Shown here: positions 1 through 64,000 of the stretch, piece after piece
Layout of the letters: the number at the start of each line of letters is the position of its first letter
Position numbering within the stretch: position 1 is the stretch's first letter
NCBI GenBank assembly: GCA_963847815.1
Contig: CAWKBF010000001.1
Location: 101,184 to 165,183, forward strand
Length of the DNA: 64,000 nucleotides
Direction of reading: 5' to 3'
DNA from: an uncultured Acidimicrobiia bacterium
GTDB taxonomy: Bacteria > Actinomycetota > Acidimicrobiia > IMCC26256 > JAENVU01
Made by a program: the position numbers and the translations under genes
Notes under the pieces: model-generated
What the model was told of the DNA's origin: nothing
Databases searched by the model: none
The model's input: only the letters and a program-made list of their open reading frames with translations

Positions 1-761
1 CCAACAACGATCCGGCACCGCTGACGATCCTCGGCTGGACCCGCCCGAACACCACGGACCGCTTCTCGCACGGCGTGCAGTTCCTGCAGTACCTCGCGAT
101 GACGCCGCAGTGCGCTCAGTTCGTGTGCGGCAAGCTCGCCCGACGCTTCGTCGCCGACCGGCCGGACCCGGCGCTGGTGAGCTCGATGGTGAGCGCCTGG
201 CTGGCGAACGACAGCGCGATCGGCCCGGTCCTGCGGGCGATGATCTCGCATCCGGCGTTCGACGCATCCGCCAACCTCAAGTTCCGGCGGCCCTGGGATT
301 ACTCCATCTTCGGGCTCCGGGCGCTCCGGTGCGCGGTCACCGCGCCGACGAACCAGAACCAGATCAAGAAGGTGAACCAGGCGGTCGAGGACCTCGGCCA
401 GCTCCCGTTCAATTGGCCGGCTCCGAACGGGTACCCCGACGTCGAAGGCGCGTGGCTGAACACGGGGGCGATGCTCGGGCGTTGGAACTGGATCAGTGAC
501 GTGATCGGTCGCGGCTTCCCGCCGATCACCTACAACACGAATGCGCTGCGCGCGTCGATGTACGGCAAGTCGCCGGGCGAGATCTACGACCTCGTCGGCC
601 AGTACCTGATGCTCGAGTCGGTCACGGACGCCGGCCAATCGGTGCTCAACGCCCAGCTGGGATGGACGGACTCGCAGAAACCGACGAACGCGCAGGTCGA
701 CGCCGCGCTTCCGACGATCTTGATCGGCGTGCTGAGCGCCGCGGATGGGCAGTACCGATGA
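1..761 (+). CDS. DUF1800 family protein (5' end outside window)
   Basis: The frame is open from the window edge (codons from nt 3, no stop). The listed ORF 75..761 is its C-terminal part. Its stop overlaps the start of the DUF1501 partner (ATGA at 758-761), the usual DUF1800/DUF1501 pairing. Confidence 0.75.
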   Translation, partial: NNDPAPLTILGWTRPNTTDRFSHGVQFLQYLAMTPQCAQFVCGKLARRFVADRPDPALVSSMVSAWLANDSAIGPVLRAMISHPAFDASANLKFRRPWDYSIFGLRALRCAVTAPTNQNQIKKVNQAVEDLGQLPFNWPAPNGYPDVEGAWLNTGAMLGRWNWISDVIGRGFPPITYNTNALRASMYGKSPGEIYDLVGQYLMLESVTDAGQSVLNAQLGWTDSQKPTNAQVDAALPTILIGVLSAADGQYR

Positions 762-1978
762 ACCTTCGACCGACTCGCCGAACGTTCCTCAAGGGCAGTG
801 CCGCCGTGGCCGGTGCGGCTGCGGTCGCGTCATCCGGCTCGGTGTCGCTCGACCTGCTGCACGGTTCGACCGCGAGCGCCGCGCCGCCTCCCGGCCGCCT
901 GGTGGTCGTCTTCCTGCGCGGTGGCCAGGACCACCTGAGCACCGTGGTCCCGTACACGGAGGCGGCGTACTACGACGCCCGGCCCACGATCGCGATCCCC
1001 GCGGCCGAGGTCCTGGCGCTCAACAGCCAGTTCGGGTTCCACCCGGCAATGCCGCAGATGCATGCGCTGTACCAGGCGGGCCGGCTGGGGGTGGTGGTCG
1101 GGGCCGGCAACCTGGCCGGGAACCGCAGTCACTTCAGCGCCCAGGACCTATGGGAGTTCGGTGCGACGGCGATCCCGTCGGACGCGTCCGGCTGGCTGGC
1201 GCGCTACCTCAATGGCACGTCGACATCGTCGGACTCGCTGTTCCGTGGCCTGACCCTCGGCGACAACGTGAACACGAGCCTCCGCGGCTATCCGGCGCTC
1301 GGGATCGGGCAGATAAGCGAGTTCGGTCTCGGTGGGCAGACCGGCACCAACGCGAACCTGCAGCAGCTCTTCCAAAACGAGTACACGGGCAATGCGCTCG
1401 TCGAGAAGACGGGCACCCGCGCACTGAACGCGGCGACCCAGATCGGCACGCTCTCGGGTTCGACCAGCGTCGATCCGATCGCGCGCGCGTTTGCAGATCT
1501 TGCCGTCGTCCTCGATGCCGGTCTCGGCAGCGAGGTCGCAACGATCAACATCGGCGGCTGGGACACCCACGACAACATGGGGGTCTCGACCGCGGGGGAG
1601 ATGCGTGACCTGCTCGGTGGACTCGACGCGACGCTCGGTGCCTTCCAGGCCGACCTCGATGCCCGAGGCATCACCGATGTCACGACCGTGACCATGACCG
1701 AGTTCGGCCGGCGGGTCGCGGAGAACGGCAGCGGCGGGCTCGACCACGGCTTCGGCTGCACGATGCTGGTGATGGGCGCGCGGGTGAACGGCGGGCACGT
1801 CTACGGCGAGTGGGCCGGCCTCACTCCCGAGGTGATCGGGGCGCGCGGTGATGTGGTGCCGAAGGTCGACTTCCGATCGGTGCTGGGGGACTGCGCCAAG
1901 AACGTCCTCGGACTGGCGAACCCCTCGTCGCTCTTCCCCGGGTACACGTACGCGCCGCTCGGCATCACGCACGCCTGA
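758..1978 (+). CDS. DUF1501 domain protein with twin-arginine signal
   Basis: Internal ATG of ORF 662..1978. The N-terminus MNLRPTRRTFLKGSAAVAGAAAVASSG is a Tat-type signal. The body resembles sulfatase-like DUF1501 (GGWDTHDN motif). Confidence 0.85.
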   Translation: MNLRPTRRTFLKGSAAVAGAAAVASSGSVSLDLLHGSTASAAPPPGRLVVVFLRGGQDHLSTVVPYTEAAYYDARPTIAIPAAEVLALNSQFGFHPAMPQMHALYQAGRLGVVVGAGNLAGNRSHFSAQDLWEFGATAIPSDASGWLARYLNGTSTSSDSLFRGLTLGDNVNTSLRGYPALGIGQISEFGLGGQTGTNANLQQLFQNEYTGNALVEKTGTRALNAATQIGTLSGSTSVDPIARAFADLAVVLDAGLGSEVATINIGGWDTHDNMGVSTAGEMRDLLGGLDATLGAFQADLDARGITDVTTVTMTEFGRRVAENGSGGLDHGFGCTMLVMGARVNGGHVYGEWAGLTPEVIGARGDVVPKVDFRSVLGDCAKNVLGLANPSSLFPGYTYAPLGITHA

Positions 1979-1984
1979 GCGCGC

Positions 1985-2464
1985 TCAGCTGAACCCGGTC
2001 ACGTCCGGGAACGGGAAGACCGCGAGGTCCGACGCGGTGCGAGCAAGTGAGTGGTACTGGCGGTGCGCGAACCACCAGCGGCCGTCCGCCCGTGAGTAGT
2101 GATCGTGGTAGATGCCGTACGCGATGGACTCGCGCCCCTCGTCGACGCTCTGGCGCAGCTCGCACATGTAGAGGCGCGCCTTGGCGCGGTCCGGACCGTC
2201 GGTCTGGAGCTCGACGGCGGTGCCGAGCACGACGAACTGGAAGCGCTCGAACCGCTCGATCGAGCGGGCGATGAAGTCGCCGATCTCCGCAGGCCCGCTG
2301 AACGACAGCGGATCGCCCCGGTGGAGGTCGAGCGCGATGCCGGCGTCGGGTCGGAAGAGGTCGTGGAACTCGCCCCAGGCCTTGCGGTTCACGACGTCGG
2401 CGTAGGCGTCCTGCAATCGGCGCACCGCGATGTAGTCGACGGTCTCACGCAGCTCCGGTTCCAT
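1985..2464 (-). CDS. SnoaL-like / NTF2-fold protein
   Basis: ORF of 159 aa with balanced composition and an N-terminal VRRLQDAYADVVNRKAWGEFHDLF pattern typical of the SnoaL_4 family. Confidence 0.7.
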   Translation of the reverse strand: MEPELRETVDYIAVRRLQDAYADVVNRKAWGEFHDLFRPDAGIALDLHRGDPLSFSGPAEIGDFIARSIERFERFQFVVLGTAVELQTDGPDRAKARLYMCELRQSVDEGRESIAYGIYHDHYSRADGRWWFAHRQYHSLARTASDLAVFPFPDVTGFS

Positions 2465-2540
2465 GGCGTCTCGTACCTTCGGCTGGGGGTCGGATGGTGG
2501 TTTCTACTCGGTGGACGCGATCGTCGCTCGGCTGATCAGG

Positions 2541-3719
2541 TCACCGGTCATAGACGCTGATGACCTCGACATGGAACGTGTGCGGAAAGAGGTCGACCGG
2601 CGTCACGTAGGAGAGCGAGTACCCGGCCTTGCGGAGCAGCGCCGCATCCTTGCCGAGGCTGGTGACGTCGCAGCTGATCAGGATCACTCGCCGGGCGCGG
2701 GTCGACCTGACGACGTCCACGCCGCGCTTCTCGAGGCCCGCGCGGCTGGGATCGGCGACGACGAGATCGACCTTCGGGGCCTTCCACCGGGTGACGTCGG
2801 CCCGAAGCGCCGAGACCGGAAGCCCGTGCAGGTTGACGCGCGCGTCTTCGACCGCACTGCGGTCCATCTCGACGGCGGTCACCGACCAACCGCGGTGGGC
2901 GAGCACCCCGGCGAAGACACCGACCCCGCTGTAGAGGTCGAGCGCGCGCGTCGCGGGCCCGACCTCACCGGCGGAGGTGGCCACGAGATCCGCGAGCGCG
3001 TCGACGCCATCGGCCCGGGTCTGGAAGAACGAGCGGGCGGAGATCTGCCAGGTGTGACCGGCCGCGACCTCGTGGATGTGGTCGAGCCGGACGTCGTCGG
3101 GGAGATCGAGCGCGGTGCCGAGCGGCGTGGGCATGACCAGCCGTTCGCCGGTCCGCGCGCCGCAACGCAGCAGCACGTCGGTCGCGTCGCCGAAGCGGCC
3201 ATTCACGAGGAGGTCCTCGAGAAGTGGATGCGCGACCTGGCACTGCTCCACCTCGACCACGCGGTGCGATCGGTAGCGGCGTAGACCCGCGCGACCACGC
3301 GAGACCGCGGCGTCGACCGTGGTGCGGAAGTCTTGTGCCGGCAGCCGCACCGTCGGGTGCAGGCGTGCGATGTCCTTGTCGCGGGAGAGTCCCAACGCCT
3401 TGGACACGAGGTCGCGCTTGTACTCGACCTGCGCCTCGAGGTCGATGTGCTGCCACTGGCACGCACCGCAGCCGTTCGCCACCTCCGGGCAGGGCGGGCT
3501 GACCCGGTGCGCCGACGGATCGATCACGTCGACGACGCGCGCGTGCACCAGACCCCGTCGCCGTGCCATGGCCTTGACCCGCACCCGCTCGCCGGGGAGC
3601 GCGCCCGGGATGGAGAAGACCTGACCCGCCGGGTCCCGGGCGATCCCGTCGCCGCGCAGCCCGAGCTCGGTGGGCATCAGCTCGATCTCGTTGTCAGGCG
3701 TGGACTCGTGGGTGGCCAT
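2541..3719 (-). CDS. class I SAM-dependent RNA (uracil-5) methyltransferase, RumA/TrmA family
   Basis: TRAM-like N-terminus, Cys cluster CPEVANGCGACQWQH, and SAM motif LDLYSGVGVFAG. Start placed at ATG 3719 (MATHEST...). The longer ORF start at 3863 would overlap the divergent GH5 gene; 3749 is also possible. Confidence 0.85.
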   Translation of the reverse strand: MATHESTPDNEIELMPTELGLRGDGIARDPAGQVFSIPGALPGERVRVKAMARRRGLVHARVVDVIDPSAHRVSPPCPEVANGCGACQWQHIDLEAQVEYKRDLVSKALGLSRDKDIARLHPTVRLPAQDFRTTVDAAVSRGRAGLRRYRSHRVVEVEQCQVAHPLLEDLLVNGRFGDATDVLLRCGARTGERLVMPTPLGTALDLPDDVRLDHIHEVAAGHTWQISARSFFQTRADGVDALADLVATSAGEVGPATRALDLYSGVGVFAGVLAHRGWSVTAVEMDRSAVEDARVNLHGLPVSALRADVTRWKAPKVDLVVADPSRAGLEKRGVDVVRSTRARRVILISCDVTSLGKDAALLRKAGYSLSYVTPVDLFPHTFHVEVISVYDR

Positions 3720-3766
3720 GGTTCCCGTCGATCTCGTGGGGTGGATCATGGGGTCACAATCCAGGC

Positions 3767-5209
3767 ATGATGCCGCTTGTGACTCCACGGCGGGCGATCC
3801 ATCGGGTACTGGTTGCGTTCGTGGTCCTCGCAGTCTGCGCCGGATGTTCCTTCCTGAGTGCACTCGGCCCGGTCGCGGACCGGCCGGTGCCGCTGATCGG
3901 GCATCAGGGTCGGTGGTTCACCGACGCAACCGGTCGGGTCGTGATGCTGCGGGGCATGAACTTCGTCGAGAAGTGGGCGCCGTACACGCCGGCCGCCGCG
4001 GGGTTCGACGACGACGACGCCGCACTCCTCGCCGGGAACGGGTTCAACGCGATCCGCCTCGGTGTCGTCTTCGAGTTCCTGATGCCCCAGCCCGGACAGA
4101 TCGACCGCCCGTACCTCGAGTCGATCGCGAGCACGGTGCGCATCCTCGGGCGGCACGGCATCTATGTGCTGCTCGACTTCCATCAGGACGGCTACGGCCC
4201 TGCGACCCACGGGAACGGCATGCCGCCCTGGGCGACGCTGACCGACGGATTGCCGAACCCACCGGACCCGTTCCCGACGTACTACGTCACGAACCCTGCG
4301 TTGCAGCGCGCGTTCGACAACTTCTGGGCGAACAAGCCCGGGCCGGATGGTGTGCCGCTGCAGACGCACTACGCGACGGCGATGCGCACGGTCGCGTCGC
4401 GGTTCGTGCTGAGCCCCAACGTCATCGGCTACGAAGCGATGAACGAGCCGTGGCCGGGCACGGTGTGGCAGTCGTGCACGACGGGCTGTCCCGACCTCGA
4501 GGCTCAGCTGCTCAAGCCGTTCTACGACCGGATGACCGCGGCGGTGCGCACGGTCGACCCGCGGCGACCGGTGTACGTCGAGCCGTTCGTGCTCTTCAAC
4601 TTTGGTTCTGCGGACACGTCGCTTCCGGGCGCGGGCTCACCGAACGTGCTGTCGACGCACGTGTACGCGTTCGACCGCCCGTCGAACGCCTCAGTGATGG
4701 ACCGGACGGTGACGGCTGCGCAGCGTGACGGCGCGCCAGCGATCGTGACCGAGTGGGGCGACTCGAACGACCCGTCGTTCCTCGACGACTTCACCGACGA
4801 CTTCGACACCCACCTGCTGCCGTGGATGTACTGGTCCTACAACGGCCACCTCGTGACCGACAGCACTCAGCCGTTGGCGCCACCGAACCTCAATCTCACG
4901 GTGCTCGGAGCCCTGGCCCGCCCGTACCCGACGGTGGTGAACGGCACGCCGACACGACTCGCGTTCGAGGCCACAGGCTCGACGCTGGACTTCGAATACA
5001 CGACGGTTCGACCCGACGGGCGGCCGGCATCGAGGCTCTTCAAGACGGTGATCTCGGTGCCGAAGCTGCGCTACCCGTCGGGGTACGCGGTCACTGCCGT
5101 CGGTGCGGACGTCACCTCACGACCATGCGCGAACGCAGTGACCCTGCGCAATCGTCCCGGTGCCGCGACGGTGTCGGTGAAGATCGTTCCGGCCTCGGTC
5201 TGTCACTGA
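3767..5209 (+). CDS. glycoside hydrolase family 5 lipoprotein (endoglycoceramidase-like cellulase family)
   Basis: Signal peptide ending VLAVCAGCS. GH5 acid/base motif in YEAMNEPWPG. Overall resemblance to actinobacterial EGCase-type GH5 enzymes. Confidence 0.8.
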   Translation: MMPLVTPRRAIHRVLVAFVVLAVCAGCSFLSALGPVADRPVPLIGHQGRWFTDATGRVVMLRGMNFVEKWAPYTPAAAGFDDDDAALLAGNGFNAIRLGVVFEFLMPQPGQIDRPYLESIASTVRILGRHGIYVLLDFHQDGYGPATHGNGMPPWATLTDGLPNPPDPFPTYYVTNPALQRAFDNFWANKPGPDGVPLQTHYATAMRTVASRFVLSPNVIGYEAMNEPWPGTVWQSCTTGCPDLEAQLLKPFYDRMTAAVRTVDPRRPVYVEPFVLFNFGSADTSLPGAGSPNVLSTHVYAFDRPSNASVMDRTVTAAQRDGAPAIVTEWGDSNDPSFLDDFTDDFDTHLLPWMYWSYNGHLVTDSTQPLAPPNLNLTVLGALARPYPTVVNGTPTRLAFEATGSTLDFEYTTVRPDGRPASRLFKTVISVPKLRYPSGYAVTAVGADVTSRPCANAVTLRNRPGAATVSVKIVPASVCH

Positions 5210-5292
5210 CGAGGCCGCCGGAGCGCACGGGATCCCGCGGCCCGGCGATCGCGCTCCGGTGACCTTTGCCAGCACGGTGCCGGGACCTCCCG

Positions 5293-6066
5293 TCAGGGCC
5301 AGCTGACCCCGAACGTCGACGCGTCGAGGATCCTGCCCGTGAAGTCGGTCGCGATCTGCTGCGCGAGGAACACCGCCGCGGGGACGACCGCCTCCGGGCC
5401 CTTCCATCCCGACCAGTCGTGGTCCTCGCCGTACTCGAGCGTGGTGAGCTCGGTCCTGATCGCGCCGGGTCTCAACGCGTTCACCGTGATGCCGCGCTCG
5501 ACGAGCTCCGGAGCGAGCGCACTGGAGAAGCGCTCCAGCGCGGCCTTCGCGACGGAGTACGTGAGGTAGCCCGGGGGCATGTATGGCGTGACCGCATGGT
5601 CCGCGCCGTGCGACGACATGTTGACGATGCTGCCGCCGCCCTGCGCGGTCATGTGGGGCTCGACCAGCTTCGTCAGCAGGAAGAGGCTGCGCACGTTGAC
5701 GCGCATCGACTCGTCCCACATCTCGGCGGTCGAGTCATCGAACGTCGCCTGAGTCGGCGCCATCGCGTTGTTCATCAGCACGTCGACGCGCCCGTACTCA
5801 TCGATGGTGCGCGCGACCAGCGCCTCGAGATCGGTCTCGACCCCGATGTCGCAGCGCACCGCGATCGCCCGCCCACCGGCGTCCGTGATCGCGTCGACGG
5901 TCGCGTCGATGGTGCCCGGCATGTCGGTGGGGGTGGCCCGGGCGGAGCGGGCGGCGCACACCACGGCCGCGCCGCGCTCGGCGTACCCGAGGGCCAGGCC
6001 CTTCCCGATCCCACGCGACGCACCCGTCACGATGATCACCCGGTCGTCGAGCTCGTTCGTTGTCAT
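5293..6066 (-). CDS. SDR family oxidoreductase
   Basis: Start at the internal ATG (MTTNELDDRVIIVTGASRGIGKG). Rossmann TGxxxGIG motif and catalytic YSVAKAAL. Confidence 0.85.
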   Translation of the reverse strand: MTTNELDDRVIIVTGASRGIGKGLALGYAERGAAVVCAARSARATPTDMPGTIDATVDAITDAGGRAIAVRCDIGVETDLEALVARTIDEYGRVDVLMNNAMAPTQATFDDSTAEMWDESMRVNVRSLFLLTKLVEPHMTAQGGGSIVNMSSHGADHAVTPYMPPGYLTYSVAKAALERFSSALAPELVERGITVNALRPGAIRTELTTLEYGEDHDWSGWKGPEAVVPAAVFLAQQIATDFTGRILDASTFGVSWP

Positions 6067-6122
6067 GCCCGGCAGCCTTTCATCCGGGCCCTGCGGCAGC
6101 GATCCCGGTGACTCGGCGTTCG

Positions 6123-6863
6123 CTACGTCTCGGCGATGAGGCCCGTAGGGATGGCCGGCAGGTGGGCGATCGCCGCGATGAGGTGCTCGGTCCACACCTC
6201 GTCGAGCTGCGCGAGGAACGGTGAGCTCTCCTCGATGCGGAGCTCGTCGACGTGCAGCGACCCGTTGCGGTAGATCGCCGCGTCGTACGGCGGACCGACC
6301 GACAGGTTGGCGCGCGCCGTGCTCGTCATCGAGCTGAGTGCGACCTTGCCCGCGGTCTCGATGTCGACGTGCGCCCGCACGGCCAGCTCGAGCAGGAACT
6401 TGCCGTACTTGCTCTCGCCGATCTGCAGGAACGGCAGGTCGTCCGACGCCCGGATGTAATTGCCCTCGGGGTAGACGAGCAGGATGTCGGCCCGCTCGCC
6501 GGAGATCTGCCCACCGAGGATGAACGTCGCGGTGCCGTCGGCGTTGATGGTCGCGAGCGCCTCGTAGTGCTCCGCCGCGACCTCACGGCTGAGCCGGCCG
6601 ATGTACAGCGCCGCCTCGAACAGGTGCTTGACCGTCGCCAGGCTCTCGGAGGCGTTCGTCTCGAGGTCGCGGGAGATGCGGTCGAGGACCTCCTGGGTGG
6701 TGGCGAGGCTCCCGGCCGACTCGATCACGAAGACGCGGTCGTCCGCCGGGCGCAGCACGTGCTGCTTTCGGTAGGTGCCGACATTGTCGACGCCGGCGTT
6801 GGTGCGGGTGTCGGCGAGGAAGAGCAGACCCTCGTCGAGGCGAAGGGCAAGGCAGTAGGTCAC
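6123..6863 (-). CDS. proteasome-type protease (Anbu, ancestral beta subunit family)
   Basis: N-terminus MTYCLALRLDEGLLFLADTRTNAG, with Thr directly after Met. Length of 246 aa is typical of the Anbu / COG3484 family. Confidence 0.75.
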   Translation of the reverse strand: MTYCLALRLDEGLLFLADTRTNAGVDNVGTYRKQHVLRPADDRVFVIESAGSLATTQEVLDRISRDLETNASESLATVKHLFEAALYIGRLSREVAAEHYEALATINADGTATFILGGQISGERADILLVYPEGNYIRASDDLPFLQIGESKYGKFLLELAVRAHVDIETAGKVALSSMTSTARANLSVGPPYDAAIYRNGSLHVDELRIEESSPFLAQLDEVWTEHLIAAIAHLPAIPTGLIAET

Positions 6864-6970
6864 GCCGAGACTCTACGGACTCGAGCCTTGATCGAAACCA
6901 TCGTCCGACTGTTGATGCGTCACGTTTGGCGTCTCTGCACCGGGTTCCCAACCGGCCGTAGTCTGCGGGC

Positions 6971-7435
6971 ATGCACGGAGCGGTGACGGTGAACATGGCG
7001 GCGACGCCCGACGAGGTGTGGAAGCTCGTGAGCGACGTGACCCAGATCGGCCGCTACAGCCCGGAGACCTTCGAGGCCGAGTGGATCGACGGAGCGACCG
7101 GTCCCGAGGTAGGTGCGAGGTTCCGCGGGCACGTGAAGCGCAACGGCATCGGCCCGAAGTACTGGACCACGTGCACCGTCGTGGAGAGTGAGCCCGGCCG
7201 TGAGTTCTCCTTCGGCGTCGGCAACAGCGACATCCCGCTCAACGTCTGGCGCTATCGCCTGAAGCCGGTGGGCGACACGACCGACGTCACCGAGTCCTTC
7301 GAGCTCATCGACAACTTCGGCATGCGGCTCTACTGGCTGATGCTGGGCTGGGCTCGCGGGAAGCGCAACCGCAACGACATGCGCACGACCCTCGAGCGCA
7401 TGAAGGCGGTCGTCGAGGCCGACGCGCGCCCCTGA
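6971..7435 (+). CDS. SRPBCC family protein (polyketide cyclase/dehydrase-like fold)
   Basis: ORF of 154 aa. The N-terminal VNMAATPDEVWKLVSDVTQIGRYSPE pattern is typical of SRPBCC ligand-binding proteins. Confidence 0.7.
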   Translation: MHGAVTVNMAATPDEVWKLVSDVTQIGRYSPETFEAEWIDGATGPEVGARFRGHVKRNGIGPKYWTTCTVVESEPGREFSFGVGNSDIPLNVWRYRLKPVGDTTDVTESFELIDNFGMRLYWLMLGWARGKRNRNDMRTTLERMKAVVEADARP

Positions 7436-7508
7436 CGCCGCGTTCTCGGCCCGCTGAGGCACCGTAGGGGAGCCTGAACGTGCCGAGAAGGGACGCACGG
7501 AGAAGGGG

Positions 7509-8066
7509 CTACGGCTGACGGCCGACGAACGCGATGAGCTTGGTCTGGTCGTCGGCTTCGTCGGGGACGACCACGCGCGGGCCGTACTGGCCACTCGCGC
7601 GGAGCATCTCGTCGACGGGTTCCATCTCGACGAGCAGCGCGGCCACCTCGTCGGGGTCGAGGGTCTCGTCCAGACCGGTCGCCCGCGCGAGATCCCAGGT
7701 GTGGATGAGGATGTCGTTCGTGCAGAACGTGTTGATGGCCGCTTCGATGGTGTAGGTCGTGTCCTGCATCTCGAATTCGAACTCGCGGGTCGCGACCGCC
7801 GGGTCCGCGAACGCGTCGCGCAGGCCGGCGTCGAGGGTGGCCCAGGCCGCGACCGGGTCATCGTCGACGGACGGTCCGGTGGGCAGGTTGAGCGCGGCGA
7901 AGCTCGAGAAGAAGCCCGGCACCCACTCGACCAGGTGGCGGACGACGTCCCGAGCCACCCAGCCGTCGCACGGGGCCGGGTTCTCCCAGGCTCCGTCAGG
8001 CACTGCCGTGACGCGTTTCGTGAACTGGGTCGCCACCGTGTCGTAACGCTCGGAGTACTGGCTCAC
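7509..8066 (-). CDS. TIGR03086 / DinB-like metal-binding protein (mycothiol maleylpyruvate isomerase N-terminal domain family)
   Basis: Start moved to GTG 8066, which is preceded by AAGGAG at 6-nt spacing (minus strand AAAGGAGCCGACGGTG). Sequence VSQYSERYDTVATQF...WVARDVVRHLVEW. Confidence 0.75.
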   Translation of the reverse strand: MSQYSERYDTVATQFTKRVTAVPDGAWENPAPCDGWVARDVVRHLVEWVPGFFSSFAALNLPTGPSVDDDPVAAWATLDAGLRDAFADPAVATREFEFEMQDTTYTIEAAINTFCTNDILIHTWDLARATGLDETLDPDEVAALLVEMEPVDEMLRASGQYGPRVVVPDEADDQTKLIAFVGRQP

Positions 8067-8167
8067 CGTCGGCTCCTTTGCTCGTCCGGCCCTTTGACGA
8101 CTAGGACGAGCGTCAGCGTAGATACTCATCGGTCGAGCACGGCCGCTGACCGAAGAGGAGCACCGCA

Positions 8168-8938
8168 ATGCAGATCGCCGGTTCTGGAGCCCTGGTGACG
8201 GGAGGGGCGTCCGGCCTCGGGGAGGCCACGACCAAGCTGCTGGTCGAGCAGGGCGCCCGGGTCACCATCTTCGACATGAACGCCGCGAAGGGCGAAGCGC
8301 TCGCGGCGACCCTGGGCAACGGTACGCAGTTCGTCGCCGGCGACGTCACCTCGGAGGCTGACACCGCGAACGCGGTGGCGACCGCAGGGTCCGATGCGCC
8401 GTTGCGCATCGTCGTCGCGTGCGCCGGGGGTGCCCGGGGCGGGGGCCGCACCGTCGACCGCAACGGTGAGCCTCACACGCTGGACCTCTTTCAGGACACC
8501 GTGAACCTGAACCTCGTCGGCTCGTTCAACACTGCGCGGCTCGCCGCCGCGGCGATGAGCAAGAACGAAGAGGCCGAGGACGCGGAGCGCGGCGTGATCA
8601 TCACGACAGCCTCGATCGCGGGCTTCGAGGGCCAGATCGGTCAGATCGCGTACGGCGCCGCGAAGGCCGGCATCATCGGGATGACGATCATCCTGGCGCG
8701 AGACCTCGCCGCGATCGGCGTGCGCGCGAACTGCATCGCGCCGGGAACGATCGGCACGCAGGTGTGGGACATGGCTCCGGTCGAGCTGCGCGAGAAGCTC
8801 GAGGCCAAGGTTCCGTTCCCGCGCCGGTTCGGCCTGCCGGAGGAATTCGCGGCGCTGGCCGAGCACATGATCACGAACCGGTACCTGAACGGTCAGGTCA
8901 TCCGCCTCGACGGCGCGATCCGCTTCGATCCCAAGTAG
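8168..8938 (+). CDS. SDR family oxidoreductase, 3-hydroxyacyl-CoA dehydrogenase (type II) like
   Basis: VTGGASGLGEA Rossmann motif and catalytic IAYGAAKAG. 256 aa. Confidence 0.85.
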   Translation: MQIAGSGALVTGGASGLGEATTKLLVEQGARVTIFDMNAAKGEALAATLGNGTQFVAGDVTSEADTANAVATAGSDAPLRIVVACAGGARGGGRTVDRNGEPHTLDLFQDTVNLNLVGSFNTARLAAAAMSKNEEAEDAERGVIITTASIAGFEGQIGQIAYGAAKAGIIGMTIILARDLAAIGVRANCIAPGTIGTQVWDMAPVELREKLEAKVPFPRRFGLPEEFAALAEHMITNRYLNGQVIRLDGAIRFDPK

Positions 8939-8942
8939 CGGG

Positions 8943-10865
8943 CTAGGAGCCCGGGCGCACCGGGACGGCGACGACGGCGCACCGGCAGCTGCCGGACGAG
9001 ACGACGATCTGGTTCAAATCTGCGAGCCGTGACGCGGCGGCCTGATCAACGCCAGGGATCCCGAGGACCGTCACGCCGATCAGTGGTTGGTCGACCAGTG
9101 AGCGCAGGTCCGGCCGGCCCGCGTCGGTGAGCTCGCGGATCAGCTGTTGTTGCAGCCGAGCGATCTCGGCCTCCTGCGGTGGCGTGAGGGGAGTGGTCGA
9201 AGCGATCACGCGCGCGCCCGCCGGCCGGAGCGCCTGCGGCACGTAGGAGCCGGCCTCGATGACGGTCCAGACCTGGTTCGCGTCGGCGCGCGCGGCGGTC
9301 CGCTGGTCACCGAAGACGCGACCGAGTCGCGGGAGCACTCGTACGTCGACGCCGTCTCGGTCGAGCGCGTCGACCATGCCGTCGAACAGGCTCGGCAGGT
9401 TCGTCCCCAGTGTCCGCAGCAGGATGACGGAGTCCTTGGGCACACGTTGGTCCTGGATCTGGTGCATGACCTGTCCGAGGACCGGCCCGCGGTGTTCGAG
9501 GCCGGAGTAGCTCGTGTCGGAGCCGACCGAGACCGCGAGCGAGACGGTCGCCGCTGTGACGACGACCAGCAGAACCCCCAGCGCGATCGCGCGCATCGGC
9601 CGGTAGGCCGACTTCGGGACGGCGGTTGCGATTGCCCAGACGCACGAGACCACGATGAACGCGGCGACGACCGCGCGCCAGCCGAACGTGTACGCCCGCG
9701 GCTCATCGGCGTTGCCGATGGCCACGGTCGCGACGACGAACAACAGTGCGGAGAGCCATACTCGGCGTTGATCGTCGCGGGAGCCGGCATGGTGCGCGGC
9801 GACGAACCCCGCGACGAGCAGCACCACGGGGACCAGCAGCCAGAGGAGGGACGCCGAGCGTGCGTGCGCGGTGAACGGCTCCAGGCGCGTGGTCGCGCCG
9901 AGCCAGTTCGGGATCCAGCGGAACTCGTCGGCCATGATTCCCGAGCCGTTGCGCAGGCCGACGCTCGAGTGGTTTCCTCTGATGAAGTAGCGCGCGATTT
10001 CGCCGAGGTTCCCCGGTCGGTTCACGACGGCGTCGTAGATCGGGAAGCTCCAGGCGACGATCCACACCGCGACCGAGATGAGCACGGTCGAGCGCCAGCG
10101 GTCCGGCGCGCGGCGAGTCCGGCGGGACTCCCACAGGGTGCAGCCGAGGACCCAGACAAAGCCCAGCGCGACGAACGACGCGTAGCTGATGTGGATCTGC
10201 ACGATGACGTTGCCCAGCACTGACATCGCGATCAGCTGCCGGAACCATCCGTCGGCCGCGACCACCGTGAGGAAGAGGAACAGGATGAAGCAGGTCAGCG
10301 GGATGTAGGGGTTCCACGGCTGGATGAAGATCCAGGATCCGAACGCGAAGAAGCTCAGCGCGGTGACCGCAGCGGCGGCGAAGAAGGTCCGCAACCCACG
10401 GGTCCAGGTCACCCAACCGAGCCAGGCGAGCGCGATGGCCTGGATCACCGCGCCGCTGATCCGGACCGCCCACGCAGCGTTCCCGAAGGGCGCGGCGACC
10501 GCACTCATGAGCCAGAACATGAGTGGGCCGGGGTGGTTCCATCCCGGCCGGCTATAGAGACCAGTGAGCGGGGTGTTCGTGGTGAAGACGTCCCGCACGT
10601 GCAGGTCCGTGATCGCGAAGTCGTCGACCGGGAGCCAGGAGCGTCCAGCGAACCGAACGATCGCGACGACAGCCGGCGCGACCAACAACAGCGTCACCGC
10701 AACGCCCAGGGCGATGCGCACCGATCGACGCCCGAAGGCCTGCTCTCCCAATGGACTGCCCCCCACGCCCGCCCTCAGCCGGACAGTGTCGCGTGCGGCC
10801 GCGCCGACGCCAAGCCGCGCCACGGACCCGCCCACGCTGATGCGCCGGATGATGGATGATGACAA
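8943..10865 (-). CDS. large polytopic membrane protein, possible GT-C-type glycosyltransferase
   Basis: 640-aa ORF with about 12 hydrophobic segments, then a roughly 200-aa soluble C-terminus. An acidic first-loop motif (PVDDFAITDLHVRD) recalls GT-C enzymes. The function is inferred only. The real start may be internal, because the maximal ORF overlaps the divergent gene by 10 nt. Confidence 0.6.
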   Translation of the reverse strand: MSSSIIRRISVGGSVARLGVGAAARDTVRLRAGVGGSPLGEQAFGRRSVRIALGVAVTLLLVAPAVVAIVRFAGRSWLPVDDFAITDLHVRDVFTTNTPLTGLYSRPGWNHPGPLMFWLMSAVAAPFGNAAWAVRISGAVIQAIALAWLGWVTWTRGLRTFFAAAAVTALSFFAFGSWIFIQPWNPYIPLTCFILFLFLTVVAADGWFRQLIAMSVLGNVIVQIHISYASFVALGFVWVLGCTLWESRRTRRAPDRWRSTVLISVAVWIVAWSFPIYDAVVNRPGNLGEIARYFIRGNHSSVGLRNGSGIMADEFRWIPNWLGATTRLEPFTAHARSASLLWLLVPVVLLVAGFVAAHHAGSRDDQRRVWLSALLFVVATVAIGNADEPRAYTFGWRAVVAAFIVVSCVWAIATAVPKSAYRPMRAIALGVLLVVVTAATVSLAVSVGSDTSYSGLEHRGPVLGQVMHQIQDQRVPKDSVILLRTLGTNLPSLFDGMVDALDRDGVDVRVLPRLGRVFGDQRTAARADANQVWTVIEAGSYVPQALRPAGARVIASTTPLTPPQEAEIARLQQQLIRELTDAGRPDLRSLVDQPLIGVTVLGIPGVDQAAASRLADLNQIVVSSGSCRCAVVAVPVRPGS

Positions 10866-11656
10866 CGATGCGACCCGCCGACACCGATCCGAACGCCCGG
10901 CTGGGGTTGGCGATCGGTGCCCTCGGCCCGATCATCGCCGCCCTGGTGCTGGTGCCGTTCCGCGACGAGCTCCACCGGGCGAACCTCGCGCTGGTGCTCG
11001 TGCTCGTGGTCGTCGTCGCGGCGATCGTCGGCGGTTGGCGCGCGGGCGCCCTCGCCGCAATCGTCGCCACGTTGTCCTTCGACTTCTTCCTGACCCGGCC
11101 GTACCTGTCGTTGAAGATCGAGACGTCGAACGACTTCGAGACCGCGGTGATCCTGTTGGGTGTCGGCCTGCTGGTTGGCGTGGTCGCAGCCCGCGGCCGA
11201 ACCTCAGCGCGGGGCCGGGCGCGTGCCGGTGAAGGGATCTCGCGCGTGCATCGCGTTGCGGATCTCGTCGCGCAGGGCGGTGCCGTCGACGACGTCGTCG
11301 CCGCCGTCGCCAAGGAGCTGCGGGAGCTGCTCGGGCTGCAGGACTGCTGGTTGGAGTTCCCACCGTTCGGGTACGTCATGCCGACGTTGGGACGCGGCGG
11401 CAACCTCGAAGGTTCGGAGCACCGGTGGTTCGGTGGGGGACTCGCGCTCTCGGAGGACGGCATCGAGATCATGGTGCTGCAGCAGGGTGATCCGATCGCC
11501 CGCTTCGTGCTCATCGGTGACCCGGACCACGCGGTGACGATCGAGGAGCGGGTCGTGGCGGTCGCGCTCACCGATCAGCTGGGGGTCGCGCTCGCCCTCG
11601 CCGGGCCTGCGGAGCAGGCGAGGCTGGCGAAAGAGTCGCGTCATGATCAGGGGTAG
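10856..11656 (+). CDS. DUF4118 domain membrane protein (KdpD-type transmembrane module, stand-alone)
   Basis: N-terminal four-helix hydrophobic block (LGLAIGALGPIIAALVLVPF...LVLVLVVVVAAIVGGW...) followed by a roughly 130-aa soluble domain. No kinase core. Confidence 0.65.
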   Translation: MMTTMRPADTDPNARLGLAIGALGPIIAALVLVPFRDELHRANLALVLVLVVVVAAIVGGWRAGALAAIVATLSFDFFLTRPYLSLKIETSNDFETAVILLGVGLLVGVVAARGRTSARGRARAGEGISRVHRVADLVAQGGAVDDVVAAVAKELRELLGLQDCWLEFPPFGYVMPTLGRGGNLEGSEHRWFGGGLALSEDGIEIMVLQQGDPIARFVLIGDPDHAVTIEERVVAVALTDQLGVALALAGPAEQARLAKESRHDQG

Positions 11657-11719
11657 GCCCCGTCGATCGCGACGCCGTGCAATGCTGAGCGCCGTCGGGG
11701 GACGGGGGACGGGGGACCA

Positions 11720-13591
11720 TTGCTGGGAGGCCTGAAGCGGCTGCTGGTGGGACGGCCGCTGTCGAACACCCAGATGGAGGAGCAGCGCCTCCCCAAGACG
11801 ATCGCGCTGGCAGTGTTCTCCTCGGACGCCCTCTCGTCGACCGCGTACGCGACCGAGGAGATCCTCTTCGTCGTTGCGGTCGGTGGGTCGAGCCTGGCGC
11901 TCGGGCTCAGCAAGCTCGTCCCGATCGCCGTCGTCGTCGCGACGCTGCTCGCCATCGTGATCATCTCGTACCGGCAGGTGATCTTCGCGTACCCCAGTGG
12001 TGGCGGCGCGTACGTGGTGAGCAAGGAGAACATCGGCGAGATGGCGTCGCTGGTGGCCGCCGCGTCGCTCATGGTCGACTACATCCTCACCGTCGCCGTC
12101 TCGATCTCCGCCGGCGTCGCCGCGATCATCTCGATCCCGTCGCTCAGCGGTCTGGCCCCGTACCGGGTCGAGCTCGGCGTCGTGCTCATCCTGCTCATCA
12201 CCCTGATGAACATGCGCGGGATCAAGGAGTCCGGCACGGTCTTCGCGGTCCCCACGTACCTGTACCTGTTGGTCTTCTCCGCGCTGATCATCTACGGGCT
12301 GGCGCGCAGCTTCACCGGCGACATCGGTCACGTCCCGTTCCCGAAGGACCCCGACGATCTGGCGCAGGTCGGCGGCGCGCTTCCGGTCTTCCTCCTGCTC
12401 AAGGGCTTCTCGTCGGGTGCGGTGGCGCTCACCGGTGTGGAGGCGATCTCGAACGGCGTCCCCGCGTTCCGGCGGCCGGAGGCCAAGAACGCCGCGGCCA
12501 CGCTCGTCTGGATGGGCGTGATCCTCGGCGCGCTGTTCTTCGGGATCTCGGTGCTCGCGCACCGGCTCGCTCCGTACCCGAGCGAGCACACGACCGTCAT
12601 CGCGCAGCTCGGCCTGCAGGTGTTCGGCAACGGTCCCGTCTTCCTGTTCCTGCAGTTCGCGACCGCCACGATCCTCGTCCTCGCGGCGAACACCGCGTAC
12701 AACGGATTCCCGAGCCTCTCTTCAATCATCGCGGCCGACGGGTTCCTGCCCCGTCAGCTGATGAACCGCGGGGACCGGCTCGTGTTCTCGAACGGCATCC
12801 TCATGCTCGCGGGAGCGGCTGCTCTCCTGCTCGTCGCGTTCGGTGGCATCACGACGAAGCTGATCCCGCTCTACGCCGTCGGTGTGTTCACGTCCTTCAC
12901 GCTGTCGCAGTTCGGCATGGTGAAGCACCACATGCGACTGCACGAGCCGCACTGGCGGCGGAGCATCGGGATCAACGCGGTCGGCGCGGTGGCAACGTTC
13001 GTGGTGCTGCTGATCGTCGCGATCACGAAGTTCGCATCCGGAGCCTGGGTGCCGCTCGCCGTCATCCCGGCGATCGTCGTCGTCTTCAAGACGATCAAGC
13101 GCCACTACCGCGGTGTCGCCGACAACCTTCACGTCCCGCCGGACTTCAAGCCGCCGAAGCAGAAGCTCGCCGCGGTCGTGCTCGTGGACTCGGTGAACCC
13201 CGGCACGCTCGAGGCCCTGGCGTACGGATCGTCGGTGGCCCCCGACCATCTGGTCGCGATGACGGTGGTGAACGACGAGCAGGACGCGGAGAAGATCGAG
13301 AAGGAGTGGGCCCAGCGCGGCATCACGGTGCCACTCGAGATCGTGCACACCAGCACCGGTGAGTTCACCAACTCGACGCTCCTGTACCTCGACGAGATCC
13401 ACCAGCGGTGGCCGAAGGTGTACGTGAACGTGATCATCCCGGAGTTCTTCGTTGAGCACTGGTGGGAGCACCTGCTGCACAACCAGTCGGCGCTCGTCCT
13501 GAAGGGGCGACTGCTGTTCCGGAAGAGCACCGCGGTCACGTCCATCCCGTACCGGGTCGAGCGCGGCCCGGCGGTCGACGCACCCACCTGA
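11720..13591 (+). CDS. APC superfamily permease with C-terminal cytoplasmic extension
   Basis: TTG start. N-terminus LKRLLVGRPLSNTQMEEQRLPKTIALAVFSSDALSSTAYATEEIL and 12 predicted TM segments plus a roughly 170-aa tail. Resembles the conserved actinobacterial 620-660-aa APC permease family. Confidence 0.85.
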   Translation: MLGGLKRLLVGRPLSNTQMEEQRLPKTIALAVFSSDALSSTAYATEEILFVVAVGGSSLALGLSKLVPIAVVVATLLAIVIISYRQVIFAYPSGGGAYVVSKENIGEMASLVAAASLMVDYILTVAVSISAGVAAIISIPSLSGLAPYRVELGVVLILLITLMNMRGIKESGTVFAVPTYLYLLVFSALIIYGLARSFTGDIGHVPFPKDPDDLAQVGGALPVFLLLKGFSSGAVALTGVEAISNGVPAFRRPEAKNAAATLVWMGVILGALFFGISVLAHRLAPYPSEHTTVIAQLGLQVFGNGPVFLFLQFATATILVLAANTAYNGFPSLSSIIAADGFLPRQLMNRGDRLVFSNGILMLAGAAALLLVAFGGITTKLIPLYAVGVFTSFTLSQFGMVKHHMRLHEPHWRRSIGINAVGAVATFVVLLIVAITKFASGAWVPLAVIPAIVVVFKTIKRHYRGVADNLHVPPDFKPPKQKLAAVVLVDSVNPGTLEALAYGSSVAPDHLVAMTVVNDEQDAEKIEKEWAQRGITVPLEIVHTSTGEFTNSTLLYLDEIHQRWPKVYVNVIIPEFFVEHWWEHLLHNQSALVLKGRLLFRKSTAVTSIPYRVERGPAVDAPT

Positions 13592-13592
13592 G

Positions 13593-13622
13593 CCGAACCA
13601 CCTGAGCCCGCGTGGGGTTCGG
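13593..13622 (+). terminator. GC hairpin just after the APC permease stop
   Basis: CCGAACC (13593-13599) pairs with GGTTCGG (13616-13622). There is no U-tract. It is flanked by a direct repeat of CCACCTGAGCC. Confidence 0.25.
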
Positions 13623-13709
13623 AGCCGGTTCATGCAGCGATGGTTCCCGCGTAACCCCGGTGTAACTCAGTCGTAGCATGGTCGCCGCATCACGATGCGG
13701 AGGCCGCGC

Positions 13710-15173
13710 ATGCGTTCTGACCCGATCGACATCAATTCGAGCCTGATCTCGCCGCTCCGCCCGCACGTCATGGTGCTGTTCGGCGCGACGGGAGATCTGG
13801 CTCGCCGCAAGCTCCTGCCCGGGCTCTTCCACCTCGCCCAGTCGGGCCTGCTGCCGGAGTACCGCATCCTCGGTACGTCGCTGGACGATCTCGACGAAGA
13901 GGGCTTCCGTGCCTTCGCCCGTGCCGCGCTCGATGAGTTCGGTCGGCACGGTGTCCCGGATGAGGACTGGGACGCGTTCGCATCACGCCTCTTCTTCGTG
14001 GAGCAGTCTGCCGACGCCGATGTCCTGGCGAAGACGGTGGGGGAGCTCGAAGACGAGCTCGGGGGCGGCGCGTCGCGGCTGCACTACCTGAGCATCCCGC
14101 CGGCGGCCGCGCCGGAGGTGGTGCGGCAGCTCGGGGAGGCGGGGCTCGCCGAGCGGGCCCGCATCATCATGGAGAAGCCGTTCGGTACGAATCTCGCGAG
14201 TGCGGTGCAGCTGAACGACATGCTCCACCAGACCTTCCGGGAAGACCAGATCTTTCGTATCGACCACTTCCTCGGGAAGGAAGCGGCGCTCAACATCCTG
14301 GCGTTCCGGTTCGCGAACGGGTTGTTCGAGCCGATCTGGAACCGTCAACACATCGCGCACGTGCAGATCGACGTGCCCGAAACGCTGTCGATCGGTCAGC
14401 GCATCGGGTTCTACGAGAGGACCGGCGCCTACCGTGACATGGTCGTGAACCATCTGTTCCAGGTGCTCGCCTTCATGGCGATGGAGCCGCCGACGGTGCT
14501 CGGGCCGAAGGCGATCGGCGAGGAGAAGAACAAGGTGTTCCGCTCGCTCAGCCCGATCGAGCCGTCCCAGGTCGTGCGTGGTCAGTACGACGGCTACCTC
14601 GACGAGCCCGGCGTCCGCCCACACTCCGAGACCGAGACCTTCATCGCGCTCCGCTGCGAGATCGACAATTGGCGGTGGGCGGGCGTGCCGTTCTACCTGC
14701 GGACCGGCAAGCGCATGGCCCAGGGCGCGCGCGTCATCTCCATCGCGTTCCGGGAGCCGCCCAAGAGCATGTTCCCGCAGGGCTCCGGTGTTGGCGCGCA
14801 CGGTCCGGACCACCTGACCTTCGACCTGGCCGACGCGTCGCGCCTCTCGCTGTCGTTCTACGGGAAGCGTCCGGGGCCGGGCATGACCCTGGACAAGCAG
14901 AGCCTGCAGTTCGCGCTGCACGAGACCGGTCGGACGTCAGACCTGCTCGAGGCGTACGAGCGCCTCATCTACGACGCGATGAGCGGCGACCACACGCTCT
15001 TCTCGAGCGCGGAGGGCATCGAGAGCCTGTGGGAGCGGTCACAGCCGTTGCTCGACCACCCGCCGCCGGTCCGGCCGTACCCGCCGGGCTCGTGGGGCCC
15101 GAACGCGATCCACCAGCTCATCGCACCCGACGCATGGCGCCTCCCGTTCGAACGGGCCTGGCGCCAGACCTGA
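13710..15173 (+). CDS. zwf: glucose-6-phosphate dehydrogenase
   Basis: GATGDLARRKL NADP-binding motif and RIDHFLGKE active-site motif. ATG 13710 has a GGAGG 6 nt upstream; the listed ORF starts at 13695. Confidence 0.9.
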   Translation: MRSDPIDINSSLISPLRPHVMVLFGATGDLARRKLLPGLFHLAQSGLLPEYRILGTSLDDLDEEGFRAFARAALDEFGRHGVPDEDWDAFASRLFFVEQSADADVLAKTVGELEDELGGGASRLHYLSIPPAAAPEVVRQLGEAGLAERARIIMEKPFGTNLASAVQLNDMLHQTFREDQIFRIDHFLGKEAALNILAFRFANGLFEPIWNRQHIAHVQIDVPETLSIGQRIGFYERTGAYRDMVVNHLFQVLAFMAMEPPTVLGPKAIGEEKNKVFRSLSPIEPSQVVRGQYDGYLDEPGVRPHSETETFIALRCEIDNWRWAGVPFYLRTGKRMAQGARVISIAFREPPKSMFPQGSGVGAHGPDHLTFDLADASRLSLSFYGKRPGPGMTLDKQSLQFALHETGRTSDLLEAYERLIYDAMSGDHTLFSSAEGIESLWERSQPLLDHPPPVRPYPPGSWGPNAIHQLIAPDAWRLPFERAWRQT

Positions 15174-15231
15174 CACGCGCGCCGCAGCGCCCTCTGCCAG
15201 ACTCCCTCCAGATTTCGACCGGGGGGCGCAC

Positions 15232-15483
15232 GTGATCATTCTCTTCATCATCGTCTGGGGCATGGCCGCAGGGTGGATTGCCCAGAAGATCATGGGCGAG
15301 GACACCAACTGGGGGCAGGCCCTGGCGATCGGCATCGGCGGGTCGTTGGTCGGTGGCCTGCTCGGGAGCCTGCTCTTCGGCGACGGACTCGAGCTTCGGT
15401 TCTCCGGCATCGTCGGATCGATCCTCGGCGCGGTGATCCTGCTCGCGATCATGCGGCTCGTTCGTCCGAGCGCGAAGCGCTGA
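15232..15483 (+). CDS. GlsB/YeaQ/YmgE family stress-response membrane protein
   Basis: 83 aa, Gly-rich with three hydrophobic helices (GMAAGWIAQKIMG...IGGSLVGGLLGSLLFG). Confidence 0.8.
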   Translation: MIILFIIVWGMAAGWIAQKIMGEDTNWGQALAIGIGGSLVGGLLGSLLFGDGLELRFSGIVGSILGAVILLAIMRLVRPSAKR

Positions 15484-15492
15484 CCGTCCGGG

Positions 15493-16725
15493 TCACACCT
15501 CGTCCGGCACCCCGTACTGCGCCTGGTACCGCGCGAAGCGGGCGCGCTCGGCCTCAGGATCGAGACCGGTGTCGGCGAGTGAGTAACGGTGCGCGCCGCG
15601 AGCGTCCTTCGGACGGGCCGCGAGGTACGAGACGATCGCGTCGCTGAACGAGACGGGCGGAGTGATCGAGAGCCGCTCGTAGATGCCGTCGATCGTCGCG
15701 GCGGGCTCGGTGAGCAGGTCGGCGTAGCGCACGTCGATGAACTGCTCGTCGGGCAGGTCCCCGCAGGCCCGCGCGTCGATCGTCGCGTCGAGCATCATCC
15801 CGTATCCGATCGAGACCCATGGGGCGAGCGCGTCCACGTTCACGTGATCAGAGCGCATCGACTTGATCGTCCCCATCAGGCTGATGGTCGACGGCACCGT
15901 CTTGAGCGGGTCGCGGTGGAGCTGGATAACGCGCGCATCGGGATAGATAGCGAAGAGCGTTCGCAGCTGGCTGAGGTGACTCGGCGCCTTCAGCACCCAA
16001 CGCGCGGGGGGCTGGTGGTGCTGCAAGGTCTGCAGGACCTTGCGGTGGTAGCGGTACGCGTCGGTCTGGTCGGCGCGCACGAGGTAGGTGGCGTAGCTCG
16101 GCACCTCGTACGTCCCCGCCCATTGGTCGGAGAGGAACTCGAGCATCGTCAAGAAGATGCACTCGTTCGGCTCGTCGCCGTCGTTGTGGTGCATCGACGC
16201 GTAGCTGGGCGCAAGGTCGCCCCAGAACGCGTGCACCTGATGGCCGAGCCGACGGGCACCTGCTGCATCAGCACCAACGGAGTCGGCCGGGAACAAGAGC
16301 TCCCACGTTGCGGGCGTCCGGCTCGCCGGATCCAACGCAAGGAGCTCGTGGAGGATCGACGTGCCGGACCGACCGGTCCCCACGACGAACACCGGCTGGT
16401 CGATCCGCTCGTCGAGGATCGTCGGATCCTGCGCCCAGGCGCGCCCCAGGAGCAGTCGCTGGCGCAACGTTCGCAGCAGGTCGGTGCGGGCGACGATGCG
16501 CCCTGCCACCGTGAGGTCCGCTTCGGTGCGGAGCGCCGCGACCAGCACGTCGAAGTGCGGCCGCCAGGTCTCGCCCCCGAAGTCGTCGAGCCCGGTCGAG
16601 GTGCGCGCAGTCGCGATGATCTCGTCGGGCTCGAGGGACACCAGGTGCTCGGCGCCGCCCACCGCCGCACCATGGGCGTTCAGCCGAGCGAGCCATTCGG
16701 GGGGTGTGGGAGGGGTCCAGGGCAC
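15493..16725 (-). CDS. sulfotransferase family protein
   Basis: PAPS-binding loop VFVVGTGRSGTSILHELL. 410 aa. Confidence 0.8.
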   Translation of the reverse strand: MPWTPPTPPEWLARLNAHGAAVGGAEHLVSLEPDEIIATARTSTGLDDFGGETWRPHFDVLVAALRTEADLTVAGRIVARTDLLRTLRQRLLLGRAWAQDPTILDERIDQPVFVVGTGRSGTSILHELLALDPASRTPATWELLFPADSVGADAAGARRLGHQVHAFWGDLAPSYASMHHNDGDEPNECIFLTMLEFLSDQWAGTYEVPSYATYLVRADQTDAYRYHRKVLQTLQHHQPPARWVLKAPSHLSQLRTLFAIYPDARVIQLHRDPLKTVPSTISLMGTIKSMRSDHVNVDALAPWVSIGYGMMLDATIDARACGDLPDEQFIDVRYADLLTEPAATIDGIYERLSITPPVSFSDAIVSYLAARPKDARGAHRYSLADTGLDPEAERARFARYQAQYGVPDEV

Positions 16726-16735
16726 GCGGCCTCAC

Positions 16736-17902
16736 TCAGCTCCAGCGCCGCTGCGCGGCGCGGTTCCGTCGCGCGAGCTGCTCCCGACGGGCGTGGGCGG
16801 CGACGGTCGGATGGTCGTCGGGGACCGCGCCGCGCAGGTCGGTCAACGGCATGACCCGGGCCGTCGGTACCGGCTTCGTGTCCGCGCCGACGTACCGGTA
16901 CACGGCCATGCCGATCGGTTGGCCTTCGGTGTCGAGCCAGTTGGGGACGCCGGGATCCGTGTGCGCGATGACGACCCGCACCTTGCCGTCGCCGTCGACG
17001 TGTGCCTCACTGCCGTTGCAGCTCATGAGCCGCTGGTCCCATGCGCCCGAGTCGAACCAGTGCAGCTGGTGGATCGACCAGTTCCAGTAGTGAGCGGCGG
17101 GCTCGTCGTGTTCGATGACCAATGCTTCGTCGGGCCCGAGGTCCCAGCAGCCGGCGCCGTAGGCGATGCTCGGCGCACCCCCTGCCGGAGTGCGCGGGGG
17201 CATCAACGTGTTGTGCTCCAGGAGGTCGCGTGAGGCGGCCACGTACGCCGCCCAGTAGTCGATCGACCGCTCGACCCAGCGCGTCGCCCGGTCGAGGGCC
17301 GCCGCGACTTCGTCGGCGGTCGGTGGCGGGGACGGTGTGCCGACCGTGTCGGTGCGCTCGATGGTGAACGAGGCGATGGAGTCCTCGGCCCAGTCGTACA
17401 GGTACTGGCGGATGAGGAGGAGGCGCGCGTCGGGTGCGGACGGCAGGTGGGTTCCCGCGCCGGCACCGGGCCCGATGGTCAGCACGAGCTCGCCGTCGTC
17501 ACCAACCACGAGGTCGCTCAACGCGACCTCCGAGAGCACGGCGTTCTCGTCGAGGTGCATGTCGCCGTCGACCAGCGAGAACAGGGCTTCGTGCACTCCG
17601 TCGACGCGACCGCGCAGGACATAGGTCGCGTCGGGGTCGATGGCGCAGCGCTCGTACACGTTGTCCGGGTTCGGTGCGCCCCATTGCGACCAGGGCAGCT
17701 CGTACCGGTGGAGTCGCGGATGGACCGGATCGGCGTGCTCGAGCTCACCCTGCAGGGCGAGCCCGGCCTGTCGGGCCAGGTGTCGGATTCCCTCGGCCCG
17801 CCCCCGGTCGTCAGTGGGGAAGTCGGGCTGCGCCAACCTGAGCGCGCCCGCGGCCAGGCCCGCCGTCCACCGCGCCCATGCCTCCCCTGCGGGATCGGTC
17901 AT
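16736..17902 (-). CDS. DUF1214 domain protein
   Basis: 388-aa ORF directly upstream of the sulfotransferase on the same strand, with a 10-nt gap. The C-terminal region (HYWNWSIHQLHWFDSG...) resembles DUF1214. Confidence 0.6.
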   Translation of the reverse strand: MTDPAGEAWARWTAGLAAGALRLAQPDFPTDDRGRAEGIRHLARQAGLALQGELEHADPVHPRLHRYELPWSQWGAPNPDNVYERCAIDPDATYVLRGRVDGVHEALFSLVDGDMHLDENAVLSEVALSDLVVGDDGELVLTIGPGAGAGTHLPSAPDARLLLIRQYLYDWAEDSIASFTIERTDTVGTPSPPPTADEVAAALDRATRWVERSIDYWAAYVAASRDLLEHNTLMPPRTPAGGAPSIAYGAGCWDLGPDEALVIEHDEPAAHYWNWSIHQLHWFDSGAWDQRLMSCNGSEAHVDGDGKVRVVIAHTDPGVPNWLDTEGQPIGMAVYRYVGADTKPVPTARVMPLTDLRGAVPDDHPTVAAHARREQLARRNRAAQRRWS

Positions 17903-17946
17903 GAACGCTCTCTATCACTCCGGCGCGGCGCGCGGGAGGGGTTCGA

Positions 17947-18696
17947 TCAGGCGGCTGGTGTCGCCGTGCTCGGGCGGCTCGGCGCGTCGGAGAAGCGCAC
18001 CTCGACCTGCGTGACGCCGGCCGCGGTGGCCAGGCGCTCGACCATCGTCGCCGTGTTCTTCTCGGCCCGGGCAACGAGGTTGGTCTTCTTCGCCGCCTTG
18101 TCGATCTTCGTGACCGCCGCGTTCTGCAGCGCGCGCTCGCTGGTGGGGCTGTCGACGAACATGCTGCCGATCCGGTCGAAGAGACCGCGGTCGCGGTTCA
18201 TCACGTGGCTGAGCTTCGGGTCCAGCTTGGCGCCGGTGAGCGTGGCGTGGGGGAGCGTCACGAGCAGCGAGCCGTCAGCGCGCCGGGTGACGTGCGCCGA
18301 GTCCAGCGTCCCAAGGTCCACGGAGGCGCCCACTGTGCCGTAGCCGCTGTAGATCACGCGAGATCCGGCGAGGAACTGCGGCAGGATGCTGACGTCGTGC
18401 TCCTCGTCGACCACGACCGAGAACTCACCCGACGCGGCCTGGTACGAGGACAGGTTGTTGAGCCGGTGGAGGATCACCGGGGCCGAGCGGTCCACGGTGC
18501 GGCTGCTGAAGAGGTTGTTCAGCCCGAGCCAGCCGTTGGCGAAGCCCACGCCGATGAAGATGAGGACGCCGACGATGGCGAGCGCCAGCAGGCTCAGCAG
18601 CGATGGGCGGCGACTGCGCTTGTGATCGACCCGCACGACCACCTCGGCGGGTGCGCTGCGTGTCGAGACGGGACGTTCCTCAGTCAGTGTGGCCAC
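17947..18696 (-). CDS. DUF4230 domain membrane-anchored protein
   Basis: Start set at GTG 18696, preceded by GGAGAA. One TM segment (LLSLLALAIVGVLIFIGVGF) followed by a DUF4230-like body. Confidence 0.7.
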   Translation of the reverse strand: MATLTEERPVSTRSAPAEVVVRVDHKRSRRPSLLSLLALAIVGVLIFIGVGFANGWLGLNNLFSSRTVDRSAPVILHRLNNLSSYQAASGEFSVVVDEEHDVSILPQFLAGSRVIYSGYGTVGASVDLGTLDSAHVTRRADGSLLVTLPHATLTGAKLDPKLSHVMNRDRGLFDRIGSMFVDSPTSERALQNAAVTKIDKAAKKTNLVARAEKNTATMVERLATAAGVTQVEVRFSDAPSRPSTATPAA

Positions 18697-18872
18697 GGGT
18701 TCTCCTGCGTCGGGAGCGCGACACGTCGCGCAGTCCCATCTCCAACGACCAACCGTCGTTCTGAGTTCCCGCTGTGTCACGCCTGTGACGCAAGTCATCC
18801 GGCGCCCACCGCGGCGCCGCAGAGTGGTCAGGTGCGACACTGGCTCGGCGCCCGCCCCCCTGAGGAGATTCG

Positions 18873-19850
18873 ATGACCCGTCTCGGCTACCAGATCCCGA
18901 ACTTCACCTACCCGGGCGTCGCGCCCGAGGACCTGTTCGGCGTGGTGGTGGCGCAGGCTGCCGCGGCCGACCGGTCCGGCTTCGACACGGTCATGCTGAT
19001 GGACCACTTCTACCAGCTGCCCATGCTCGGCCAGCCGGACGCCAACATGCTCGAGTGCTACACGACGCTCGGCGCGCTGGCGTGCGAGACGAGCAGCGTG
19101 CGGCTCGGCGCGCTCGTGACCGGCAACACCTACCGCAACCCGGCCGTGCTGGCCAAGATCATCACCGCGCTCGACATCGTCTCGGGCGGACGGGCGCAGC
19201 TCGGCATCGGTGCAGGGTGGTTCGAGTTCGAGCATGACTCGCTCGGCTTCGAGTTCGGAACCTTCACGGACCGGTTCGAGAAGCTGGAGGAAGCGCTGCA
19301 GATCATCCTCCCGATGCTGCGCGACGAGACGCCGTCACTCGATGGCAAGCACTACACGGTGAAGGACGCGATCAACCACCCCGCACCGTTGTCGCGCATC
19401 CCGGTGATGATCGGCGGCAGCGGTGAGAAGAAGACGCTGCGGATGGTGGCCCAGTACGCGGACGAATCGAACCTGACATGTCCCGCCGACGAGATCCCGC
19501 GCAAGCTCGATGCACTCGCCGGGCACTGTGAACGACTTGGGCGCGACCGGTCGGAGATCACCGTGACCGCGGCACTCAACGTCTGCATCGCGGACACCCA
19601 CGAGCAGGCATACGAGGAGATCGCCGGGTTCCTGGCCGACCGCGGCCTGGATCTCACGACGATGGACGAAGCCACGCGCGACCAGATCCTGGCCATGATC
19701 GTCTGGGGTGACGCCGACGAGGTGGGGGAGCGCATGACGGCCGTCCTGGCTACCGGAGTCGACGGCTTCACGGTGTCGCTCCCGGGCAACGGCCACATCC
19801 CGGACCGGGTCGAGCAGCTGGGCGCGACGGCAACCAAGGTGCTCGCCTGA
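18873..19850 (+). CDS. LLM class F420-dependent oxidoreductase
   Basis: MTRLGYQIPNFTYPGV...MLMDHFYQLP...GIGAGWFEFEH is typical of the TIGR03560-type luciferase-like monooxygenase family. Confidence 0.85.
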   Translation: MTRLGYQIPNFTYPGVAPEDLFGVVVAQAAAADRSGFDTVMLMDHFYQLPMLGQPDANMLECYTTLGALACETSSVRLGALVTGNTYRNPAVLAKIITALDIVSGGRAQLGIGAGWFEFEHDSLGFEFGTFTDRFEKLEEALQIILPMLRDETPSLDGKHYTVKDAINHPAPLSRIPVMIGGSGEKKTLRMVAQYADESNLTCPADEIPRKLDALAGHCERLGRDRSEITVTAALNVCIADTHEQAYEEIAGFLADRGLDLTTMDEATRDQILAMIVWGDADEVGERMTAVLATGVDGFTVSLPGNGHIPDRVEQLGATATKVLA

Positions 19851-20120
19851 CCCAGCGCGGACTGCGTCGTGACCGGCGACGGCATCACCACGCTGCGCAC
19901 CCGCCGGGAGGCAAGGCGTCACGAGGAGTCACTGCGGTGGTCGCGGCCCCGGAATGGGTCTACGCTCGCGGCAGGTTTTCTCGGCTTCCTGTCCAGACCC
20001 CGCGTGGGTCGAGACCCCATCGCAGCGGCTCCCGTCCTCCCAAGTGGGCAGGGAACGCAAGCGAGCGTCTCTGAGGCCCTGATCCCACCTGCCCGGCGGT
20101 CGGGGCCTCGACGCGTCGGC

Positions 20121-20853
20121 TCAGGCCAGTCCGCGCAGCACTGCGGCGATCGACTCGGGATCGGTCACGGCGGGGATGTGACCACTGTCGAGAGGGATCC
20201 GCGTCGCGGGGCGCGGCAGGCGCGTCAACATCTCGTCCTGCAGTGCGGCCGGAATTGGCCGGTCGCGTTCGTTGAGGATGTAGGTCACGGGGACGTCGGC
20301 CGCGGTGGACCAGTGCACGGACTGGAAGTAATGGTTGACCGTGTCGGCGACGCTGCGCACCGAATCGAAGACGAACGCCAAGGTCTCGTCGTCGAGTGGG
20401 TCGCCGCCGTAGGTCTTGCGCAGCGCTTCGGGATCCGTCGGTGCCGGGAAGATGATCGGGTTGCCATCCGCGATCGCCGCCTCCGCCGCGAGCCGCAGGC
20501 CGTCGGCGTGGCGCGGCTGCATGCAGTCGAGACCGCACCCACCCTCGGGTGGGATCAGTGCAGCGCTCATCACGACCTGTGCGACGCGTCCGTCGAGCGC
20601 GGCGACGACACCGGGAACGACGAGACCGCCCGACGAGTGTGCGACGAGTGTGATGGGTCCGTCGAGGGAGGCGCCTTCGATGTCTGCGACCACCGACGCG
20701 ACTTCTTGGCCGACGGTGATCGTGCCGAGGTCCGTCGGATGCTCGCCGCGACCCGGGAAGGTCGACCGCGAGCACCGATCCTTCGAGCCGTGGGACCAGC
20801 CGGTCCCAGAAGCGACTCGTCGTCCCCCCGCCGTGCACCAGTACGTAGCTCAT
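20121..20853 (-). pseudogene. alpha/beta hydrolase, one frameshift
   Basis: The N-terminus MSYVLVHGGGTTSRFWDRLVPRLEGSVLAVDLPG is in the frame of ORF 19960..21093. The rest (RGEHPTDLGTITVGQEVASVVADIEG...LVAHSSGG) is in the frame of ORF 20121..20693. The junction is CCC GGG T CGC near 20751. Confidence 0.7.
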
Positions 20854-21011
20854 GGCCGGGATCCTCACACAGGCGGGGTTTTCGGTGCCGGATCGTGATG
20901 CCCCGGGGTCGGAATGGTCGACGACGCCGGACCAGAGACGTACCGTGACGAACGGCGGCTCCCGGTCATCGGCGGCGCGTAGCGGGTCGCTCGCAGAGGT
21001 AGGTTGCGCGG

Positions 21012-21785
21012 GTGACCCGTTCGACGGTGCGCTACGGGGACCAGCGCGGGCAGCGGGCGGAGCTGTGGATGCCGGAGGTGGCGTCGGCGGCACGGGATGT
21101 GCCCGTGGTGGTCCTGATCCACGGCGGGTTCTGGCGCGCCCAGTACACGAAGATCCTGATGCACAGGATGGCGCGGTCGGTCGTGGCGAGCGGTTGGGCG
21201 GCGTGGAACATCGAGTACCGCCGGCTCGGTCGGTTCGGCGGCGGGGGCGGATGGCCCGCGACGTTCACGGATGCGGCGGCAGCGATCGACGCGCTCGCCG
21301 ACCAACCCGGTCTGGACTTGAGCCGCGTCGCCACGTGCGGCCACTCGGCGGGGGGGCTGTTGGCGCTCTGGCTCGCATCGCGCCCGCGGCTGGGCGCCGA
21401 CGCGCCCGGCGGCCCGGTGCGAGTCCCCGTCGACATCGCGGTCTCCCTCGCCGGCGTGGCGGACGTCGTGGGGACCTACGAGCTCGGCGGGCCTGACGGA
21501 GTGGTGGCGCAGCTGCTCGGCGGGACCCCGGCGACGGTGCCCGAGCGCTATCAATGCACCTCTCCACTCGACCATCTCCCGCTCGGTGTCCCGCAGGTGC
21601 TCGTCCACGGAACCGCCGACACGACCGTGCCCCCGGCCATGAGCGAGGAGTACGCCACCACCGCCACGGTTGCCGGCGACGACGCGGTCTTCGTGCCGGT
21701 CCCCGGCGCGGACCATCGGGACATGTTGCGCGGTCCCGGTTGGGACGCCGCGGTCAAGCATCTCGAGCAGCGGTTCCGCGCCTGA
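21012..21785 (+). CDS. alpha/beta hydrolase (esterase/formamidase-like)
   Basis: Oxyanion motif VLIHGGFW and nucleophile elbow CGHSAGG. 257 aa. Confidence 0.8.
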   Translation: MTRSTVRYGDQRGQRAELWMPEVASAARDVPVVVLIHGGFWRAQYTKILMHRMARSVVASGWAAWNIEYRRLGRFGGGGGWPATFTDAAAAIDALADQPGLDLSRVATCGHSAGGLLALWLASRPRLGADAPGGPVRVPVDIAVSLAGVADVVGTYELGGPDGVVAQLLGGTPATVPERYQCTSPLDHLPLGVPQVLVHGTADTTVPPAMSEEYATTATVAGDDAVFVPVPGADHRDMLRGPGWDAAVKHLEQRFRA

Positions 21786-21848
21786 GATTGAAGGCGCGAT
21801 TGGTGGCCGGACCCTCAAGGGCGGCCATCGGATGCCGATCATCCAACC

Positions 21849-23876
21849 ATGAGGCCGACACCCGACGGCCCGCAGTGGCGCGGGTGGGATGCAACCAGCT
21901 CCGGGGCGACGGGGTTCGTGACCAGCACGCGCCTCGGTGCCGGTGCCCCGGTCCAGAACCGGATGTTCCCCAAGGTCCGCTCGTGGTTCGCGCTCGGCGC
22001 GCCACTGGAGCTCCTCAGCCCGCTCTCGGTGGTCCGCATCGTGATCCTCCTGCTGGTCGCGGTCTCGGCGATCGTCGCGCTGACCCCGAGCACCGTCCGA
22101 CCGGTTCCGGCGGCCGCGGTCGCGTTGCTCTCGCTCGGGCTGTTCATCGGTCTGGCGCGCGTGAAGGAGCTCGGACCGCGCCACTGCACGGAGCTCGGCG
22201 CGTTCATGACGATCGCGACCGGCGTGCTGGTCTGGTCCGGTGACGGCGGCGGAATCGGTCTGCTCTCGGTCATGGTGCTGGTGCCCGTGGCGGTCTTCAT
22301 CGGCTTGTTCTTCCGGTGGGGGCCACTGCTCGCGATCGAGGGGCTCGCCTTCGTTGTCACCGGCGCGGCCTTGCTGGCCTCGGGCAGTGGCATCGCGTAC
22401 GCGATCGTGCTGGCGCTGCTGACGTTCATCGGAACAATGACCGCCGCGATGACGATTGCGCTGACCTCCGCATCCGCGCGCCGCAAGGCACTCATCGACT
22501 CGGACACCGGCATCCCGAACGGACACGGCTTCGCCGACGACCTCGTCGATCGACTCGCCGACGGCCCGGTCGTGGTCGCGGCGGTCGTCCTCGGCGGCCT
22601 TGACGAAGCGCGCGAAGCGCTCGGTCATCGCGCGGCGACCGAGCTGCTTCGCCGGGCGGTCGAGGATCTCGGACAGGTGCTCCCCGGCGCCGCGAGCATC
22701 GGGCGGGTCGACGGCGATCAGCTCATGGTCGTCCAGACGATCGCGGCGTCGGCGGAAGGAACGAGCGATGTCGGTGAAGGGGCGAATCTGGTCGCCGATA
22801 CGAGCGCGACCGATCTTGCGCGTCATCTCGCGGACGGGATCGGCTCCGGGCGGTACCTCGTCGATGGCATCGAAGTGATGCTGCGCGCGCACATCGGCCT
22901 TGCCGTGGGACCCGACGACGGTGCTGACGCGACCGACCTCATCCGGCGCGCGTCCATCGGTGCTCGACGAGCGACCACCTCCGGGCAGGCGTGGTGCCGC
23001 TGGGACCAGACGATGACCGGGGCCATGACGTCGGCGGATCTTGCCCTGCTGGCGGACCTTCGGCTTGCACCCGAACGCGGGGAGCTGTGGATCGCATACC
23101 AGCCCCAGATCGATCCCGGATCCGGCGCGACGGTTGCCGTCGAGGCGCTGGTCCGATGGTCGAGTCCGACGCACGGGTTGGTGCGGCCCGACCAGTTCAT
23201 CCCGCTCGCAGAGCGAACCGGCCTCGTGGATCGGCTCACGGACTTCGTGCTCGGTGAGGCCCTCGATGCGCAGGTCCGTTGGCGGCGGGTCGGCCTGCAC
23301 CTTCCCGTGTCGGTCAACGTCTCCGCCGGGTCACTCTCGGATCCGACCCTGCCGGAGAAGATCATTGCCGCGCTCGAATCCCGCCGGCTCCCCGGTCGCG
23401 TGCTCACGGTCGAGGTGACCGAGACCGCAGCGCTCGATGCCGAGCAGGCGGTCGACCGCCTCGGCGCCCTCCACCGGGCCGAGATCGGAGTGTCGATCGA
23501 CGACTTCGGGACGGGCTACACCTCGCTCGCGGTGCTTCCGTTCCTCCCGATCGACGAGCTCAAGGTCGACCAGCGGTTCGTCATCGCATCCTCGACCAGC
23601 GCGGCGGACGATTCCATCGTCCGCTCGGTGCTGGAGCTGGCCCACCAGCTCGGTCTCCGGGCGGTGGCCGAGGGCGTCGAGGACGAAGAGACCACCGCTC
23701 GGATGTCGTCGTACGGCTTCGATCTCCTGCAGGGATGGGCGTTCTCGAAGGCGCTGCCCGAAGGGGAGCTCGTCGACTTCGTCTGCCGCGCGCCACATGC
23801 CGCCTCACCTCGGCCGGGCCCTCCAGTGGCTTCCGCCGGGGTCGATTCCGAAGCGGACGTGCGCGCCCGGCACTGA
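21849..23876 (+). CDS. membrane sensor with degenerate GGDEF domain and EAL domain (c-di-GMP phosphodiesterase type)
   Basis: N-terminal block of about 6 TM segments. The GGDEF-like domain lacks the GG[DE]EF motif (RVDGDQLMVV in its place). EAL signatures are present: VEALVRW, DDFGTGYTS, ELKVDQRF, AEGVEDEE. Confidence 0.85.
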   Translation: MRPTPDGPQWRGWDATSSGATGFVTSTRLGAGAPVQNRMFPKVRSWFALGAPLELLSPLSVVRIVILLLVAVSAIVALTPSTVRPVPAAAVALLSLGLFIGLARVKELGPRHCTELGAFMTIATGVLVWSGDGGGIGLLSVMVLVPVAVFIGLFFRWGPLLAIEGLAFVVTGAALLASGSGIAYAIVLALLTFIGTMTAAMTIALTSASARRKALIDSDTGIPNGHGFADDLVDRLADGPVVVAAVVLGGLDEAREALGHRAATELLRRAVEDLGQVLPGAASIGRVDGDQLMVVQTIAASAEGTSDVGEGANLVADTSATDLARHLADGIGSGRYLVDGIEVMLRAHIGLAVGPDDGADATDLIRRASIGARRATTSGQAWCRWDQTMTGAMTSADLALLADLRLAPERGELWIAYQPQIDPGSGATVAVEALVRWSSPTHGLVRPDQFIPLAERTGLVDRLTDFVLGEALDAQVRWRRVGLHLPVSVNVSAGSLSDPTLPEKIIAALESRRLPGRVLTVEVTETAALDAEQAVDRLGALHRAEIGVSIDDFGTGYTSLAVLPFLPIDELKVDQRFVIASSTSAADDSIVRSVLELAHQLGLRAVAEGVEDEETTARMSSYGFDLLQGWAFSKALPEGELVDFVCRAPHAASPRPGPPVASAGVDSEADVRARH

Positions 23877-23958
23877 GTCACCCGTTTCGGATGACGACGG
23901 GGGTCACGGTCCGGTGCGACGATGGCGTCGGTCACACCGAGCTCGCGAAAGGAACCGG

Positions 23959-25377
23959 ATGGTCACGCCGACAGTGGTGGAGCACCTCACGCCCGACGAG
24001 TGGGCCGAGCGCGGTCGCGCGGCGCGCGCCGACACGCCTCGCGCGAGTCATGGTGGGTGGACGCCACCGGCCGATCGTGAGAGCCCGGTGGCGGTGCTCC
24101 AGCGGCAGGCGCAGTCGCGGCTCGCGGAGCTCATCCCGATCCGTCACGCGCGCATGACCGCGTCGCCGTTCGCGTTCTACCGTGGCGCGGCAGCAGTCAT
24201 GGCTGCGGATCTTGCGACAACGCCGAGCTCGGGGCTCCTGGTCCAAGCGTGTGGTGACGCGCACCTGGCGAACTTCGGTGGGTTTGCTGCGCCGGATCGG
24301 GCGATGGTGTTCGACATCAACGACTTCGACGAGACGCTTCCCGGACCCTGGGAGTGGGACGTCAAGCGGCTCGTCGCGAGCTTCGAGATCGCGGCACGCG
24401 CTCGCGGCTTCGACAAGCGGCTTCGGCGCCAGATCGTGGAAGGCACTGCACGTGCGTACCGGACGTCCATGCGTGAGTACGCGGAGCTCGGCAACCTCGC
24501 GCTGTTCTACACGCGGCTCGATGACTCCGACATCTACTCGCTGTGGCGCGACCGGGTCCCGGCCACCGCGTTGAAGCGCTTCCAGAAGAATCTGGACAAG
24601 GCCCGCACCAAGGACAGCATGCGCGCCTTCACCAAGCTCACCACCGTCGTGGACGGAAGGGTGCGCATCGTGAGCGATCCTCCTCTGATCGTGCGGTACG
24701 ACGAGATCGTCCCCGAGGACGAAGCGGACGCAATGAAAGAGGCGATGCACGAGTGGTTCCGCGGGTACCGCGCGACCCTGCAGCCGGATCGGCGCAACCT
24801 GGTCGAGTCCTACGAGCTCGTCGACTTCGCGCGGAAAGTCGTCGGCGTCGGGAGCGTCGGCACCCGGTGCTGGATCGCCTACATGCGAGGCCGCGACGAC
24901 GGCGACCCGTTGTTCCTCCAGATCAAGGAGGCTGAGGCCTCGGTGCTCGAGCCGTTCGTCGCGCCGAGCGCATACGACAACCATGGGCGGCGCGTCGTCG
25001 AAGGTCAGCGCCTGACCCAGGCGTCGAGCGACATCTTCCTCGGGTGGGACCGGGCCATGGACATCGGCGGCAACCCGCGGGACTTCTACGTCCGGCAGCT
25101 CTGGGACGGAAAGCTCTCCGCGCAGATCGACATCATGGAGCCGCAGGTGCTCGAGATCTACGGCGAGATCTGCGCGTCGACGCTCGCCCGGGCCCACGCG
25201 CGCTCCGGCGACCGCATGGCGATCGCCGCGTACCTCGGTGCGGGTCCGGCGTTCGATCGCGCGATCGCCGGCTTCGCCACCGCGTATGCGGATCAGAACG
25301 ATCAGGACTACGCCGAAGTGGTTGCCGCGATCGAAGCCGGCGAGCTCGTGGCCGACCAGAGCGAGATGACGGCCTGA
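23959..25377 (+). CDS. DUF2252 domain protein
   Basis: Internal ATG 23959, preceded by AAAGGAA. Sequence MVTPTVVEHLTPDEW...FAFYRGAAAVMAADL...GDAHLANFG is typical of DUF2252. The upstream part of ORF 23437..25377 is Ser/Arg-rich junk overlapping the EAL gene. Confidence 0.8.
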   Translation: MVTPTVVEHLTPDEWAERGRAARADTPRASHGGWTPPADRESPVAVLQRQAQSRLAELIPIRHARMTASPFAFYRGAAAVMAADLATTPSSGLLVQACGDAHLANFGGFAAPDRAMVFDINDFDETLPGPWEWDVKRLVASFEIAARARGFDKRLRRQIVEGTARAYRTSMREYAELGNLALFYTRLDDSDIYSLWRDRVPATALKRFQKNLDKARTKDSMRAFTKLTTVVDGRVRIVSDPPLIVRYDEIVPEDEADAMKEAMHEWFRGYRATLQPDRRNLVESYELVDFARKVVGVGSVGTRCWIAYMRGRDDGDPLFLQIKEAEASVLEPFVAPSAYDNHGRRVVEGQRLTQASSDIFLGWDRAMDIGGNPRDFYVRQLWDGKLSAQIDIMEPQVLEIYGEICASTLARAHARSGDRMAIAAYLGAGPAFDRAIAGFATAYADQNDQDYAEVVAAIEAGELVADQSEMTA

Positions 25378-25390
25378 GCGCTGCCGCGCC

Positions 25391-26338
25391 TCACACGGAG
25401 ACGTGCGCGGAGTCTGCGATCTCGATCCGGTTACGTCCGAGCTGCTTGGCCCGGTACAGCGCAAGATCCGCATCCTCGAGCACTGCGTTCGTTGATCGCA
25501 GGTGCGCGGGATCGAGCACCGCAAGTCCGGCGCTGATGGTCAGCACTCCGTGGTCACTCCCGTCGTGGGGACGCTGCAGACGTTCGACGCCTGCCCGCAT
25601 GCGCTCGGCCGCGATGCCGCCGCCTCCCGTCGACTGCTCGGGGAGGATGCACAAGAACTCTTCACCGCCGTAGCGGTAGAGCGAGTCGCCGCCACGCGCC
25701 TGATCGCGCAGCTCGGCGGCAACGGCGCGGAGCGCATCGTCGCCGGCTTGGTGTCCGTAGCTGTCGTTGAACGCCTTGAAGTGGTCAACGTCGAAGATCG
25801 CCATGCAGTAGCTGTGGCCGTAACGACTCACACGCGCTTCGAGCTGTTCGAGGTCCTCGTCGAGCGCCCGGCGATTGCCGAGTCCGGTGAGGGCGTCGCG
25901 TCGGGTGATCGCGATGAGCTCGCGGTTCACACGCTCGAGCTCGGACTGCTGTTCGTTCAGCGCTCGGTGCACCGCAGTCACCCGCGCTGCGGCGATCAGG
26001 TGGGCCTGGAGGACATGGGCGACGAGCGGCTTGACGAGGTACTCGTCGGCACCCGCTTCCATGCCCTGCAGCACCGCATCGGGCGAACCATGGCTGGTGA
26101 CCATGATGAAGTACGTGTAACGCGCGGGGGTGACGTTCCGGATCTTCTCGCACAGCTCCAGTCCGTTCATTCCCGGCATGTTCCAGTCGCTGATGACGAC
26201 GTCGGGTCGGCTCCAGCGGAACGCATCCCACGCCTGGCTGCCGTCGGCAACGGCATGGCATTCGTGGCCGAGACTGCGCAGCGCCAGCTGCACGATCAGG
26301 CGGGAAGTCGGCTCGTCGTCGGCGACCAGGATCTTCAT
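25391..26338 (-). CDS. response regulator with GGDEF output (diguanylate cyclase)
   Basis: Receiver domain (MKILVADDEP...DVVISDWNMPGMNG). Active GGEEF site (YRYGGEEF) with an RxxD I-site five residues upstream (RGGD). The start overlaps the upstream stop (ATGA at 26335-26338). Confidence 0.9.
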   Translation of the reverse strand: MKILVADDEPTSRLIVQLALRSLGHECHAVADGSQAWDAFRWSRPDVVISDWNMPGMNGLELCEKIRNVTPARYTYFIMVTSHGSPDAVLQGMEAGADEYLVKPLVAHVLQAHLIAAARVTAVHRALNEQQSELERVNRELIAITRRDALTGLGNRRALDEDLEQLEARVSRYGHSYCMAIFDVDHFKAFNDSYGHQAGDDALRAVAAELRDQARGGDSLYRYGGEEFLCILPEQSTGGGGIAAERMRAGVERLQRPHDGSDHGVLTISAGLAVLDPAHLRSTNAVLEDADLALYRAKQLGRNRIEIADSAHVSV

Positions 26339-27128
26339 GACGTGGTCGTCCTCGCGTCGAGAGCGATTCGGACTCTCGCGAGCTCAGTTTCGATTGCTGC
26401 GATCAAGGTCGCACCCTGGATGGGGTTGCCCGCGACGCCCTCGATCGCGAACGTCGAGAACAGCTCGGCGAGATGCCTCGCGCCGAGGTTCCCGCTCGCG
26501 CCGGAGAGCGTGTGCGCAGAGCGGAGGACGGCCGCGACGTCGTTGGCGCGCAGGCAGTCACCCATCTCGGCGATGTGCGCGTCGGCGTCGGCGAGGAACA
26601 GCTCCGCCAGCTGGCCCATGAGATCTTCACCCGTCGAATCGCCCAGCCGTTGGAGTCGCTCGACGATCGCGGGATCGAGCGCCGGTTCGTCGGCGTCGGA
26701 GACGTCCGCGTCCTCGTCGAGGGGATCGAACGCCTTGACGATCGGTTCGTCCGGCGCCCAGCGGGCCAGGCAGTCCGAGAGGTCGGCAGTGTTGAGTGGC
26801 TTGACGAGGAAGCCCTCCATGCCGGCGGTCCGGCAACGCGTGCGCTCCGCGTCGGTCGCGGAGGCGGTCACTGCGATGATCGGTGCGTGTCGGGATGCGC
26901 CGCGCCAGCGTCGAATCTCGCTCGCAACCAGGTACCCGTCGAGGACAGGAAGCTGGCAGTCGAGAAGGATCGCACGGTACGGCCGGGTCGCTGCCGCCTC
27001 GACTGCCGCGAGACCGTCAGTGACCACATCGACGTGATAACCGAGGTGCTCGAGCATCGCCCGCTCGACGGTCTGGATCACCGGGTCGTCTTCGGCCACC
27101 AGGACGTGACCCCACGCCGTCATGCGCG

Positions 27129-27132
<4 letters not shown>
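26335..27132 (-). CDS. response regulator receiver fused to Hpt phosphotransfer domain
   Basis: Start at ATG 27132, overlapping the kinase stop (ATGA at 27129-27132). Receiver VLVAEDDPV...ILLDCQLPVLDG...VKP. Hpt His motif SAHTLSGASGNLG. Confidence 0.85.
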
Positions 27133-30070
<2,938 letters not shown>

Positions 30071-30099
30071 GAGGCGGCCTCGGCAGGGACGGGGAGCCA

Positions 30100-30915
30100 T
30101 GGCTCGCAGCGCGGTGAGCAGCTCTGCGGTGTCGACGGCTTGGGTACGTAGTCGCTCGCGCCGGCATCGAGACAGCGCTGGCGCTCGCCGGCCATCACCT
30201 TGCCGGTGACTGCGATGATCGGCAGCGTCGTTGAACCCGTCCATGGACCGGATGGCGCGCATGGTCTCGTAGCCATCCATGACCGGCATCATGATGTCCA
30301 TCAGCACGATGTCGACCTCGGGCGTCTCGCTCCAACGTGGCGATGGCGTCGGCTCCACTCTCGGCGACGATGACTTCGGCCTGCCCCCGTTCGAGCAACG
30401 CGCGACAGCGCGAAGATGTTCCGGAAGTCGTCGTCGACCACGAGGATCCGGGTACCCCTGATCGCGCTCGCCTCGAGCAGCTGTCCGAGTCTCCGTGCTC
30501 CCGGAAGATCTTGGTGGTGGTGAGCGGGCGCGCTCGCTCGGAGGGACGCTCCGGCACGAGGGCCGATCGAGGAGCTTCGACCGGGTCCACCGGCTTCGGC
30601 GACGTAGTCGTTGGCTCCGGCGTCGATGCAGCGTTCGCGTTCTCCGGCTGCCGACTTGCCGGTGACCGCGATGATCGGGAGCGTCGGCGAACGATCGCTG
30701 CGACCGGACGGCGCGCATGGTCTCGTAGCCGTCCATGACCGGCATCATGATGTCCATCAGGACGATGTCGATGTCGTGACGCTGATCGAGGATCGCGATC
30801 GCTTCGGCGCCGCTGTTCGGCGACGACGACCTCGGCGCCGGCCGCGTTCGAGCAGTGCGGACATCGCGAAGATGTTCCGGAAGTCGTCGTCGACGAGGAG
30901 GATCGTCGTCCCCGC
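30100..30915 (-). repeat. tandem duplication of a receiver-domain coding module (period about 456 nt)
   Basis: 30254-30316 and 30710-30772 are 60/63 identical (ggcgcgcatggtctcgtagcc.tccatgaccggcatcatgatgtccatcag.acgatgtcga). A second shared block, cgcgaagatgttccggaagtcgtcgtcgac, occurs near 30407 and 30865. Confidence 0.8.
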
Positions 30916-31759
30916 GATGCGTCCGGCGGAGAGCCGATGTCGAATGCGGTCGGGTTCGGCTGTGGGATGGCTGCAGCGCCGTCGCCGTTGGTCGCGATGT
31001 GTGCGGGCGTCCGATCCGCCGTCGGCGTCGCAACGGTCGACGGAGCTGCACCATTGGTCGCGCTGTCGGTCGGGCCGATCGACGCGGTGCTCCGGTCGGG
31101 AGGAAGACGGTGAACGTGCTGCCCTGCACCGAGCGTCGCTGGCCACCGTGATCTCGCCGCCGAGCAGGCCGACGAGCTCGCGGCTGATCGAGAGGCCGAG
31201 GCCGGTGCCGCCGTAGAGGCGGGCGGTGGTGCCGTCGCCCTGGGCGAACGCCTCGAAGATCCGCAGCTGCTGCTCGTCGTCGATGCCGATGCCGGTGTCG
31301 CTGACCGAGAACGCGACGACCGACCGGCGCCGACGCAGTGACGTCCGTCGTCGGGCTCCAGCCGCCGTCGGCCAGGCCGACCTGCGATGCGGACCTCGCC
31401 GTTCTCGGTGAACTTGAACGCGTTCGCGAGCAGGTTCTTCAGGATCTGGCGGAGCCGTTGGGGGTCGGTGACGATCGTCGGCCGGGCAGTCGCGCGCGAG
31501 GTCGATCGAGAAGTTGAGGCCCTTGGCGAGCGCGACGTGCTCGAACTCGCGGACGAGCCCGTCCCGCAGCTCCTCGATCGAGACGTCGTCACATCTCGAC
31601 GGTGACGGTGCCCGACTCGGCCTTGGCCAGGTCGAGGATGCTGTTGAGCAGCTCGAGCAGCTCGTTGCCCGACGAGTGGATGACGCTCGCGTACTCGACC
31701 TGCGTGTCGGTCATGTTGTGGTCGGGGTTGTCCTCGAGCTGCTCGGCGAGGATCAGCAG

Positions 31760-31798
<39 letters not shown>

Positions 31799-32557
31799 GA
31801 TGAACTCGGACTTGTACTTCGACGAGACCGACGAGCTGGCCGGCCTTCTCCTCGACGAGCCGCTTGGACTCCTCGACCTCGCGGTTCTTGTGCTCGGCCT
31901 CGATGTTCTGCTCGGCGAGCTGCTTGGCCTGGCGGCCGAGGTCCTCGTTGGACTCGCGCAGCTCCTCCTGCTGCGAGCGGAGCTCCTCGGCGAGCGACTG
32001 CGACTGGATGAGCAGGGTCTCGGTGAGCGTGCTGGCCTCGATCGTGCTCATGACACGAGGCCGATGCTCTCGGTGATCGAGTCGAGGAACGCCTGGTGGG
32101 TGACGCTGAACGGCGAGAACGACGCGAGCTCGATCACCGCGCGCACCGATCCCTCGAACAGGACCGGGCAGCACGATGATGTTGAGCGGGCGTCGACGTC
32201 GCCGAGCCCGGAGTTGATCCGCACGTAGTCGCTCGGGCACCTCCGTGAGGAGGATCCGCTTCTTCTCCTTGGCGCACTGGCCGACGAGGCCCTCGCCGAG
32301 CCGGAACGAGGTCGAGAGGTGCTTGCGCTCCTCGTAGCCGTAGCCGGCCTGGAGCTCGAGCATCGGCTCGCCGCCGTCGGTCGACGCTGGTCATCGAGTA
32401 GAAGACCGGCGTGCTGGGCGGAGACGAGCGGCGCGAGCTCGGAGAGGATCATGCTCGACGTCGCCGCGAGGTCGCGCTGGCCCTGGAGCATGCGGGTGAA
32501 GCGCTCCCGGTTCGTCTTCAACCAGTCCTGCTCGACGTTCTCGCGCGTCGTCTCGCG

Positions 32558-33376
32558 GAGGTTGCGGATCATCTCGTTGAGCGTGTCCTTCAGGACCGCG
32601 ACCTCGCCGCTGGCCTCGACGCGCACCTGCCGGGTGAGGTCGCCCTCGGTCACCGCGGTGGCCACCTCGGCGATGGCTCGCACCTGGTTGGTGAGGTTGG
32701 CGGCGAGCTGGTTCACGTTGTCGGTGAGGTCCTTCCAGACCCCGCCGACCTCCTTCGACTGGGCCTGGCCGCCGAGCTTGCCCTCGACGCCCACCTCGCG
32801 CGCGACTCGGGTCACCTCGCCCGCGAACGCGTTGAGCTGGTCGACCATCGCGTTGACGGTGTTCTTCAGCTCGAGGAACTCGCCCTTCACGTCGATCGAG
32901 ATCTTCTTGCTCAGGTCGCCGTTCGCGACCGCGGTCGTGACCTCGGCGATGTTCCGCACCTGGCCGGTCAGGTTGCCGGCCATGAGGTTCACGTTGTCGG
33001 TCAGGTCCTTCCAGACGCCGCCGACCTCGATGGTGACCGCGGCGGCCTGGCCGAGCTTGCCTTCGGTGCCGACCTCGCGCGCGACCCGGGTCACCTCGGA
33101 GATGAACCCGTTGAGCTGGTCGACCATCGCGTTGATCGTGTTCTTCAGCTCGAGCATCTCGCCCCGCACGTCGGCCGACACCTTCTTGCTCAGGTCGCCG
33201 TCGGCGACCGCGCCGATCACGCGCTGCATCTCGATCGTCGGGCGCACGAGGTCGTCGATCAGGCTGTTGACCGACTCGACGCTGTCGGACCAACCCTGCG
33301 TCCAGCCGCCGAGCACCATGCGCTGCGAGAGCTGGCCCTGCTTGCCGACGACCTGGCTCACCCGCGCGAGCTCGGT
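32558..33376 (-). repeat. three in-frame 279-nt (93-aa) di-HAMP units
   Basis: gttgagctggtcgaccatcgcgttga.ggtgttcttcagctcgag recurs at 32831 and 33110. At protein level the units run [15 protein letters not shown]...[13 protein letters not shown]...GDLSKK...[13 protein letters not shown]. Confidence 0.85.
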
Positions 33377-33813
33377 GCCGAGCGCCTGGTTGGCGATGAT
33401 GACGTCGTTGAGCCCGTCGGCGACCTTGCCGGCGACGCCCGTCCAGTCGAGCGGCATGCGGGCGGTGAAGTCGCCGCCCTTGACCTTGGCGAGGACGCTC
33501 AGCAGGACCTTGCGCGTCGACGAGATCGTCGGCGATCAGCGACCGCGGGGTCGGGCATTGCGTGCCTCCAGAATGGAGGACCTGACGTCCAGGCGGGTCC
33601 GCTCGGACATCCGTTCCTCGGAGTCCCATCGGCTCGCCAGAACCGGAAACCTGATGGACGATTGGTGATCGATGATTCCGGCCGGGACGTATGACGGAAA
33701 TGGCGGCTACGTCGCGGTCAAATGCCCGGTGTGGGGGTGACGGTTGGGCGTCACCTGGCGGCGTGCTCGTCCCGCCCTCACGGTTCCATGACGTTCGGGA
33801 GCGACAATGGCGG

Positions 33814-34759
33814 ATGAGGCGCCGGCATCGGCCTCCTCGTCCTCGTCGTCGCCCTGCCCGCGATCGCCGCCGCCTCGTGCGACCCGCCGACCCGCCGAAC
33901 CCGCCGGCGAGCTGCGTCTCCGACCGGCGACGGCGACCCACCGGAACCTGCGGTTCACGGCTTCGCCCGGGGTCGCCGCCAACCTGCAGTCGCTCGATCT
34001 CTACCTCCCGGTGCGGCCGGCCGCGTGTGCGCCGGCGTCCCGGTGGTCGCGTACGTCCACGGCGGCGGGTTCATCAGTCGGGGACAAGGCCAACCAGCTC
34101 GCGGACAAGGTCAACCTCTTCACCCGCGCGGGTTGGGCGTTCGCGAGCCTCAACTACCGGCTGGTCGGTAGCCCCGGGCGCCGGGCCGACGAACGGCATG
34201 TACCCCGCGGCGGAACAGGACGTCGCGGCGGGCATCGGGTACCTCGTCGCCCACGCGGCGCAGTACCGCCTCGACCCGAAGACCGGATCATGCTGCTCGG
34301 CCATTCGTCCGGCGCGAACCTCGTCGCGCTGGTCTCGACCGACGGGTCGCTTCCTCCAGAGCGCCGGCCTCACGCTGCGACGACGTCAGTGTGCACCGCG
34401 CCGCTCGACACGACCTACGACATCCCGCACCAGGTCGCCGGCCGGCGGCACCAACGCGGCGATGTACCGCAACGCGTTCGGCGAACGACCCGGCGGTCTG
34501 GGTCAAGGGCTCGCCGAGCCGCAACGTCGCCGCCGGGAAGGGGATCCCGTCGTTCCACATCGTCACCCGCGGTGCGGCGAGCCGCGATCGCGGAAGCGCA
34601 GGCGTTCGGCACGACGCTGCGAGACGCCGGCGTCTGCGACCGACGTGCAGGTCGCCACCGGGCTCGACCCATGAGGAGGTGAACGACGCGGTCGGTCGCG
34701 CCGGCGACACGGTCATCACGCCGCCCCTGATGACCTTCTACCGGAGCTGTACCAGGTAG
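33814..34759 (+). pseudogene. secreted lipoprotein esterase (alpha/beta hydrolase), about 13 frame changes
   Basis: MRRR (ATG 33814), then a +1 shift at 33826 into IGLLVLVVALPAIAAASC (lipobox). Later pieces hop between all three frames: VPVVAYVHGGGF / GDKANQLADKVNLFTRAGWAFASLNYRL / GPTNGMYPAAEQDVAAGIGYLVAHAAQYRLDPK / RIMLLGHSSGANLVALV / GGTNAAMYRNAFG / NDPAVWVKGSPSRNVAAGKGIPSFHIVTRG / IAEAQAFGTTLRDAG / HEEVNDAVG...FYRSCTR stop. Confidence 0.7.
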
Positions 34760-34857
34760 TCGGGATACGTTGAACTTGGCGCCTCGCGGGTGTCACGCGG
34801 GACGGAGCACCCCGAGACCGCGCCGTAGGGCGCCGTGCACGCGTCCGCCATGCGGAG

Positions 34858-35406
34858 TTGACCGAGCCGAAACACTGCGCTCGTACGGTCACGGGCATGT
34901 ATCACCCACCGCTGATCGAACCAGGCACCGATCTCGTCACCGTCGTCGAGGCCGAGAAGTTCCGGATACGGCCGATGACGGTGCGGGACGCGGTCATCGA
35001 CTACGAGGCCGTCGCCGGGAGCCCGACCGAGCTCGGCACCGCGTTCGGCGACCCGGACGCGGTGCCGATGCCGTACACGTTCGAGCAGGAGATGATCGAG
35101 GTCGGGTGGCACCAGAAGGAGTTCCAGATGGGCTTCTCCTTCTGCTTCATCGTGACCTCGCTCGACGAGGAGCGGAGCTACGGCAACGTCTACGTGTTCC
35201 CCGCGACGCGCGGCGACTACGACGCCGAGGTCTACACGTGGGTCACGAAGGACGTGCTCGACAGTGGCCTCGGTGAGGAGCTGTTCGAGGTCGCGCACAA
35301 GTGGATCGTCGACAGCTGGCCCTTCGAGAACGTCGCGTACCCGGGCCGCGAGATCGATTGGGAGACCTGGGAATCGCTGAAGTCCGAACGGGAGGAAGCC
35401 GCGTGA
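34858..35406 (+). CDS. GNAT-like N-acetyltransferase (tentative)
   Basis: Intact 182-aa ORF; ATG 34897 is also possible. The pattern FRIRPMTVRDA...GFSFCFIVTSL...GNVYVFP resembles RimJ/RimL-type GNATs. The stop overlaps the next start (GTGA at 35403-35406). Confidence 0.5.
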   Translation: MTEPKHCARTVTGMYHPPLIEPGTDLVTVVEAEKFRIRPMTVRDAVIDYEAVAGSPTELGTAFGDPDAVPMPYTFEQEMIEVGWHQKEFQMGFSFCFIVTSLDEERSYGNVYVFPATRGDYDAEVYTWVTKDVLDSGLGEELFEVAHKWIVDSWPFENVAYPGREIDWETWESLKSEREEAA

Positions 35407-36348
35407 TCACGACGACGAGCAACGGGGTGTCGATCCCGTGCGAGGACGGCACCGTGGTGACCGTGACGCCGATCGGCGGGCTCTTCGGCGCGACCGTCTC
35501 GGGCGTCGATCTCTCGAAGCCGCTCCATCCGTCGGTCGTCGCGGTGATCGACCAGGCGTTCGTCGCCTGGCACGTGCTGCGGTTCCCGGACCAGGACCTC
35601 ACGCCTGCGGACGAGGTGCGGGCCATGGGGTACTTCGACGACGGCGTCTACACCGAGCTCGACGGCGCGGCCGCGATCCCGGAGTAGCCGGCGATCCAGA
35701 TCGTCAGCAACATCGAGGTCGACGGCAAGGCCATCGGGTACACGAACAAGCGCGGCATGGAGTGGCATTCGGACCTGAGTGGCATGCCCGTGATGCCGAA
35801 AGCCTCGATGATGTACGCGATCGAGGTGCCGGAGACGGGGGGCGAGACGTACTTCGCGAACGGTCACCTCGCGTACGAGACGCTGCCCGTCCACGAGCGC
35901 CAGTACCTCGAAGGGCTGCGACTCCACCTACAGCTGGGTCACGCTCCAGAAGTGGCTCGCCGAGGCGAGCGGCACGTGGGAGCCGTACGACGCCGAGACC
36001 GCGGCGAAGTATCCGGACGTGGTGCGCCCACTCGTGCGCGTGCACCCGGTGACGGGTCGCAAGGCGCTCTTCTTCTCGATCGAGGAGATCATCGAGCTGA
36101 CCGGCCTCGACACCAAGGAGACGCGCGCGCTGCTCGAGCGGCTCATCGAGCACATGACGACGACGCCGCACGTCGTGTACCGCCACGACTGGACCGTCGG
36201 CGATCTGCTCGTCTGGGACAACCGGTGCCTGATGCACAGCGTCTGTGAGTACAACTACGAAGGCCAGCGACGGCTGATGCACCAGCTGAACGGCGCGGAC
36301 GACACGTCGGCGGAGCAGACGATCGCGGTGCTCCCGGTCAGCGTGTGA
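35403..36348 (+). pseudogene. TauD/TfdA family Fe(II)/2-oxoglutarate dioxygenase, in-frame TAG plus one frameshift
   Basis: GTG 35403 (VITTTSNGV...). TAG at 35685-35687 interrupts AAIPE*PAIQIVSNIEVDGKAIGYTNKRGMEWHSD in the same frame. A +1 shift near 35915 leads into STYSWVTLQKW...VVRPLVRVHPVTGRKALF...WDNRCLMHS (ORF 36019..36348). Confidence 0.75.
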
Positions 36349-36389
36349 CAAGGTTCGGGACGGGTCTGTTCCAACTCTGACGGATGGCG

Positions 36390-36403
36390 TTACGGCTCCG
36401 TAA
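36390..36403 (+). promoter_or_regulatory. 14-bp palindrome TTACGG-CT-CCGTAA upstream of the Rieske gene (candidate operator)
   Basis: Perfect 6-bp inverted arms in the 154-nt gap before GTG 36503. A second inverted repeat, GCGACAC...GTGTCGC, lies about 40 nt downstream. RBS GAGGAGGA precedes the start. Confidence 0.25.
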
Positions 36404-36502
36404 ACGCTGCCTTCTGACGTTGCTTTCGGGCAACGCGACACCCGAGAGTGGGCTGAGTCGCGTGTCGCACGCGGCGGCGTTCCCACGAGGAGGACCCATA
36501 CC

Positions 36503-37603
36503 GTGACCGGCGTGCTCGACCACAGCGAGGTTTCGGACCGGCCGACCTACCGCCTGCCGCCGGAGGCGTACTTCGAGCCTTCCTGGTACGAGCTCGAGGT
36601 GAAGGAGCTCTTCGGCAAGACCTGGAACCTCGTCGGCCACGAGTCCAACCTCAAGGCGTCCGGCGACTTCATCACCTCGAAGGTCGGTGCCGATCCCGTC
36701 GTCGTGGTGCGCACGCCCGAGGGTGGGTTGAGCGGCTACCTCAACATGTGCCGGCACCGCGGGATGGCGATCGCGTGCGGCTCGGGCAACTGTGGTGACT
36801 CACTGCGCTGCGGCTACCACGGCTGGGAGTTCAGCCTCGACGAAGGCGCGCTCACACGGGTGCCCCAGCGCAAGACCCAGTTCCCCGACATCAACGCGGA
36901 GGCGCTCGGGCTCTACACGGTCGCCGTGGCCACGTGGGGCGGCTTCGTCTTCGTGCACCCCGACCCGACGCAGGCGGACACGTTCGACGAGTGGTTGGGC
37001 GACTTCCCCGAGAAGATGGGGAAGTACCCGTGGGCCGAGCTCGTCGAGGTCGGCACCGAGACCGTGCCGCTCAAGTGCAACTGGAAGCTCTACATCGAGA
37101 ACCACATCGACTGGCTGCACCTCTGGTACCTCCACGAGGCGACCCTCAAGCAGTACGACCACCACGCATCGACCTACGCGACGACCGGTCTGCACTGGTA
37201 CTCGCACGAGACGCTCCGGGACGGCCAGCCGGTGTACGACCCGGCCGGAGTGCGCCCGATCCCCGGCGTCTCCGATGCCGAGGTCAAGACCCTGCGCGCC
37301 AACATGTTCTTCCCGAACGTTCCGGTCGCGACGCTGGGCAACATCGTGCAGACCTATGCGGTCATCCCGACCGGCCCGGAGACGTGCTACCTCGACATCC
37401 GCAGCTACGGGGCTCCGGGGTCGGTCATCACCGACCAGACGCGCGCTGAAGGCCTGGTCGTCCTGCGCGACGAGGACGGGGTGGCGTGTGAGCAGATGCA
37501 GGTGGTGATGCACTCGCCGCGCTTCGAAGTCGGTCCGATCGCGATCGAGCACGAGCGCCCGATCGCCGACTTCCACCGCAACCTGCTGACCTTCCTGAGC
37601 TGA
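36503..37603 (+). CDS. Rieske [2Fe-2S] non-haem iron oxygenase alpha subunit
   Basis: Rieske motif CRHRG...CGYHGW. Catalytic-domain motif CNWKLYIENHIDWLHLWYLH. Intact at 366 aa. Confidence 0.85.
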   Translation: MTGVLDHSEVSDRPTYRLPPEAYFEPSWYELEVKELFGKTWNLVGHESNLKASGDFITSKVGADPVVVVRTPEGGLSGYLNMCRHRGMAIACGSGNCGDSLRCGYHGWEFSLDEGALTRVPQRKTQFPDINAEALGLYTVAVATWGGFVFVHPDPTQADTFDEWLGDFPEKMGKYPWAELVEVGTETVPLKCNWKLYIENHIDWLHLWYLHEATLKQYDHHASTYATTGLHWYSHETLRDGQPVYDPAGVRPIPGVSDAEVKTLRANMFFPNVPVATLGNIVQTYAVIPTGPETCYLDIRSYGAPGSVITDQTRAEGLVVLRDEDGVACEQMQVVMHSPRFEVGPIAIEHERPIADFHRNLLTFLS

Positions 37604-37741
37604 CAGCACGAACGCGCGCGTCTGTTCACGCGTCGGTCATGACGGGTGAACGGGAGGGTCACGTGGGCAACAGGTCCGCGTTACCCGAGGTTCTCTCCAC
37701 CCACACGGCGGGGCAACGCTCGCTTCCTACCTTGACGCTTG

Positions 37742-38597
37742 ATGGCGCGTCGATGGAGCGAGGCAACCTGGCCCGAGCTGACTGACCTCGCCGAATCGCG
37801 CGAGGTCGGCCTGGTTCCGGTCGGCGCGACAGAGCAGCACGGTCCGCACCTCCCGACCGCGACCGACACGATCATCGCCACCGCGATGTGCGAGGCCGCG
37901 AGCGACCTGTGCGGCGCGCCGGTGCTGCCGGCGATCCCGCTCGGCGCCAGCTACGGGCACGGCACCGTGCTGCCGGGCACGATCTCCGCGACGCCCGGAT
38001 CTGCTGGCCGCGATCGTCCGTCAGTACGCGGAGTGGGCGGCCGCATCCGGGCTGACTGCGGCTGCTGTTCGTCAACGCCCACTTCGGCAACTCCGCGTCG
38101 CTCGGCGTCGCGACCGACCACCTTCGGCTGTTCCGGCCGGACCTGCGCGTCGGCGTCGTCGAGTGGTGGTCGCTGGACCCGCTCGTCGCGCGCCGAGATG
38201 ATCGCCGACGGCGACGACCTGCACGCCAACCGCGGCGAGACGTCGGTGATGCTCGCGGTCGCGCCCGAGCTCGTCGACCACGACGAGATGATGCGCGCCG
38301 ACGACCCGGACCGCACTGCGGACCTGGTGTTCCGCTACACCGCGCCGAGCCTCTCGACCAACGGCGTGACGGGGCGGCCGTCGGAAGCCACGCCGGAGCT
38401 GGGTCGCATGCTCCTCGAGCGGACCGCCGACGCGCTCGCCGGGATGGTCGAGCGCGGTCGGGTCGAGGAGCCGCCGCTCGGACCGGCGCCCTTTCCCACG
38501 CTCACCATGCCGCCGGCCGTCGCGCCCACCACGCCGCGCGGCACCCGACACGAACCGCCAGAACGCAAACGGGCAGACCACCACCGGGAGGAACTGA
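37742..38597 (+). pseudogene. creatininase-family amidohydrolase, at least 3 frame changes, C-terminus unresolved
   Basis: MARRWSEATWPELTD...VGATEQHGPHLP. The expected middle (DLLAAIVRQYAEWAAASGL / LLFVNAHFGNSASLGVATDHLRLFRPDLRVGVVEWW) lies in the other two frames between about 37997, 38060 and 38192. The net shift is 3 nt, so ORF 37739..39157 stays open. The only nearby stop is TGA 38595-38597 in another frame. Confidence 0.65.
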
Positions 38598-39966
38598 TGG
38601 ACACCGTCCAGGACGTCACCGAAGAGCACCGCAAGCTCGCCGCGGACCTGGGTGCGCAGGGGGTCGAGTACGTGGTCGGCGCCTACGTCGACATCCTCGG
38701 GCGCTCGAAGTCCAAGGTCGTCCCGATCGAGCACCTGCCGAACCTGCTCGCGGGCTCGGAGCGGTACACGCCGCGGGGCATCGGCGACCTCGGGCAGATG
38801 ACGCCCAACGAAGACGAGTGCGTCGCGATGCCGGACCTTTCGACGTTGCGGATCATGCCGTGGGACCGGCGGTTCGCGTGGATGGCCGCCGACCTCCTCT
38901 TCGGTGGCACCGAGCCGTTCGCGCACTGCACCCGCTCCGTCCTCAAGCGCGAGGTCGACCGTGCCGCGGGCCTCGGCTTCGGGTTCAACCTCGGGGTCGA
39001 GACCGAGATCTACGCGTACAAGCCGGATGCGATCGAGCGCGACCGGCTACCTCGGCCCGATGGCGCCGAGCGGCTCGATGAAGCCGACGCCCGCCTACGA
39101 CGTCGAGGCGACGATGGACGCGATGCCGTTCCTCGGCCCGATGGTCGAAGGCGATGAACGAGACCGGGTTCGGAGTCTTCAGCTTCGACCACGAAGGTGG
39201 CGACGCGCAGTTCGAGTTCGACTTCGACTTCGCGCCCGCACTCGAGATGGCGGACAAGATCACGTTCTTCCGGCTGATGGCGAAGCAGATCGCCAAGCAG
39301 AACGACCTCGCGGTCACCTTCATGCCGAAGCCGTACACCGAGGCGTGGGGCTCGGGCCACCACTTCAACATGAGCCTCGTCGATCTCGAGTCGGGGCAGA
39401 ACCTCTTCCGTGACGCTGACGGCCCTCGCGGCTGGAGCAAGACGTGTTACTCGTTCCTGGCCGGGATCCTGAAGCACTCCGCCGCGATCGCGGCGATCGC
39501 GACTCCGACGGTCAACTCGTACAAGCGGATGGTGCCGCGGCTCGCGGACGGGTGCATCTCGTGGGCGCCGGTGTGGGCTGCGTACGGCGACAACAACCGT
39601 TCGTGCATGCTCCGCCTGCCGCACAACCGGCCTGCGATCGAGAACCGCGCGGTGGACTCCGCCGCGAACACGTACCTCGCGTCGGCGTTCATGCTCGCCG
39701 CGGGGCTCGAAGGGATGGCAGACAGCCTCGATCCCGGCGAGCCGATCGAGGACATGACCTACGACTGGTCGAAGCGCAGTGACGGGGTGCGCCTGCCGCG
39801 CAACCTGCTCGAGGCGATCGACGCGTTCGAGGCCGACCCACTCACCCACGAGGTCTTCTCGCCGCAGTTCGTGAGCGCGTACACCGAGATGAAGAACGAC
39901 GAATGGCAGCTGTACCACTCGCAGGTCAGTGAGTGGGAGCGCGAGCACTACCTGAGCCTCTTCTGA
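38597..39966 (+). pseudogene. glutamine synthetase-like gamma-glutamyl ligase, 2 frameshifts
   Basis: ATG 38597 follows GGGAGGA. MDTVQDVTEEHRKLAADLGAQGVEYVVGAYVDILGRSK... Then +1 at 39044 (GAC C GGC) into GYLGPMAPSGSMKPTPAYDVEATMDAMPF, and +1 at 39150 into ORF 39154..39966 (MNETGFGVFSFDHEGG...NSYKRMVP...). Confidence 0.75.
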
Positions 39967-40640
39967 TGTTGGTCGGCCTGGTGATCGGCCGGTATCCACC
40001 GGACCGATTCTCGATGCACCGCGGCTACATCGATGCGCTGTGCGCGCTCGGGGTCACGCCGCTGATCGTGCCGGCCGGTGGTCCGGTCGGGCACGCGGTC
40101 GCCGCCGAGCTGCTCGAACGGTGCGACGCGCTGATCGCGACCGGCGGTGGTGACCTCGAGCCGTCGACCTACGGCGCGGAGTCGTCGGGTGACCTGATGG
40201 AGACCGACGCGGGTCGCGATGCGATCGACCTGTGGGCGGTGCGCGACTTCCACTCGCGGGGGCGTCCAGTCCTCGGCATCTGTCGCGGTGCGCAGACGCT
40301 CGCGATCGCGATGGGCGGCACGCTCGTCCAGGATCTCCCCACGGCCGGGATCCACGGGCACTGGGACGAGGAGCGCCAGTACGAGCCGGTGCACGGGATC
40401 GAAGCGGACCCGGGCTCGTGTGCCGCCGATGCGCTCGCCGGGGTGACCGAGGTGAACTCGATCCACCATCAGGCGATCGCCACCCTGGGTCCGGACCTGC
40501 GGGCGACCGCGTGGAGCCCCGACGGAGTGATCGAGGCTGCGGAGGCGCCGGGAGTGCTCGCCTTGCAGTGGCACCCCGAACGCCTGCTGCAGCACGACCC
40601 GCGCCACCTCGCGCCGTTCGAATGGCTGGTGAAGGCATGA
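39966..40640 (+). CDS. class I glutamine amidotransferase-like peptidase C26 (gamma-glutamyl-amine hydrolase, PuuD-like)
   Basis: The ATG overlaps the GS-like stop (TGATG). Nucleophile GICRGAQ, plus SIHHQAI and LQWHPE motifs. Confidence 0.8.
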   Translation: MLVGLVIGRYPPDRFSMHRGYIDALCALGVTPLIVPAGGPVGHAVAAELLERCDALIATGGGDLEPSTYGAESSGDLMETDAGRDAIDLWAVRDFHSRGRPVLGICRGAQTLAIAMGGTLVQDLPTAGIHGHWDEERQYEPVHGIEADPGSCAADALAGVTEVNSIHHQAIATLGPDLRATAWSPDGVIEAAEAPGVLALQWHPERLLQHDPRHLAPFEWLVKA

Positions 40641-41423
40641 GTCCCCGCAGCGGTCGGGTCGCCGTGATCACCGGCGGCGGGCGCGGCCTCGGGCGGGGGA
40701 TCGCGATTGCCCTCGCGGATGCGGGCCACGACCTGGTGATCGGTTGGAACCGCGACGCGGTGTCGGCGGCCGAGACCGCCGACGCGGTCCGGTCGCGGGG
40801 GCGTGAGGTCGAGCTGGTCTTCGGAGACGTGGCCGAGGTCCAGACCGCGAAGGTGCTCGTGGAGGCCGCGGTCACGGGGCTCGGCGGGCTCGATGTGTGG
40901 GTGAACAACGCAGGTGTCTCGATGATCGCGCCGGTGCTCGAGACACCGGCGAGCGAGATGGAGCGCATGCTCTCGGTCAACGTCATCGGCACGCTGCACG
41001 GGATGCAGACCGCGGCGCTGACGATGCTCGAGCGCCGGAGTGGGGGTCGCGTCATCAACCTCGCGTCGGATGCAGGCCTCCAGGGGTTCCCGAACCTCGG
41101 TGGCTACGCCGCGACGAAGTTCGCGGTCGTCGCGCTGACCCAGACGGCCGCGCTCGAGCTGGCCCGCGACGGCATCACCGTCAACGCGGTGTGCCCCGGC
41201 ACCGCCGAGACCGCGATGAACCACGCCGAGTGGAAGGCGGAGCGGTCGATCTCCGGCCTGACCATTGACGACGTCCGCCAGAGCTACCTCGCGCAGATCC
41301 CGGCGGGCCGGTTCTGCACCCCCGAGGACGTCGGCGCCGCGGTCGCGTACCTGGCCGGCCCGGGCGCGGTCCTTCGTCACCGGGCAGTCCATCTGCGTCA
41401 ACGGCGGAACGGTCCTCCATTGA
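40637..41423 (+). pseudogene. SDR family oxidoreductase, one frameshift near the 3' end
   Basis: ATGA overlap with the upstream gene. VITGGGRGLGRG Rossmann motif and YAATKFAV catalytic motif. A +1 shift at about 41369 (GCG G TCC) restores the canonical C-terminus SFVTGQSICVNGGTVLH, with stop at 41421-41423. Confidence 0.75.
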
Positions 41424-41460
41424 CGACTCGCCAACGACACCACCTGGGAAGGGAGCACCC

Positions 41461-42093
41461 ATGCGCCAACCGATGATCGTCGATCGACCCGCATTGATCG
41501 TGGTCGACATGCAGAAGGGGGGCGGCCTTCCGCTCGACGAGGTCGGCATCCCCGTGATGCCCGGCTACGAGGAACAGGTGCCGCGCGCGGTCGCCATGGT
41601 GGAAGCCGCGCGCGCGGCCGGGATCCCGGTGATCTTCTTCCAGGAGGTCCACCGGCGCAGCCTGATCGACTTCGGTCGCGAGCTCGACGGCGTCGAGACC
41701 ATCCATGGGCTCGACGGCGACCGGGCGACCGAGCTCGACGACCGTCTGCTGCCGCAACCCGGTGACGACCACATCGTCAAGCGGCGCTACTCGGGCTTCT
41801 TCGGCACCGAGCTCGACATCCTCCTGAAGGGCCTGGGCGTCAGCACGTTGGTGCTGATCGGTGGCCTCACCGATGTGTGCGTCCACTACACGTTCGTCGA
41901 CGGCCATCAGCGGGACTTCTACATGCGTGTCGTCGAGGACTGCGTCCTCGGGTCGTCGCAACCCGCACACGACGCGTCACTCAACGCGATGGAGTATCTG
42001 CAGGCCGGCGCCCGTCGCACGACAGACGAGGTGCTCGAAGCGTTCTCCGCGCACGCTGAGCTGCTCGGCGCGCCGGTCGAGGTGCCGGCGTGA
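41461..42093 (+). CDS. isochorismatase-family cysteine hydrolase
   Basis: ALIVVDMQKG, KRRYSGFFGT, and catalytic Cys in GGLTDVCVHYT. RBS GGGAAGGGAG upstream. Confidence 0.85.
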   Translation: MRQPMIVDRPALIVVDMQKGGGLPLDEVGIPVMPGYEEQVPRAVAMVEAARAAGIPVIFFQEVHRRSLIDFGRELDGVETIHGLDGDRATELDDRLLPQPGDDHIVKRRYSGFFGTELDILLKGLGVSTLVLIGGLTDVCVHYTFVDGHQRDFYMRVVEDCVLGSSQPAHDASLNAMEYLQAGARRTTDEVLEAFSAHAELLGAPVEVPA

Positions 42094-43760
42094 TGACCGG
42101 TCGCACCGATCAACCCACGCCAGTCCAACCCCAACCAGGAGGTCCAGTGCCCACTGTGAGAACCCAACATTCGAAGGCCCGTCGACTCAGGATCTTCGCC
42201 CTGTTCGCGGTGCTCGCCATCGTTGCGGCGGCGTGTGGCGGCACCGACGACAACAGCTCGTCGTCCGGTGGGAGCTCGGGTGGCTCCTCGACGACGTTGC
42301 GCACCGCGTTCGTGACCGACATGCAGGTCCCGGACCCGGACATCTTCTACGAGACCGAAGGCAACCAGGTGGTGATGTCCACCTACGAAGGACTCGTCCG
42401 CTACAAGCAGGACCCGCCGTCCAACGAGATCGAAGGGCTGCTCGCGACGAGTTGGGAGAAGTCTCCCGACGGGCTCAAGTACACCTTCACCCTGCGCCCG
42501 AACGTGAAGTTCTTCGACGGCACCGACTTCAACTCGGAGGCGCTGAAGACGAGCTTCGAACGGCGTACCGCGGTGGACCAGGGTCCGGCGTACATGCTCG
42601 CCGAGGTGGCGTCGTACGAGACGCCGGATCCGCTCACGTTCGTGGTCAACCTGAAGCGGCCGGTGTCTGCGTTCATGGACTACATGGCCGCTCCGTACGG
42701 ACCGAAGGCGATCAGCCCGACCGCGTACGCGGCGCACAAGGGTGACGACCTCGGCCAGAAGTACCTGTCAACGCACAGCATCGGGACCGCGCCGTACATG
42801 ATCACGGACTTCGTGCTGGGTCAGAAGTACGTGCTCGGCACGAACCCGAACTACTGGGGTGACAAGCCGAAGCTGAAGACGATCAACATGGACATCGTTC
42901 CCGACCTGTCGACCCAGCAGCTCAAGCTCGAGGGTGGCGACCTGGACATCCTGCACAACCTGCCGGCGAGCACCACGAACTCGTTCAAGGGCAAGAGCGG
43001 GTTCCAGGTGATCGACATCGAGTCGCTGCAGATGCAGGTGCTCAAGGTCAACCCGAACAAGCCGCCGTTCAACGACAAGTCCTTGCGGGTCAAGATGCGA
43101 GCGGCGATCGACAAGAAGAAGATGACCCAGGAGATCTTCGGTGACCTCGGGAAGGTCTCGGAGTCCATGGTGCCGCTCGGGCAGCTGCCCGAGCTGCCGG
43201 GTGGGAAGGACGTGTGGGACTACGACCCGGCACCGCTGAAGGCGGCCGTCTCTTCGCTGCCGAGTGGATCGAAGTCGATCACGATCGCGTACTCCACCGG
43301 TCAGGTGAACGACCAGCGGACCGCCGAGTCGATCCAGCAGGTCCTCTCGGATGCGGGCTTCAGCGTGAAGGTCCTGTCGTTGCCGATCGCGCAGATCTTC
43401 GCCTTGCGGGACCAACCCCAGAGTGATGTGCCGAACCTGCTGGTGGAGACCGCGAACCCGGATGCGGCACAGCAGGACACCTACCAGCGGATCTTCTACA
43501 ACACCGGTGGGTTCCTCAACTACCTGAAGGGCGGTACGCCGGAGGCGGACGCGGAGATGGACCGTGGTCTCTACACGAATGACGACGCAGTCATCGCCGA
43601 CGCCTACAGCAAGGCCGCCGACCTCCTGTTCGCCGACGCGACGTTCATCACCACCGCCGACGTGAAGGGGACGTTCGTGGCCACCGACAAGCTGAGTGGG
43701 TGGACCAGCACCGCAGCTGCACCGGTGAGCCTCAACTTCCAGGCGGCAACGCTGAAGTAG
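42090..43760 (+). CDS. ABC transporter substrate-binding lipoprotein, family 5 (peptide/opine/nickel type)
   Basis: Lipobox AIVAAACGG. 556 aa with family-5 SBP features. The start overlaps the upstream stop (GTGATG). Confidence 0.85.
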   Translation: MMTGRTDQPTPVQPQPGGPVPTVRTQHSKARRLRIFALFAVLAIVAAACGGTDDNSSSSGGSSGGSSTTLRTAFVTDMQVPDPDIFYETEGNQVVMSTYEGLVRYKQDPPSNEIEGLLATSWEKSPDGLKYTFTLRPNVKFFDGTDFNSEALKTSFERRTAVDQGPAYMLAEVASYETPDPLTFVVNLKRPVSAFMDYMAAPYGPKAISPTAYAAHKGDDLGQKYLSTHSIGTAPYMITDFVLGQKYVLGTNPNYWGDKPKLKTINMDIVPDLSTQQLKLEGGDLDILHNLPASTTNSFKGKSGFQVIDIESLQMQVLKVNPNKPPFNDKSLRVKMRAAIDKKKMTQEIFGDLGKVSESMVPLGQLPELPGGKDVWDYDPAPLKAAVSSLPSGSKSITIAYSTGQVNDQRTAESIQQVLSDAGFSVKVLSLPIAQIFALRDQPQSDVPNLLVETANPDAAQQDTYQRIFYNTGGFLNYLKGGTPEADAEMDRGLYTNDDAVIADAYSKAADLLFADATFITTADVKGTFVATDKLSGWTSTAAAPVSLNFQAATLK

Positions 43761-43788
43761 CGCAAGGGTCTCTCGCCGGAGGCGAGCT

Positions 43789-43822
43789 GGTGGGGCTACC
43801 GGATGGAGTCGGTGGCCCCACC
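43789..43822 (+). terminator. hairpin after the binding-protein gene
   Basis: GGTGGGGC (43789-43796) pairs with GCCCCACC (43815-43822). It is preceded by a second small hairpin, CTCGCC-GGA-GGCGAG (43772-43786). No U-tract. Confidence 0.25.
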
Positions 43823-43923
43823 ACTCACGCGCCGGAGGGCGAAAGGTTCCGCGCAGACGCGGTTCATCGCGTTGTCGACGCACACGAAACCGAGTCGCAA
43901 CGGTCGACTCGTACGGTCAGACG

Positions 43924-44586
43924 ATGCTGACCGAACCTGAAGCCATGGTGGACACGTTCTCGCCGTCGTTCGAGCTCCCGGTCCCGGCCTACGAGGGCCG
44001 AGCGGTGTCGGTGGCGAAGGGGACCATGATCCGCATCACCGATGTGCAGGGTCACCAGATCGGCGACATGTTCGCGTTCGTGCGCGACAAGCCGTCGGAG
44101 TGGCTCAGTGCCGGGGCGTGCCGCACCGCGCACACGCGGTTGTTCCCGGAAGTCGGTACCGCATTCATGACGCAGTACCTGCGACCGATCCTGACGCTCG
44201 TCGCCGACACGTCGCCGGGTGTGCACGACATGCTCTACCCACCGTGCTCACCCGCCCAGTACAAGCTGGCGGGGGTTGTTGGCCACCACCCGAGCTGTCG
44301 CGAGAACTTCGAGATCGCCGCGGTCAGCGCGGGCATGCCGACCGACTTCGTGCCCGAGCCGGTGAACCTCTTCCAGAACACGCCACCCGATGCGGACGGC
44401 GTGCTCGTCATCGGCCCTGCTGCGTCCTCGGCCGGCGACTACGTGCTCCTGCGCGCCGAGATGGACATCGTCCTCGTGCTCACCGCGTGCAGCTACGACA
44501 TCGGCGACGCCAACGGCGACGAGTGCACCGACCTCCTGATCGAGCTCGACTCGAAACCCCTCGGCGTCGGCCAGCTCGACGACTAA
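43924..44586 (+). CDS. DUF1989 (urea-carboxylase-associated) family protein, third paralogue
   Basis: 220 aa. The patterns IRITDVQGHQIGDMFAF...DMLYPPCSP...LFQNTPPD resemble the DUF1989 proteins at 61.6-63.0 kb. Confidence 0.75.
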   Translation: MLTEPEAMVDTFSPSFELPVPAYEGRAVSVAKGTMIRITDVQGHQIGDMFAFVRDKPSEWLSAGACRTAHTRLFPEVGTAFMTQYLRPILTLVADTSPGVHDMLYPPCSPAQYKLAGVVGHHPSCRENFEIAAVSAGMPTDFVPEPVNLFQNTPPDADGVLVIGPAASSAGDYVLLRAEMDIVLVLTACSYDIGDANGDECTDLLIELDSKPLGVGQLDD

Positions 44587-44850
44587 CCGCAGCTCTCGTG
44601 CTCCGTCTGTTGCGTTCGGACCCCCACGGAACCAAACGCAACCGTCAGCGAGAGGTCTTGGGCTTGACCTTCTCTTGAGGAGGAGCCGCGAACACGAAGC
44701 CCGCGGGGCTGGCGTCGCGGCCCAGGGTTTCGAACGGCGGCCGTCCCCACCGAGCGAGTTCGTGAGCGGGCTGTGCTCACGATGTCTGAGCGAATGGGGA
44801 TGAGTCCCGTTCGAGAACCCGTGACCCCTCGAGGAACGAAGCCAGACGGG

Positions 44851-47009
44851 TCAAGCGTGGTGGCAGGCGACGACGTTTCCTTCGGGCTTCGCCACGAGCA
44901 CCGGAGACTTCTCGAGGCAGATCTCAGTCACCCGAGGACACCGCGGCGCAAACGTGCACCCGACCTTGACCCCGATCGCGCTCGGCGGCTCACCCGCGAG
45001 CGTGGGGGAGAGGCGACCCGGCTCGGTCGTCGGGCTCGCGTCGATCAGCCCCTGGGTGTACGGGTGCTCCGGGTTCTCGAACAGCTTGTCGGCCGGCGCC
45101 TGTTCGACGATGCGGCCCAGGTACATCACTGCGACCTCGTCTGCGATGCGCCGGGCTGCCGCGAGGTCATGGGTCACGACGAGGAGTGCGACACCGAGGT
45201 CGTCTCGTAGCGACTCGAGCAACGTGAGCACGCGTACGGCGAGCGAGGCGTCGAGCGCGCTCACCGGCTCGTCGCACACGAGGAGCTTGGGCTCGGACGC
45301 GAGGGCGCGGGCGATGACTGCACGTTGGCGCTGACCCCCGGAGAGGTCACGCGGGCTTCGAACGCGCGGCGCGCCGGTCCAGACCCACCCGGTCCAGGTA
45401 GTCCATCGCCCGCCGTTCGCGCTCGGCCTTGTTGACGCCGAGGGCACGGAGGCGCTCCTCGACCTGCAGCCCGATCGCCATCCAGGGTGTGAGCGAGCTG
45501 CCGGCATCCTGGAAGACGAGCTGCGGGCGCCCACCTGTCGGTGCCCAGGCAACCTGACCCTCATCGGGCTGCAGCAAGCCGGTCGCAATTCGTAGCGTCG
45601 TCGTCTTCCCGCACCCACTCTCACCGACGAGCGCGACGGAGCCGCGAGTCGGGACCCGCAGGGAGACGTCGTCGACGGCGAGCAGCTTCGAGTTCTCGCC
45701 GCGCCCGCCGACCGGGAACGTCTTGGTGACGTGGTTCAGCTCGAGTGCGATCCCGGTGATGCTCATTGTGTCCTTGGACGGAGGCAGCATCGACACAGGG
45801 ATCGTGGGCGCGGAGACCGTGATGGTGACCGGGGTGTTCGCCACGGTCATCGGGTGCAGGCAGGCGACGCCACCGAGCAGACCGTCGGGTCGCGCCAAGA
45901 GCTCCGGCGGAGCCACCTCGCAGTCCTCCTCGGCGCGTGAGCATCGCGGTGCGAACGCGCAACCGGGCGGCAACGCCATCGGGTTCGGCGGGTTGCCCGG
46001 CATCGGGTCGCTGGCGGCCGTCACCCCGTCGACCGAGAGGCGAGCCGCAAGCAGTGCCTTCGTGTACGGGTGCGACGGCGCTTCGAGCACGCTCGCGGCC
46101 GGTCCTGATTCACAGACCCGACCTGCGTACAGCACGACGATCCGGTCGGCGATCGAAGCGGCGACGCCGAGGTCGTGGGTCACGAGCAGCACTGCGCAGC
46201 CGTGCTCGCGGCGCAGACGGTCGAAGAGGAGCACGACCTGCGCCTGAACGCTCACGTCGAGCGCGGTCGTCGGCTCGTCGGCGATCAGCAACCGCGGCGC
46301 CGCCGTGATCGTCCTTCGCGACGCCGACGGGGAAGTCGAGCACCGCGGCGTCAGTGGTGAGATCGAGGACCGCACCGTTCCCGTTGGTCGTCGTGCCGCT
46401 CGTCTCGGCTTCGTGCTTACGGCGTCCGAACCGGGAGCGCTTCTCGGGCTTCGCGGCGTCGAGCGTCCCGTGACCGCCCAGGGCCATCGCGATCATCACG
46501 CGCTGACGGAGACCGCCGGAGAGCTGGTGCGGGTACTGGTTCATGCGCTTCTCGGGGTCCGGCACACCGGCCTCGGCGAGCTGGCGCAGGGCCCGGTCTT
46601 TGTCGATGCCGCGCTCGAGGAGCTGGCGGCCGATCTTCATCGTCGGGTTCAACGACGTGAGCGGGTCCTGGAAGACCGCGCCGAGCAGCTCCTGGCGGAC
46701 CTTGCGGCGCGTCCTATCGCCGCCGTTCACCATGTCGACGCCCGCGACCTCGACGTGACCGCTCGTCTCCGGTCGACCGCTTGCGGGAAGGAGTCCGAGC
46801 AGCGACATCCCGAGCACGCTCTTGCCCGACCCGGACTCGCCGACGAGTGCCACCACCTCGCCGGCGCGGATGTCCAGGTTCACGCCGCGCAGCGCGCGCA
46901 CGATGCCGTCGCCGGCCTTGAACGAGACGTGCAGATCCTGAACGCTGGCGACGACTTCGGAGTCCAACGTGGCCGGATCCATGATTGGTGGGGTCTCGGT
47001 GAGACTCAC
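44851..47009 (-). pseudogene. fused tandem ABC ATPase (DppD-DppF type), 2 frameshifts
   Basis: First half: Walker A GESGSGKS, signature LSGGLRQR, Walker B LLIADEPT. Second half: GESGCGKT, LSGGQRQR, LLVCDEPV. There is no stop between the halves. Frame junctions lie near 46300-46320 and 45349 (GCG T GAC). Each half ends in a 4-Cys motif. Confidence 0.75.
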
Positions 47010-48037
47010 TAGGCCATCCTCACCTTCTTCTCGACGCGTTGCTCAGTGCGAAGACGGGGGTCGGCGACGAGCTGGAGGATGTCGACGACCGCATTGATGA
47101 CGACGTACGCGATCCCGAGCACAAGGGTGATCCCGATGATCGCCGGGAAGTCCGCCTGCTGGATCGATTGGTTCGTGTACAGCCCGAGACCGGGCCACGC
47201 GAAGACGAGCTCGATGACGACGACCCCCGCGAGCAGCAGACCGACCTGGAGGCCCGCCATCGAGAGTGCCGGACCGGACGCGTTGCGCAACGCGTGCTTC
47301 CACACGACCATGCGCTCCGAGAGCCCCTTGGCGCGAGCGGTGCGCACGTGGTCCTGGCGCATGACGTCGAGCAGGGAGCTGCGCAGCACCCGGCCGATGG
47401 CGACGGCCGGGCCCAGTGCGAGCACGAAGGCGGGCAGCAGGAGGTGTCGCACGGCGTCCCACCATTGCTGCGGGTTGCCGTGGAGCAGGGAGTCGAGGAG
47501 CAGGAAGCCCGTCGGGCCCGTGTCGTTGTATTGCGAGCTCATCCGACCGGACGCGGGCAACCAGTTCAGGTTCCGGTAGAAGAGCAGGATCAGGAGGATG
47601 GCGCCGAAGAACGCGGGTGCCGACGACAGGAACATCATCGTCACCCGCGCGGTGCCGGATCCTCGTCCGCCGTGCGCGGACCAGAGCCCGAGGATGATGC
47701 CGAGGACGCCGGCGAGAAACGCGGCGGTGAACGCGAGCTCCAGGGTCGCGGGCGCGAACTTCGAGATGTCCTCGAGGACCGGGCGCCGGGTCCGGAGGGA
47801 TTCACCGAAGTCGCCCTGCACGACCTTGCTCAGGAAGCTGACGTACTGCGTGGGCAGCGGATCGTTGTAGCCGAGCTCCTGGCGCTTCGCCTCGACGACT
47901 TCCGCGCTCGCCTGCGCGCCGACGGACGCGCGCACCGGGTCCGCCGGGAGGACTGCGGCGATGATGAAGACGACGAGGGTCAGGACCATGAGCACTGCGA
48001 GCAGCGACCCGATTCGGACCAGGATCATGCGGCGCAT
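47009..48037 (-). CDS. ABC transporter permease (DppB-like)
   Basis: Intact 342-aa ORF (MRRMILVRIGSLLAVL...) with typical binding-protein-dependent transport inner-membrane component features. The start overlaps the upstream stop. Confidence 0.85.
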   Translation of the reverse strand: MRRMILVRIGSLLAVLMVLTLVVFIIAAVLPADPVRASVGAQASAEVVEAKRQELGYNDPLPTQYVSFLSKVVQGDFGESLRTRRPVLEDISKFAPATLELAFTAAFLAGVLGIILGLWSAHGGRGSGTARVTMMFLSSAPAFFGAILLILLFYRNLNWLPASGRMSSQYNDTGPTGFLLLDSLLHGNPQQWWDAVRHLLLPAFVLALGPAVAIGRVLRSSLLDVMRQDHVRTARAKGLSERMVVWKHALRNASGPALSMAGLQVGLLLAGVVVIELVFAWPGLGLYTNQSIQQADFPAIIGITLVLGIAYVVINAVVDILQLVADPRLRTEQRVEKKVRMA

Positions 48038-48910
48038 CAGCCCTCCACAACATCTCGGACGGCGTCACCGGCAAGGTTGCCGACGAACGCAAGGATGAAC
48101 ACACCGAGCGCCGGGAACACCGGCACCCACCACGAGGTGAACAGGTAGGAGAGGCCTCGGGAGGACATCGCGCCGAGCTCGCGCGGCCGGTGGAGGAGAG
48201 CCGAGGCCGAGGAACGAGAGTCCGGCGAGGGTGAGCAGCAGCGCGCCGATGTCGAGTGAGGCCGTGACGAGGATCGCGCCGAACGTTCCCGGCACGACGT
48301 GCTTGAACGCGACGCGCAATCGACTCGCGCCGCCCATGCGCGCCGCTTCCACGTGACTTCTGGACGCGATCGACTTCACCTCGCCGCGCACGATCCGTGC
48401 GTAGAACGGCCACCAGACGATCGCGACCGCGATGAGCGTGTGCTGCAGGGTCGGGCCGAGTGCGGAGACGACGGCGAGCACCAGCAACGGACCGGGCATC
48501 GACAGGAACACGTCGGTGATGCGCATCAACACGTTGTCGATCCAACCGCCGCTCATCCCGGCGATCAGGCCGATCGTCCCGCCGATGAGGATGCCCGAGG
48601 CGATGACGAGGAAGGCCGAGAACCAGCTCGTCCGCATGGCGAGCAGGGTGCGACTGAACACGTCACGGCTCTGCTCGTCGATGCCGAACCAGTGTTGACC
48701 CGACACTCCGGTGAACGAGCGCCCGACGCTGTCGGTCTCTCCGTACGGCACGATGAGCGGGACGAAGATCAGGAAGACGGTCAGCAGCAGGAACGCGGTG
48801 ATCGCGACCAGCTCGAGCTTGCCGAGTCGCCGGAGCTTGCCGCTGAGCACGGCGGTGCTCGGCATCGACGGCCACCAGCGGCGCCGCAGCGGCGGTGAGA
48901 TGACGGCCAT
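48037..48910 (-). pseudogene. ABC transporter permease (DppC-like), one frameshift near the 3' end
   Basis: ORF 48065..48910 is canonical up to LSFLGLGSPPPA. A +1 shift near 48187 restores PRELGAMSSRGLSYLFTSWWVPVFPALGVFILAFVGNLAGDAVRDVVEG, with the stop at 48037-48039 overlapping the next ATG. Confidence 0.75.
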
Positions 48911-49102
48911 CAGCCCACCCCCCCAGGTGACACTTCCGGGACCGATGGGGTGCGACGCGGACCACGAAGCAGCATGAACCCGACCTTAGAAACGAAGAGT
49001 TGCGGACCCGTTCCTCGCGCTTGGCGTAGGCATGAAGTCCGCCTGTGTGGTTTCTTTCGCACCGTCGACAACGCGCGTCAGGAAGTGCACAGGCGCGCGA
49101 CA

Positions 49103-49129
49103 ACGCCGCGCGCACGAGGCGCGCGGCGT
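49103..49129 (-). other. perfect 11-bp GC hairpin in a 304-nt intra-operon gap
   Basis: ACGCCGCGCGC (49103-49113), a 5-nt loop, then GCGCGCGGCGT (49119-49129). No downstream U-tract in either orientation. Confidence 0.4.
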
Positions 49130-49214
49130 GCCGAGATACAAAGAACCGCTGCGACCGGGCGGCCCATCCACCAAGTGGCTGAACGACCAGAGAGCAGAGA
49201 TCTCCGGACGCCCC

Positions 49215-50138
49215 TCAGTCCGTAGGAAGGAGGCTCGGCCCGCGGCCGGTCATCTGGTGGAAGATTCGGCGCTGGCCTTCGGCGTCGTACTTGGGGGCGC
49301 TGTGGAACATCGTCCGGTTGTTCCACATCACGAGCTGGTTCTTCGCCCACGGGATCGGCACCCGGTTGTGCGGGTTGGACGTGATGTGGTCCATCAGCTC
49401 GTCGAAGAGCGCCTGGGTCTCCGGGTCCGGGCTCAGATCAGGCTTCACCGCATCGCCGCGGTTGAAGTACAGCGACTTGCGACCCGTACGCGGGTGCGTG
49501 ATCACGATCGGGGCCTCGACGGCCGGGTAGTTCCCGCGTTCGGAGTCGGGGATCGGGTCCATGTACCCCTCCGAGTTCGCGGCGAGCCAACGCTGACCGA
49601 TGAAGTAGTCGTACCAAGCGGTCATGCCCTCGAGGCGTTGCTTCATCTCCTCGGGCAGCAGGTCGTAGGCGAGGGTGCTCGACGCGAACCAGGTGACCGA
49701 GCCGGTCGTCGGCAGCTCGACGCAGAAGAGCGACGACACGTAGCTCGGCGGATCCCAACCGGCCCCGTCGATGTGCCAGCCCATGCCGACCTTGTTGTGG
49801 AACCCGATCGGCTCGCCCTCCTCGACGACGTTGCTGAGCAACAGGATCTTCGGGTACCCGGGCAGGTTGAGACCCCATCCGTTGTCGGCATCCGCGATGT
49901 CGGGATGGAAGATCTGGATCGCGCGCATCTCGTCGTCCGGTGACAACGGCTGGTCCGGGAAGACGAGCACGTCGTACAGGTCGAACGCGTCGCGGATCGC
50001 TTCCTTGACCGCCTCGTCCAGCTCCTCGGTGAGATCGACCCCCCGGACCTCGGCGCCGAACGGCGCGGGCAGCGGGAGGAACTCGATCTCTCGTTCGGCG
50101 ACCGCGATGGTGGTGGTGTGGCGCCAGTCGTTCGGCAT
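49215..50138 (-). CDS. TauD/TfdA family Fe(II)/2-oxoglutarate dioxygenase
   Basis: Intact at 307 aa. His-x-Asp in GMGWHIDG and a distal His in NNRTMFHSAP. Confidence 0.8.
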   Translation of the reverse strand: MPNDWRHTTTIAVAEREIEFLPLPAPFGAEVRGVDLTEELDEAVKEAIRDAFDLYDVLVFPDQPLSPDDEMRAIQIFHPDIADADNGWGLNLPGYPKILLLSNVVEEGEPIGFHNKVGMGWHIDGAGWDPPSYVSSLFCVELPTTGSVTWFASSTLAYDLLPEEMKQRLEGMTAWYDYFIGQRWLAANSEGYMDPIPDSERGNYPAVEAPIVITHPRTGRKSLYFNRGDAVKPDLSPDPETQALFDELMDHITSNPHNRVPIPWAKNQLVMWNNRTMFHSAPKYDAEGQRRIFHQMTGRGPSLLPTD

Positions 50139-50173
50139 GGTGGGTTCCTTCCTCTCCGCGGATCGGCGGGTGA

Positions 50174-51799
50174 CTAGCTCTTCGGCTTGAGCTTGGCGAG
50201 GTCCACCGTGAGGATCACCGGCCGCTTGTCCGCGAAGCCCGTGATCTTGTCCGACACGATGAAGTCGTCCGTCTCGTCCACGATGCCGATGTACGTGCCG
50301 CTCTTGACCAGCGCCTCGCCGGCCTCGGCGTACTTGTCCTTGACCGTCTGCTCGTCGGTCGCCGCCAGCCCCTCGTCCATCAGCGTGTCTGCTTCCGGGG
50401 TCCCGCCGTGCACCCAGTTGAGGAAGCCGTCGGTGCGGGAGTAGATGCGGATCCAGGTGTCCGGGTGGCCGGCGTCGGGGTTCAGCGAGCCGACGTACAG
50501 GTTGGGTTGCTCCGAGGCGGGCAGGTCGACGAACGTGAACGCAGTGGAGAGCGGCACGGGCTTCACGGTCGGCTTCATGCCCGCGGCGCGGAGGACGGTA
50601 CCGATGGCGTCGGCGACGTTCGAGTCCGTCACGTTCTCCGACGTGGTGCTGATCGTGACTGCCTTCTGGCTGTCCGGCAGCTTGGCCACCAGGTTCTTCA
50701 ACACCGACGGGTCGTACTCGGGGTCGTCCTTGGAGCGCTCGTCGTCAAGCATCCCGGCGGGGTAGTAGTTCGTCGAGATCGTGCCGCGGCCTCGGAAGAG
50801 GTCATCGAGGATCTTCTGCTTGTCGACCGCCTGGGCGAGAGCCTGACGCAGGGCCGGATCGGTGAACGGGCCACTCTTCGGGTTGACCTCGATCCACTCC
50901 TTGAAGACGACCGGGAAGGACTCGACCCGGAAGCCGCTCTTGTCCTCGAAGCGGTCGAGCGCGGTGGGGGGCTGGGAGTGGATGAAGTCCAGGTCGCCCC
51001 CCTCGAGGGCGAGCTGCTGGCTCGTGGCGTCGGGCATGATCTTCATCACGAGCTTCTCGTAGTACGGCTTCGGGCCCCACCACTTGTCGTTGCGCTGCAG
51101 CACGTACTGCTGGCCGATCGTCCACTCGGTGAGCTGATACGGACCGGTCCCGGCGGTGTGCGTCTTCAGCCACCCCTGGGCCATGTCGTCGCCCTTCGTG
51201 TGCTCGGCGATCGCGGTGGGGCTGACGACCTTCGGCCCGTAGGGGGCGGCGAGGTAGTGGAGGAACGCGGAGGTCGGCGTGGACAGCTTGACGACGAGGG
51301 TCTGCGGGTCCGGCGTCTCATAGCTCGCGACGGTCGCAAGCATGTATGCCGGCCCTTGGTCGATCGCGGTCCGACGTTCGAAGCTCTTCTGCACCGCGGT
51401 CGAATCCATGGGCGTGCCGTCGGCGAAGACGACGTTGTCGCGCAGGGTGAACGTGTAGGTGAGGCCGTCGTCGCTCACCGTCCACTTCGTTGCCAGTGCA
51501 GGCTCGATGTCGACCGTTGCGCCATTGACGTACTGGACCAGGCCTTCGTACGCACTGGTGGTCACCTCGAGACCCTCGCCCGAGTAGAAGATGTCGGGAT
51601 CCGGCTCCTGCGAGTCCGCGAAGAACGCAGTCCGCAGCGTCTTGCTCGCGCTCGTGTCACTCGCGGTCGAGTCCTCGTCCGTCGCACCACCGCACGCGGC
51701 GAGCACGAGTGCTGCAATGATCACCGCCAGCAGGACGGTCGCGGCGGGGCGAAGGCGGGAGGGACGGACGCGCGTGAGGTTGAGCGAAGTGTGCGGCAT
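50174..51799 (-). CDS. ABC transporter substrate-binding lipoprotein, family 5
   Basis: Start at ATG 51799 (MPHTSLNL...LVLAACGG lipobox). The upstream part of ORF 50174..52504 is antisense to the TetR gene. Paralogous to the SBP at 42090. Confidence 0.85.
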   Translation of the reverse strand: MPHTSLNLTRVRPSRLRPAATVLLAVIIAALVLAACGGATDEDSTASDTSASKTLRTAFFADSQEPDPDIFYSGEGLEVTTSAYEGLVQYVNGATVDIEPALATKWTVSDDGLTYTFTLRDNVVFADGTPMDSTAVQKSFERRTAIDQGPAYMLATVASYETPDPQTLVVKLSTPTSAFLHYLAAPYGPKVVSPTAIAEHTKGDDMAQGWLKTHTAGTGPYQLTEWTIGQQYVLQRNDKWWGPKPYYEKLVMKIMPDATSQQLALEGGDLDFIHSQPPTALDRFEDKSGFRVESFPVVFKEWIEVNPKSGPFTDPALRQALAQAVDKQKILDDLFRGRGTISTNYYPAGMLDDERSKDDPEYDPSVLKNLVAKLPDSQKAVTISTTSENVTDSNVADAIGTVLRAAGMKPTVKPVPLSTAFTFVDLPASEQPNLYVGSLNPDAGHPDTWIRIYSRTDGFLNWVHGGTPEADTLMDEGLAATDEQTVKDKYAEAGEALVKSGTYIGIVDETDDFIVSDKITGFADKRPVILTVDLAKLKPKS

Positions 51800-51805
51800 C
51801 GGCCC

Positions 51806-51835
51806 ATTCTCGGAGGGCTCAAGTTCTTTTGTCAA
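51806..51835 (-). promoter_or_regulatory. candidate sigma-70-type promoter for the SBP/TauD/ABC operon
   Basis: On the minus strand, TTGACA (51835-51830) is followed by an 18-nt spacer and GAGAAT (51811-51806), ending about 7 nt before ATG 51799. This implies a very short or absent leader. It sits in an AT-richer divergent region shared with the TetR gene. Confidence 0.3.
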
Positions 51836-51868
51836 TGACCTAAATTGTATCCAAGTCGTGACTGGAGG

Positions 51869-52477
51869 ATGACTGTGACGGAGCCGCGCGTACGACGCGC
51901 CAAGGGTGAAGAACGCATCGCGGAGGTGCTGCTGGCCGCCGAGGATCTGCTGACGCGACGCGGCGCAGAAGGGGTGAGCCTGCGCGACGTTGCGGATGCA
52001 GTTGGCATCAGCGTCGGCAACCTGCAGTACTACTTCCCGACGCGCGCGGCGCTGCTCGATGCGGTGTTCGAGCGCCACACGAAGATGTTCAGCGAAGACC
52101 TCGAAGCGCTCATCGAACCAGTTGACGAACCTCGTGATCGGTTGGAGCTGCTGATCGACTATTGGCTCGGTGTGCAGCACACCGAGTCGCAGAGCTTCTT
52201 CTGGTATTTGTGGGCGATCAGCGCCCATGACGATCGGGCGCGGGAGATCATGGAGCGGGTGTACACCGCACCGACGATGATGGCTGGGTGGCTCCGAGAG
52301 ATCCATCCCAAGCTCTCGAAGGGTGACGCGATGCGCCGCGCCGCGACGATCTCCAGCCTCATCGAAGGTTCCGGCCTCTTCGTCGGCTTCGGCCGCCAGC
52401 CCCGACGGGACTTGAAGAGCCTTCAGACCGAGATCCGCTTCACGGCCATGTCGGTCGTCGATCGCCTCGCCCATTGA
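51869..52477 (+). CDS. TetR/AcrR family transcriptional regulator
   Basis: HTH VSLRDVADAVGISVGNLQYYFPTRAALL. GGAGG at 51864-51868; the start is ATG 51869 or GTG 51875. Confidence 0.85.
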   Translation: MTVTEPRVRRAKGEERIAEVLLAAEDLLTRRGAEGVSLRDVADAVGISVGNLQYYFPTRAALLDAVFERHTKMFSEDLEALIEPVDEPRDRLELLIDYWLGVQHTESQSFFWYLWAISAHDDRAREIMERVYTAPTMMAGWLREIHPKLSKGDAMRRAATISSLIEGSGLFVGFGRQPRRDLKSLQTEIRFTAMSVVDRLAH

Positions 52478-52635
52478 CCGAAAAAGGGTGCTGACGAGCC
52501 CCACCGTTTGTCCGATTCCCGGTCACAGTGATTCACCATCGGACGAACCGGGGAGTGCGCAATGCAACGTCCACGATGGCCAAGCGGGATGCGTCGGTTG
52601 CGTTTCGGGAGTGCTTCGTACTGGAAGTGTGTTGG

Positions 52636-53499
52636 TCACGTTCGTGAGCTCGAGGAGCTCGGCGGTTGCCGGGGTCGGTCCTCCCAGGTGGGGTAGCCGA
52701 GCTCGCGGGTGAACGCAGGCCAGACGTCGGGGTCGTGGCCGGGAAGCATGCGGTAGCCGCGCTCGGCGGCGATCGCCTTCATCCGGCGGATCGGCTCGAT
52801 GCTCGCCTCGTTGGGAACGCCGATCGTCTCGCCGACCGCGAGCTCGTCGTCGATGTTCTCCTGGAGGTCCGCCGCGTCGGCTGCGAACACGTACCCGCCA
52901 CCACCGACCGAGTCGTCGAGCTCCACCATGAAGCTCTGATGGCCAGGTGTGTGGGCGGCGGTGAGGAGCGCGGTGACGCCGGGTGCAATCTCGGCATCGC
53001 CGCACGCGACCTGCCAGTCGATCGCAGGGTCGTCGATGTCGACGCGGTAGATCGCTGCCCGCTCCGGTTCCGGGTGCGATGCCGACAGCGCATAGTCGAG
53101 CTCCGCCTGCTGCGCGTGCACGGGCGTGGTGCCAGCGAACCACCGCACCCCGCCCGAGTGGTCGAGATGGAAGTGGCTGACCGCGACGGCGCTCACGATC
53201 GACGGGTCCAGCCCGACGAGGTCGAACGCGGCCTCGAGCGGGTCCCGCTCCGGATCGGGGAGCTCGGCCTCGTAGTCGGGGAGCGCGTCGTGGAAGCGAC
53301 GTTTCATCGGTGGGTCGCGGAAGAACGCGGGGTTGAACCCGGTGTCGAGGAGGACCCAGCCACCGTCGACCTCGCACAGGATGCCGGGAACCGGGCAACG
53401 GATGCGCAACGCGGGGTCCGCGCCGTATACCGACACGGCCTTCGGGAGGTTCTCCCAGCCGAAGGTCAACGGGACCACGCGTCGCACTCCATTTCGCAT
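52636..53499 (-). CDS. MBL-fold hydrolase, N-acyl homoserine lactonase-like family
   Basis: Start at the internal ATG (MRNGVRRVVPLTFGWE...). Zinc motif SHFHLDHSGG, with a later TPGH. Confidence 0.75.
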   Translation of the reverse strand: MRNGVRRVVPLTFGWENLPKAVSVYGADPALRIRCPVPGILCEVDGGWVLLDTGFNPAFFRDPPMKRRFHDALPDYEAELPDPERDPLEAAFDLVGLDPSIVSAVAVSHFHLDHSGGVRWFAGTTPVHAQQAELDYALSASHPEPERAAIYRVDIDDPAIDWQVACGDAEIAPGVTALLTAAHTPGHQSFMVELDDSVGGGGYVFAADAADLQENIDDELAVGETIGVPNEASIEPIRRMKAIAAERGYRMLPGHDPDVWPAFTRELGYPTWEDRPRQPPSSSSSRT

Positions 53500-53600
53500 G
53501 CAGCCGAACCTATGGCGGCTCCGTGTCGCGCCGGTGCCTCGAGTGTGAAGAGCCGATTTCACCGTCCCGTCACAGCGGGGTAACTCGCCTGGTTCGTACG

Positions 53601-54422
53601 ATGTCCACGATGAGCGGCATGGACCTTCCCGTTGCATCACCGTGGTTCGCGCGCCGGCGAGTCGATGACTCGATCACCCTCTTGTGGGAGCCGCACGTGC
53701 ACCGGATCCAGCAGTGCAACATCTGGCATCTCCGGGGCAGACGCAAGGACCTGATCATCGACACCGGGCTCGGGATCGCGTCGCTCGCGACCGCAGCCAA
53801 GGATCTGCTCGACCACTCGTTGCTCGCCGTGGCGACGCACTACCACTACGACCACACGGGCAGCTTGCACGAGTTCGAGAACCGGGCGATCCACCGGTCC
53901 GAGGCCGGTGAGGTCAGCACCACCGAGGGGATCGGCGGGACGCTGGTGGTCGCCGACATCCCGGAGGACATCGTCGCCGGGATGAGTGAATCCGGCTACG
54001 ACATGGACTGCGAGTACCTCGTCGACGCGATCCCGCACGCGGGATACGACATCACGAAGTTCTCGGTTCCCGGCGCCCCCCCGACGGTCGTCCTCGACGA
54101 AGGCGATGTCATCGACCTCGGTGACCGCGCGTTCGAGGTGCTGCACCTCCCTGGGCACTCACCCGGAAGCATCGGGCTCTGGGACGTGGACTCCGGCGTC
54201 CTGTTCTCCGGTGACGCGGTGTACGACGGGCCACTGCTCGACGATCTCCCGGACTCCGACATCGACGCGTACGTCGCCACCATGGAGATGCTCCACGACC
54301 TCCCGGTCGAGGTGGTGCACGCAGGTCACGATCCCAGCTTCGGAAGGGACCGGTTGCGGGAGCTGACTCAGGCTTACCTCGACCAGCGACGTCCTGTGGT
54401 GATCGAGGCTGCTGCCGGCTGA
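53601..54422 (+). CDS. MBL-fold metallo-hydrolase
   Basis: Variant motif THYHYDHTG plus LPGHSPGS. The start is uncertain (ATG 53601, 53610 or 53619). Confidence 0.75.
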   Translation: MSTMSGMDLPVASPWFARRRVDDSITLLWEPHVHRIQQCNIWHLRGRRKDLIIDTGLGIASLATAAKDLLDHSLLAVATHYHYDHTGSLHEFENRAIHRSEAGEVSTTEGIGGTLVVADIPEDIVAGMSESGYDMDCEYLVDAIPHAGYDITKFSVPGAPPTVVLDEGDVIDLGDRAFEVLHLPGHSPGSIGLWDVDSGVLFSGDAVYDGPLLDDLPDSDIDAYVATMEMLHDLPVEVVHAGHDPSFGRDRLRELTQAYLDQRRPVVIEAAAG

Positions 54423-54468
54423 GGTCGCCTCGACTGAGGTCAGATCGGAGGGAGGAGACGAGCCATGA

Positions 54469-55065
54469 TCACGGCTCGCGCCATCCGGTCGGGAGCTCGG
54501 TGCCGGGTTCGAGCGGAGCGGGGAGCAGCGCGAGCGCGGCCTCGTCACCGAACTCGATCCCGGGTTGCCACGCGGTGCCGTCCCAGTGTGAATATCGGGC
54601 CGCGATCGCGCCACCGGTCGCACGGGTGTCAACGACGACCGACGCGTGCTCGCCGACGCGCACCGCGATCCCGCCGACGGTCACGGCTGCCAGCACGGGG
54701 CCGTCGCCACCGGGAAGCTTCTCCCATCGTTCCGAGTACCTGATCGTACGACCGTCTTCGACGTACTCACCCTGCTCGATCATCGCATCGCCGTCGTAGG
54801 AGATCAGGCCGACGTCCCCGCCCTCGTCCTCGCCGTCGCTCTCGACGTACGAGTCGATCGCGTGTGCCCACGTCAGGTGCGGCTCCACCCACGACGTGGT
54901 GCCGGCGAAGGTCATGTCGCTCGCGAACCCACCGGGCCCGCGCACGTCGACATAGACGGAGCCGGCCTCCACCCACACCGTCGGGCCCGCCGTGACGTCG
55001 ACCTCACCGTCGACGATCGCCTCACTGCGGTTCCACGCGGCGATGAACTTCTCCGGCAGGCTCAT
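54469..55065 (-). CDS. hypothetical protein, translationally coupled to the Rieske gene
   Basis: ATG 55065 overlaps the restored Rieske stop (ATGA at 55062-55065). 198 aa, acidic, beta-rich looking (MSLPEKFIAAWNRSEAIVDGEVDV...). I recognise no family. Confidence 0.6.
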   Translation of the reverse strand: MSLPEKFIAAWNRSEAIVDGEVDVTAGPTVWVEAGSVYVDVRGPGGFASDMTFAGTTSWVEPHLTWAHAIDSYVESDGEDEGGDVGLISYDGDAMIEQGEYVEDGRTIRYSERWEKLPGGDGPVLAAVTVGGIAVRVGEHASVVVDTRATGGAIAARYSHWDGTAWQPGIEFGDEAALALLPAPLEPGTELPTGWREP

Positions 55066-56138
55066 CGGAGCATCCCGAGCACGTGCTCGTGGAACGCCGT
55101 GATCGGAGCTTCGTGCGCCTGGGCCAGCGGCCCGACTTCGAACGTCGGCGACGCCAGCCCCTGCTGGATCCGTTCGCAGGCGTCGATGTCCTCGTCGATG
55201 AAGCTGCGCGCCGCGCTCGAGCAGTGCTTCGGCGTCCGCCCCGGGTTCGGCTCGCATCCTCACCTCGATGATGCTCTCGGTCGGACCGATCGGGACCACC
55301 GCATAGGACATGAAGAACTCCGCGTTCGCGGCCATGAGGATGTTGGGAAAGATCAGGTGGGCGCCGACGCCGTGGATGTCGCGCTCGTCGAGGTGCTCGA
55401 TTGGCTTGGTGCCCTGCGCCAGGCGGGAGTGGGTGAGATCGGGTGAGCGCATCGGTTCGAAGCTGGCCCAGTTCCTGCCGAGCTGATGGTGCTCGAACTT
55501 GTGGTGATCGAGCTCCCCGAGGCTCTTCTGGTGCAGGTACCAGAGGTGGTACACGTCGATGTGGTTCTCGATCAGCAGCTTCCAGTTGCAATGCGCGACG
55601 AGATCGGCGGACGCGACGAGCGGAAGCAGACCGGGTCGGTGGCTGCCGATGTACCTCGGCAGCGCGTCGAGCGCGTCCGTCGAGTGATGCGGTCGGATCG
55701 GGATGCGCGAACACCATCCCTTCCCACACGCCGACGGCCGACGGCAGCAGGCCCCAGTTCTCGAGCCGGAGGTCGGGGAACTGGTCCTTGCGCTGCGGGA
55801 CGACGCGCAGCGCACCATCGAGCGCGTACCGCCAGTCGTGGTAGAAGCAGCGGATCCCGTCCGGGGAATGGCCGCACCCGTCGACCATCACCATCCCGCG
55901 GTGCCGGCACAGGTTCTGGAACGCCCGGAGCTGTCCGTCCTCGCCCCGCACGACGACGATTGGGACGCCGCCGACCGTGCCCGTGATGTAGTCGCCGACC
56001 TCGGTGAGCGAGTCGGTCGTGCCGATCAACGCCCACGAGCGCGGCGAAGAGGCTGCGCTGCTCTCGCTCGTACCAGCCCTGCTCGTCGTACGCGAGTCGA
56101 GGTAGCAGGAAGCGGCTCTCGTCGATCGTCGTCACCAT
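55062..56138 (-). pseudogene. Rieske [2Fe-2S] oxygenase alpha subunit, 3 frameshifts
   Basis: MVTTIDESRFLLPRLAYDEQGWYEREQRSLF, then +1 near 56041 into SWALIGTTDS...CRHRGM...CFYHDW...VFAHPDP, +1 near 55678 into DALDALPRYIG...CNWKLLIENHIDVYHLWYLH, and +1 near 55203 into FIDEDIDACERIQQGL...HEHVLGMLR stop. Paralogue of the gene at 36503..37603. Confidence 0.75.
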
Positions 56139-56265
56139 GAGGTCAAGAACACCCCAGGGAGATTTCAGCGTCGGGCCTCGACTGTTGCCGCACCATCACT
56201 GCAAGGTGACGGGTCTCTGGATCTCAAGGGTGTGCACCGTGTCGCAGCGACGGACGGCAGAATCT

Positions 56266-57976
56266 TCACGTCGGCAGCGAAGCGAGGTAGGAGCGCCAGC
56301 TGCCGAAGGAGGTGACATCGGGCGCGATGGTGGCGGCCCAGTCTTCACAGAGGAAGCCGGGGTGGGTCGTGCCGTCGTCGAGCTCGACCGTGCCGATGGT
56401 GAGCGGCGACGGCACTCCGGTCACGAACGCGCCGAAGCCGTCGATCGGCAGCTCCCAGAGCTCGGCCGCGATCGCGCTGCCACCGTCGGCAACCCGGACC
56501 AGGCCCGGTTTCGGAGGCGTGGTCGGCAGTGCATGGAGCCGGTACGCGGAAGCGGTGTGCACGTCGGCGACGAAGCAGCCACCGCGGTCGGTCAGCTGAT
56601 GGTTGAGCGGCTGGCCCCGGAGGTGCGCGCCGACGACCACGATCGTCGTGGTGCCGCTCCATGGCGGGCGCGGTGGATCGGGCTCGCCGAGGAATCGCGC
56701 GGCGGCCGCCGCGACGACCGGATCTGCAAACGCGGGTGCGAGGAACGTGATCCCGAACGGCACTCCGTCGCCGCGCCTGCCGGCGGGCACCGAGGACGCG
56801 CAGAGATCGAGGATGTTGCAGCCGTTCATGAAGCGGCCGAGCTTCGCGTTCTCGCCGATCGGATCCGCGGCGACTGCGGTGAGCGTCGGCGCGCTGCCGA
56901 TCGTCGGGATGGCGATCACGTCGACCATGTCCCACACGGGAGCGAACGCCGCGGCGTGAGCCCGAACCCGGTCGAGGTCACCGGCGAGCTGATGCGCGGG
57001 GAGGGTGCCCGCGGCAGCAATGAGAGAGGCGACCGTCGGATCCGCGCCATCCGGGTGCGTGGCCAGGAACTCGCCGACCGCGTCGTACCGCTCGGCGATC
57101 AGCGCGCTGCCGTAGAGCAGGTCGCCGACGTCCAGGTACGGACCGAGGTCGATCTCGACCGATGGGCCGAGCCTCGCGATCTCGATCACCGCCGCAGCCC
57201 ACGCCGCCGCGGCTTCGACGTCGAGGGTCGCGAGCTGGTCGGGATGGGGAAGGCCGACGCGCAGTGACGCGGGCGGGACGACCGCGGTCCCGCTCGGGGG
57301 AGTGCGGCTCCAGGGATCGGTCGGGTCCGGTCCCGCGGCGACGGCGAGCACGGTTGCGGCGTCGGCGACCGTCCGGGCGAAGACCGACACGCAGTCAAGG
57401 GAGCGACACGCCGGGACGACGCCGGCGTTGCTCACCAACCCGCGGCGTGGGCTTCAGGCCGACGATGCCGTTGAGCGCCGCGGGCACGCGACCGGAACCA
57501 GCGGTGTCCGTCCCGAGCGCGACATCCACTTCACCGAGCGCGACCGCAATCGCCGACCCCGAAGAGGACCCACCCGAGATCCGGTCGGGGACGATGGCGT
57601 TGCGACACGCGCCGTACGGCGACCGGGTCCCCACCAGACCGGTTGCGAACTGATCGAGGTTGGTCTTGCCGATCACCACCGCTCCGGCGTCGGTCAGGCG
57701 CGCGACGGCCGTCGCGGACTGGTCCGGCCGTCGATCCAAGGCGGGATGTGCCGCCGTGGTGGGGAGTCCGGCGACGTCGATGTTGTCCTTGATCGCGATC
57801 GTGATGCCCGCCAAGAGAAGGTCCTCGCCGGCGTCGAGTCGTTCCGCCACGTCGGTCGCGTCGGTCGCGACGTCCTCGGCCGGGCGAATGGTGATCCACG
57901 CTTCGGGGCGAACACTGCTTGCGACCGCGTCGACCGCCTGCGCCGCGGCGGCAACCGGATCGGGCTCGACCCTCAC
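56266..57976 (-). pseudogene. allophanate hydrolase (amidase signature family), one frameshift
   Basis: GTG 57976 overlaps the carboxylase stop (GTGA). Amidase signature GGSSSGSA. Junction ACG C CGC near 57445 joins ...GIVGLKPT to [22 protein letters not shown] (ORF 56266..57438). Confidence 0.8.
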
Positions 57977-60900
57977 GTGAGCGCCACGAGGGCCTGGCCC
58001 GGCCGAACCTCCTGGCCGGAACGGACGAGCACCGCCCGCACCTCACCGCTCGCCGGCGCGACCACCTGGGTCTCCATCTTCATCGCCTCGAGCACCACGA
58101 GCACGTCGCCCTCGGTGACCTGTTGGCCTTCCTCGACGACGACCTGCCACACCGAAGCGTGCAACGCGGACTCAACCAGCTTCGCTCCGTTGAGCTCCGT
58201 GTGGTCCATCTCCGGCTCGATCTCCGCGGCGACCCGATCGAACTCGCCGGACGCGGCCCACCGGTCCCGCTCGGCACCGAACGCGGCCTGCTGCTGATCG
58301 CGAAACGCGGTGATCGAAGGCTCGTTCTCGGCCAGGAACGCGAGATGGTCCGCGAGGCGCAACCGCGTTGGTGTGATGTCGAGCTCGGCGCGCCCGAGCG
58401 GGAGCTCGCGGCGCCAGTCGAGGAGCTCGTCCGCACTCACCTCGAAGAACCGGATCTGATCGAACGTGCGAAGCAACCACGGCTTCTCGAAGTCGCGCGT
58501 CGTGCGGTAGCGGTTCCACATCTGCACGGTGCGGCCCACGAACTGATAGCCACCCGGTCCCTCCATGCCGTACACGCAGAGGTACGCGCCACCGATGCCG
58601 ACCGCGTTCTCCGGCGTCCAGGTGCGCGCCGGGTTGTACTTCGTCGTCACCAGCCGGTGCCGGGGATCGAGTGGCGTCGCGACCGGAGCACCGAGGTAGA
58701 CGTCACCGAGCCCGAGGACGAGGTACGAAGCATCGAAGAGGATGCGGTGCACTGCGTCGACATCTCTGAGCCCGTTCACGCGTCGGATGAACTCGATGTT
58801 CCACGGGCACCACGGCGCGTCGTCGCGCACGGTGGACATGTAGCGGGCGATCGCTTCGCGGGTCGAGGGGTCGTCCCACGAGAGGGGAAGGTGCACGATG
58901 CGGCTCTCGACCTCGGCCTCGGCGGTGCCTGGGAGCTGAGACTCCGCGGCCTGCAACGCGTCGACGGCCGCCGCCACCGAGATCTGCGCCGGGTCGATGT
59001 GCACCTGCAGTGAGCGGATTCCCGGTGTCGCCTCGATCGCGCCGACGAGCCCGTGCTCTTCGATCCATTCCGCGAGCACGTGCACGCGGAACCGCAGCGC
59101 GAGGTCGAGGGTCATCGGCCCGTACTCGACCAACAGGTACTCGTCGCCGCTCCGGCGCCAACACACCTCGGGCCGGTCGCCATCGGCATCCCAGCGATCG
59201 AGCACGCCGCCGCTCGGGTCGCGCGACGGTACGAGCGTCGCCGAGTGCATGGCCGCGGTGCGCGTCGAGCCCCGCAGCTCGTCGGCGGCTTCGGTGGTGA
59301 TCGGGACGATCTTGACGGTGTCGCCGGGCCGGAGCTGACCCAGCTTCCAGCGTTCGGCCATCACGACCGTGGCCGGGCACACGAACCCGCCGAGGCTGGG
59401 GCCGTCGGGACCAAGGAGGATCGGCATGTCGCCGGTGAGGTCCACCGTGCCGACCGCGTACGCGGTGTCGTGGATGTTCGACGGGTGCAGGCCCGCGTCG
59501 CCGCCGTCGGTTCGTGCCCACCCGGGCGCGGGACCGATCAGCCGCACGCCGGTGCGCGCCGAGTTGTGGTGCACCTGGTATTCGGCGTCGAACAGGGCGG
59601 TCAGACCGTCAGGTGTGAGGAACTCCGGCGCGCCATGGGGGCCTTCCAGGACGCCGAGCTGCCACGCGGTGTCGATCGACGGCTGCTCGGCTTCGGGCAG
59701 TGCGCCGACGACGCTCGTCTCGTCCGGCTCGGTGCCGACGGTGAGCACGTCACCCGGCGCGAGCGCGCGACCGCCGTGGCCACCGAACTGACCGAGTGTG
59801 AACGTGGACCGGCTGCCCAGCACCTCGGGGACATCGATGCCACCCCGCACGAGGAGGTACGCGCGCAGTCCGGGTGGGCCGATCGCACCGATCTTCAGCG
59901 TGGCGCCTTCGGGAACGGTCACCGCCTCCCACATCGGGAACGGCTCGCCGTCGAGATCTGCGACGGCCGGCGCACCCGCGAGGCATGCAACGACGGGCGC
60001 GCGGAACCTCAAGGTGGGACCGGTGGCGGTGAGCTCGAGTCCCGCAGCGTTCTCGGGGTTGCCGAGCATCTGGTTGCCGAGCCGGAACGAGAGGTCGTCC
60101 ATCGGACCGCACGGCGGCACCCCGACCGGCCAGAGCCCGATGCGCCCGGGGTAGTCCTGCACGGTGGTGAGCATCCCGCCCGAGAGCACCTCGAACGTGC
60201 GGCCGGTCGGGCGGATGGATGCGAGCGCACCGGTCCACACGTCGCCGGCCCGGAACCCGGGGTCGAGTGCGATGCCGCGCAGCAGGTCGAGGTTCGTGGT
60301 GATGCCGTCCACGCGCATCGCGTCGAGCGCGGCGCTGAGCCGCGCGGCCGCCTCCGCACGATCGGCGCCGTGCACGATGACCTTGGCGAGCATCGGGTCG
60401 TAGTGCGGAGTGACGTCCGTGCCGGTCTCGATCCAGGTGTCGACCCGCACGCCGTCGGGCAGCGAGACGTTGGTGATCAGCCCGGCGTTCGGCCGGTGAT
60501 CGGCGCCCGCGTCCTCGGCGTAGACGCGCGCTTCCATCGCGTGACCCTCTGGTGTCAACGTCGGCGCGACACCGTCGAGCACGTGGGCGTCACCCGCGGC
60601 GAGCCGCACCATCCACTCGACCAGATCGACGCCTGTGACCTCCTCGGTCACCGGATGCTCGACCTGCAGTCTCGCGTTGACCTCGAGGAATGCGAGCACG
60701 TTCGCGTCGACGTCGACCAGCATCTCGACAGTGCCGGCCGACCGGTACGACACCGACTCTCCCAGTGCCCGGGCCGCGGCGTGGAGCTGGGTGCGGAGCT
60801 CGCTGGACAGTCCGGGCGCGGGTGCCTCCTCGACCACCTTCTGGTTCCGCCGCTGCAACGAGCAGTCCCGGTCGCCGAGCAGCACGACACCGCCCCGACC

Positions 60901-61545
60901 ATCGCCGAAGATCTGCACCTCGACGTGACGGGCGCGGGTCAGATAGCGCTCGATGAACAGCCCGCCGTTGCCGAACGCGGCCATCGCCTGGCGCTGTGCA
61001 CTGTCGAACGCGTCGCGCAGCGCGGCCTCGTCGGCGCACACGCGCATCCCGATCCCGCCCCCGCCGCCCGTCGCCTTGAGGATCACCGGATACCCGACGG
61101 CGGCCGCGGCTGCGAAGGCCGCATCCGCGGAGTCGAGCAGCCCCGAGCCCGGTAGCAATGGAACGCCGGCGGCCTCGGCCAGCTCCCGGGCGGTGTGCTT
61201 GATGCCGAACGCGTCGAGCTGCGCCGGAGTCGGGCCGATGAACGCGAGCCCCGCGGCCTCGACGCTCATGGCGAAGTCCGCCCGCTCCGACAGGAAGCCG
61301 TAGCCGGGATGGATCGCCTGCGCACCCGTCGCCGCGGCCGCGGCCAGGATCAGGTCGGCGCGCAGGTAGCTCTCGGTCGCGGGTGCCGGCCCCAGCCGTA
61401 CCGCCTCGTCGGCCGCGCGCACGTGGAGTGCGTCGGCATCCGGATCGGAGTACACCGCGATCGCGCGCACGTCGAGGTCGTGCAGCGTGCGGATGATCCG
61501 GCACGCGATCTCACCGCGGTTGGCGACGAGGACGGCGTCGAACAC
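57973..61545 (-). CDS. uca: urea carboxylase family enzyme (possibly guanidine carboxylase)
   Basis: Intact at 1190 aa. N-terminal biotin carboxylase ([17 protein letters not shown]...), a central KipA/KipI-like carboxyltransferase region, and a C-terminal biotinyl-lysine motif [11 protein letters not shown]. Confidence 0.9.
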
Positions 61546-61578
61546 GTCAGGCGGACTCGGTGCGCGGGGAGAACGCCA

Positions 61579-62190
61579 TCACGATCCGCTGACGACGATG
61601 CGGACCGGCGTGGGGTCGAAGCCGTTGCAGGGGTTGTTGATCTGCGGGCAGTTGCTGACGAGCACGAGCGTGTCCATCTCCGCGATGCACCGGACCACGA
61701 GTCCCGGCGCAGAGATCCCGTCGACGATGCCGAGCGTCCCGTCCGGTTCGACCGGCACGTTCATGTACCAGTTGATGTTGCTCACGATGTCGCGCTTCGA
61801 GAGCCCCCAGTGCGAGCCCTCGAGCAGGAAGTTCTCGACGCACGCGTGCTGGTGCTTCGTGTGGAAGCCGTACCGCAGGGTGTTCGACTCTTGGCTGCAC
61901 GCGCCGCCGATCGTGTCGTGACGCCCACAGGTGTCCTCGACCACCCGCAGCATCGGCCGGCCCTCGTTCGACATCAGCACCGAGCCGGTCGTGAGGAAGA
62001 TGTTGCGCTGCGCGGCGATGGTCGTGTGAGCGCAGTAGCGCTCTGCGGTGTCGTGCGGGTTGTAGAGCAGGCAGTCGACGGCCTGGTTGCCGCCGAGGTC
62101 GATGATCGCGATCTCGCCACCCGCGGGGACGACGCCGGACCACGGTGCGCGTGCGCCGACCTCGACGTCGGAGATGGTGATGGAGCTCAT
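61579..62190 (-). CDS. DUF1989 urea-carboxylase-associated protein (CgdB-like)
   Basis: ATG 62190 overlaps the upstream stop (ATGA). MSSITISDVEVGARAPWSGVV...CLLYNPHD...NCPQINNPCNGF. The longer listed ORF 61579..62709 is out of frame at its 5' end. Confidence 0.8.
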   Translation of the reverse strand: MSSITISDVEVGARAPWSGVVPAGGEIAIIDLGGNQAVDCLLYNPHDTAERYCAHTTIAAQRNIFLTTGSVLMSNEGRPMLRVVEDTCGRHDTIGGACSQESNTLRYGFHTKHQHACVENFLLEGSHWGLSKRDIVSNINWYMNVPVEPDGTLGIVDGISAPGLVVRCIAEMDTLVLVSNCPQINNPCNGFDPTPVRIVVSGS

Positions 62191-63044
62191 GAGCGACCCC
62201 CCAGCCAGTCCTGGTTGTTCAGGGAGGCCCGTGCAGTCTCCGGCGTCGTCGGCTCGGCGAGATCGGCGTCTGCTGCCGGCAACCATGCGGTGATGCGCAA
62301 CGCCGTGCACGGGTAGTCGGGGCGATCGTCGAGTGAGTGCGGCACGTTCGCGAGGGCCACGTGGACATCGAGCTCCGCGCGCAGGGTCACGTGCGCCCCT
62401 GCGGCTGCTGGCGCGGCTTCGAGCACCAATGCACCGTCCTCGGCGACCCGCGCGCCCTTGAAGAAGGCGATGCTCGGCCCGACGTCGCGTCGTTCGAGCC
62501 CGGCTTTCAGCGCCGCCACGATGAGTCGGTCCCGCGCGTTCGGGCAGGGACCCTGGACCTCGCCGTCGCCGTACTTCTCCACGTGGGTCGCGCGGTTCGG
62601 TGCGCCGCAGAGCGCATCGTGATGGCCCGAGGTGTCCGCCGTGATCGTCATCAGCGCACGGCCCATGTCCGAGAGCAGCCGGCTTCCGGTGGTGGGGTAC
62701 GCCTGCCACTGGACCTTCACGGTGTCGGCGAGGTTCAGGCGCTCGGCCGGCTGGAGCGCGTTGTGCACGATGACGTGCGCGCAGGCGTCGCCTTCGAGGT
62801 CCGTGAGCCGGAGCAGTGCGCCACGCGGGAGGAGGTGCGCGGCGTACTCGCCGGGTTCGATCGTCTCCTCCCAGATCGCCGTACCGGCTGCGTCGGCGGG
62901 GAGGTCGAGCGCTTCGGTCGCCGGGATGGTGGGCATGCCCCGGACCCGAGTGCCGGCTTGCGAGCGGGCATGGTCGCGCGCGCCGAAGGTGGTCGCGGTG
63001 TCGTTCGTCGTCTCCACCCGGCGATTATCGAGCCGTCGACCCAC
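62187..63044 (-). CDS. DUF1989 urea-carboxylase-associated protein (CgdA-like)
   Basis: 285-aa ORF (GTG 63044; GTG 63017 also possible). LLRLTDLEGDACAHVIVHN...DALCGAPN... First gene of the carboxylase operon. Confidence 0.8.
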   Translation of the reverse strand: MGRRLDNRRVETTNDTATTFGARDHARSQAGTRVRGMPTIPATEALDLPADAAGTAIWEETIEPGEYAAHLLPRGALLRLTDLEGDACAHVIVHNALQPAERLNLADTVKVQWQAYPTTGSRLLSDMGRALMTITADTSGHHDALCGAPNRATHVEKYGDGEVQGPCPNARDRLIVAALKAGLERRDVGPSIAFFKGARVAEDGALVLEAAPAAAGAHVTLRAELDVHVALANVPHSLDDRPDYPCTALRITAWLPAADADLAEPTTPETARASLNNQDWLGGRS

Positions 63045-63414
63045 CCCGCGGGGATCGGGCGTGTGAACGCCGGATGATTCACAGATGACGGCACCGAGTC
63101 ATTCAGCCTGGGGTCAGGAAGATGGACTCACCCGACGCGGCTTCGTCGGCGCGGAGGCGCTCCGCGAGTCTGGAGCCCGCGGGTCGTCGTGCTTCCAATC
63201 CGGGCCAGCTCGGAGCGCCTGGGCACGGTGGTGCTCGCCAACTCCTGCCCGGTGCAGATCACCGGGACGGACATCGAGCCCTCGAGCTCCTGGTCAGCCG
63301 CCTCGCTGCCATCCTCTCCGCGTCTCTCCGGAGCCCGGGCGCTCGACGTTGAATCAGAGGCACGTGGGTTAGGTGGTGCGTCAGTCGGGAAGCCTCCCGG
63401 GATGACGCGGACGC

Positions 63415-64000
63415 GTGCTGCCCGAGCTACCGGTCCTGGATCTCTCCGACTACCAGCACGGCGGCGGGGGACGAGGGATCGACGCGGCCCGCCGGCTCGG
63501 CCCGGACGGGGTGATCGAGCATCTCCGCGCGTCCGGGCTCCGAGGCCGGGGTGGCGCCGGGTTCCCGACCGGGGAGAAGTGGGCTGCGGTGCGCGCGTAC
63601 GCGTCCGATGCACTGGCGGCCACTGTCGTCGTGAACGCAGCCGAAGGCGAGCCGGGATCGTTCAAGGACCGCGCGCTGCTCCGCGCCAACCCGTTCGCAG
63701 TGATCGAGGGCGCGTTGATCGCCGCGGGTGCCATCGGCGCCCGCCGCGTGATCGTCGCGTCGAAGGAATCGTTCACGACCGAGATGGAGATCATTCGCGC
63801 GAGCATCGCCGCCGTGATCGAAGCGGGCTGGAGCGAGGGGATCGAGCTGTTCGCGTTCGCCGGACCGGGCGAGTACCTCTACGGCGAGGAGACGGCGCTG
63901 CTCGAGGCGATCGACGGACGTCCCCCCTTCCCCCGCGTGGCGCCGCCGTACCGACACGGGGTCGAGGAGGTCACTGACAACCGGCGCAGTGAGCCATCGC
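63415..64000 (+). CDS. NuoF-like NADH-binding flavoprotein subunit (3' end outside window)
   Basis: This frame is absent from the ORF track because it runs off the window. My translation from GTG 63415 gives VLPELPVLDLSDYQHGG...GLRGRGGAGFPTGEKW...VVNAAEGEPGSFKDRALL...YGEETALLEAIDG, the hallmark motifs of the 51-kDa/NuoF family. Confidence 0.75.
   Translation, partial: MLPELPVLDLSDYQHGGGGRGIDAARRLGPDGVIEHLRASGLRGRGGAGFPTGEKWAAVRAYASDALAATVVVNAAEGEPGSFKDRALLRANPFAVIEGALIAAGAIGARRVIVASKESFTTEMEIIRASIAAVIEAGWSEGIELFAFAGPGEYLYGEETALLEAIDGRPPFPRVAPPYRHGVEEVTDNRRSEPS

Follow-up and report, generated by a model that had tools for sequence, protein, structure and literature searches.

Clustered, insertion-type frame changes in a contig of an uncultured Acidimicrobiia-like actinobacterium are probably long-read consensus errors rather than gene decay

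Introduction

In a window of 64,000 nucleotides, the whole stretch analysed here, changes of reading frame break up a signalling operon as well as parts of a catabolic island. The window is part of a single contig (1,496,251 bp) from an uncultured Acidimicrobiia-like actinobacterium. Have these genes decayed in the organism, or did the frame changes arise in the assembly?

Under neutral decay several to many substitutions accumulate per indel, and natural bacterial indels are deletion-biased and located at repeats or homopolymers. In the mass pseudogenisation of reductive evolution, as in Mycobacterium leprae and recent host-restricted pathogens, many adjoining genes are interrupted yet recognisable, and in this respect the window is similar. 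It is also similar to sequences with long-read (Nanopore or PacBio) indel errors, in which single-base indels fragment conserved genes. The density of such errors follows local consensus support, they are fixed by polishing, and indel-driven frameshifts have been documented in long-read-type assemblies at modest coverage (PMC9262707). The proovframe preprint and PMC12007338 address this problem too, polishing or reference-guided frame repair being the remedy.

Materials and methods

Frame changes were located by three independent methods. The first was a frameshift-aware protein-to-DNA alignment, guided by the intact orthologues of L001, a short-read Acidimicrobiia metagenome-assembled genome (MAG). 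The second was a frame tracker (3-periodic Markov/Viterbi) that had been trained on the clean genes of the window. The third was the search for Pfam domains whose pieces lie in different frames but adjoin in profile coordinates. The indel spectrum of kinase A was obtained from a nucleotide alignment with five short-read orthologues. For the comparison of sequencing technologies, the worst segment of kinase A was used, namely its GAF-HK segment of 435 codons (1.3 kb).

Results and discussion

About 60 reading-frame changes over 12-14 genes were found in the window, on which the three methods agreed. A first-pass annotation had reported about 60 changes and two in-frame stops in 14 genes. The alignment, the tracker and the Pfam splits together gave 60 lesions, or 61 changes, in 12-14 genes; only one in-frame stop could be read directly in the sequence of the whole damaged set, the TAG at 35685. 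The +1 type accounted for 54 of the 61 changes (binomial p = 4e-10), in line with the five-sixths share of one-base additions estimated at first pass. The frame tracker recovered the switches found by alignment and placed single switches or small groups near 35930, 37994, 38056, 38191, 39038 and 39149, and near 45350, 46290, 48198, 55202, 55677 and 57442. All six sites that had been quoted as extra bases proved exact, and removal of the named base restored motifs. The affected genes and the clean segments of the signalling operon are listed in Table 1.

Table 1. Features of the damaged region, with their frame changes and the evidence for them (window coordinates)
Feature	Position	Strand	Frame changes and evidence
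Alpha/beta hydrolase (Abhydrolase_6)	20124..20870	-	Extra T at 20751; downstream piece covers profile 35-216
REC-GGDEF	25394-26338	-	Pfam; no internal frame change (frame tracker)
REC-Hpt	26338-27264	-	Pfam; no internal frame change (frame tracker)
Hybrid histidine kinase B, REC-PAS-HisKA-HATPase-REC-REC-Hpt	27129..30083	-	Full architecture by Pfam on corrected protein
Histidine kinase A, HAMP array-GAF-HisKA-HATPase-REC-REC	30073..33680	-	Start approximate; full length by Pfam on corrected protein
Clean HAMP-array segment within damaged zone	32408..33511	-	Zero frame changes (alignment and frame tracker)
BD-FAE / Abhydrolase_3 esterase	33818..34741	+	11-14 changes at 33.8-34.67 kb, mostly +1 type
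TauD-family dioxygenase	35463..36345	+	TAG 35685-35687; one +1 change near 35930-35950
Creatininase	37736..38500	+	+1 at about 37994, 38056 and 38191 (frame tracker); end approximate
Glutamine-synthetase-like gene	38500..39963	+	+1 at 39044 and 39150, both sequence-verified; start approximate
Two oligopeptide-type ABC ATPases	44854..47042	-	One +1 each, at about 46290 and 45349
ABC permease	48040..48985	-	Probable +1 near 48198 (frame tracker); evidence weaker than in the other rows
Rieske ring-hydroxylating oxygenase alpha subunit	55065..56035	-	+1 near 55677 and 55202
Allophanate hydrolase	56269..57978	-	Extra C at 57445; Amidase 26-170 and 169-442 in two frames

The lesions were distributed very unevenly, as had been described before. 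Three patches totalling 4.4 kb (28.74-29.59, 30.03-32.41 and 33.51-34.67 kb) held 47 of the 60, which corresponds to 10.7 lesions per kb; in the rest of the window the density was 0.22 per kb. Another 13 single lesions were scattered outside the patches, and the first 27 kb of the window contained one. Counted in 1-kb bins, the lesions had an index of dispersion of 6.4, and the maximum among 20,000 random placements was 1.96. The patches also disregard gene borders, in agreement with the earlier description: gene junctions are crossed, a clean block of 1.1 kb lies within one gene, and one patch (33512-33562 plus the esterase lesions) extends over a divergent intergenic region.

Two of the damaged genes are histidine kinases. 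In kinase A, aligned from 33577 to 30073, 28 frame changes were found: 25 at 30103-32407, the approximate number previously given for 30.07-32.41 kb, and three further +1 lesions at 33512-33562, upstream of the HAMP array, which had escaped the first reading. After correction the protein has no in-frame stop and shares 80% identity with that of L001. Kinase B, aligned from 30083 to 27144, displayed five lesions at 28740-29590, as counted before for 28.76-29.60 kb. A sixth may lie at 30029, and all are of the +1 type (alignment to L001 and frame tracker). Both ends of this kinase had been described as intact; this is correct for the C-terminal end, where 1.6 kb are clean, while the N-terminal end may carry the lesion at 30029. 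The HAMP array between the damaged stretches was indeed clean, and the probability of zero lesions in these 1.1 kb is about 7e-6 at patch density. It is also the most conserved segment, with 93% amino-acid identity to L001. Such a clean array amid a dirty zone was counted as a point against the artefact reading. The REC-GGDEF and REC-Hpt genes are the clean downstream members of the operon.

The number of sites bears on the idea of recoding, in which the frame would be restored in vivo through transcriptional slippage or by programmed frameshifting of the ribosome. The preserved downstream coding sequence would agree with such recoding, and nothing more does: about 60 sites lie in heterogeneous contexts without a shared slippery motif, up to 28 of them in one gene, and the orthologues are uninterrupted. 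So many sites of such varied context effectively refute recoding, and its probability is negligible.

In the alpha/beta hydrolase, removal of the T at 20751 joins the frames as AVDLPG followed by RGEHPTD, and the orthologue in L081 is intact. The esterase motifs HGGG and GHSSG lie in different frames (low-penalty frame tracking), and the stitched protein matches the Abhydrolase_3 profile (Pfam) at 2-207 of 210; the 13 lesions reported earlier for 33.83-34.67 kb fall within the range given by the tracker. In the TauD-family gene, successive pieces cover profile positions 2-60, 81-159 and 166-264. The creatininase gave two stretches of Pfam match, interrupted where the frame is shifted, and since its three +1 changes add up to a whole codon, a long open reading frame remains. 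In the glutamine-synthetase-like gene, Gln-synt_C 80-344 was matched in the last frame only. ABC_tran (2-96, then 104-136) and oligo_HPY are split across frames in the two ABC ATPases, where removal of the T at 45349 restores the ABC signature LSGGQ, and in the main frame of the permease the BPD_transp_1 match breaks off at profile position 149 of 184. The oxygenase gene is spread over three different frames, one with the Rieske domain, one with Ring_hydroxyl_A 11-149 and one with Ring_hydroxyl_A 152-206. Three lesions had been attributed to this gene, of which two were found, since the change of frame at 55066 marks the border of a gene. In the allophanate hydrolase, removal of the C at 57445 restores GLKPT followed by RGLVS.

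In order to distinguish decay from error, the frame-corrected genes were compared with their relatives. It had been claimed that the damaged genes keep their full length and catalytic motifs, and both statements stood: the corrected proteins gave near full-length Pfam matches to GAF_2, HisKA, HATPase_c, two REC, PAS, Hpt and Abhydrolase_3, and all catalytic motifs were readable. The corrected dirty segments were 85, 63 and 64% identical to L001 at the amino-acid level. None of the orthologues with which these segments were compared had a higher identity, apart from L022 with 65% in REC-REC. The first-pass annotation had proposed alignment to the orthologous loci of relatives and dN/dS on the frame-corrected genes. 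In the alignment the L001 orthologues were intact; dN/dS was 0.24, 0.28 and 0.20 in the three segments, inside the orthologue range of 0.18-0.50. Thus, relative to intact orthologues, neither excess amino-acid divergence nor raised dN/dS was seen in the damaged segments. The nearest DNA relatives were 84-87% identical; no same-species sequence was found. In the protein search the source itself was the only match at 100%; the G6PD of the window occurs once in the protein collection, on the 1,496,251-bp NCBI/ENA contig, and the next relative is 94% identical.

The indel spectrum of kinase A against the five short-read orthologues comprised 17 insertions of one base and 5 of two bases, while deletions other than of whole triplets were absent. 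The inserted base was equal to a neighbour in 8 of the 22 cases, and none of the 22 lengthened a run of more than two identical bases. Insertions of one or two bases, mostly without an adjoining identical base, are unlike replication slippage. They also differ from the textbook Nanopore error, a homopolymer deletion: the window shows insertions outside homopolymers, with a bias of 22 to 0, and the homopolymer location that is the classical signature of Nanopore R9, 454 or Ion data was absent, no long runs being involved. The textbook Nanopore site being the homopolymer, the position of the lesions was counted against the artefact reading.

These data bear on whether the insertions are real, the conserved phosphorelay operon and parts of the catabolic island having been inactivated very recently in this lineage by a mutational process with an insertion bias. 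The deposited sequence does contain the lesions, and the TAG at 35685 looks like a genuine nonsense codon. Decay, though, implies many substitutions per indel, so that about 25 indels in 2.3 kb should be accompanied by many more substitutions and several stops; kinases A and B carry 34 indels, and the alignment to the L001 orthologues showed no in-frame stop in either, no excess substitutions and a normal dN/dS. Moreover, a gene is dead after its first frameshift, and 28 clustered hits beside a spotless 1.1-kb segment would therefore need a special mechanism. Real decay leaves a bias towards deletions, a raised dN/dS, nonsense codons, truncated genes and lesions located at repeats. The window is without such a pattern: 22 insertions stand against 0 deletions, mostly without an identical neighbouring base, all genes are full length, and there is one stop. 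Recent inactivation is thus very unlikely. More improbable still is its specific form, the fresh loss of a widely conserved HAMP-array phosphorelay operon, together with a dozen catabolic genes, in an uncultured soil actinobacterium of Acidimicrobiia-like type. The loss would go back to a localised, insertion-only mutational process other than slippage, such as error-prone repair or a polymerase event that affects patches of kilobase size.

The occurrence of damage was found to follow the sequencing technology. The GAF-HK segment contains 13 frameshifts in the window. Among short-read metagenome contigs, 59 of 60 were without a frameshift in this segment and the remaining one had a single frameshift; none of 11 short-read MAGs (the L001 reference left out) was frameshifted. 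In contrast, 5 of 12 Nanopore-only MFD MAGs carried 2-7 frameshifts. Accordingly, 1 of 71 short-read assemblies was affected versus 5 of 12 Nanopore-only MAGs (Fisher p = 1.5e-4). The orthologous genes were damaged likewise in the Nanopore-only MFD MAGs L026, L022, L014 and L030. The recurrence of this type of damage in unrelated long-read MAGs, but in only 1 of 71 short-read assemblies, speaks against real inactivation. In L026 and L022 non-homopolymer single-base insertions were found as in the window; homopolymer location is therefore not defining for all long-read errors. The MFD MAGs were assembled with Flye and polished by one round of Medaka only (PMC12313526).

The normal identity and dN/dS, the insertion-only spectrum and the dependence on technology strongly support the artefact reading already preferred at first pass. 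Judged from the sequence comparisons, the frame changes are probably consensus errors of a long-read assembly rather than gene decay (probability about 0.9). The single 1,496,251-bp contig of an uncultured lineage suggests a long-read source, presumably a long-read MAG. Spurious insertions of one or two bases would have been left behind in the long-read (single-molecule) metagenome assembly and would be gathered in a few kilobase-scale stretches of poorly supported consensus. Locally, the cause may have been low depth, a mixture of strains or a segment left without polishing.

Two more specific origins of the errors were considered. In the first, the dirty patches would be long-read gap-fills or bridges of a hybrid assembly, or stretches beyond the reach of short-read polishing, the clean part being short-read-derived or polished. 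The roughly bimodal contrast, with about 1% indels within patches and about 0.02% elsewhere, and the sharp edges ignoring genes fit this origin, and the conserved HAMP array could draw more metagenome reads. The sequence carries no sign of hybrid assembly, though; the 13 scattered lesions suggest a generally imperfect consensus without a clean short-read backbone, and Nanopore-only MAGs are comparably uneven between adjoining genes (in L026, 13 frame changes in gene A versus 1 in gene B). This origin is rather unlikely. The second would be a consensus collapsed from co-occurring strains, in which both alleles are kept by the graph consensus at polymorphic sites and produce false one-base insertions, the patches being strain-variable regions. 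It would account for insertion-only errors at non-homopolymer sites and for the clean, highly conserved HAMP array, and microdiversity is a reported problem of soil long-read MAGs (PMC12313526). Nevertheless, conservation is also good in the damaged GAF-HK segment, which is thus not obviously strain-variable, and this inferential scenario is doubtful.

If the lesions are consensus errors, the finding is a data-quality flag. Its biological weight is small, as the underlying genes appear ordinary and intact. Automated annotation would call a dozen pseudogenes or fragments, among them the large signalling operon, the allophanate hydrolase, the ABC transporter subunits and the oxygenases, thereby understating signalling and catabolic capacity and inflating pseudogene counts. 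Frame correction or re-polishing is needed before annotation or evolutionary claims on the locus. The case also suggests that errors of long-read MAGs can be strongly insertion-biased, non-homopolymeric and confined to kilobase patches, in which case a genome-wide quality score may mask locally very poor sequence.

The genes of the organism are most likely intact, and most likely comprise a nitrogen-compound catabolic island and a conserved operon for a phosphorelay, made up of the HAMP-array kinase, the hybrid kinase, REC-Hpt and REC-GGDEF. The synteny of the phosphorelay operon is shared with L001, L022 and L026. The corrected locus matches, with its four genes, the multi-HAMP (poly-HAMP) hybrid histidine kinase phosphorelay operons of Actinomycetota, and compared with these the corrected genes have nothing unusual, which points to an ordinary content beneath the errors. 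A minor observation concerns the TAG at 35685: it is a substitution, not an indel, hence a less typical long-read consensus error, and was counted against the artefact reading.

Detection of the frame changes

In the list of open reading frames, the stretch from 27 to 35 kb already appeared as overlapping fragments in all frames. The frame damage described in the first-pass annotation was reproduced by three independent tests, namely frameshift-aware alignment, a periodic Markov/Viterbi tracker and the splitting of Pfam domains, with a total of 60 lesions across 12-14 genes. The six sites quoted there were exact, and deletion of the named base brought back the motifs (e.g. GLKPT joined to RGLVS, and LSGGQ). 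Three more lesions were found at 33512-33562, while the frame switch at 55066 turned out to be a gene border.

The frameshift-aware protein-to-DNA aligner was guided by two intact orthologous proteins of L001, a short-read Acidimicrobiia MAG. Gene A, a histidine kinase, displayed at least 28 frame changes, 25 of them net +1, and gene B, a hybrid kinase, displayed six, all of the +1 type. No in-frame stop was detected in either gene by this alignment. The linkers before each REC domain of gene A (about 30540-30590 and 30950-31090) are Arg/Pro-rich even after frame correction, which is typical of a wrong frame and suggests that a few more frameshifts are probably hidden there.

A GC3 frame plot was too noisy, and a 3-periodic second-order Markov model with Viterbi decoding, trained on the clean genes of the window, was used instead. 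This tracker recovered the same switches as the aligner. Isolated switches were located near 35930, 37994, 38056, 38191, 39038, 39149, 45350, 46290, 48198, 55202, 55677 and 57442, and 11-14 switches appeared in the esterase at 33.8-34.67 kb once the switch penalty was lowered. Since tblastx against all fetched loci gave no orthologue of the esterase region, the evidence for its lesions comes from frame tracking and Pfam. Domains divided between frames, with contiguous profile coordinates, were Amidase, ABC_tran (twice), Ring_hydroxyl_A, TauD, Gln-synt_C and Creatininase.

In the creatininase gene, three +1 changes within 200 bases (37994-38191) sum to one codon. The 472-codon reading frame therefore stays open and the damage is invisible to a gene caller, with about 65 codons out of frame between the changes. 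Two in-frame stops had been claimed and one was seen, a TAG at 35685-35687 in a TauD-family gene (IPE-stop-PAIQIVSN), probably a Tyr codon (TAC) altered by substitution. It is the sole non-indel lesion and the likeliest of all to be a real mutation.

Table. Coordinates of the features in the window and of the orthologous operons in relatives.
Sequence	Feature	Position	Strand	Content
Window	G6PD	13695-15173		glucose-6-phosphate dehydrogenase
Window	Phosphorelay module, four genes	25394-33680		HAMP array-GAF-HK-REC-REC, REC-PAS-HK-REC-REC-Hpt, REC-Hpt, REC-GGDEF
Window	Gene A	33577 to 30073	minus	HAMP array-GAF-HisKA-HATPase-REC-REC
Window	HAMP array of gene A	32408-33511		1.1 kb
Window	Gene B	30083 to 27144		REC-PAS-HisKA-HATPase-REC-REC-Hpt
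Window	SBP_bac_5 gene	42293-43160		solute-binding protein
Window	SBP_bac_5 gene	50774-51641		solute-binding protein
Window	Small ORF	54486-55066		downstream of Rieske oxygenase
Window	Urea amidolyase-type cluster	56269-63044	minus	two DUF1989 genes, 1190-aa urea carboxylase, allophanate hydrolase
L026	Two-kinase operon	9908-13324
L014	Two-kinase operon	9938-15473
L030	Two-kinase operon	4136-10633
L022	Two-kinase operon	9896-16289

Spectrum and clustering

The claimed bias was evident, as 54 of 61 changes were of the +1 type (p = 4e-10). When the DNA of gene A was aligned with five short-read orthologues, 17 single-base and 5 two-base insertions were private to the window and non-triplet deletions were absent; an alignment with seven orthologues concurred. 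The inserted base was the same as the adjacent one in 8/22 cases and none of the 22 insertions lengthened a run of more than two identical bases, by which homopolymer slippage was rejected. Natural bacterial indels are deletion-biased and repeat-associated. An insertion-only spectrum at mostly non-repeat sites is thus unlike both these and replication slippage.

The lesions were very unevenly distributed, as the first-pass annotation had also noted: 47 of them fell within 4.4 kb (10.7 per kb), compared with 0.22 per kb in the rest of the window. The index of dispersion was 6.4, against a maximum of 1.96 over 20,000 simulations. The HAMP array carries no lesion although it lies between two patches of about 10 per kb, an outcome with a probability of about 7e-6 at patch density. 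With 93% amino-acid identity to L001, the array is also the best-conserved stretch of gene A, and one may speculate that it is clean through recruiting more metagenome reads. Internal repeats were rejected as the cause of the patches: the damaged zone has none apart from its two REC domains, which are 80% identical, and the HAMP repeats, which are 78% identical and form the clean part.

Search for decay

Every catalytic motif could be read through in the frame-corrected proteins, and Pfam matches were near full-length (GAF_2 2-135/136, HisKA 2-66/66, HATPase_c 1-109/111 and Abhydrolase_3 2-207/210, together with two REC domains, PAS and Hpt). The three damaged segments were 85, 63 and 64% identical to L001, compared with 70-78, 53-62 and 43-65% for the orthologues; the sole orthologue above the window was L022, a Nanopore-only MAG, in the REC-REC segment (65% vs 64%). 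The dN/dS values of the frame-corrected segments (0.24, 0.28 and 0.20) were within the orthologue range of 0.18-0.50. Motifs, Pfam, identity and dN/dS thus gave no sign of decay. At neutral indel-to-substitution ratios, about 25 indels in 2.3 kb would be accompanied by far more substitutions and several stop codons, and neither was present. Real, very recent pseudogenisation is therefore improbable, as neither the lack of decay nor the insertion-only spectrum at mostly non-repeat sites fits it. Programmed frameshifting or recoding is excluded, since the sites are too many and too heterogeneous.

Relation to sequencing technology

No same-species copy of the locus was found in the genome-collection and metagenome scans, where the best matches showed 92-94% (HAMP array) and 83% (GAF-HK segment) amino-acid identity; these relatives were used as controls and to guide the alignments rather than to confirm lesions base by base. 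Queries with the HAMP-array protein mostly matched multi-repeat HAMP proteins, and close relatives could not be identified in that way. The contig of the closest G6PD relative (L081) was only about 87% identical to the window in DNA.

With the same aligner, short-read MAG orthologues gave 0-5 events per gene, many of them close together. In the GAF-HK segment of gene A (435 codons), which is well conserved, the window had 13 events, while none was found in 59/60 short-read metagenome contigs (one event in the remaining one) and in 11/11 short-read MAGs other than the reference L001. The segment was thus free of frameshifts in 70/71 short-read assemblies. The exceptions among the 60 contigs, a single frameshift in L157 and a single in-frame stop in L123, represent either true variants, which are rare, or errors of assembly.

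Several of the control relatives are Microflora Danica MAGs, which were obtained from Nanopore reads only, assembled with Flye and polished by one Medaka round (PMC12313526). The segment was frameshifted in 5/12 Nanopore-only MAGs (2-7 each) vs 1/71 short-read assemblies (Fisher p = 1.5e-4). The proovframe preprint and PMC12007338 reportedly address the same long-read frameshift problem. Over both kinase genes in four of these public MAGs, which belong to related Actinomycetota, 23 frameshifts were counted in L014, 14 each in L026 and L030, and 12 in L022. L026 and L022 resembled the window, with single-base insertions outside homopolymers and almost no deletions, whereas L030 was biased toward deletions. 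Insertion-biased, non-homopolymer, uneven errors are thus documented for such assemblies in this gene family. Indels left behind at modest coverage are a well-known source of frameshifts (PMC9262707).

The observed spectrum, clustering, absence of decay and link to sequencing technology support the artefact that the first-pass annotation had preferred over mass pseudogenisation. The frame damage most likely has no biological basis, and the lesions are attributed, with a probability of about 0.9, to consensus errors of a long-read assembly. The very long contig suggests, without proving it, a long-read metagenome assembly as the origin. We infer the platform and the local cause: errors would concentrate where the consensus was weakly supported, possibly because depth was locally low, because a segment had been left unpolished or was gap-filled, or because a strain mixture had collapsed. 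The finding can serve as a quality flag for the sequence record.

Gene content of the region

The 64-kb window has a GC content of 66-71%. Its clean genes include those for glucose-6-phosphate dehydrogenase, urea carboxylase, peptide-type ABC transporter proteins, Rieske and TauD oxygenases and a GGDEF-EAL protein. In a large protein collection, the G6PD of the window was present exactly once, on a contig of 1,496,251 bp, and its next relative was 94% identical; the matches with names were Acidimicrobiia or Actinomycetota MAGs, with Rhabdothermincola (78%) as the closest named isolate. The host is an uncultured Acidimicrobiia-like actinobacterium.

The genes beneath the errors form an ordinary conserved phosphorelay operon. 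The four-gene module is syntenic in several MAGs of Acidimicrobiia and Actinomycetota (L001, L022, L026). It adjoins a catabolic island with creatininase, a GS-like enzyme, a C26 peptidase, Rieske and TauD oxygenases, peptide-type ABC transporters and a urea carboxylase/allophanate hydrolase cluster, in which only the allophanate hydrolase carries a lesion. The two SBP_bac_5 genes, on opposite strands, share 67% DNA identity and represent paralogous peptide/nickel-type transport systems within one island. The small ORF has an odd Pfam match (E = 3e-9) to HRI1, a yeast family, which is probably due to chance or composition.

Follow-up and report, generated by a model that had tools for sequence, protein, structure and literature searches.

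Candidate arm of a guanidine-scavenging island: a conserved cluster with a GmaS-related ligase and a creatininase-like hydrolase in an uncultured Acidimicrobiia bacterium

What substrate is handled by ten same-strand genes that include a GS-family ligase, a gamma-glutamyl hydrolase, a creatininase-family amidohydrolase and two oxygenases is the question raised by a 64,000-nucleotide stretch of DNA from an uncultured Acidimicrobiia bacterium (assembly GCA_963847815.1, contig CAWKBF010000001.1; hereafter the window, with positions counted from its first letter). The initial annotation regarded these genes as an undescribed amine or N-heterocycle catabolic cluster built around a gamma-glutamylation module, and in the literature we likewise met no described pathway that combines these genes. 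Our analyses suggest, with a probability that we put at roughly 0.55, that the ten genes form one arm of a nitrogen-scavenging island of about 28 kb (34.9–63.1 kb) for free guanidine and alkyl-guanidines. A link of the island to guanidine is quite likely, and the specific gamma-glutamyl-guanidine chemistry (its substrate, its product and the bond cleaved) is put forward tentatively.

All ten genes were confirmed by Pfam and NCBIfam scans and by tblastn searches with intact orthologues:

34897–35406, + strand, GNAT-like small protein (the reading frame opens with TTG at 34858; the ATG at 34897 agrees with orthologues)
35403–36348, + strand, TauD/TfdA-family Fe(II)/2-oxoglutarate dioxygenase (Pfam TauD on two fragments)
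36503–37603, + strand, Rieske non-haem-iron oxygenase alpha subunit, intact (Pfam Rieske and Ring_hydroxyl_A)
37739–38596, + strand, creatininase-family metal amidohydrolase (Pfam Creatininase, 147 bits)
38597–39966, + strand, GS-family ligase of a GmaS-related clade (profile scans, tblastn)
39966–40640, + strand, Peptidase_C26/class-I GATase-type gamma-glutamyl hydrolase (Pfam, 169 bits)
40637–41423, + strand, short-chain dehydrogenase/reductase, SDR (Pfam adh_short, 168 bits)
41461–42093, + strand, isochorismatase-like cysteine hydrolase (Pfam, 133 bits)
42090–43760, + strand, family-5 solute-binding protein (SBP_bac_5) of a Dpp/Nik-type ABC transporter (Pfam, 231 bits)
43924–44586, + strand, stand-alone DUF1989 protein (Pfam, 158 bits)

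Four junctions overlap as originally read, viz. GTGA at 35403 (GNAT-like stop and TauD start), TGATG at 39964 (GS-like stop and C26 start), ATGA at 40637 (C26 stop and SDR start), and GTGATG at 42090 (isochorismatase-like and SBP_bac_5 genes). The GNAT-like label holds in part: the orthologue in related locus L001 matches Acetyltransf_3 (E=1.1e-4; 23.3 bits, below the cut-off of 25.4), but the window protein has no Pfam match; some sources label homologues GNAT or RimJ/RimL. The TauD protein is about 70% identical, in two frames, to intact orthologues in L001 and L004, and the Rieske alpha subunit, whose solved relatives in a PDB comparison are all distant, shares 69% identity with that of L001 and is a paralogue of the Rieske gene preceding an MgdL-like gene (see below). 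Judged by its profile scores (NCBIfam RutB 81.8 and BiuH 59.2 bits, both far under the cut-offs), the isochorismatase-like protein resembles N-carbamoylsarcosine amidase, RutB and biuret hydrolase and is a member of none of these groups; N-carbamoylsarcosine amidases are among its best solved relatives in the PDB comparison. The nearest named relatives of the solute-binding protein are NikA proteins (152 bits vs. a cut-off of 393), and the DUF1989 protein (Tdm 96 bits, UAAP2 80, UAAP1 69, all under the NCBIfam cut-offs) is nearer to the TMAO demethylase catalytic domain than to CgdA or CgdB.

The cluster was originally taken to end at 44586. However, a second module of the same system runs convergently to the ten genes as far as 63098, and since the window carries guanidine genes at 44.9–63.1 kb, the earlier coordinates cover only half of the island. 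Its genes are:

44854–47009, − strand, double ABC ATPase of a Dpp/Nik-type transporter, split over three frames (profile scan and tblastn)
47009–48037, − strand, ABC permease PermB (profile scan and tblastn)
48040–48985, − strand, ABC permease PermC, one frameshift near 48180 (profile scan and tblastn)
49215–50138, − strand, second TauD-family dioxygenase, intact (Pfam, 178 bits)
50174–51800, − strand, second family-5 solute-binding protein (profile scan and tblastn)
52681–53475, − strand, metallo-beta-lactamase-fold (MBL) hydrolase, first member of a divergent pair (profile scan and tblastn)
53625–54392, + strand, metallo-beta-lactamase-fold hydrolase, second member (profile scan and tblastn)
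54481–55065, − strand, homologue of MgdL, N-(hydroxymethyl)guanidine lyase (Pfam HRI1, 40 bits)
55068–56105, − strand, second Rieske oxygenase, split over several frames, directly upstream of the MgdL-like gene
56266–57868, − strand, allophanate hydrolase with frame lesions (Pfam Amidase and AH_C; the fragment scores 445 bits vs. an NCBIfam cut-off of 487)
57973–61578, − strand, urea/guanidine carboxylase (NCBIfam TIGR02712, 1767.6 bits vs. a cut-off of 1303.85)
61597–62130, − strand, second carboxyguanidine-deiminase-type DUF1989 protein (tblastn only)
62187–63098, − strand, carboxyguanidine-deiminase-type DUF1989 protein (passes the NCBIfam UAAP1 cut-off)

The carboxylase pathway is thus present within the window, as is an MgdL homologue whose gene follows that of a Rieske oxygenase. 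This homologue keeps the catalytic Asp-x-Arg motif in a family alignment, and the MgdL family (sequence and residues from PMC12508155) aligns with HRI1-like proteins at an hhalign probability of 99.25% (E=5e-20), with Asp49 and Arg51 invariant. The divergent metallo-beta-lactamase-fold pair is also present in L001.

Conservation beyond this genome, which had been named as a test of the cluster, was found in 82 related loci, mostly from soil Acidimicrobiia MAGs; recurrence of this set of genes across dozens of other genomes puts the arrangement far outside what chance would produce. The recurrent neighbours are creatininase-like (63 of the 82 loci), SBP5 (52), C26 (51), Rieske (41), MBL (36), SDR (36), MgdL-like (29), isochorismatase-like (27), allophanate hydrolase (26), carboxylase (24), and DUF1989 (18) genes. 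The creatininase-like/GS-like pair is the core, and the GNAT-like and TauD genes are rare accessories (4 loci); an arginase-family ureohydrolase is present in 25 loci and in neither the window nor its closest relatives. Guanidine and urea genes accompany the cluster across several orders of Actinomycetota, the orthologous genes adjoining guanidine carboxylase, CgdAB-type DUF1989, allophanate hydrolase, urease or arginase-family ureohydrolases, and also genes homologous to those of MgdH and MgdL, which demethylate methylguanidine (MgdH orthologues of 56–65% identity occur in L025, L034, L058, and L069).

An indication of the substrate comes from 28 Guanidine-I aptamers in 26 related loci, which score 64–98 bits, over the Rfam gathering score, in regions that match no other Rfam family, and which carry the subtype-1 ligand-contacting nucleotides CACGG, GGGAG, and CCGAGAG (PMC5340920). 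Eighteen stand immediately 5' of the GS-like gene, while two each precede creatininase-like>GS-like, isochorismatase-like>SBP5>GS-like, and mgdL-like>mgdH>creatininase-like>GS-like, and four precede an ABC ATPase. These predicted riboswitches would turn on the orthologous genes in other Actinomycetota. Downstream of the L021 aptamer come an alternative stem, a T6 run, a Shine-Dalgarno sequence and then the GS-like ATG. The predicted riboswitch of L053 fronts the creatininase-like and GS-like genes only, with unrelated genes on both flanks, and these two genes would on this layout constitute the minimal riboswitch-controlled unit. Our literature search found no report of creatininase-family proteins linked to guanidine riboswitches. 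No riboswitch was detected in the window or in its closest relatives (L001–L018); for this genome, the connection to guanidine comes from orthology together with the carboxylase and MgdL genes nearby. The earlier view that the sequence does not reveal the substrate holds for the window alone; comparatively, the riboswitches and the guanidine, urea and methylguanidine enzymes around the orthologues do indicate it, and the guanidino compounds listed among the original candidates pointed in the right direction.

The gamma-glutamylation module is sustained insofar as the GS-family ligase adjoins the C26 hydrolase and its catalytic residues are intact in orthologues. The ligase is of neither the Puu, the aniline nor the GlnA2-4 type; the nearest solved structures are glutamate-methylamine ligases (9QUR, 7CQL). 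The GS-like orthologues keep Asp177, Glu179, Glu186, Arg312, Arg317, Trp300, Lys30', and Tyr147 of GmaS, but differ from it in the amine pocket, where Gln175 is replaced by Ser in 76, Trp189 by Phe in 75, and Asn188 by Asp in 74 of the 77 non-reference rows of the alignment; these replacements would make the pocket roomier and more acidic. The ligase scores 435.7 on NCBIfam TIGR03105 (cut-off 469.6), and its homologues comprise more than 120 clusters at 67–91% identity. Its partner, originally called a creatininase-type ring amidase, is no true creatininase: it shares the metal ligands and His178 with the P. putida enzyme but lacks Glu122, Tyr121, and Trp174 of the creatinine site, and its score on the NCBIfam creatininase model (106.9 vs. 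a cut-off of 235) is lower than that on MftE, which is also below cut-off. True creatininases cleave a cyclic acyl-guanidine. The central ligase-hydrolase pair matches no described function.

On the guanidine-scavenging reading, substrates would be taken up by the family-5 ABC system (nickel import is a possible alternative), N-alkyl groups of substituted guanidines would be hydroxylated by the Rieske and TauD oxygenases, the MgdL-like lyase would release guanidine and an aldehyde, and the carboxylase route would degrade the guanidine. In a parallel, new branch, the GmaS-like ligase may couple guanidine, or a derivative very close to it, with the gamma-carboxyl group of glutamate at the expense of ATP, and the adjoining creatininase-like metal amidohydrolase may convert the resulting acyl-guanidine to glutamine and urea, or to gamma-glutamylurea and ammonia, with glutamate regenerated by the C26 hydrolase. 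The SDR, the isochorismatase-like and MBL hydrolases, and the Tdm-like DUF1989 protein might deal with by-products or with similar nitrogen-rich compounds. This branch would parallel the logic of the route by carboxylation and then deimination; the literature describes only two guanidine-degrading routes, plus MgdHL, and makes no mention of gamma-glutamylguanidine. Several points weigh against the model. Most loci already possess a full guanidine route, through either carboxylase/CgdAB/allophanate hydrolase or ureohydrolase and urease, so that a second is not required. Guanidinium, whose pKa is about 13.6, makes a poor nucleophile in GS-type chemistry, and the adduct, if attacked at its acyl carbon in the creatininase manner or hydrolysed by C26, would simply give back guanidine in a futile cycle. 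Mycolicibacterium homologues of the ligase have the same pocket signature without a creatininase-like gene.

It is conceivable, although improbable, that the ligase instead captures methylamine or another small amine freed from alkyl-guanidines by a ureohydrolase, the creatininase-like enzyme or an amidase, after which the Rieske/MgdL-like pair or the SDR would oxidise the gamma-glutamyl amide and the C26 hydrolase would free glutamate. The structural relatives, the complete GmaS catalytic set, the near-threshold TIGR03105 score and the 25 loci with ureohydrolase genes are consistent with this, as is the use of methylated guanidines by the neighbouring MgdH and MgdL. However, the replaced residues Gln175 and Asn188 are those of the methylamine pocket, N-methylglutamate synthase and dehydrogenase genes are absent among the recurrent neighbours, the window and its closest relatives lack a ureohydrolase, and the unit in L053 consists of the creatininase-like and GS-like genes alone. 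The switch moreover senses free guanidine, and a characterised Gd-I aptamer rejects methylguanidine.

Catabolism of creatinine or creatine, feeding the guanidine route, is doubtful. The creatininase-like enzyme would open creatinine or a cyclic acyl-guanidine resembling it, TauD or Rieske enzymes would cleave the guanidino acid to methylguanidine, a known breakdown product of creatinine in the literature, and Rieske and MgdL would yield guanidine; the isochorismatase-like protein would serve as an N-carbamoylsarcosine-type amidase, and the GS-like, C26 and SDR proteins would process the amine by-product. Family membership, the solved relatives of the isochorismatase-like protein, and the presence of the oxygenases, MgdL homologue and carboxylase pathway agree with this scheme, but the profile scores and the missing creatinine-site residues argue against it, creatinase and sarcosine oxidase were not seen among the neighbours, and the GS-like enzyme is left without a role, though no other gene is coupled as tightly as its own to the creatininase-like gene and the riboswitch.

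We consider it similarly doubtful that the cluster has lost its function and is decaying in this genome. As first reported, four of the ten genes carry frame lesions: TauD (an in-frame TAG at 35686–35688, a position occupied by Tyr or Phe in orthologues, plus a frameshift within 35887–35915), the creatininase-like gene (about 65 codons out of frame via two shifts, and no stop codon ahead of the GS-like ATG), the GS-like gene (frameshifts near 39040–39067 and 39146–39154), and the SDR gene (one frameshift near 41368, placing the C-terminus in another frame). These at least seven lesions, including a nonsense codon (TAC to TAG), the further lesions in the convergent module, and the position of the indels away from long homopolymers would suit pseudogenisation. 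However, lesions also occur elsewhere in the window, which has 11 split genes, and the 29 loci of one long-read MAG project (contigs up to megabases) contain 65 split genes in 370 kb of matched coding DNA, against 2 in 456 kb from the 53 other loci; the lesions are hence probably long-read consensus errors rather than decay. Broken genes are also not more diverged from their orthologues (GS-like C-terminal part 85%, ATPase 76–85% identity) than intact ones (Rieske 69%, isochorismatase-like 65%).

Gamma-glutamylation of an ordinary or aromatic amine of the Puu/Ipu/aniline type, with the guanidine genes as mere neighbours, is very improbable, since the adjacent GS-like, C26, SDR and Rieske genes with their overlapping stops and starts are outweighed by a PuuA score of 218.6 (cut-off 650), by the failure of window scans to find the Rieske beta subunit and reductase that the aniline analogy implied, by the guanidine/urea association across orders, and by the riboswitches directly before the GS-like gene in 18 loci and before the pair in 2 more.

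Only recently has guanidine come to be seen as a genuine metabolite and a source of nitrogen. The island described here, consisting of a ten-gene cluster and a module of convergent genes in the 34.9–63.1 kb region of the window, belongs with the guanidine-utilisation gene clusters, and what is new in it is a conserved module of unassigned chemistry. On the basis of the riboswitches, the carboxylase pathway, the homologues of the methylguanidine enzymes MgdL and MgdH, and the nearby urease, ureohydrolase and allantoin genes, we consider it probable (about 0.8) that the island scavenges nitrogen from guanidine and alkyl-guanidines.

Raw ORF lists for the window are noisy because of its G+C content (64–71%), and its genes were called using third-position G+C, Pfam and NCBIfam profiles, and tblastn searches with intact orthologues. 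By Pfam, NCBIfam and tblastn, all ten genes listed in the initial annotation are found on the + strand and in the order given there, and the four overlapping junctions that it described agree exactly with the sequence.

Genes of the ten-gene cluster
34897–35406, + strand, gene 1, GNAT-like
35403–36348, + strand, gene 2, TauD
36503–37603, + strand, gene 3, Rieske alpha
37739–38596, + strand, gene 4, creatininase family
38597–39966, + strand, gene 5, GS-like (glutamine-synthetase-family ligase; Pfam Gln-synt_C, 276 bits)
39966–40640, + strand, gene 6, Peptidase_C26 gamma-glutamyl hydrolase (C26; Pfam, 169 bits)
40637–41423, + strand, gene 7, SDR
41461–42093, + strand, gene 8, isochorismatase-like
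42090–43760, + strand, gene 9, SBP_bac_5 (family-5 solute-binding protein, SBP5)
43924–44586, + strand, gene 10, DUF1989

The first of these genes is present, but its "GNAT-like" family label is weakly supported, and a profile of five orthologues retrieves no solved relative. The limits originally assigned to the feature (34858–44586, 9.7 kb) are too narrow; it extends over approximately 28 kb, as a convergent module of the same system adjoins the cluster.

Genes of the convergent module (44854–63098)
44854–48985, - strand, ABC ATPase and two permeases (Pfam, tblastn)
49215–50138, - strand, second TauD (Pfam)
within 44854–63098, - strand, second SBP5 (Pfam, tblastn)
within 44854–63098, a mostly - strand module, two MBL hydrolases (Pfam, tblastn)
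54481–55065, - strand, HRI1-like protein (MgdL-like lyase), behind the second Rieske gene
55068–56105, - strand, second Rieske, broken (tblastn)
within 44854–63098, - strand, allophanate hydrolase (Pfam)
57973–61578, - strand, urea/guanidine carboxylase (NCBIfam TIGR02712, 1767.6 bits vs. cut-off 1303.85)
61597–62130, - strand, second DUF1989 (tblastn only, in damaged sequence)
62187–63098, - strand, DUF1989 of the UAAP1 type (UAAP1, 267.9 bits vs. cut-off 205.95)

Several genes of this module contain frame breaks. Its transporter genes (44854–48985) are inverted relative to the closest related loci, L001 (13907–17844) and L003, where SBP5 is followed by the permease and ATPase genes in one common orientation; the arrangement seen in the window reflects a genuine inversion or else an assembly error. 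A group of sensor and regulator genes (26779–33457, minus strand) lies directly upstream of the ten-gene cluster, and L001 likewise has a response regulator and a kinase upstream of its cluster.

Genes upstream of the ten-gene cluster
32048–33457, - strand, HAMP/GAF protein
30195–32363, - strand, 722-aa ORF
27129–28796, - strand, hybrid kinase/receiver

The frame lesions that had been reported in four of the ten genes (viz. TauD, creatininase-like, GS-like and SDR) are indeed present in the sequence. The TauD gene is interrupted by a frameshift and by a TAG at 35686, a position that is Tyr or Phe in its orthologues; in the creatininase-like gene, approximately 65 codons are shifted out of frame; the GS-like gene contains two frameshifts and the SDR gene one. 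The creatininase-like frame (38540–38600) also runs without a stop up to the GS-like ATG at 38597, with an overlapping TGA one frame off, which suggests one additional indel, a fusion being less likely. When genes broken into adjacent same-strand pieces were counted across the related loci, 65 events were seen in 370 kb of matched coding DNA from 29 loci of a single MAG project (the "MFD" isolates, with contigs of up to megabases; e.g., L082, L076, L069 and L052), in comparison to 2 events in 456 kb from the 53 loci of all other MAGs and isolate genomes. The rival reading is true pseudogenisation, with the island decaying in this genome. The 11 events in the window fit the MFD group, the broken genes are not more diverged from their orthologues than the intact ones, and apparent frame breaks occur elsewhere in the window as well; hence, the lesions are probably consensus errors of long-read assembly and not biological. 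A protein 100% identical to the product of the window's GNAT-like gene is encoded on a 1.5-Mb NCBI/ENA contig.

Homologues of the GS-like protein, after frame correction, form >120 clusters (67–91% identity), mostly from MAGs of Acidimicrobiia/Acidimicrobiales, and the contigs that carry them show the same gene order again. Scanning a single genome for each species yielded 80 loci, and neighbouring genes were labelled by tblastn with reference proteins in 82 loci with a GS-like homologue. The gene set recurs across these loci, including those from other Actinomycetota, and conserved synteny beyond this genome, which the initial annotation had proposed to look for, is present.

Neighbours of the GS-like gene in 82 related loci (lower bounds, as many contigs are short)
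creatininase-like, 63/82, nearly always adjacent to the GS-like gene
ABC ATPase, 56/82
SBP5, 52/82
C26, 51/82
Rieske, 41/82
MBL hydrolase, 36/82
SDR, 36/82
HRI1-like (MgdL-like), 29/82
isochorismatase-like, 27/82
allophanate hydrolase, 26/82
arginase-family ureohydrolase, 25/82
urea/guanidine carboxylase, 24/82
TetR regulator, 22/82
DUF1989, 18/82
urease, 4/82
TauD, 4/82
GNAT-like, 4/82

The creatininase-like/GS-like pair is the conserved core, and the TauD and GNAT-like genes are lineage-specific accessories.

In related loci, this core is linked to guanidine by Guanidine-I riboswitches. Rfam searches at first detected such a riboswitch in four loci, each time immediately before the GS-like gene, and a covariance model built from these aptamers retrieved further candidates, which were checked at the Rfam gathering score. 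A total of 28 aptamers in 26 loci are confirmed by Rfam (64–98 bits), with no competing Rfam family at the aptamer sites; an additional match in L035 is found with our own covariance model only. Eighteen of the 28 aptamers lie directly 5' of the GS-like gene and 4 precede the ABC ATPase gene, and 2 aptamers each are placed 5' of the orders creatininase-like>GS-like, isochorismatase-like>SBP5>GS-like, and mgdL-like>mgdH>creatininase-like>GS-like. The nucleotides that contact guanidinium and set subtype 1 apart from the ppGpp/PRPP variants (PMC5340920) are present in the aptamers of the related loci. In L021, whose aptamer 5' of the GS-like gene spans 9854–9955, AGCCCGG in the 3' arm of P3 has an alternative pairing partner, CCGGGCT, further downstream, and behind this partner come T6, a Shine-Dalgarno sequence and the ATG of the GS-like gene; judged from its sequence, this layout is that of a classic ON-switch. 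In L053, the aptamer at 8950–9048 serves the creatininase-like and GS-like genes alone, and the unit is flanked by genes for a Kelch-repeat protein and a RecD-like helicase.

No Guanidine-I riboswitch is detected in the window by Rfam, whether its gathering score or a relaxed E value of up to 5 is used, and no aptamer is found in L001–L018, the nearest relatives of the window. A match to our own model at 25904–26004 of the minus strand (19 bits, E ~0.008) is located inside an ORF, is unseen by Rfam, and is most likely due to chance. Several of L001–L018 carry, where the aptamer would be, a TetR gene resembling the AmtR-type regulators, which are known companions of actinobacterial carboxylase operons. 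In the window, the sensor and regulator genes upstream of the cluster might take the regulatory place of the riboswitch.

One of the closest described systems is the guanidine carboxylase operon of Vreelandella boliviensis, which is controlled by a guanidine riboswitch and includes MgdH and MgdL. MgdH, a 2-oxoglutarate dioxygenase, hydroxylates methylguanidine, and the beta-barrel protein MgdL, in which Asp49 and Arg51 are catalytic, cleaves the stable hemiaminal to guanidine and formaldehyde (Sinn et al., 2025; PMC12508155). The window shares with this operon an ABC importer, putative DUF1989 proteins of the CgdAB (carboxyguanidine deiminase) type, a putative guanidine carboxylase, allophanate hydrolase, and a homologue of the Asp-x-Arg lyase; related loci additionally have Guanidine-I riboswitches and true MgdH orthologues. 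UAAP-type DUF1989 genes, such as that at 62187–63098, are the usual genomic proxy for a carboxylase acting on guanidine over urea (Schneider et al., 2020, as cited in later literature). With MgdL as the query (taken from the supplementary alignment of PMC12508155), several HRI1-like proteins of the related loci are matched. The direct BLASTP match to the window protein is weak (E = 0.011), and its homology to MgdL therefore rests on intermediate sequences and on a profile–profile comparison of the two families by hhalign (99.25% probability, E = 5.4e-20, 145 columns); Asp40 and Arg42 (window numbering) of the Asp-x-Arg motif are invariant in 12 proteins.

MgdH itself is a DIOX_N/2OG-FeII_Oxy protein, and its orthologues (56–65% identity) are found only in L025, L034, L058 and L069. 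These loci, which belong to MAGs of the Frankiales and Pseudonocardiales type, have the order Guanidine-I riboswitch, mgdL-like, mgdH, creatininase-like, GS-like, Guanidine-I riboswitch, ABC (7202–11616 in L025), and urease genes lie upstream of the operon in L025 and L069. TauD was considered as a possible MgdH orthologue and rejected, as MgdH is from a different fold family. The window has no tblastn match to MgdH; a Rieske oxygenase gene occupies that place, and it precedes the MgdL homologue in most of the Acidimicrobiia loci as well, which suggests that the Rieske enzyme may be a non-orthologous replacement of the methylguanidine hydroxylase. The window differs further from the V. boliviensis operon in its transporter, which is of the Dpp/Nik type (family 5) and not the NMT1 type, in its lack of a riboswitch, and in its additional genes (viz. 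GS-like, creatininase-like, C26, SDR, isochorismatase-like, MBL, TauD and Tdm-like DUF1989).

The Ni-dependent guanidine hydrolase (GdmH) route offers a second point of comparison. Arginase-family genes, comprising two subfamilies, follow the ABC permease genes within the riboswitch-controlled operon of the 25 related loci that have them (near 16850–17930 in L019, L021, L030, L037, etc.; 8212–9162 in L054), and in type-B loci they are sometimes found beside urease. These ureohydrolases may be guanidine or alkyl-guanidine hydrolases. In contrast to this route, no arginase-family gene is found in the window.

The GS-like ligase and the adjacent C26 hydrolase, on which the initial annotation had centred its proposal, are both present, and the catalytic residues of the ligase are kept in its orthologues. 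Its nearest solved relatives are the glutamate–methylamine ligases (GmaS) 9QUR and 7CQL (272–291 bits), and the intact orthologue P0010 scores 435.7 bits against TIGR03105 (cut-off 469.6). With residue roles taken from the RhGmaS structure (PMC7948447; 7CQL), we aligned 77 ligase ORFs from the loci and the window protein, after frame correction, both solved GmaS serving as references. Tyr147, Glu179, Glu186, Trp300, Arg312, Arg317 and Lys30' are kept in every row, and Asp177 is missing from only four divergent ones. Like GmaS, the GS-like proteins have a Trp and not a Glu in the flap and no equivalent of Asp50', and a role as a true glutamine synthetase is rejected on these grounds. In contrast to GmaS, the pocket is altered at four positions, invariantly or nearly so across the family: Gln175 is replaced by Ser (76/77 non-reference rows), Asn188 by Asp (74/77 non-reference rows), Trp189 by Phe (75/77 rows) and Ala48' by Thr (75/77 rows), where the Gln and Asn of the methylamine pocket (175 and 188) are present in both solved GmaS. 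Because the catalytic residues are kept while these four positions differ, the GS-like protein is very likely an active ligase that couples glutamate to a cationic amine different from both methylamine and ammonia.

Among the rival explanations, methylamine-type capture by the ligase draws on this relationship to GmaS. The altered pocket speaks against it, as do the neighbouring genes, which belong to guanidine and urea metabolism or encode a creatininase-like hydrolase, rather than N-methylglutamate synthase or dehydrogenase; neither of the latter is seen among the Pfam-scanned genes of the window or the recurrent neighbour families of the 82 loci.

A creatinine-to-methylguanidine funnel is suggested by the families present, since the enzymes of creatinine degradation likewise belong to the Pfam Creatininase and isochorismatase-like cysteine hydrolase families, and creatininase acts on a bond of the acyl-guanidine type that is proposed below. 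The creatininase-like protein retains Glu34, His36, Asp45, His120 and His178 of P. putida creatininase (the metal ligands and His178). However, Tyr121 is replaced by Phe, Glu122 by Gly, and Trp174 is absent, and its TIGR04448 score (106.9 bits vs. cut-off 235) is exceeded by that for MftE (134.9 vs. 172), which is also below cut-off; the earlier designation as a creatininase-type ring amidase is not upheld. The isochorismatase-like protein scores 59.2 bits for BiuH (cut-off 370) and 81.8 for RutB (378), with best solved relatives at 54–74 bits, and by sequence it is equidistant from N-carbamoylsarcosine amidase, RutB and biuret hydrolase. The scores of the creatininase-like and isochorismatase-like proteins are thus well short of the equivalog thresholds, and no creatinase, N-methylhydantoinase or sarcosine oxidase is seen alongside the cluster genes.

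A Puu-like pathway without link to guanidine has in its favour the combination of a GS-family ligase and a C26 hydrolase with an SDR and Rieske oxygenases alongside as candidate oxidising enzymes, as in the pathways for putrescine (Puu), isopropylamine (Ipu) and arylamines (Atd/Tdn/Npa) and in actinobacterial GlnA2-4, but the ligase is not a PuuA equivalog (NCBIfam GGputSyn, 218.6 bits vs. cut-off 650), its constant partner is a creatininase-family hydrolase that is found in none of those pathways, and a guanidine-sensing riboswitch controls the genes in related loci. The analogy drawn earlier with the aniline system (Atd/Tdn/Npa) also fails, as only alpha-type Rieske proteins are present, with no beta subunit or reductase domain among the scanned genes.

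The remaining cluster proteins are less informative. Comparison of Rieske, TauD, isochorismatase-like, SBP5, creatininase-like and DUF1989 with solved structures yields only distant relatives that indicate no substrate. The nearest named relatives of SBP5 are the nickel-binding NikA proteins, at low scores. The DUF1989 protein at 43924–44586 has its best score with the catalytic domain of TMAO demethylase (96.3 bits), in comparison to 80.3 bits for UAAP2 (cut-off 284.7) and 69.0 for UAAP1 (cut-off 205.95), and on these scores it is neither CgdA nor CgdB.

A true creatininase cleaves an acyl-guanidine bond. We put forward, as a tentative proposal, that the creatininase-like/GS-like pair and C26 carry out gamma-glutamyl-guanidine chemistry. 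The ligase would activate guanidine by ATP-dependent gamma-glutamylation to gamma-glutamylguanidine, the creatininase-like metal amidohydrolase would convert this activated acyl-guanidine to glutamine and urea, or to gamma-glutamylurea and ammonia, and C26 would regenerate glutamate. The proposal is based upon the pair alone forming the guanidine-induced unit in L053, upon the bond cleaved by true creatininases, upon a ligase pocket that is larger and more acidic than that of GmaS, and upon the parallel between ATP-dependent N-acylation followed by hydrolysis and the accepted logic of the carboxylase/CgdAB pathway. It is weakened by the complete guanidine route already present in most loci, by the futility of a hydrolysis at the acyl carbon, and by the Mycolicibacterium homologues that lack a creatininase-like partner. 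These last belong to a variant found in cultured Mycolicibacterium, Mycobacterium and Nocardia (L056–L066), in which a GS-like protein (57–58% identical, with an unchanged pocket signature) occurs with C26 and an NCS1 permease, and in some cases with a distant MgdH paralogue (~31–33% identical); these actinomycetes, among them Mycolicibacterium komossense DSM 44078, M. iranicum DSM 45541 and Nocardia testacea NBRC 100365, are possible experimental hosts.

Recent accounts of guanidine breakdown (reviews from 2025 and the MgdHL paper, PMC12508155) recognise only the Ni-dependent hydrolase, the carboxylase/CgdAB pathway, and one demethylation step. Full-text searches, with subscription journals mostly outside their scope, gave no mention of gamma-glutamylguanidine, no link between creatininase-family or GS-like proteins and guanidine riboswitches, and no description of the gene combination, in line with the initial annotation, which did not recognise it as a described pathway. 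The joint reading, in which the pair and C26 constitute a third way of breaking down free guanidine, induced through Guanidine-I riboswitches in many soil Actinomycetota, and a Rieske oxygenase replaces MgdH alongside MgdL-type lyases, is doubtful as a whole. If the pair does act on guanidine, activation of the guanidinium group by gamma-glutamylation would be a novel enzymatic strategy, and the glutamine synthetase and creatininase families would each gain a function. Abundant soil Acidimicrobiia and other Actinomycetota keep this conserved ligase/hydrolase pair, and likewise a peptide/nickel-type ABC transporter, Rieske oxygenases and further hydrolases, under a guanidine-sensing RNA. Whatever its chemistry, the pair forms a well-delimited unit of two genes whose inducer is known and is therefore directly testable in vitro, and it bears on the recycling in soil of nitrogen from urine-, plant- and fertiliser-derived guanidines and from metformin-related pollutants.

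Rfam also reports matches to the "5' ureB sRNA" family in urease gene regions of two related loci (4967–5257 in L033 and 3462–3751 in L025), which probably reflect conservation of the urease coding sequence.

Follow-up and report, generated by a model that had tools for sequence, protein, structure and literature searches.

A Rieske oxygenase gene and an MgdL-like gene adjoin a guanidine carboxylase operon in an uncultured Acidimicrobiia bacterium: candidates for methylguanidine demethylation

Guanidine metabolism has been elucidated only recently. In guanidine carboxylase operons of the canonical type, which are under riboswitch control (Schneider et al. 2020; Sinn et al. 2021; see the summaries in PMC12186494 and PMC11410670), genes for CgdA, CgdB, a carboxylase with an Asp signature and an allophanate hydrolase (AH) are accompanied by an NMT1/TauT-type ABC importer and by ykkC or mini-ykkC riboswitches. 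A methylguanidine branch, comprising MgdH and MgdL, was described in 2025 in one group of halophiles (PMC12508155). MgdL, which has been characterised in Vreelandella boliviensis as an N-(hydroxymethyl)guanidine lyase (Sinn et al. 2025, PMC12508155), is a beta-barrel protein with catalytic residues D49 and R51 and guanidine-binding residues D112 and E126; mutation of Asp49 or Arg51 abolishes its activity, and hydroxylated dimethylguanidine is no substrate.

Here we describe a related arrangement in an uncultured, high-G+C Acidimicrobiia bacterium (GCA_963847815.1, contig CAWKBF010000001.1), as opposed to the halophilic gammaproteobacterium V. boliviensis. All coordinates refer to the 64,000-nt stretch of this contig that was analysed, called the window. 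As in V. boliviensis, a Gca/CgdAB/AH operon goes together with an oxygenase gene that directly precedes a small beta-barrel gene; the pair follows AH here, whereas in V. boliviensis mgdH-mgdL lies between gca and atzF.

The guanidine carboxylase core

The operon, on the minus strand, opens with two adjacent DUF1989 genes (62187-63044, PF09347 E 2e-50; 61579-62190, PF09347 E 1e-63) that overlap in an ATGA (62190-62187) and would encode the subunits of a carboxyguanidine deiminase. The first, of UAAP1 type (TIGR03425, 268 bits; cutoff 206), is 72% identical to its orthologue in the related locus L083, and the second is of UAAP2 type (TIGR03424, 324 bits; cutoff 285), its 90% cluster holding members named 'urea carboxylase-associated protein'. 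With both scores above cutoff, the pair represents the CgdA and CgdB clades, the naming of A versus B being nominal. After a 33-nt spacer follows an intact gene of the urea carboxylase family (57973-61545), whose 1190-aa product matches TIGR02712 over its full length (1768 bits; cutoff 1304) with all six domains present. A GTGA overlap (57976-57973) connects it to the AH gene (56266-57976), which carries Amidase and AH_C domains and is read in two frames (57395-57976 and 56266-57438); across both, its identity to the AH orthologues of L082 and L083, which are intact (581 aa) and pass TIGR02713, is 70-77%.

Guanidine carboxylases are distinguished from urea carboxylases by Asp instead of Asn at K. 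lactis position 1330, and by a conserved Asp at 1584 (PMC11410670). In the window, Asp702 aligns to Asn1330 of the K. lactis urea carboxylase (3VA7 chain index 737), and Asp948, within a GLGD motif, aligns to the sole Asp of the corresponding K. lactis stretch, which by our index is residue 1585, one off the published 1584. Asp occupies both sites in 84 of 84 related loci, and the A-B-carboxylase-AH order is kept in 66 of 80 species-level loci. Judged by these signatures, the four core genes make up a guanidine carboxylase pathway, in which guanidine would be carboxylated (ATP, biotin) and then deiminated to give allophanate, from which hydrolysis would release ammonia and CO2. The preliminary description of this DNA had likewise favoured guanidine over urea for the carboxylase, a choice supported by Asp702, the GLGD Asp, the TIGR03425/TIGR03424 pair and the downstream AH.

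The window thus shares CgdA, CgdB, Asp-signature carboxylase and AH, in the same order, with the canonical operons, but has an SBP5 oligopeptide-type importer. Unlike in V. boliviensis, which has Gd-I/Gd-II riboswitches, Rfam searches returned no guanidine riboswitch at gathering score in the whole window, and none at E ≤ 10 within 62900-64000. Riboswitch control is frequent, not universal, in this pathway; its absence was counted against reading the locus as a methylguanidine operon.

Downstream of AH lies a 127-nt spacer (56139-56265), then the Rieske oxygenase gene (55062-56138), overlapping in an ATGA (55065-55062) with the small gene (54469-55065), both on the minus strand. Gene order, ATGA and GTGA overlaps, the gap and the AH frameshift, all of which had been reported from a first reading, were confirmed by ORF listing, Pfam and direct reading of the sequence. 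In the spacer, we found neither a promoter-like nor a terminator-like site, and it folded no better than its shuffles (z = -0.66); in relatives it measures 17 nt (L082) or 80 nt (L083). The extended operon is probably co-transcribed.

The MgdL-like protein and its Rieske partner

Previously labelled an unknown gene, the last gene of the operon (198 aa) encodes, as far as sequence comparison goes, a divergent homologue of MgdL. A profile of the 28 sequences from the alignment of PMC12508155 matched the window protein at E 1.4e-9 and 33 of 33 members of its family, and hhalign between the window family and MgdL gave a probability of 99.2% (E 2e-19, 141 columns). Reciprocal matches to canonical MgdL came from L052 and L053. 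Residues D40, R42, D84 and E97 align with D49, R51, D112 and E126 of MgdL (A0A265DXW6) and are invariant in 33 sequences, the catalytic motif YVDVRGP of the window family aligning with HADIRLP. In pairwise comparison, identity to MgdL is 22% over 144 residues, and the window protein is ~50 residues shorter, so that it falls outside the limits of the published family set (at least 30% identity to MgdL, 220-250 aa). It belongs to a short subfamily of ~195 aa with 37 clusters at 90% identity and essentially one at 50%; the homologue in L087 scores intermediate between this subfamily and the MgdL family.

The AF2 model (pLDDT 93.7) is all-beta with 13 strands and almost no helix, in keeping with the beta-barrel core of MgdL, and its PDB matches are weak and lipocalin-like. 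The protein also passes the gathering score of PF16815, the family of yeast HRI1 (40 bits; cutoff 27), but it is bacterial and a single domain of ~195 aa; V. boliviensis MgdL has no Pfam match. To our knowledge, HRI1 has no enzymatic role. Given that MgdL is narrowly specific and that its four pocket residues are all retained, the window protein may well be a lyase acting on the same small hemiaminal.

The gene upstream encodes an alpha-only Rieske non-haem-iron oxygenase, a proposed (methyl)guanidine hydroxylase. Its Rieske and Ring_hydroxyl_A domains sit on separate frames, and tblastn resolves four collinear segments to orthologues of 356-376 aa. The frame-corrected protein retains intact motifs, with CRH-x17-CFYH at residues 77-100 (the CXH-X17-CXXH cluster) and DVYHLWYLH at residue 194 (the DxxHxxxxH iron motif). 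Its nearest solved or curated relatives, matched chiefly over the N-terminal 230 residues, are CntA, GbcA and Stc2 (6Y8J, E 3e-30; GbcA model, E 2e-33; 3VCA), which act on carnitine, glycine betaine and stachydrine, respectively, and have the same Rieske and 2-His motifs. All three hydroxylate a carbon beside a cationic nitrogen, with N-demethylation (GbcA, Stc2) or C-N cleavage (CntA) as the outcome. GbcA is the best-scoring curated family, at 116 bits against an equivalog cutoff of 670, which places the window protein outside this and any other curated family; the clade bears the database name 'choline monooxygenase'. This and the PF16815/"HRI1" label are probably misleading in these genomes. 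Beside the window Rieske there is no reductase gene like CntB or GbcB, and neither the ORFs scanned, which cover most of the window, nor the called genes of L082-L087 or any related locus include a reductase or ferredoxin for it. The missing partner was counted against the methylguanidine reading.

Whereas MgdH is annotated as a 2OG-Fe(II)/IPNS-type oxygenase, the gene in its slot here encodes Rieske and Ring_hydroxyl_A domains, and the TauD genes nearby are of another family than MgdH. Not having the 2OG-Fe(II) fold, the Rieske protein can be a functional analogue of MgdH at most and not a member of its family. By analogy with V. boliviensis, a non-homologous Rieske hydroxylase thus appears to have replaced the 2-oxoglutarate dioxygenase.

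On balance, we think it probable that the locus is a guanidine carboxylase operon with a two-gene front end that demethylates methylguanidine, the Rieske enzyme taking the role of MgdH. It would hydroxylate methylguanidine, or an N-alkylguanidine much like it, on the N-methyl carbon, giving the stable hemiaminal N-(hydroxymethyl)guanidine; the MgdL-like protein, by Asp/Arg acid-base catalysis, would then cleave the hemiaminal to guanidine and formaldehyde. An oxygenase that frees guanidine from a larger guanidino compound for mineralisation in the same operon had been proposed before, and the MgdL homologue after the Rieske gene supports this idea. Rieske oxygenase, MgdL-like protein and guanidine carboxylase would be a new combination of enzymes for a pathway first described in 2025, with the window Rieske as a candidate methylguanidine monooxygenase. 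The locus further indicates the lyase half of the branch to be much more widespread and divergent than reported, and suggests that actinobacterial soil lineages couple an MgdL-type lyase with an entirely different oxygenase chemistry.

Neighbouring genes and the size of the substrate

Beyond the operon, two genes of the metallo-beta-lactamase fold (MBL; Pfam Lactamase_B) lie at 53616-54404 (plus strand) and 52681-53499 (minus strand). They are 68-85% identical to the two MBL genes located after the MgdL-like gene in L081, L082 and L083, and L084 has the same pair in the same position. On the plus strand within 35445-44562, Pfam together with tblastn to L083 and L087 genes identified a frameshifted TauD gene, a second Rieske gene, a creatininase-family hydrolase, a glutamine synthetase (GS)-like ligase with two frameshifts, a C26 peptidase, an isochorismatase-like hydrolase, an SBP5 protein and a third DUF1989 gene. 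Creatininase-family and GS-like genes adjoin the MgdL-like gene in the window island, in L084, L087, L089, L090 and L095 and at the P0052 locus; in L091, creatininase is its only neighbour of this kind. An SBP5-type ABC importer is always near.

Linkage of the MgdL-like gene to creatininase-family, GS-like, M20 and MBL genes is at least as tight as its linkage to the carboxylase, which argues that the real substrate may be a larger compound. The same chemical logic would then apply to a larger N-substituted guanidino compound supplied by the products of neighbouring genes, with the lyase splitting an N-(1-hydroxyalkyl)guanidine. Creatine, formed when the creatininase-family enzyme acts on creatinine, might undergo N-demethylation or N-CH2 cleavage, or a guanidino acid might undergo CntA-style C-N cleavage. 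Besides the creatininase-family and GS-like neighbours and the constant presence of the importer, the N-methylated or N-alkylated, amino-acid-like cations used by GbcA, Stc2 and CntA speak for such a substrate. However, the four pocket residues are unchanged from an MgdL that is inactive on hydroxylated dimethylguanidine (PMC12508155), and the creatininase family is broad, so that a match to it does not define the substrate. We therefore regard a larger substrate as possible, though on the unlikely side.

A more far-reaching proposal, and in our estimate a doubtful one, would make the whole 35-63 kb island a single pathway from a cyclic N-methyl guanidino compound, e.g. creatinine, to mineralised guanidine. 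After import, creatininase-family, MBL and isochorismatase-type hydrolases would open the ring, TauD or Rieske oxygenases would trim the opened compound to methylguanidine, and the Rieske/MgdL-like pair would demethylate it before the carboxylase route mineralises the guanidine. The enzymatic source of methylguanidine has been called elusive (Sinn et al., PMC12508155). If true, the island would provide the first such source as well as the first Rieske-type guanidine N-demethylase, and MgdL-type lyases would pair with a 2-OG dioxygenase or a Rieske oxygenase depending on lineage. A membrane di-iron enzyme encoded next to MgdL in Methylotenera (L053) is a possible third partner. The creatininase-family, GS-like, M20 and MBL neighbours may in any case offer a lead on the natural origin of methylated guanidines.

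Frame breaks and recurrence of the gene pair

A +1 lesion in AH at 57445 had been reported earlier, with the possibility that it blocks the last step. The lesion is present, and DNA alignment with two orthologues places one inserted base at about 57446; its suggested meaning did not hold up equally well, since the break belongs to a group of at least ten +1 frameshifts in the vicinity and is probably an assembly artefact. The Rieske gene is itself not intact, being split into four frame segments by three insertions of one base each, near 56044, 55678 and 55215 (DNA alignment, three orthologues), which the earlier frameshift list had missed. Within 35-58 kb we found at least ten frame breaks. 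The ten counted all shift +1, and DNA alignment of nine of them showed one extra base each, in G+C-rich, non-homopolymer context. Such uniformity speaks for errors of assembly and against decay of the genes, and the four breaks in AH and Rieske are probably sequence errors. As deposited, both genes are frame-broken, which was counted against the methylguanidine reading.

Were the frameshifts real, the cluster would be decaying, its last step and its front end dead. The uneven distribution of the breaks, with four in the 2.8 kb of AH and Rieske versus none in the 5 kb of carboxylase and CgdAB, could be taken in this sense, but at the observed rate we estimate that 5 kb would be free of breaks ~10% of the time. 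Natural decay would mix insertions with deletions, whereas the breaks here are uniformly +1 and the nine examined are all insertions; they also affect unrelated genes, namely an ABC ATPase, a permease, the GS-like gene (two breaks) and a TauD gene. Past each break, codon bias and all catalytic motifs continue, and similarly split genes occur in the sister long contigs L082 (CgdA truncated) and L085 (carboxylase in two pieces). Decay is hence an improbable explanation, and frame breaks in this assembly are no grounds for calling pseudogenes.

The complete order A-B-carboxylase-AH-Rieske-small gene was found again in L082, L083 and L085; its presence on three other contigs argues against chance. 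More broadly, a Rieske gene immediately precedes the MgdL-like gene in the window, in L081, L082, L083, L085, L087, L088 and L093 and at the P0052 locus. Among the related loci with a readable neighbourhood, six of eight have a guanidine carboxylase within 10 kb, in three different arrangements. The linkage of the pair to carboxylase genes outlasts three rearrangements, with proteins 57-75% identical. These data support the Rieske/lyase pair being linked to guanidine carboxylase genes in several lineages. An incidental adjacency, with the Rieske and HRI1-like genes belonging to an unrelated pathway such as betaine or choline-type demethylation, would fit the 'choline monooxygenase' name of the clade, the lack of the pair at all 80 ordinary guanidine carboxylase loci (0/80) and a possible separate promoter in the 127-nt gap, yet it is highly improbable given this persistent linkage of such diverged proteins, a partner homologous to a guanidine-specific lyase with intact guanidine-binding residues, and a gap with neither promoter-like nor terminator-like signal.

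Two relatives carry partial arrangements, which were counted against the methylguanidine reading: L086 has a Rieske gene beside the guanidine operon without the MgdL-like gene, and L084 an MgdL-like gene without Rieske or carboxylase within 10 kb. In related loci, the associated regulator is a divergent TetR or one of the AsnC type.

Organization and guanidine core of the operon

The operon at 54469-63044 of the G+C-rich window (66-71%) lies on the minus strand and opens with two DUF1989 genes (62187-63044 and 61579-62190; CgdA and CgdB) overlapping by an ATGA. After a 33-nt spacer there follows a 1190-aa urea-carboxylase-type gene (57973-61545), which shares a GTGA with the allophanate hydrolase gene (56266-57976, read in two frames). 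Beyond a 127-nt gap (56139-56265), the Rieske oxygenase gene (55062-56138) ends in an ATGA overlap with a gene for a 198-aa protein (54469-55065). The ORF listing, Pfam searches and direct reading bore out this order, the overlaps and the gap as laid out in the preliminary description, from which the course of the Rieske gene through four frame segments was absent.

The carboxylase scored above the TIGR02712 cutoff and the two DUF1989 proteins above those of TIGR03425 and TIGR03424. Guanidine carboxylases are told from urea carboxylases by two Asp residues in Kluyveromyces lactis numbering, one at 1330 and a conserved one at 1584 (Palatinszky et al., PMC11410670). Alignment to the K. lactis structure put D702 of the window carboxylase opposite Asn1330 and D948 within the GLGD motif, the index mapping of the 1584 site being off by one. 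Asp occupied both signature sites in 84 of 84 related loci, and the CgdA-CgdB-carboxylase-allophanate hydrolase order recurred in 66 of the 80 closest species-level genome loci. By these signatures, the operon core is a guanidine pathway, as had been proposed.

Rfam searches of the entire window and, with permissive settings, of the operon's 5′ region returned no guanidine riboswitch. As to separate transcription of the Rieske gene, neither the 127-nt gap nor the operon showed sites resembling promoters (by sigma-70 consensus scans, which are weak for high-G+C actinobacteria) or terminators, and the predicted fold of the gap was no better than that of shuffled sequences. The corresponding spacer measures 17 nt and 80 nt in the related loci L082 and L083, respectively. 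Upstream of the operon (63045-64000 region) lies a 370-nt non-coding stretch without an Rfam match. The next gene is divergent, encodes a Nuo51/Complex1_51K FMN-binding domain and continues past the window end; related loci carry a TetR gene at this position.

A short MgdL homolog next to a Rieske oxygenase

In Vreelandella boliviensis, the guanidine carboxylase operon contains two extra genes, one of which, mgdH, encodes a 2-oxoglutarate dioxygenase hydroxylating methylguanidine (Sinn et al. 2025, PMC12508155). In the N-(hydroxymethyl)guanidine lyase MgdL, D49 and R51 are catalytic, while D112 and E126 serve binding; Rieske enzymes and Actinobacteria are absent from that study (PMC12508155).

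The 198-aa product of the last gene, previously described as hypothetical, aligned with MgdL in hhalign at 99.2% probability over 141 columns, and its D40, R42, D84 and E97, invariant across its family, correspond to MgdL D49, R51, D112 and E126. Homology rests on such profile methods, as pairwise BLASTP taken alone was borderline (E 0.008; 22% identity). The AF2 model of the protein was confidently all-beta. Two of the 80 genome loci contain canonical MgdL genes, which gave reciprocal matches, and the homolog at the related locus L087 scored between the short family and the MgdL family. Together, these comparisons place the window protein in the MgdL superfamily, within a separate short subfamily. 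This subfamily is rare (37 clusters among 5.8 billion proteins), and a library-wide profile search yielded 637 representative superfamily relatives. The window protein also passed Pfam HRI1 (PF16815), a profile that connects the bacterial superfamily to the family of yeast HRI1, for which we know of no enzymatic function. V. boliviensis MgdL itself had no Pfam match and is labeled DUF3445 in UniProt.

The nearest solved or curated relatives of the operon Rieske protein were the alpha-only oxygenases CntA, GbcA and Stc2, all far under equivalog thresholds. These enzymes hydroxylate the carbon adjoining a cationic nitrogen, which is the chemistry required to form an N-(hydroxyalkyl)guanidine. 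MgdH is annotated as an IPNS-type 2-oxoglutarate oxygenase and is unrelated to the window Rieske protein. The clade of the latter has at least 529 members carrying the database label "choline monooxygenase"; among the named ones are proteins from Acidimicrobiia and Actinobacteria MAGs. These names, together with a mycothiol-type domain, loosely suggest a high-G+C actinobacterial host, probably Acidimicrobiia-like. None of the neighboring genes scanned encodes a reductase partner.

The locus is best read as a guanidine carboxylase operon whose front end would carry out a demethylation: a Rieske monooxygenase would stand in place of MgdH, and the short MgdL homolog would supply the lyase step. 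Nothing relevant emerged from literature searches for Rieske enzymes together with either methylguanidine or creatinine plus guanidine, and the system that this arrangement varies was described in 2025.

Genomic linkage and candidate substrates

The six-gene order of the window recurs in L082 and L083, and in L085 with an AsnC gene inserted between the allophanate hydrolase and Rieske genes. Two short contigs (L088, L093) carry the Rieske gene followed by the MgdL-like gene. L087 has a Rieske-MgdL-like-creatininase-GS-like-transporter series with the carboxylase ~9 kb downstream, and in L086, which lacks the MgdL-like gene, the guanidine operon is divergent from a Rieske-M20-MBL-amidohydrolase operon (MBL, metallo-beta-lactamase fold). 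The metagenome scan yielded only nine short contigs, informative for immediate neighbors and not for statistics. The Rieske/MgdL-like pair was absent from all 80 ordinary guanidine carboxylase loci. Counterparts of the TetR, AsnC, M20 and amidohydrolase genes of related loci were not found near the window operon.

With the pocket of the narrowly specific MgdL conserved in full, methylguanidine is inferred to be the likeliest substrate. The main alternative is that the Rieske/MgdL-like pair acts on a larger guanidino compound: MgdL-like genes are linked no less consistently to creatininase-family, GS-like, M20 and MBL genes, and the window carries at 35445-44562 (plus strand) TauD, second Rieske, creatininase-family (37748-38503), GS-like ligase, C26 peptidase, isochorismatase-like and SBP5 genes plus a third DUF1989 gene (43924-44562). 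The second Rieske protein is a paralog 41% identical to that of the operon. N-carbamoylsarcosine, biuret and guanylurea hydrolases are among the enzymes with an isochorismatase fold, and the combination of GS-like, C26 (a gamma-glutamyl-type peptidase) and Rieske genes presumably recalls aniline dioxygenase clusters. The third DUF1989 gene, a stand-alone paralog also present in L082 (14953-15606) and L083 (12462-13124), is conserved next to an ABC transporter in related loci; its best curated match was the DUF1989 domain of trimethylamine N-oxide demethylase.

Two MBL-fold genes (52681-54404) follow the short MgdL-like gene in the window, as in L081-L084, and in a Methylotenera MAG (L053, 624-3359) genes for an MBL protein and a fatty-acid-desaturase-type membrane di-iron oxygenase precede canonical MgdL. 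There are hints that MgdL lyases are paired with different oxygenase families, and the MBL protein may handle a formaldehyde adduct. Further along, a 776-aa ORF at 50174-52504 (minus strand) proved to be an over-extension of the real SBP5 gene (50177-51799). A TetR gene (51875-52471, plus strand) is divergent from the SBP5-TauD-permease operon; identity to the L081 counterparts was 71-86% for TetR, SBP5 and TauD and 91% for the permease.

Frame breaks in the window

Comparison with orthologs from related contigs located at least ten frame breaks within 35-58 kb (35445-57446). Three fall in the operon Rieske gene (~56044, ~55678 and ~55215, minus strand; single inserted bases relative to three orthologous genes), one in the allophanate hydrolase gene (~57446, minus strand; one inserted base relative to two orthologs), two in an ABC ATPase gene (~46310, ~45354), one in a permease gene (~48180), two in the GS-like ligase gene (~39043, ~39145, plus strand) and one in the second TauD gene (35911, plus strand). 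Each of the ten is a +1 shift, and the nine alignable as DNA all consist of one extra base in G+C-rich sequence outside homopolymers. No break falls in the carboxylase or CgdAB genes (5 kb), codon-position G+C bias persisted past each break, and the Rieske metal-binding motifs were undamaged. Gene decay fits this uniform insertion signature across unrelated genes less well than assembly error does, and the breaks in this 1.5-Mb source contig are probably systematic assembly errors rather than biological. The allophanate hydrolase lesion, first noted at 57445, thus stands as an inserted base, but probably not as a block of the last pathway step. Sister long metagenome contigs of the same ENA assembly series likewise carry a truncated CgdA (L082, 140 aa, 2478-2900) and a carboxylase split into pieces of 458 and 714 aa (L085, 4236-7753), consistent with a sequencing or assembly error mode shared with the window.

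The frame plot hinted that the creatininase-family gene might also be frameshifted, but tblastn ruled this out, giving one unbroken frame. More frameshifts are probable in a large two-component signaling cluster spread over many overlapping frames (25391-33535, minus strand; HAMP repeats, GAF, HisKA, HATPase, several REC plus Hpt, and REC-GGDEF), the HAMP repeats of which contain a 279-bp tandem duplication (32637-33212).
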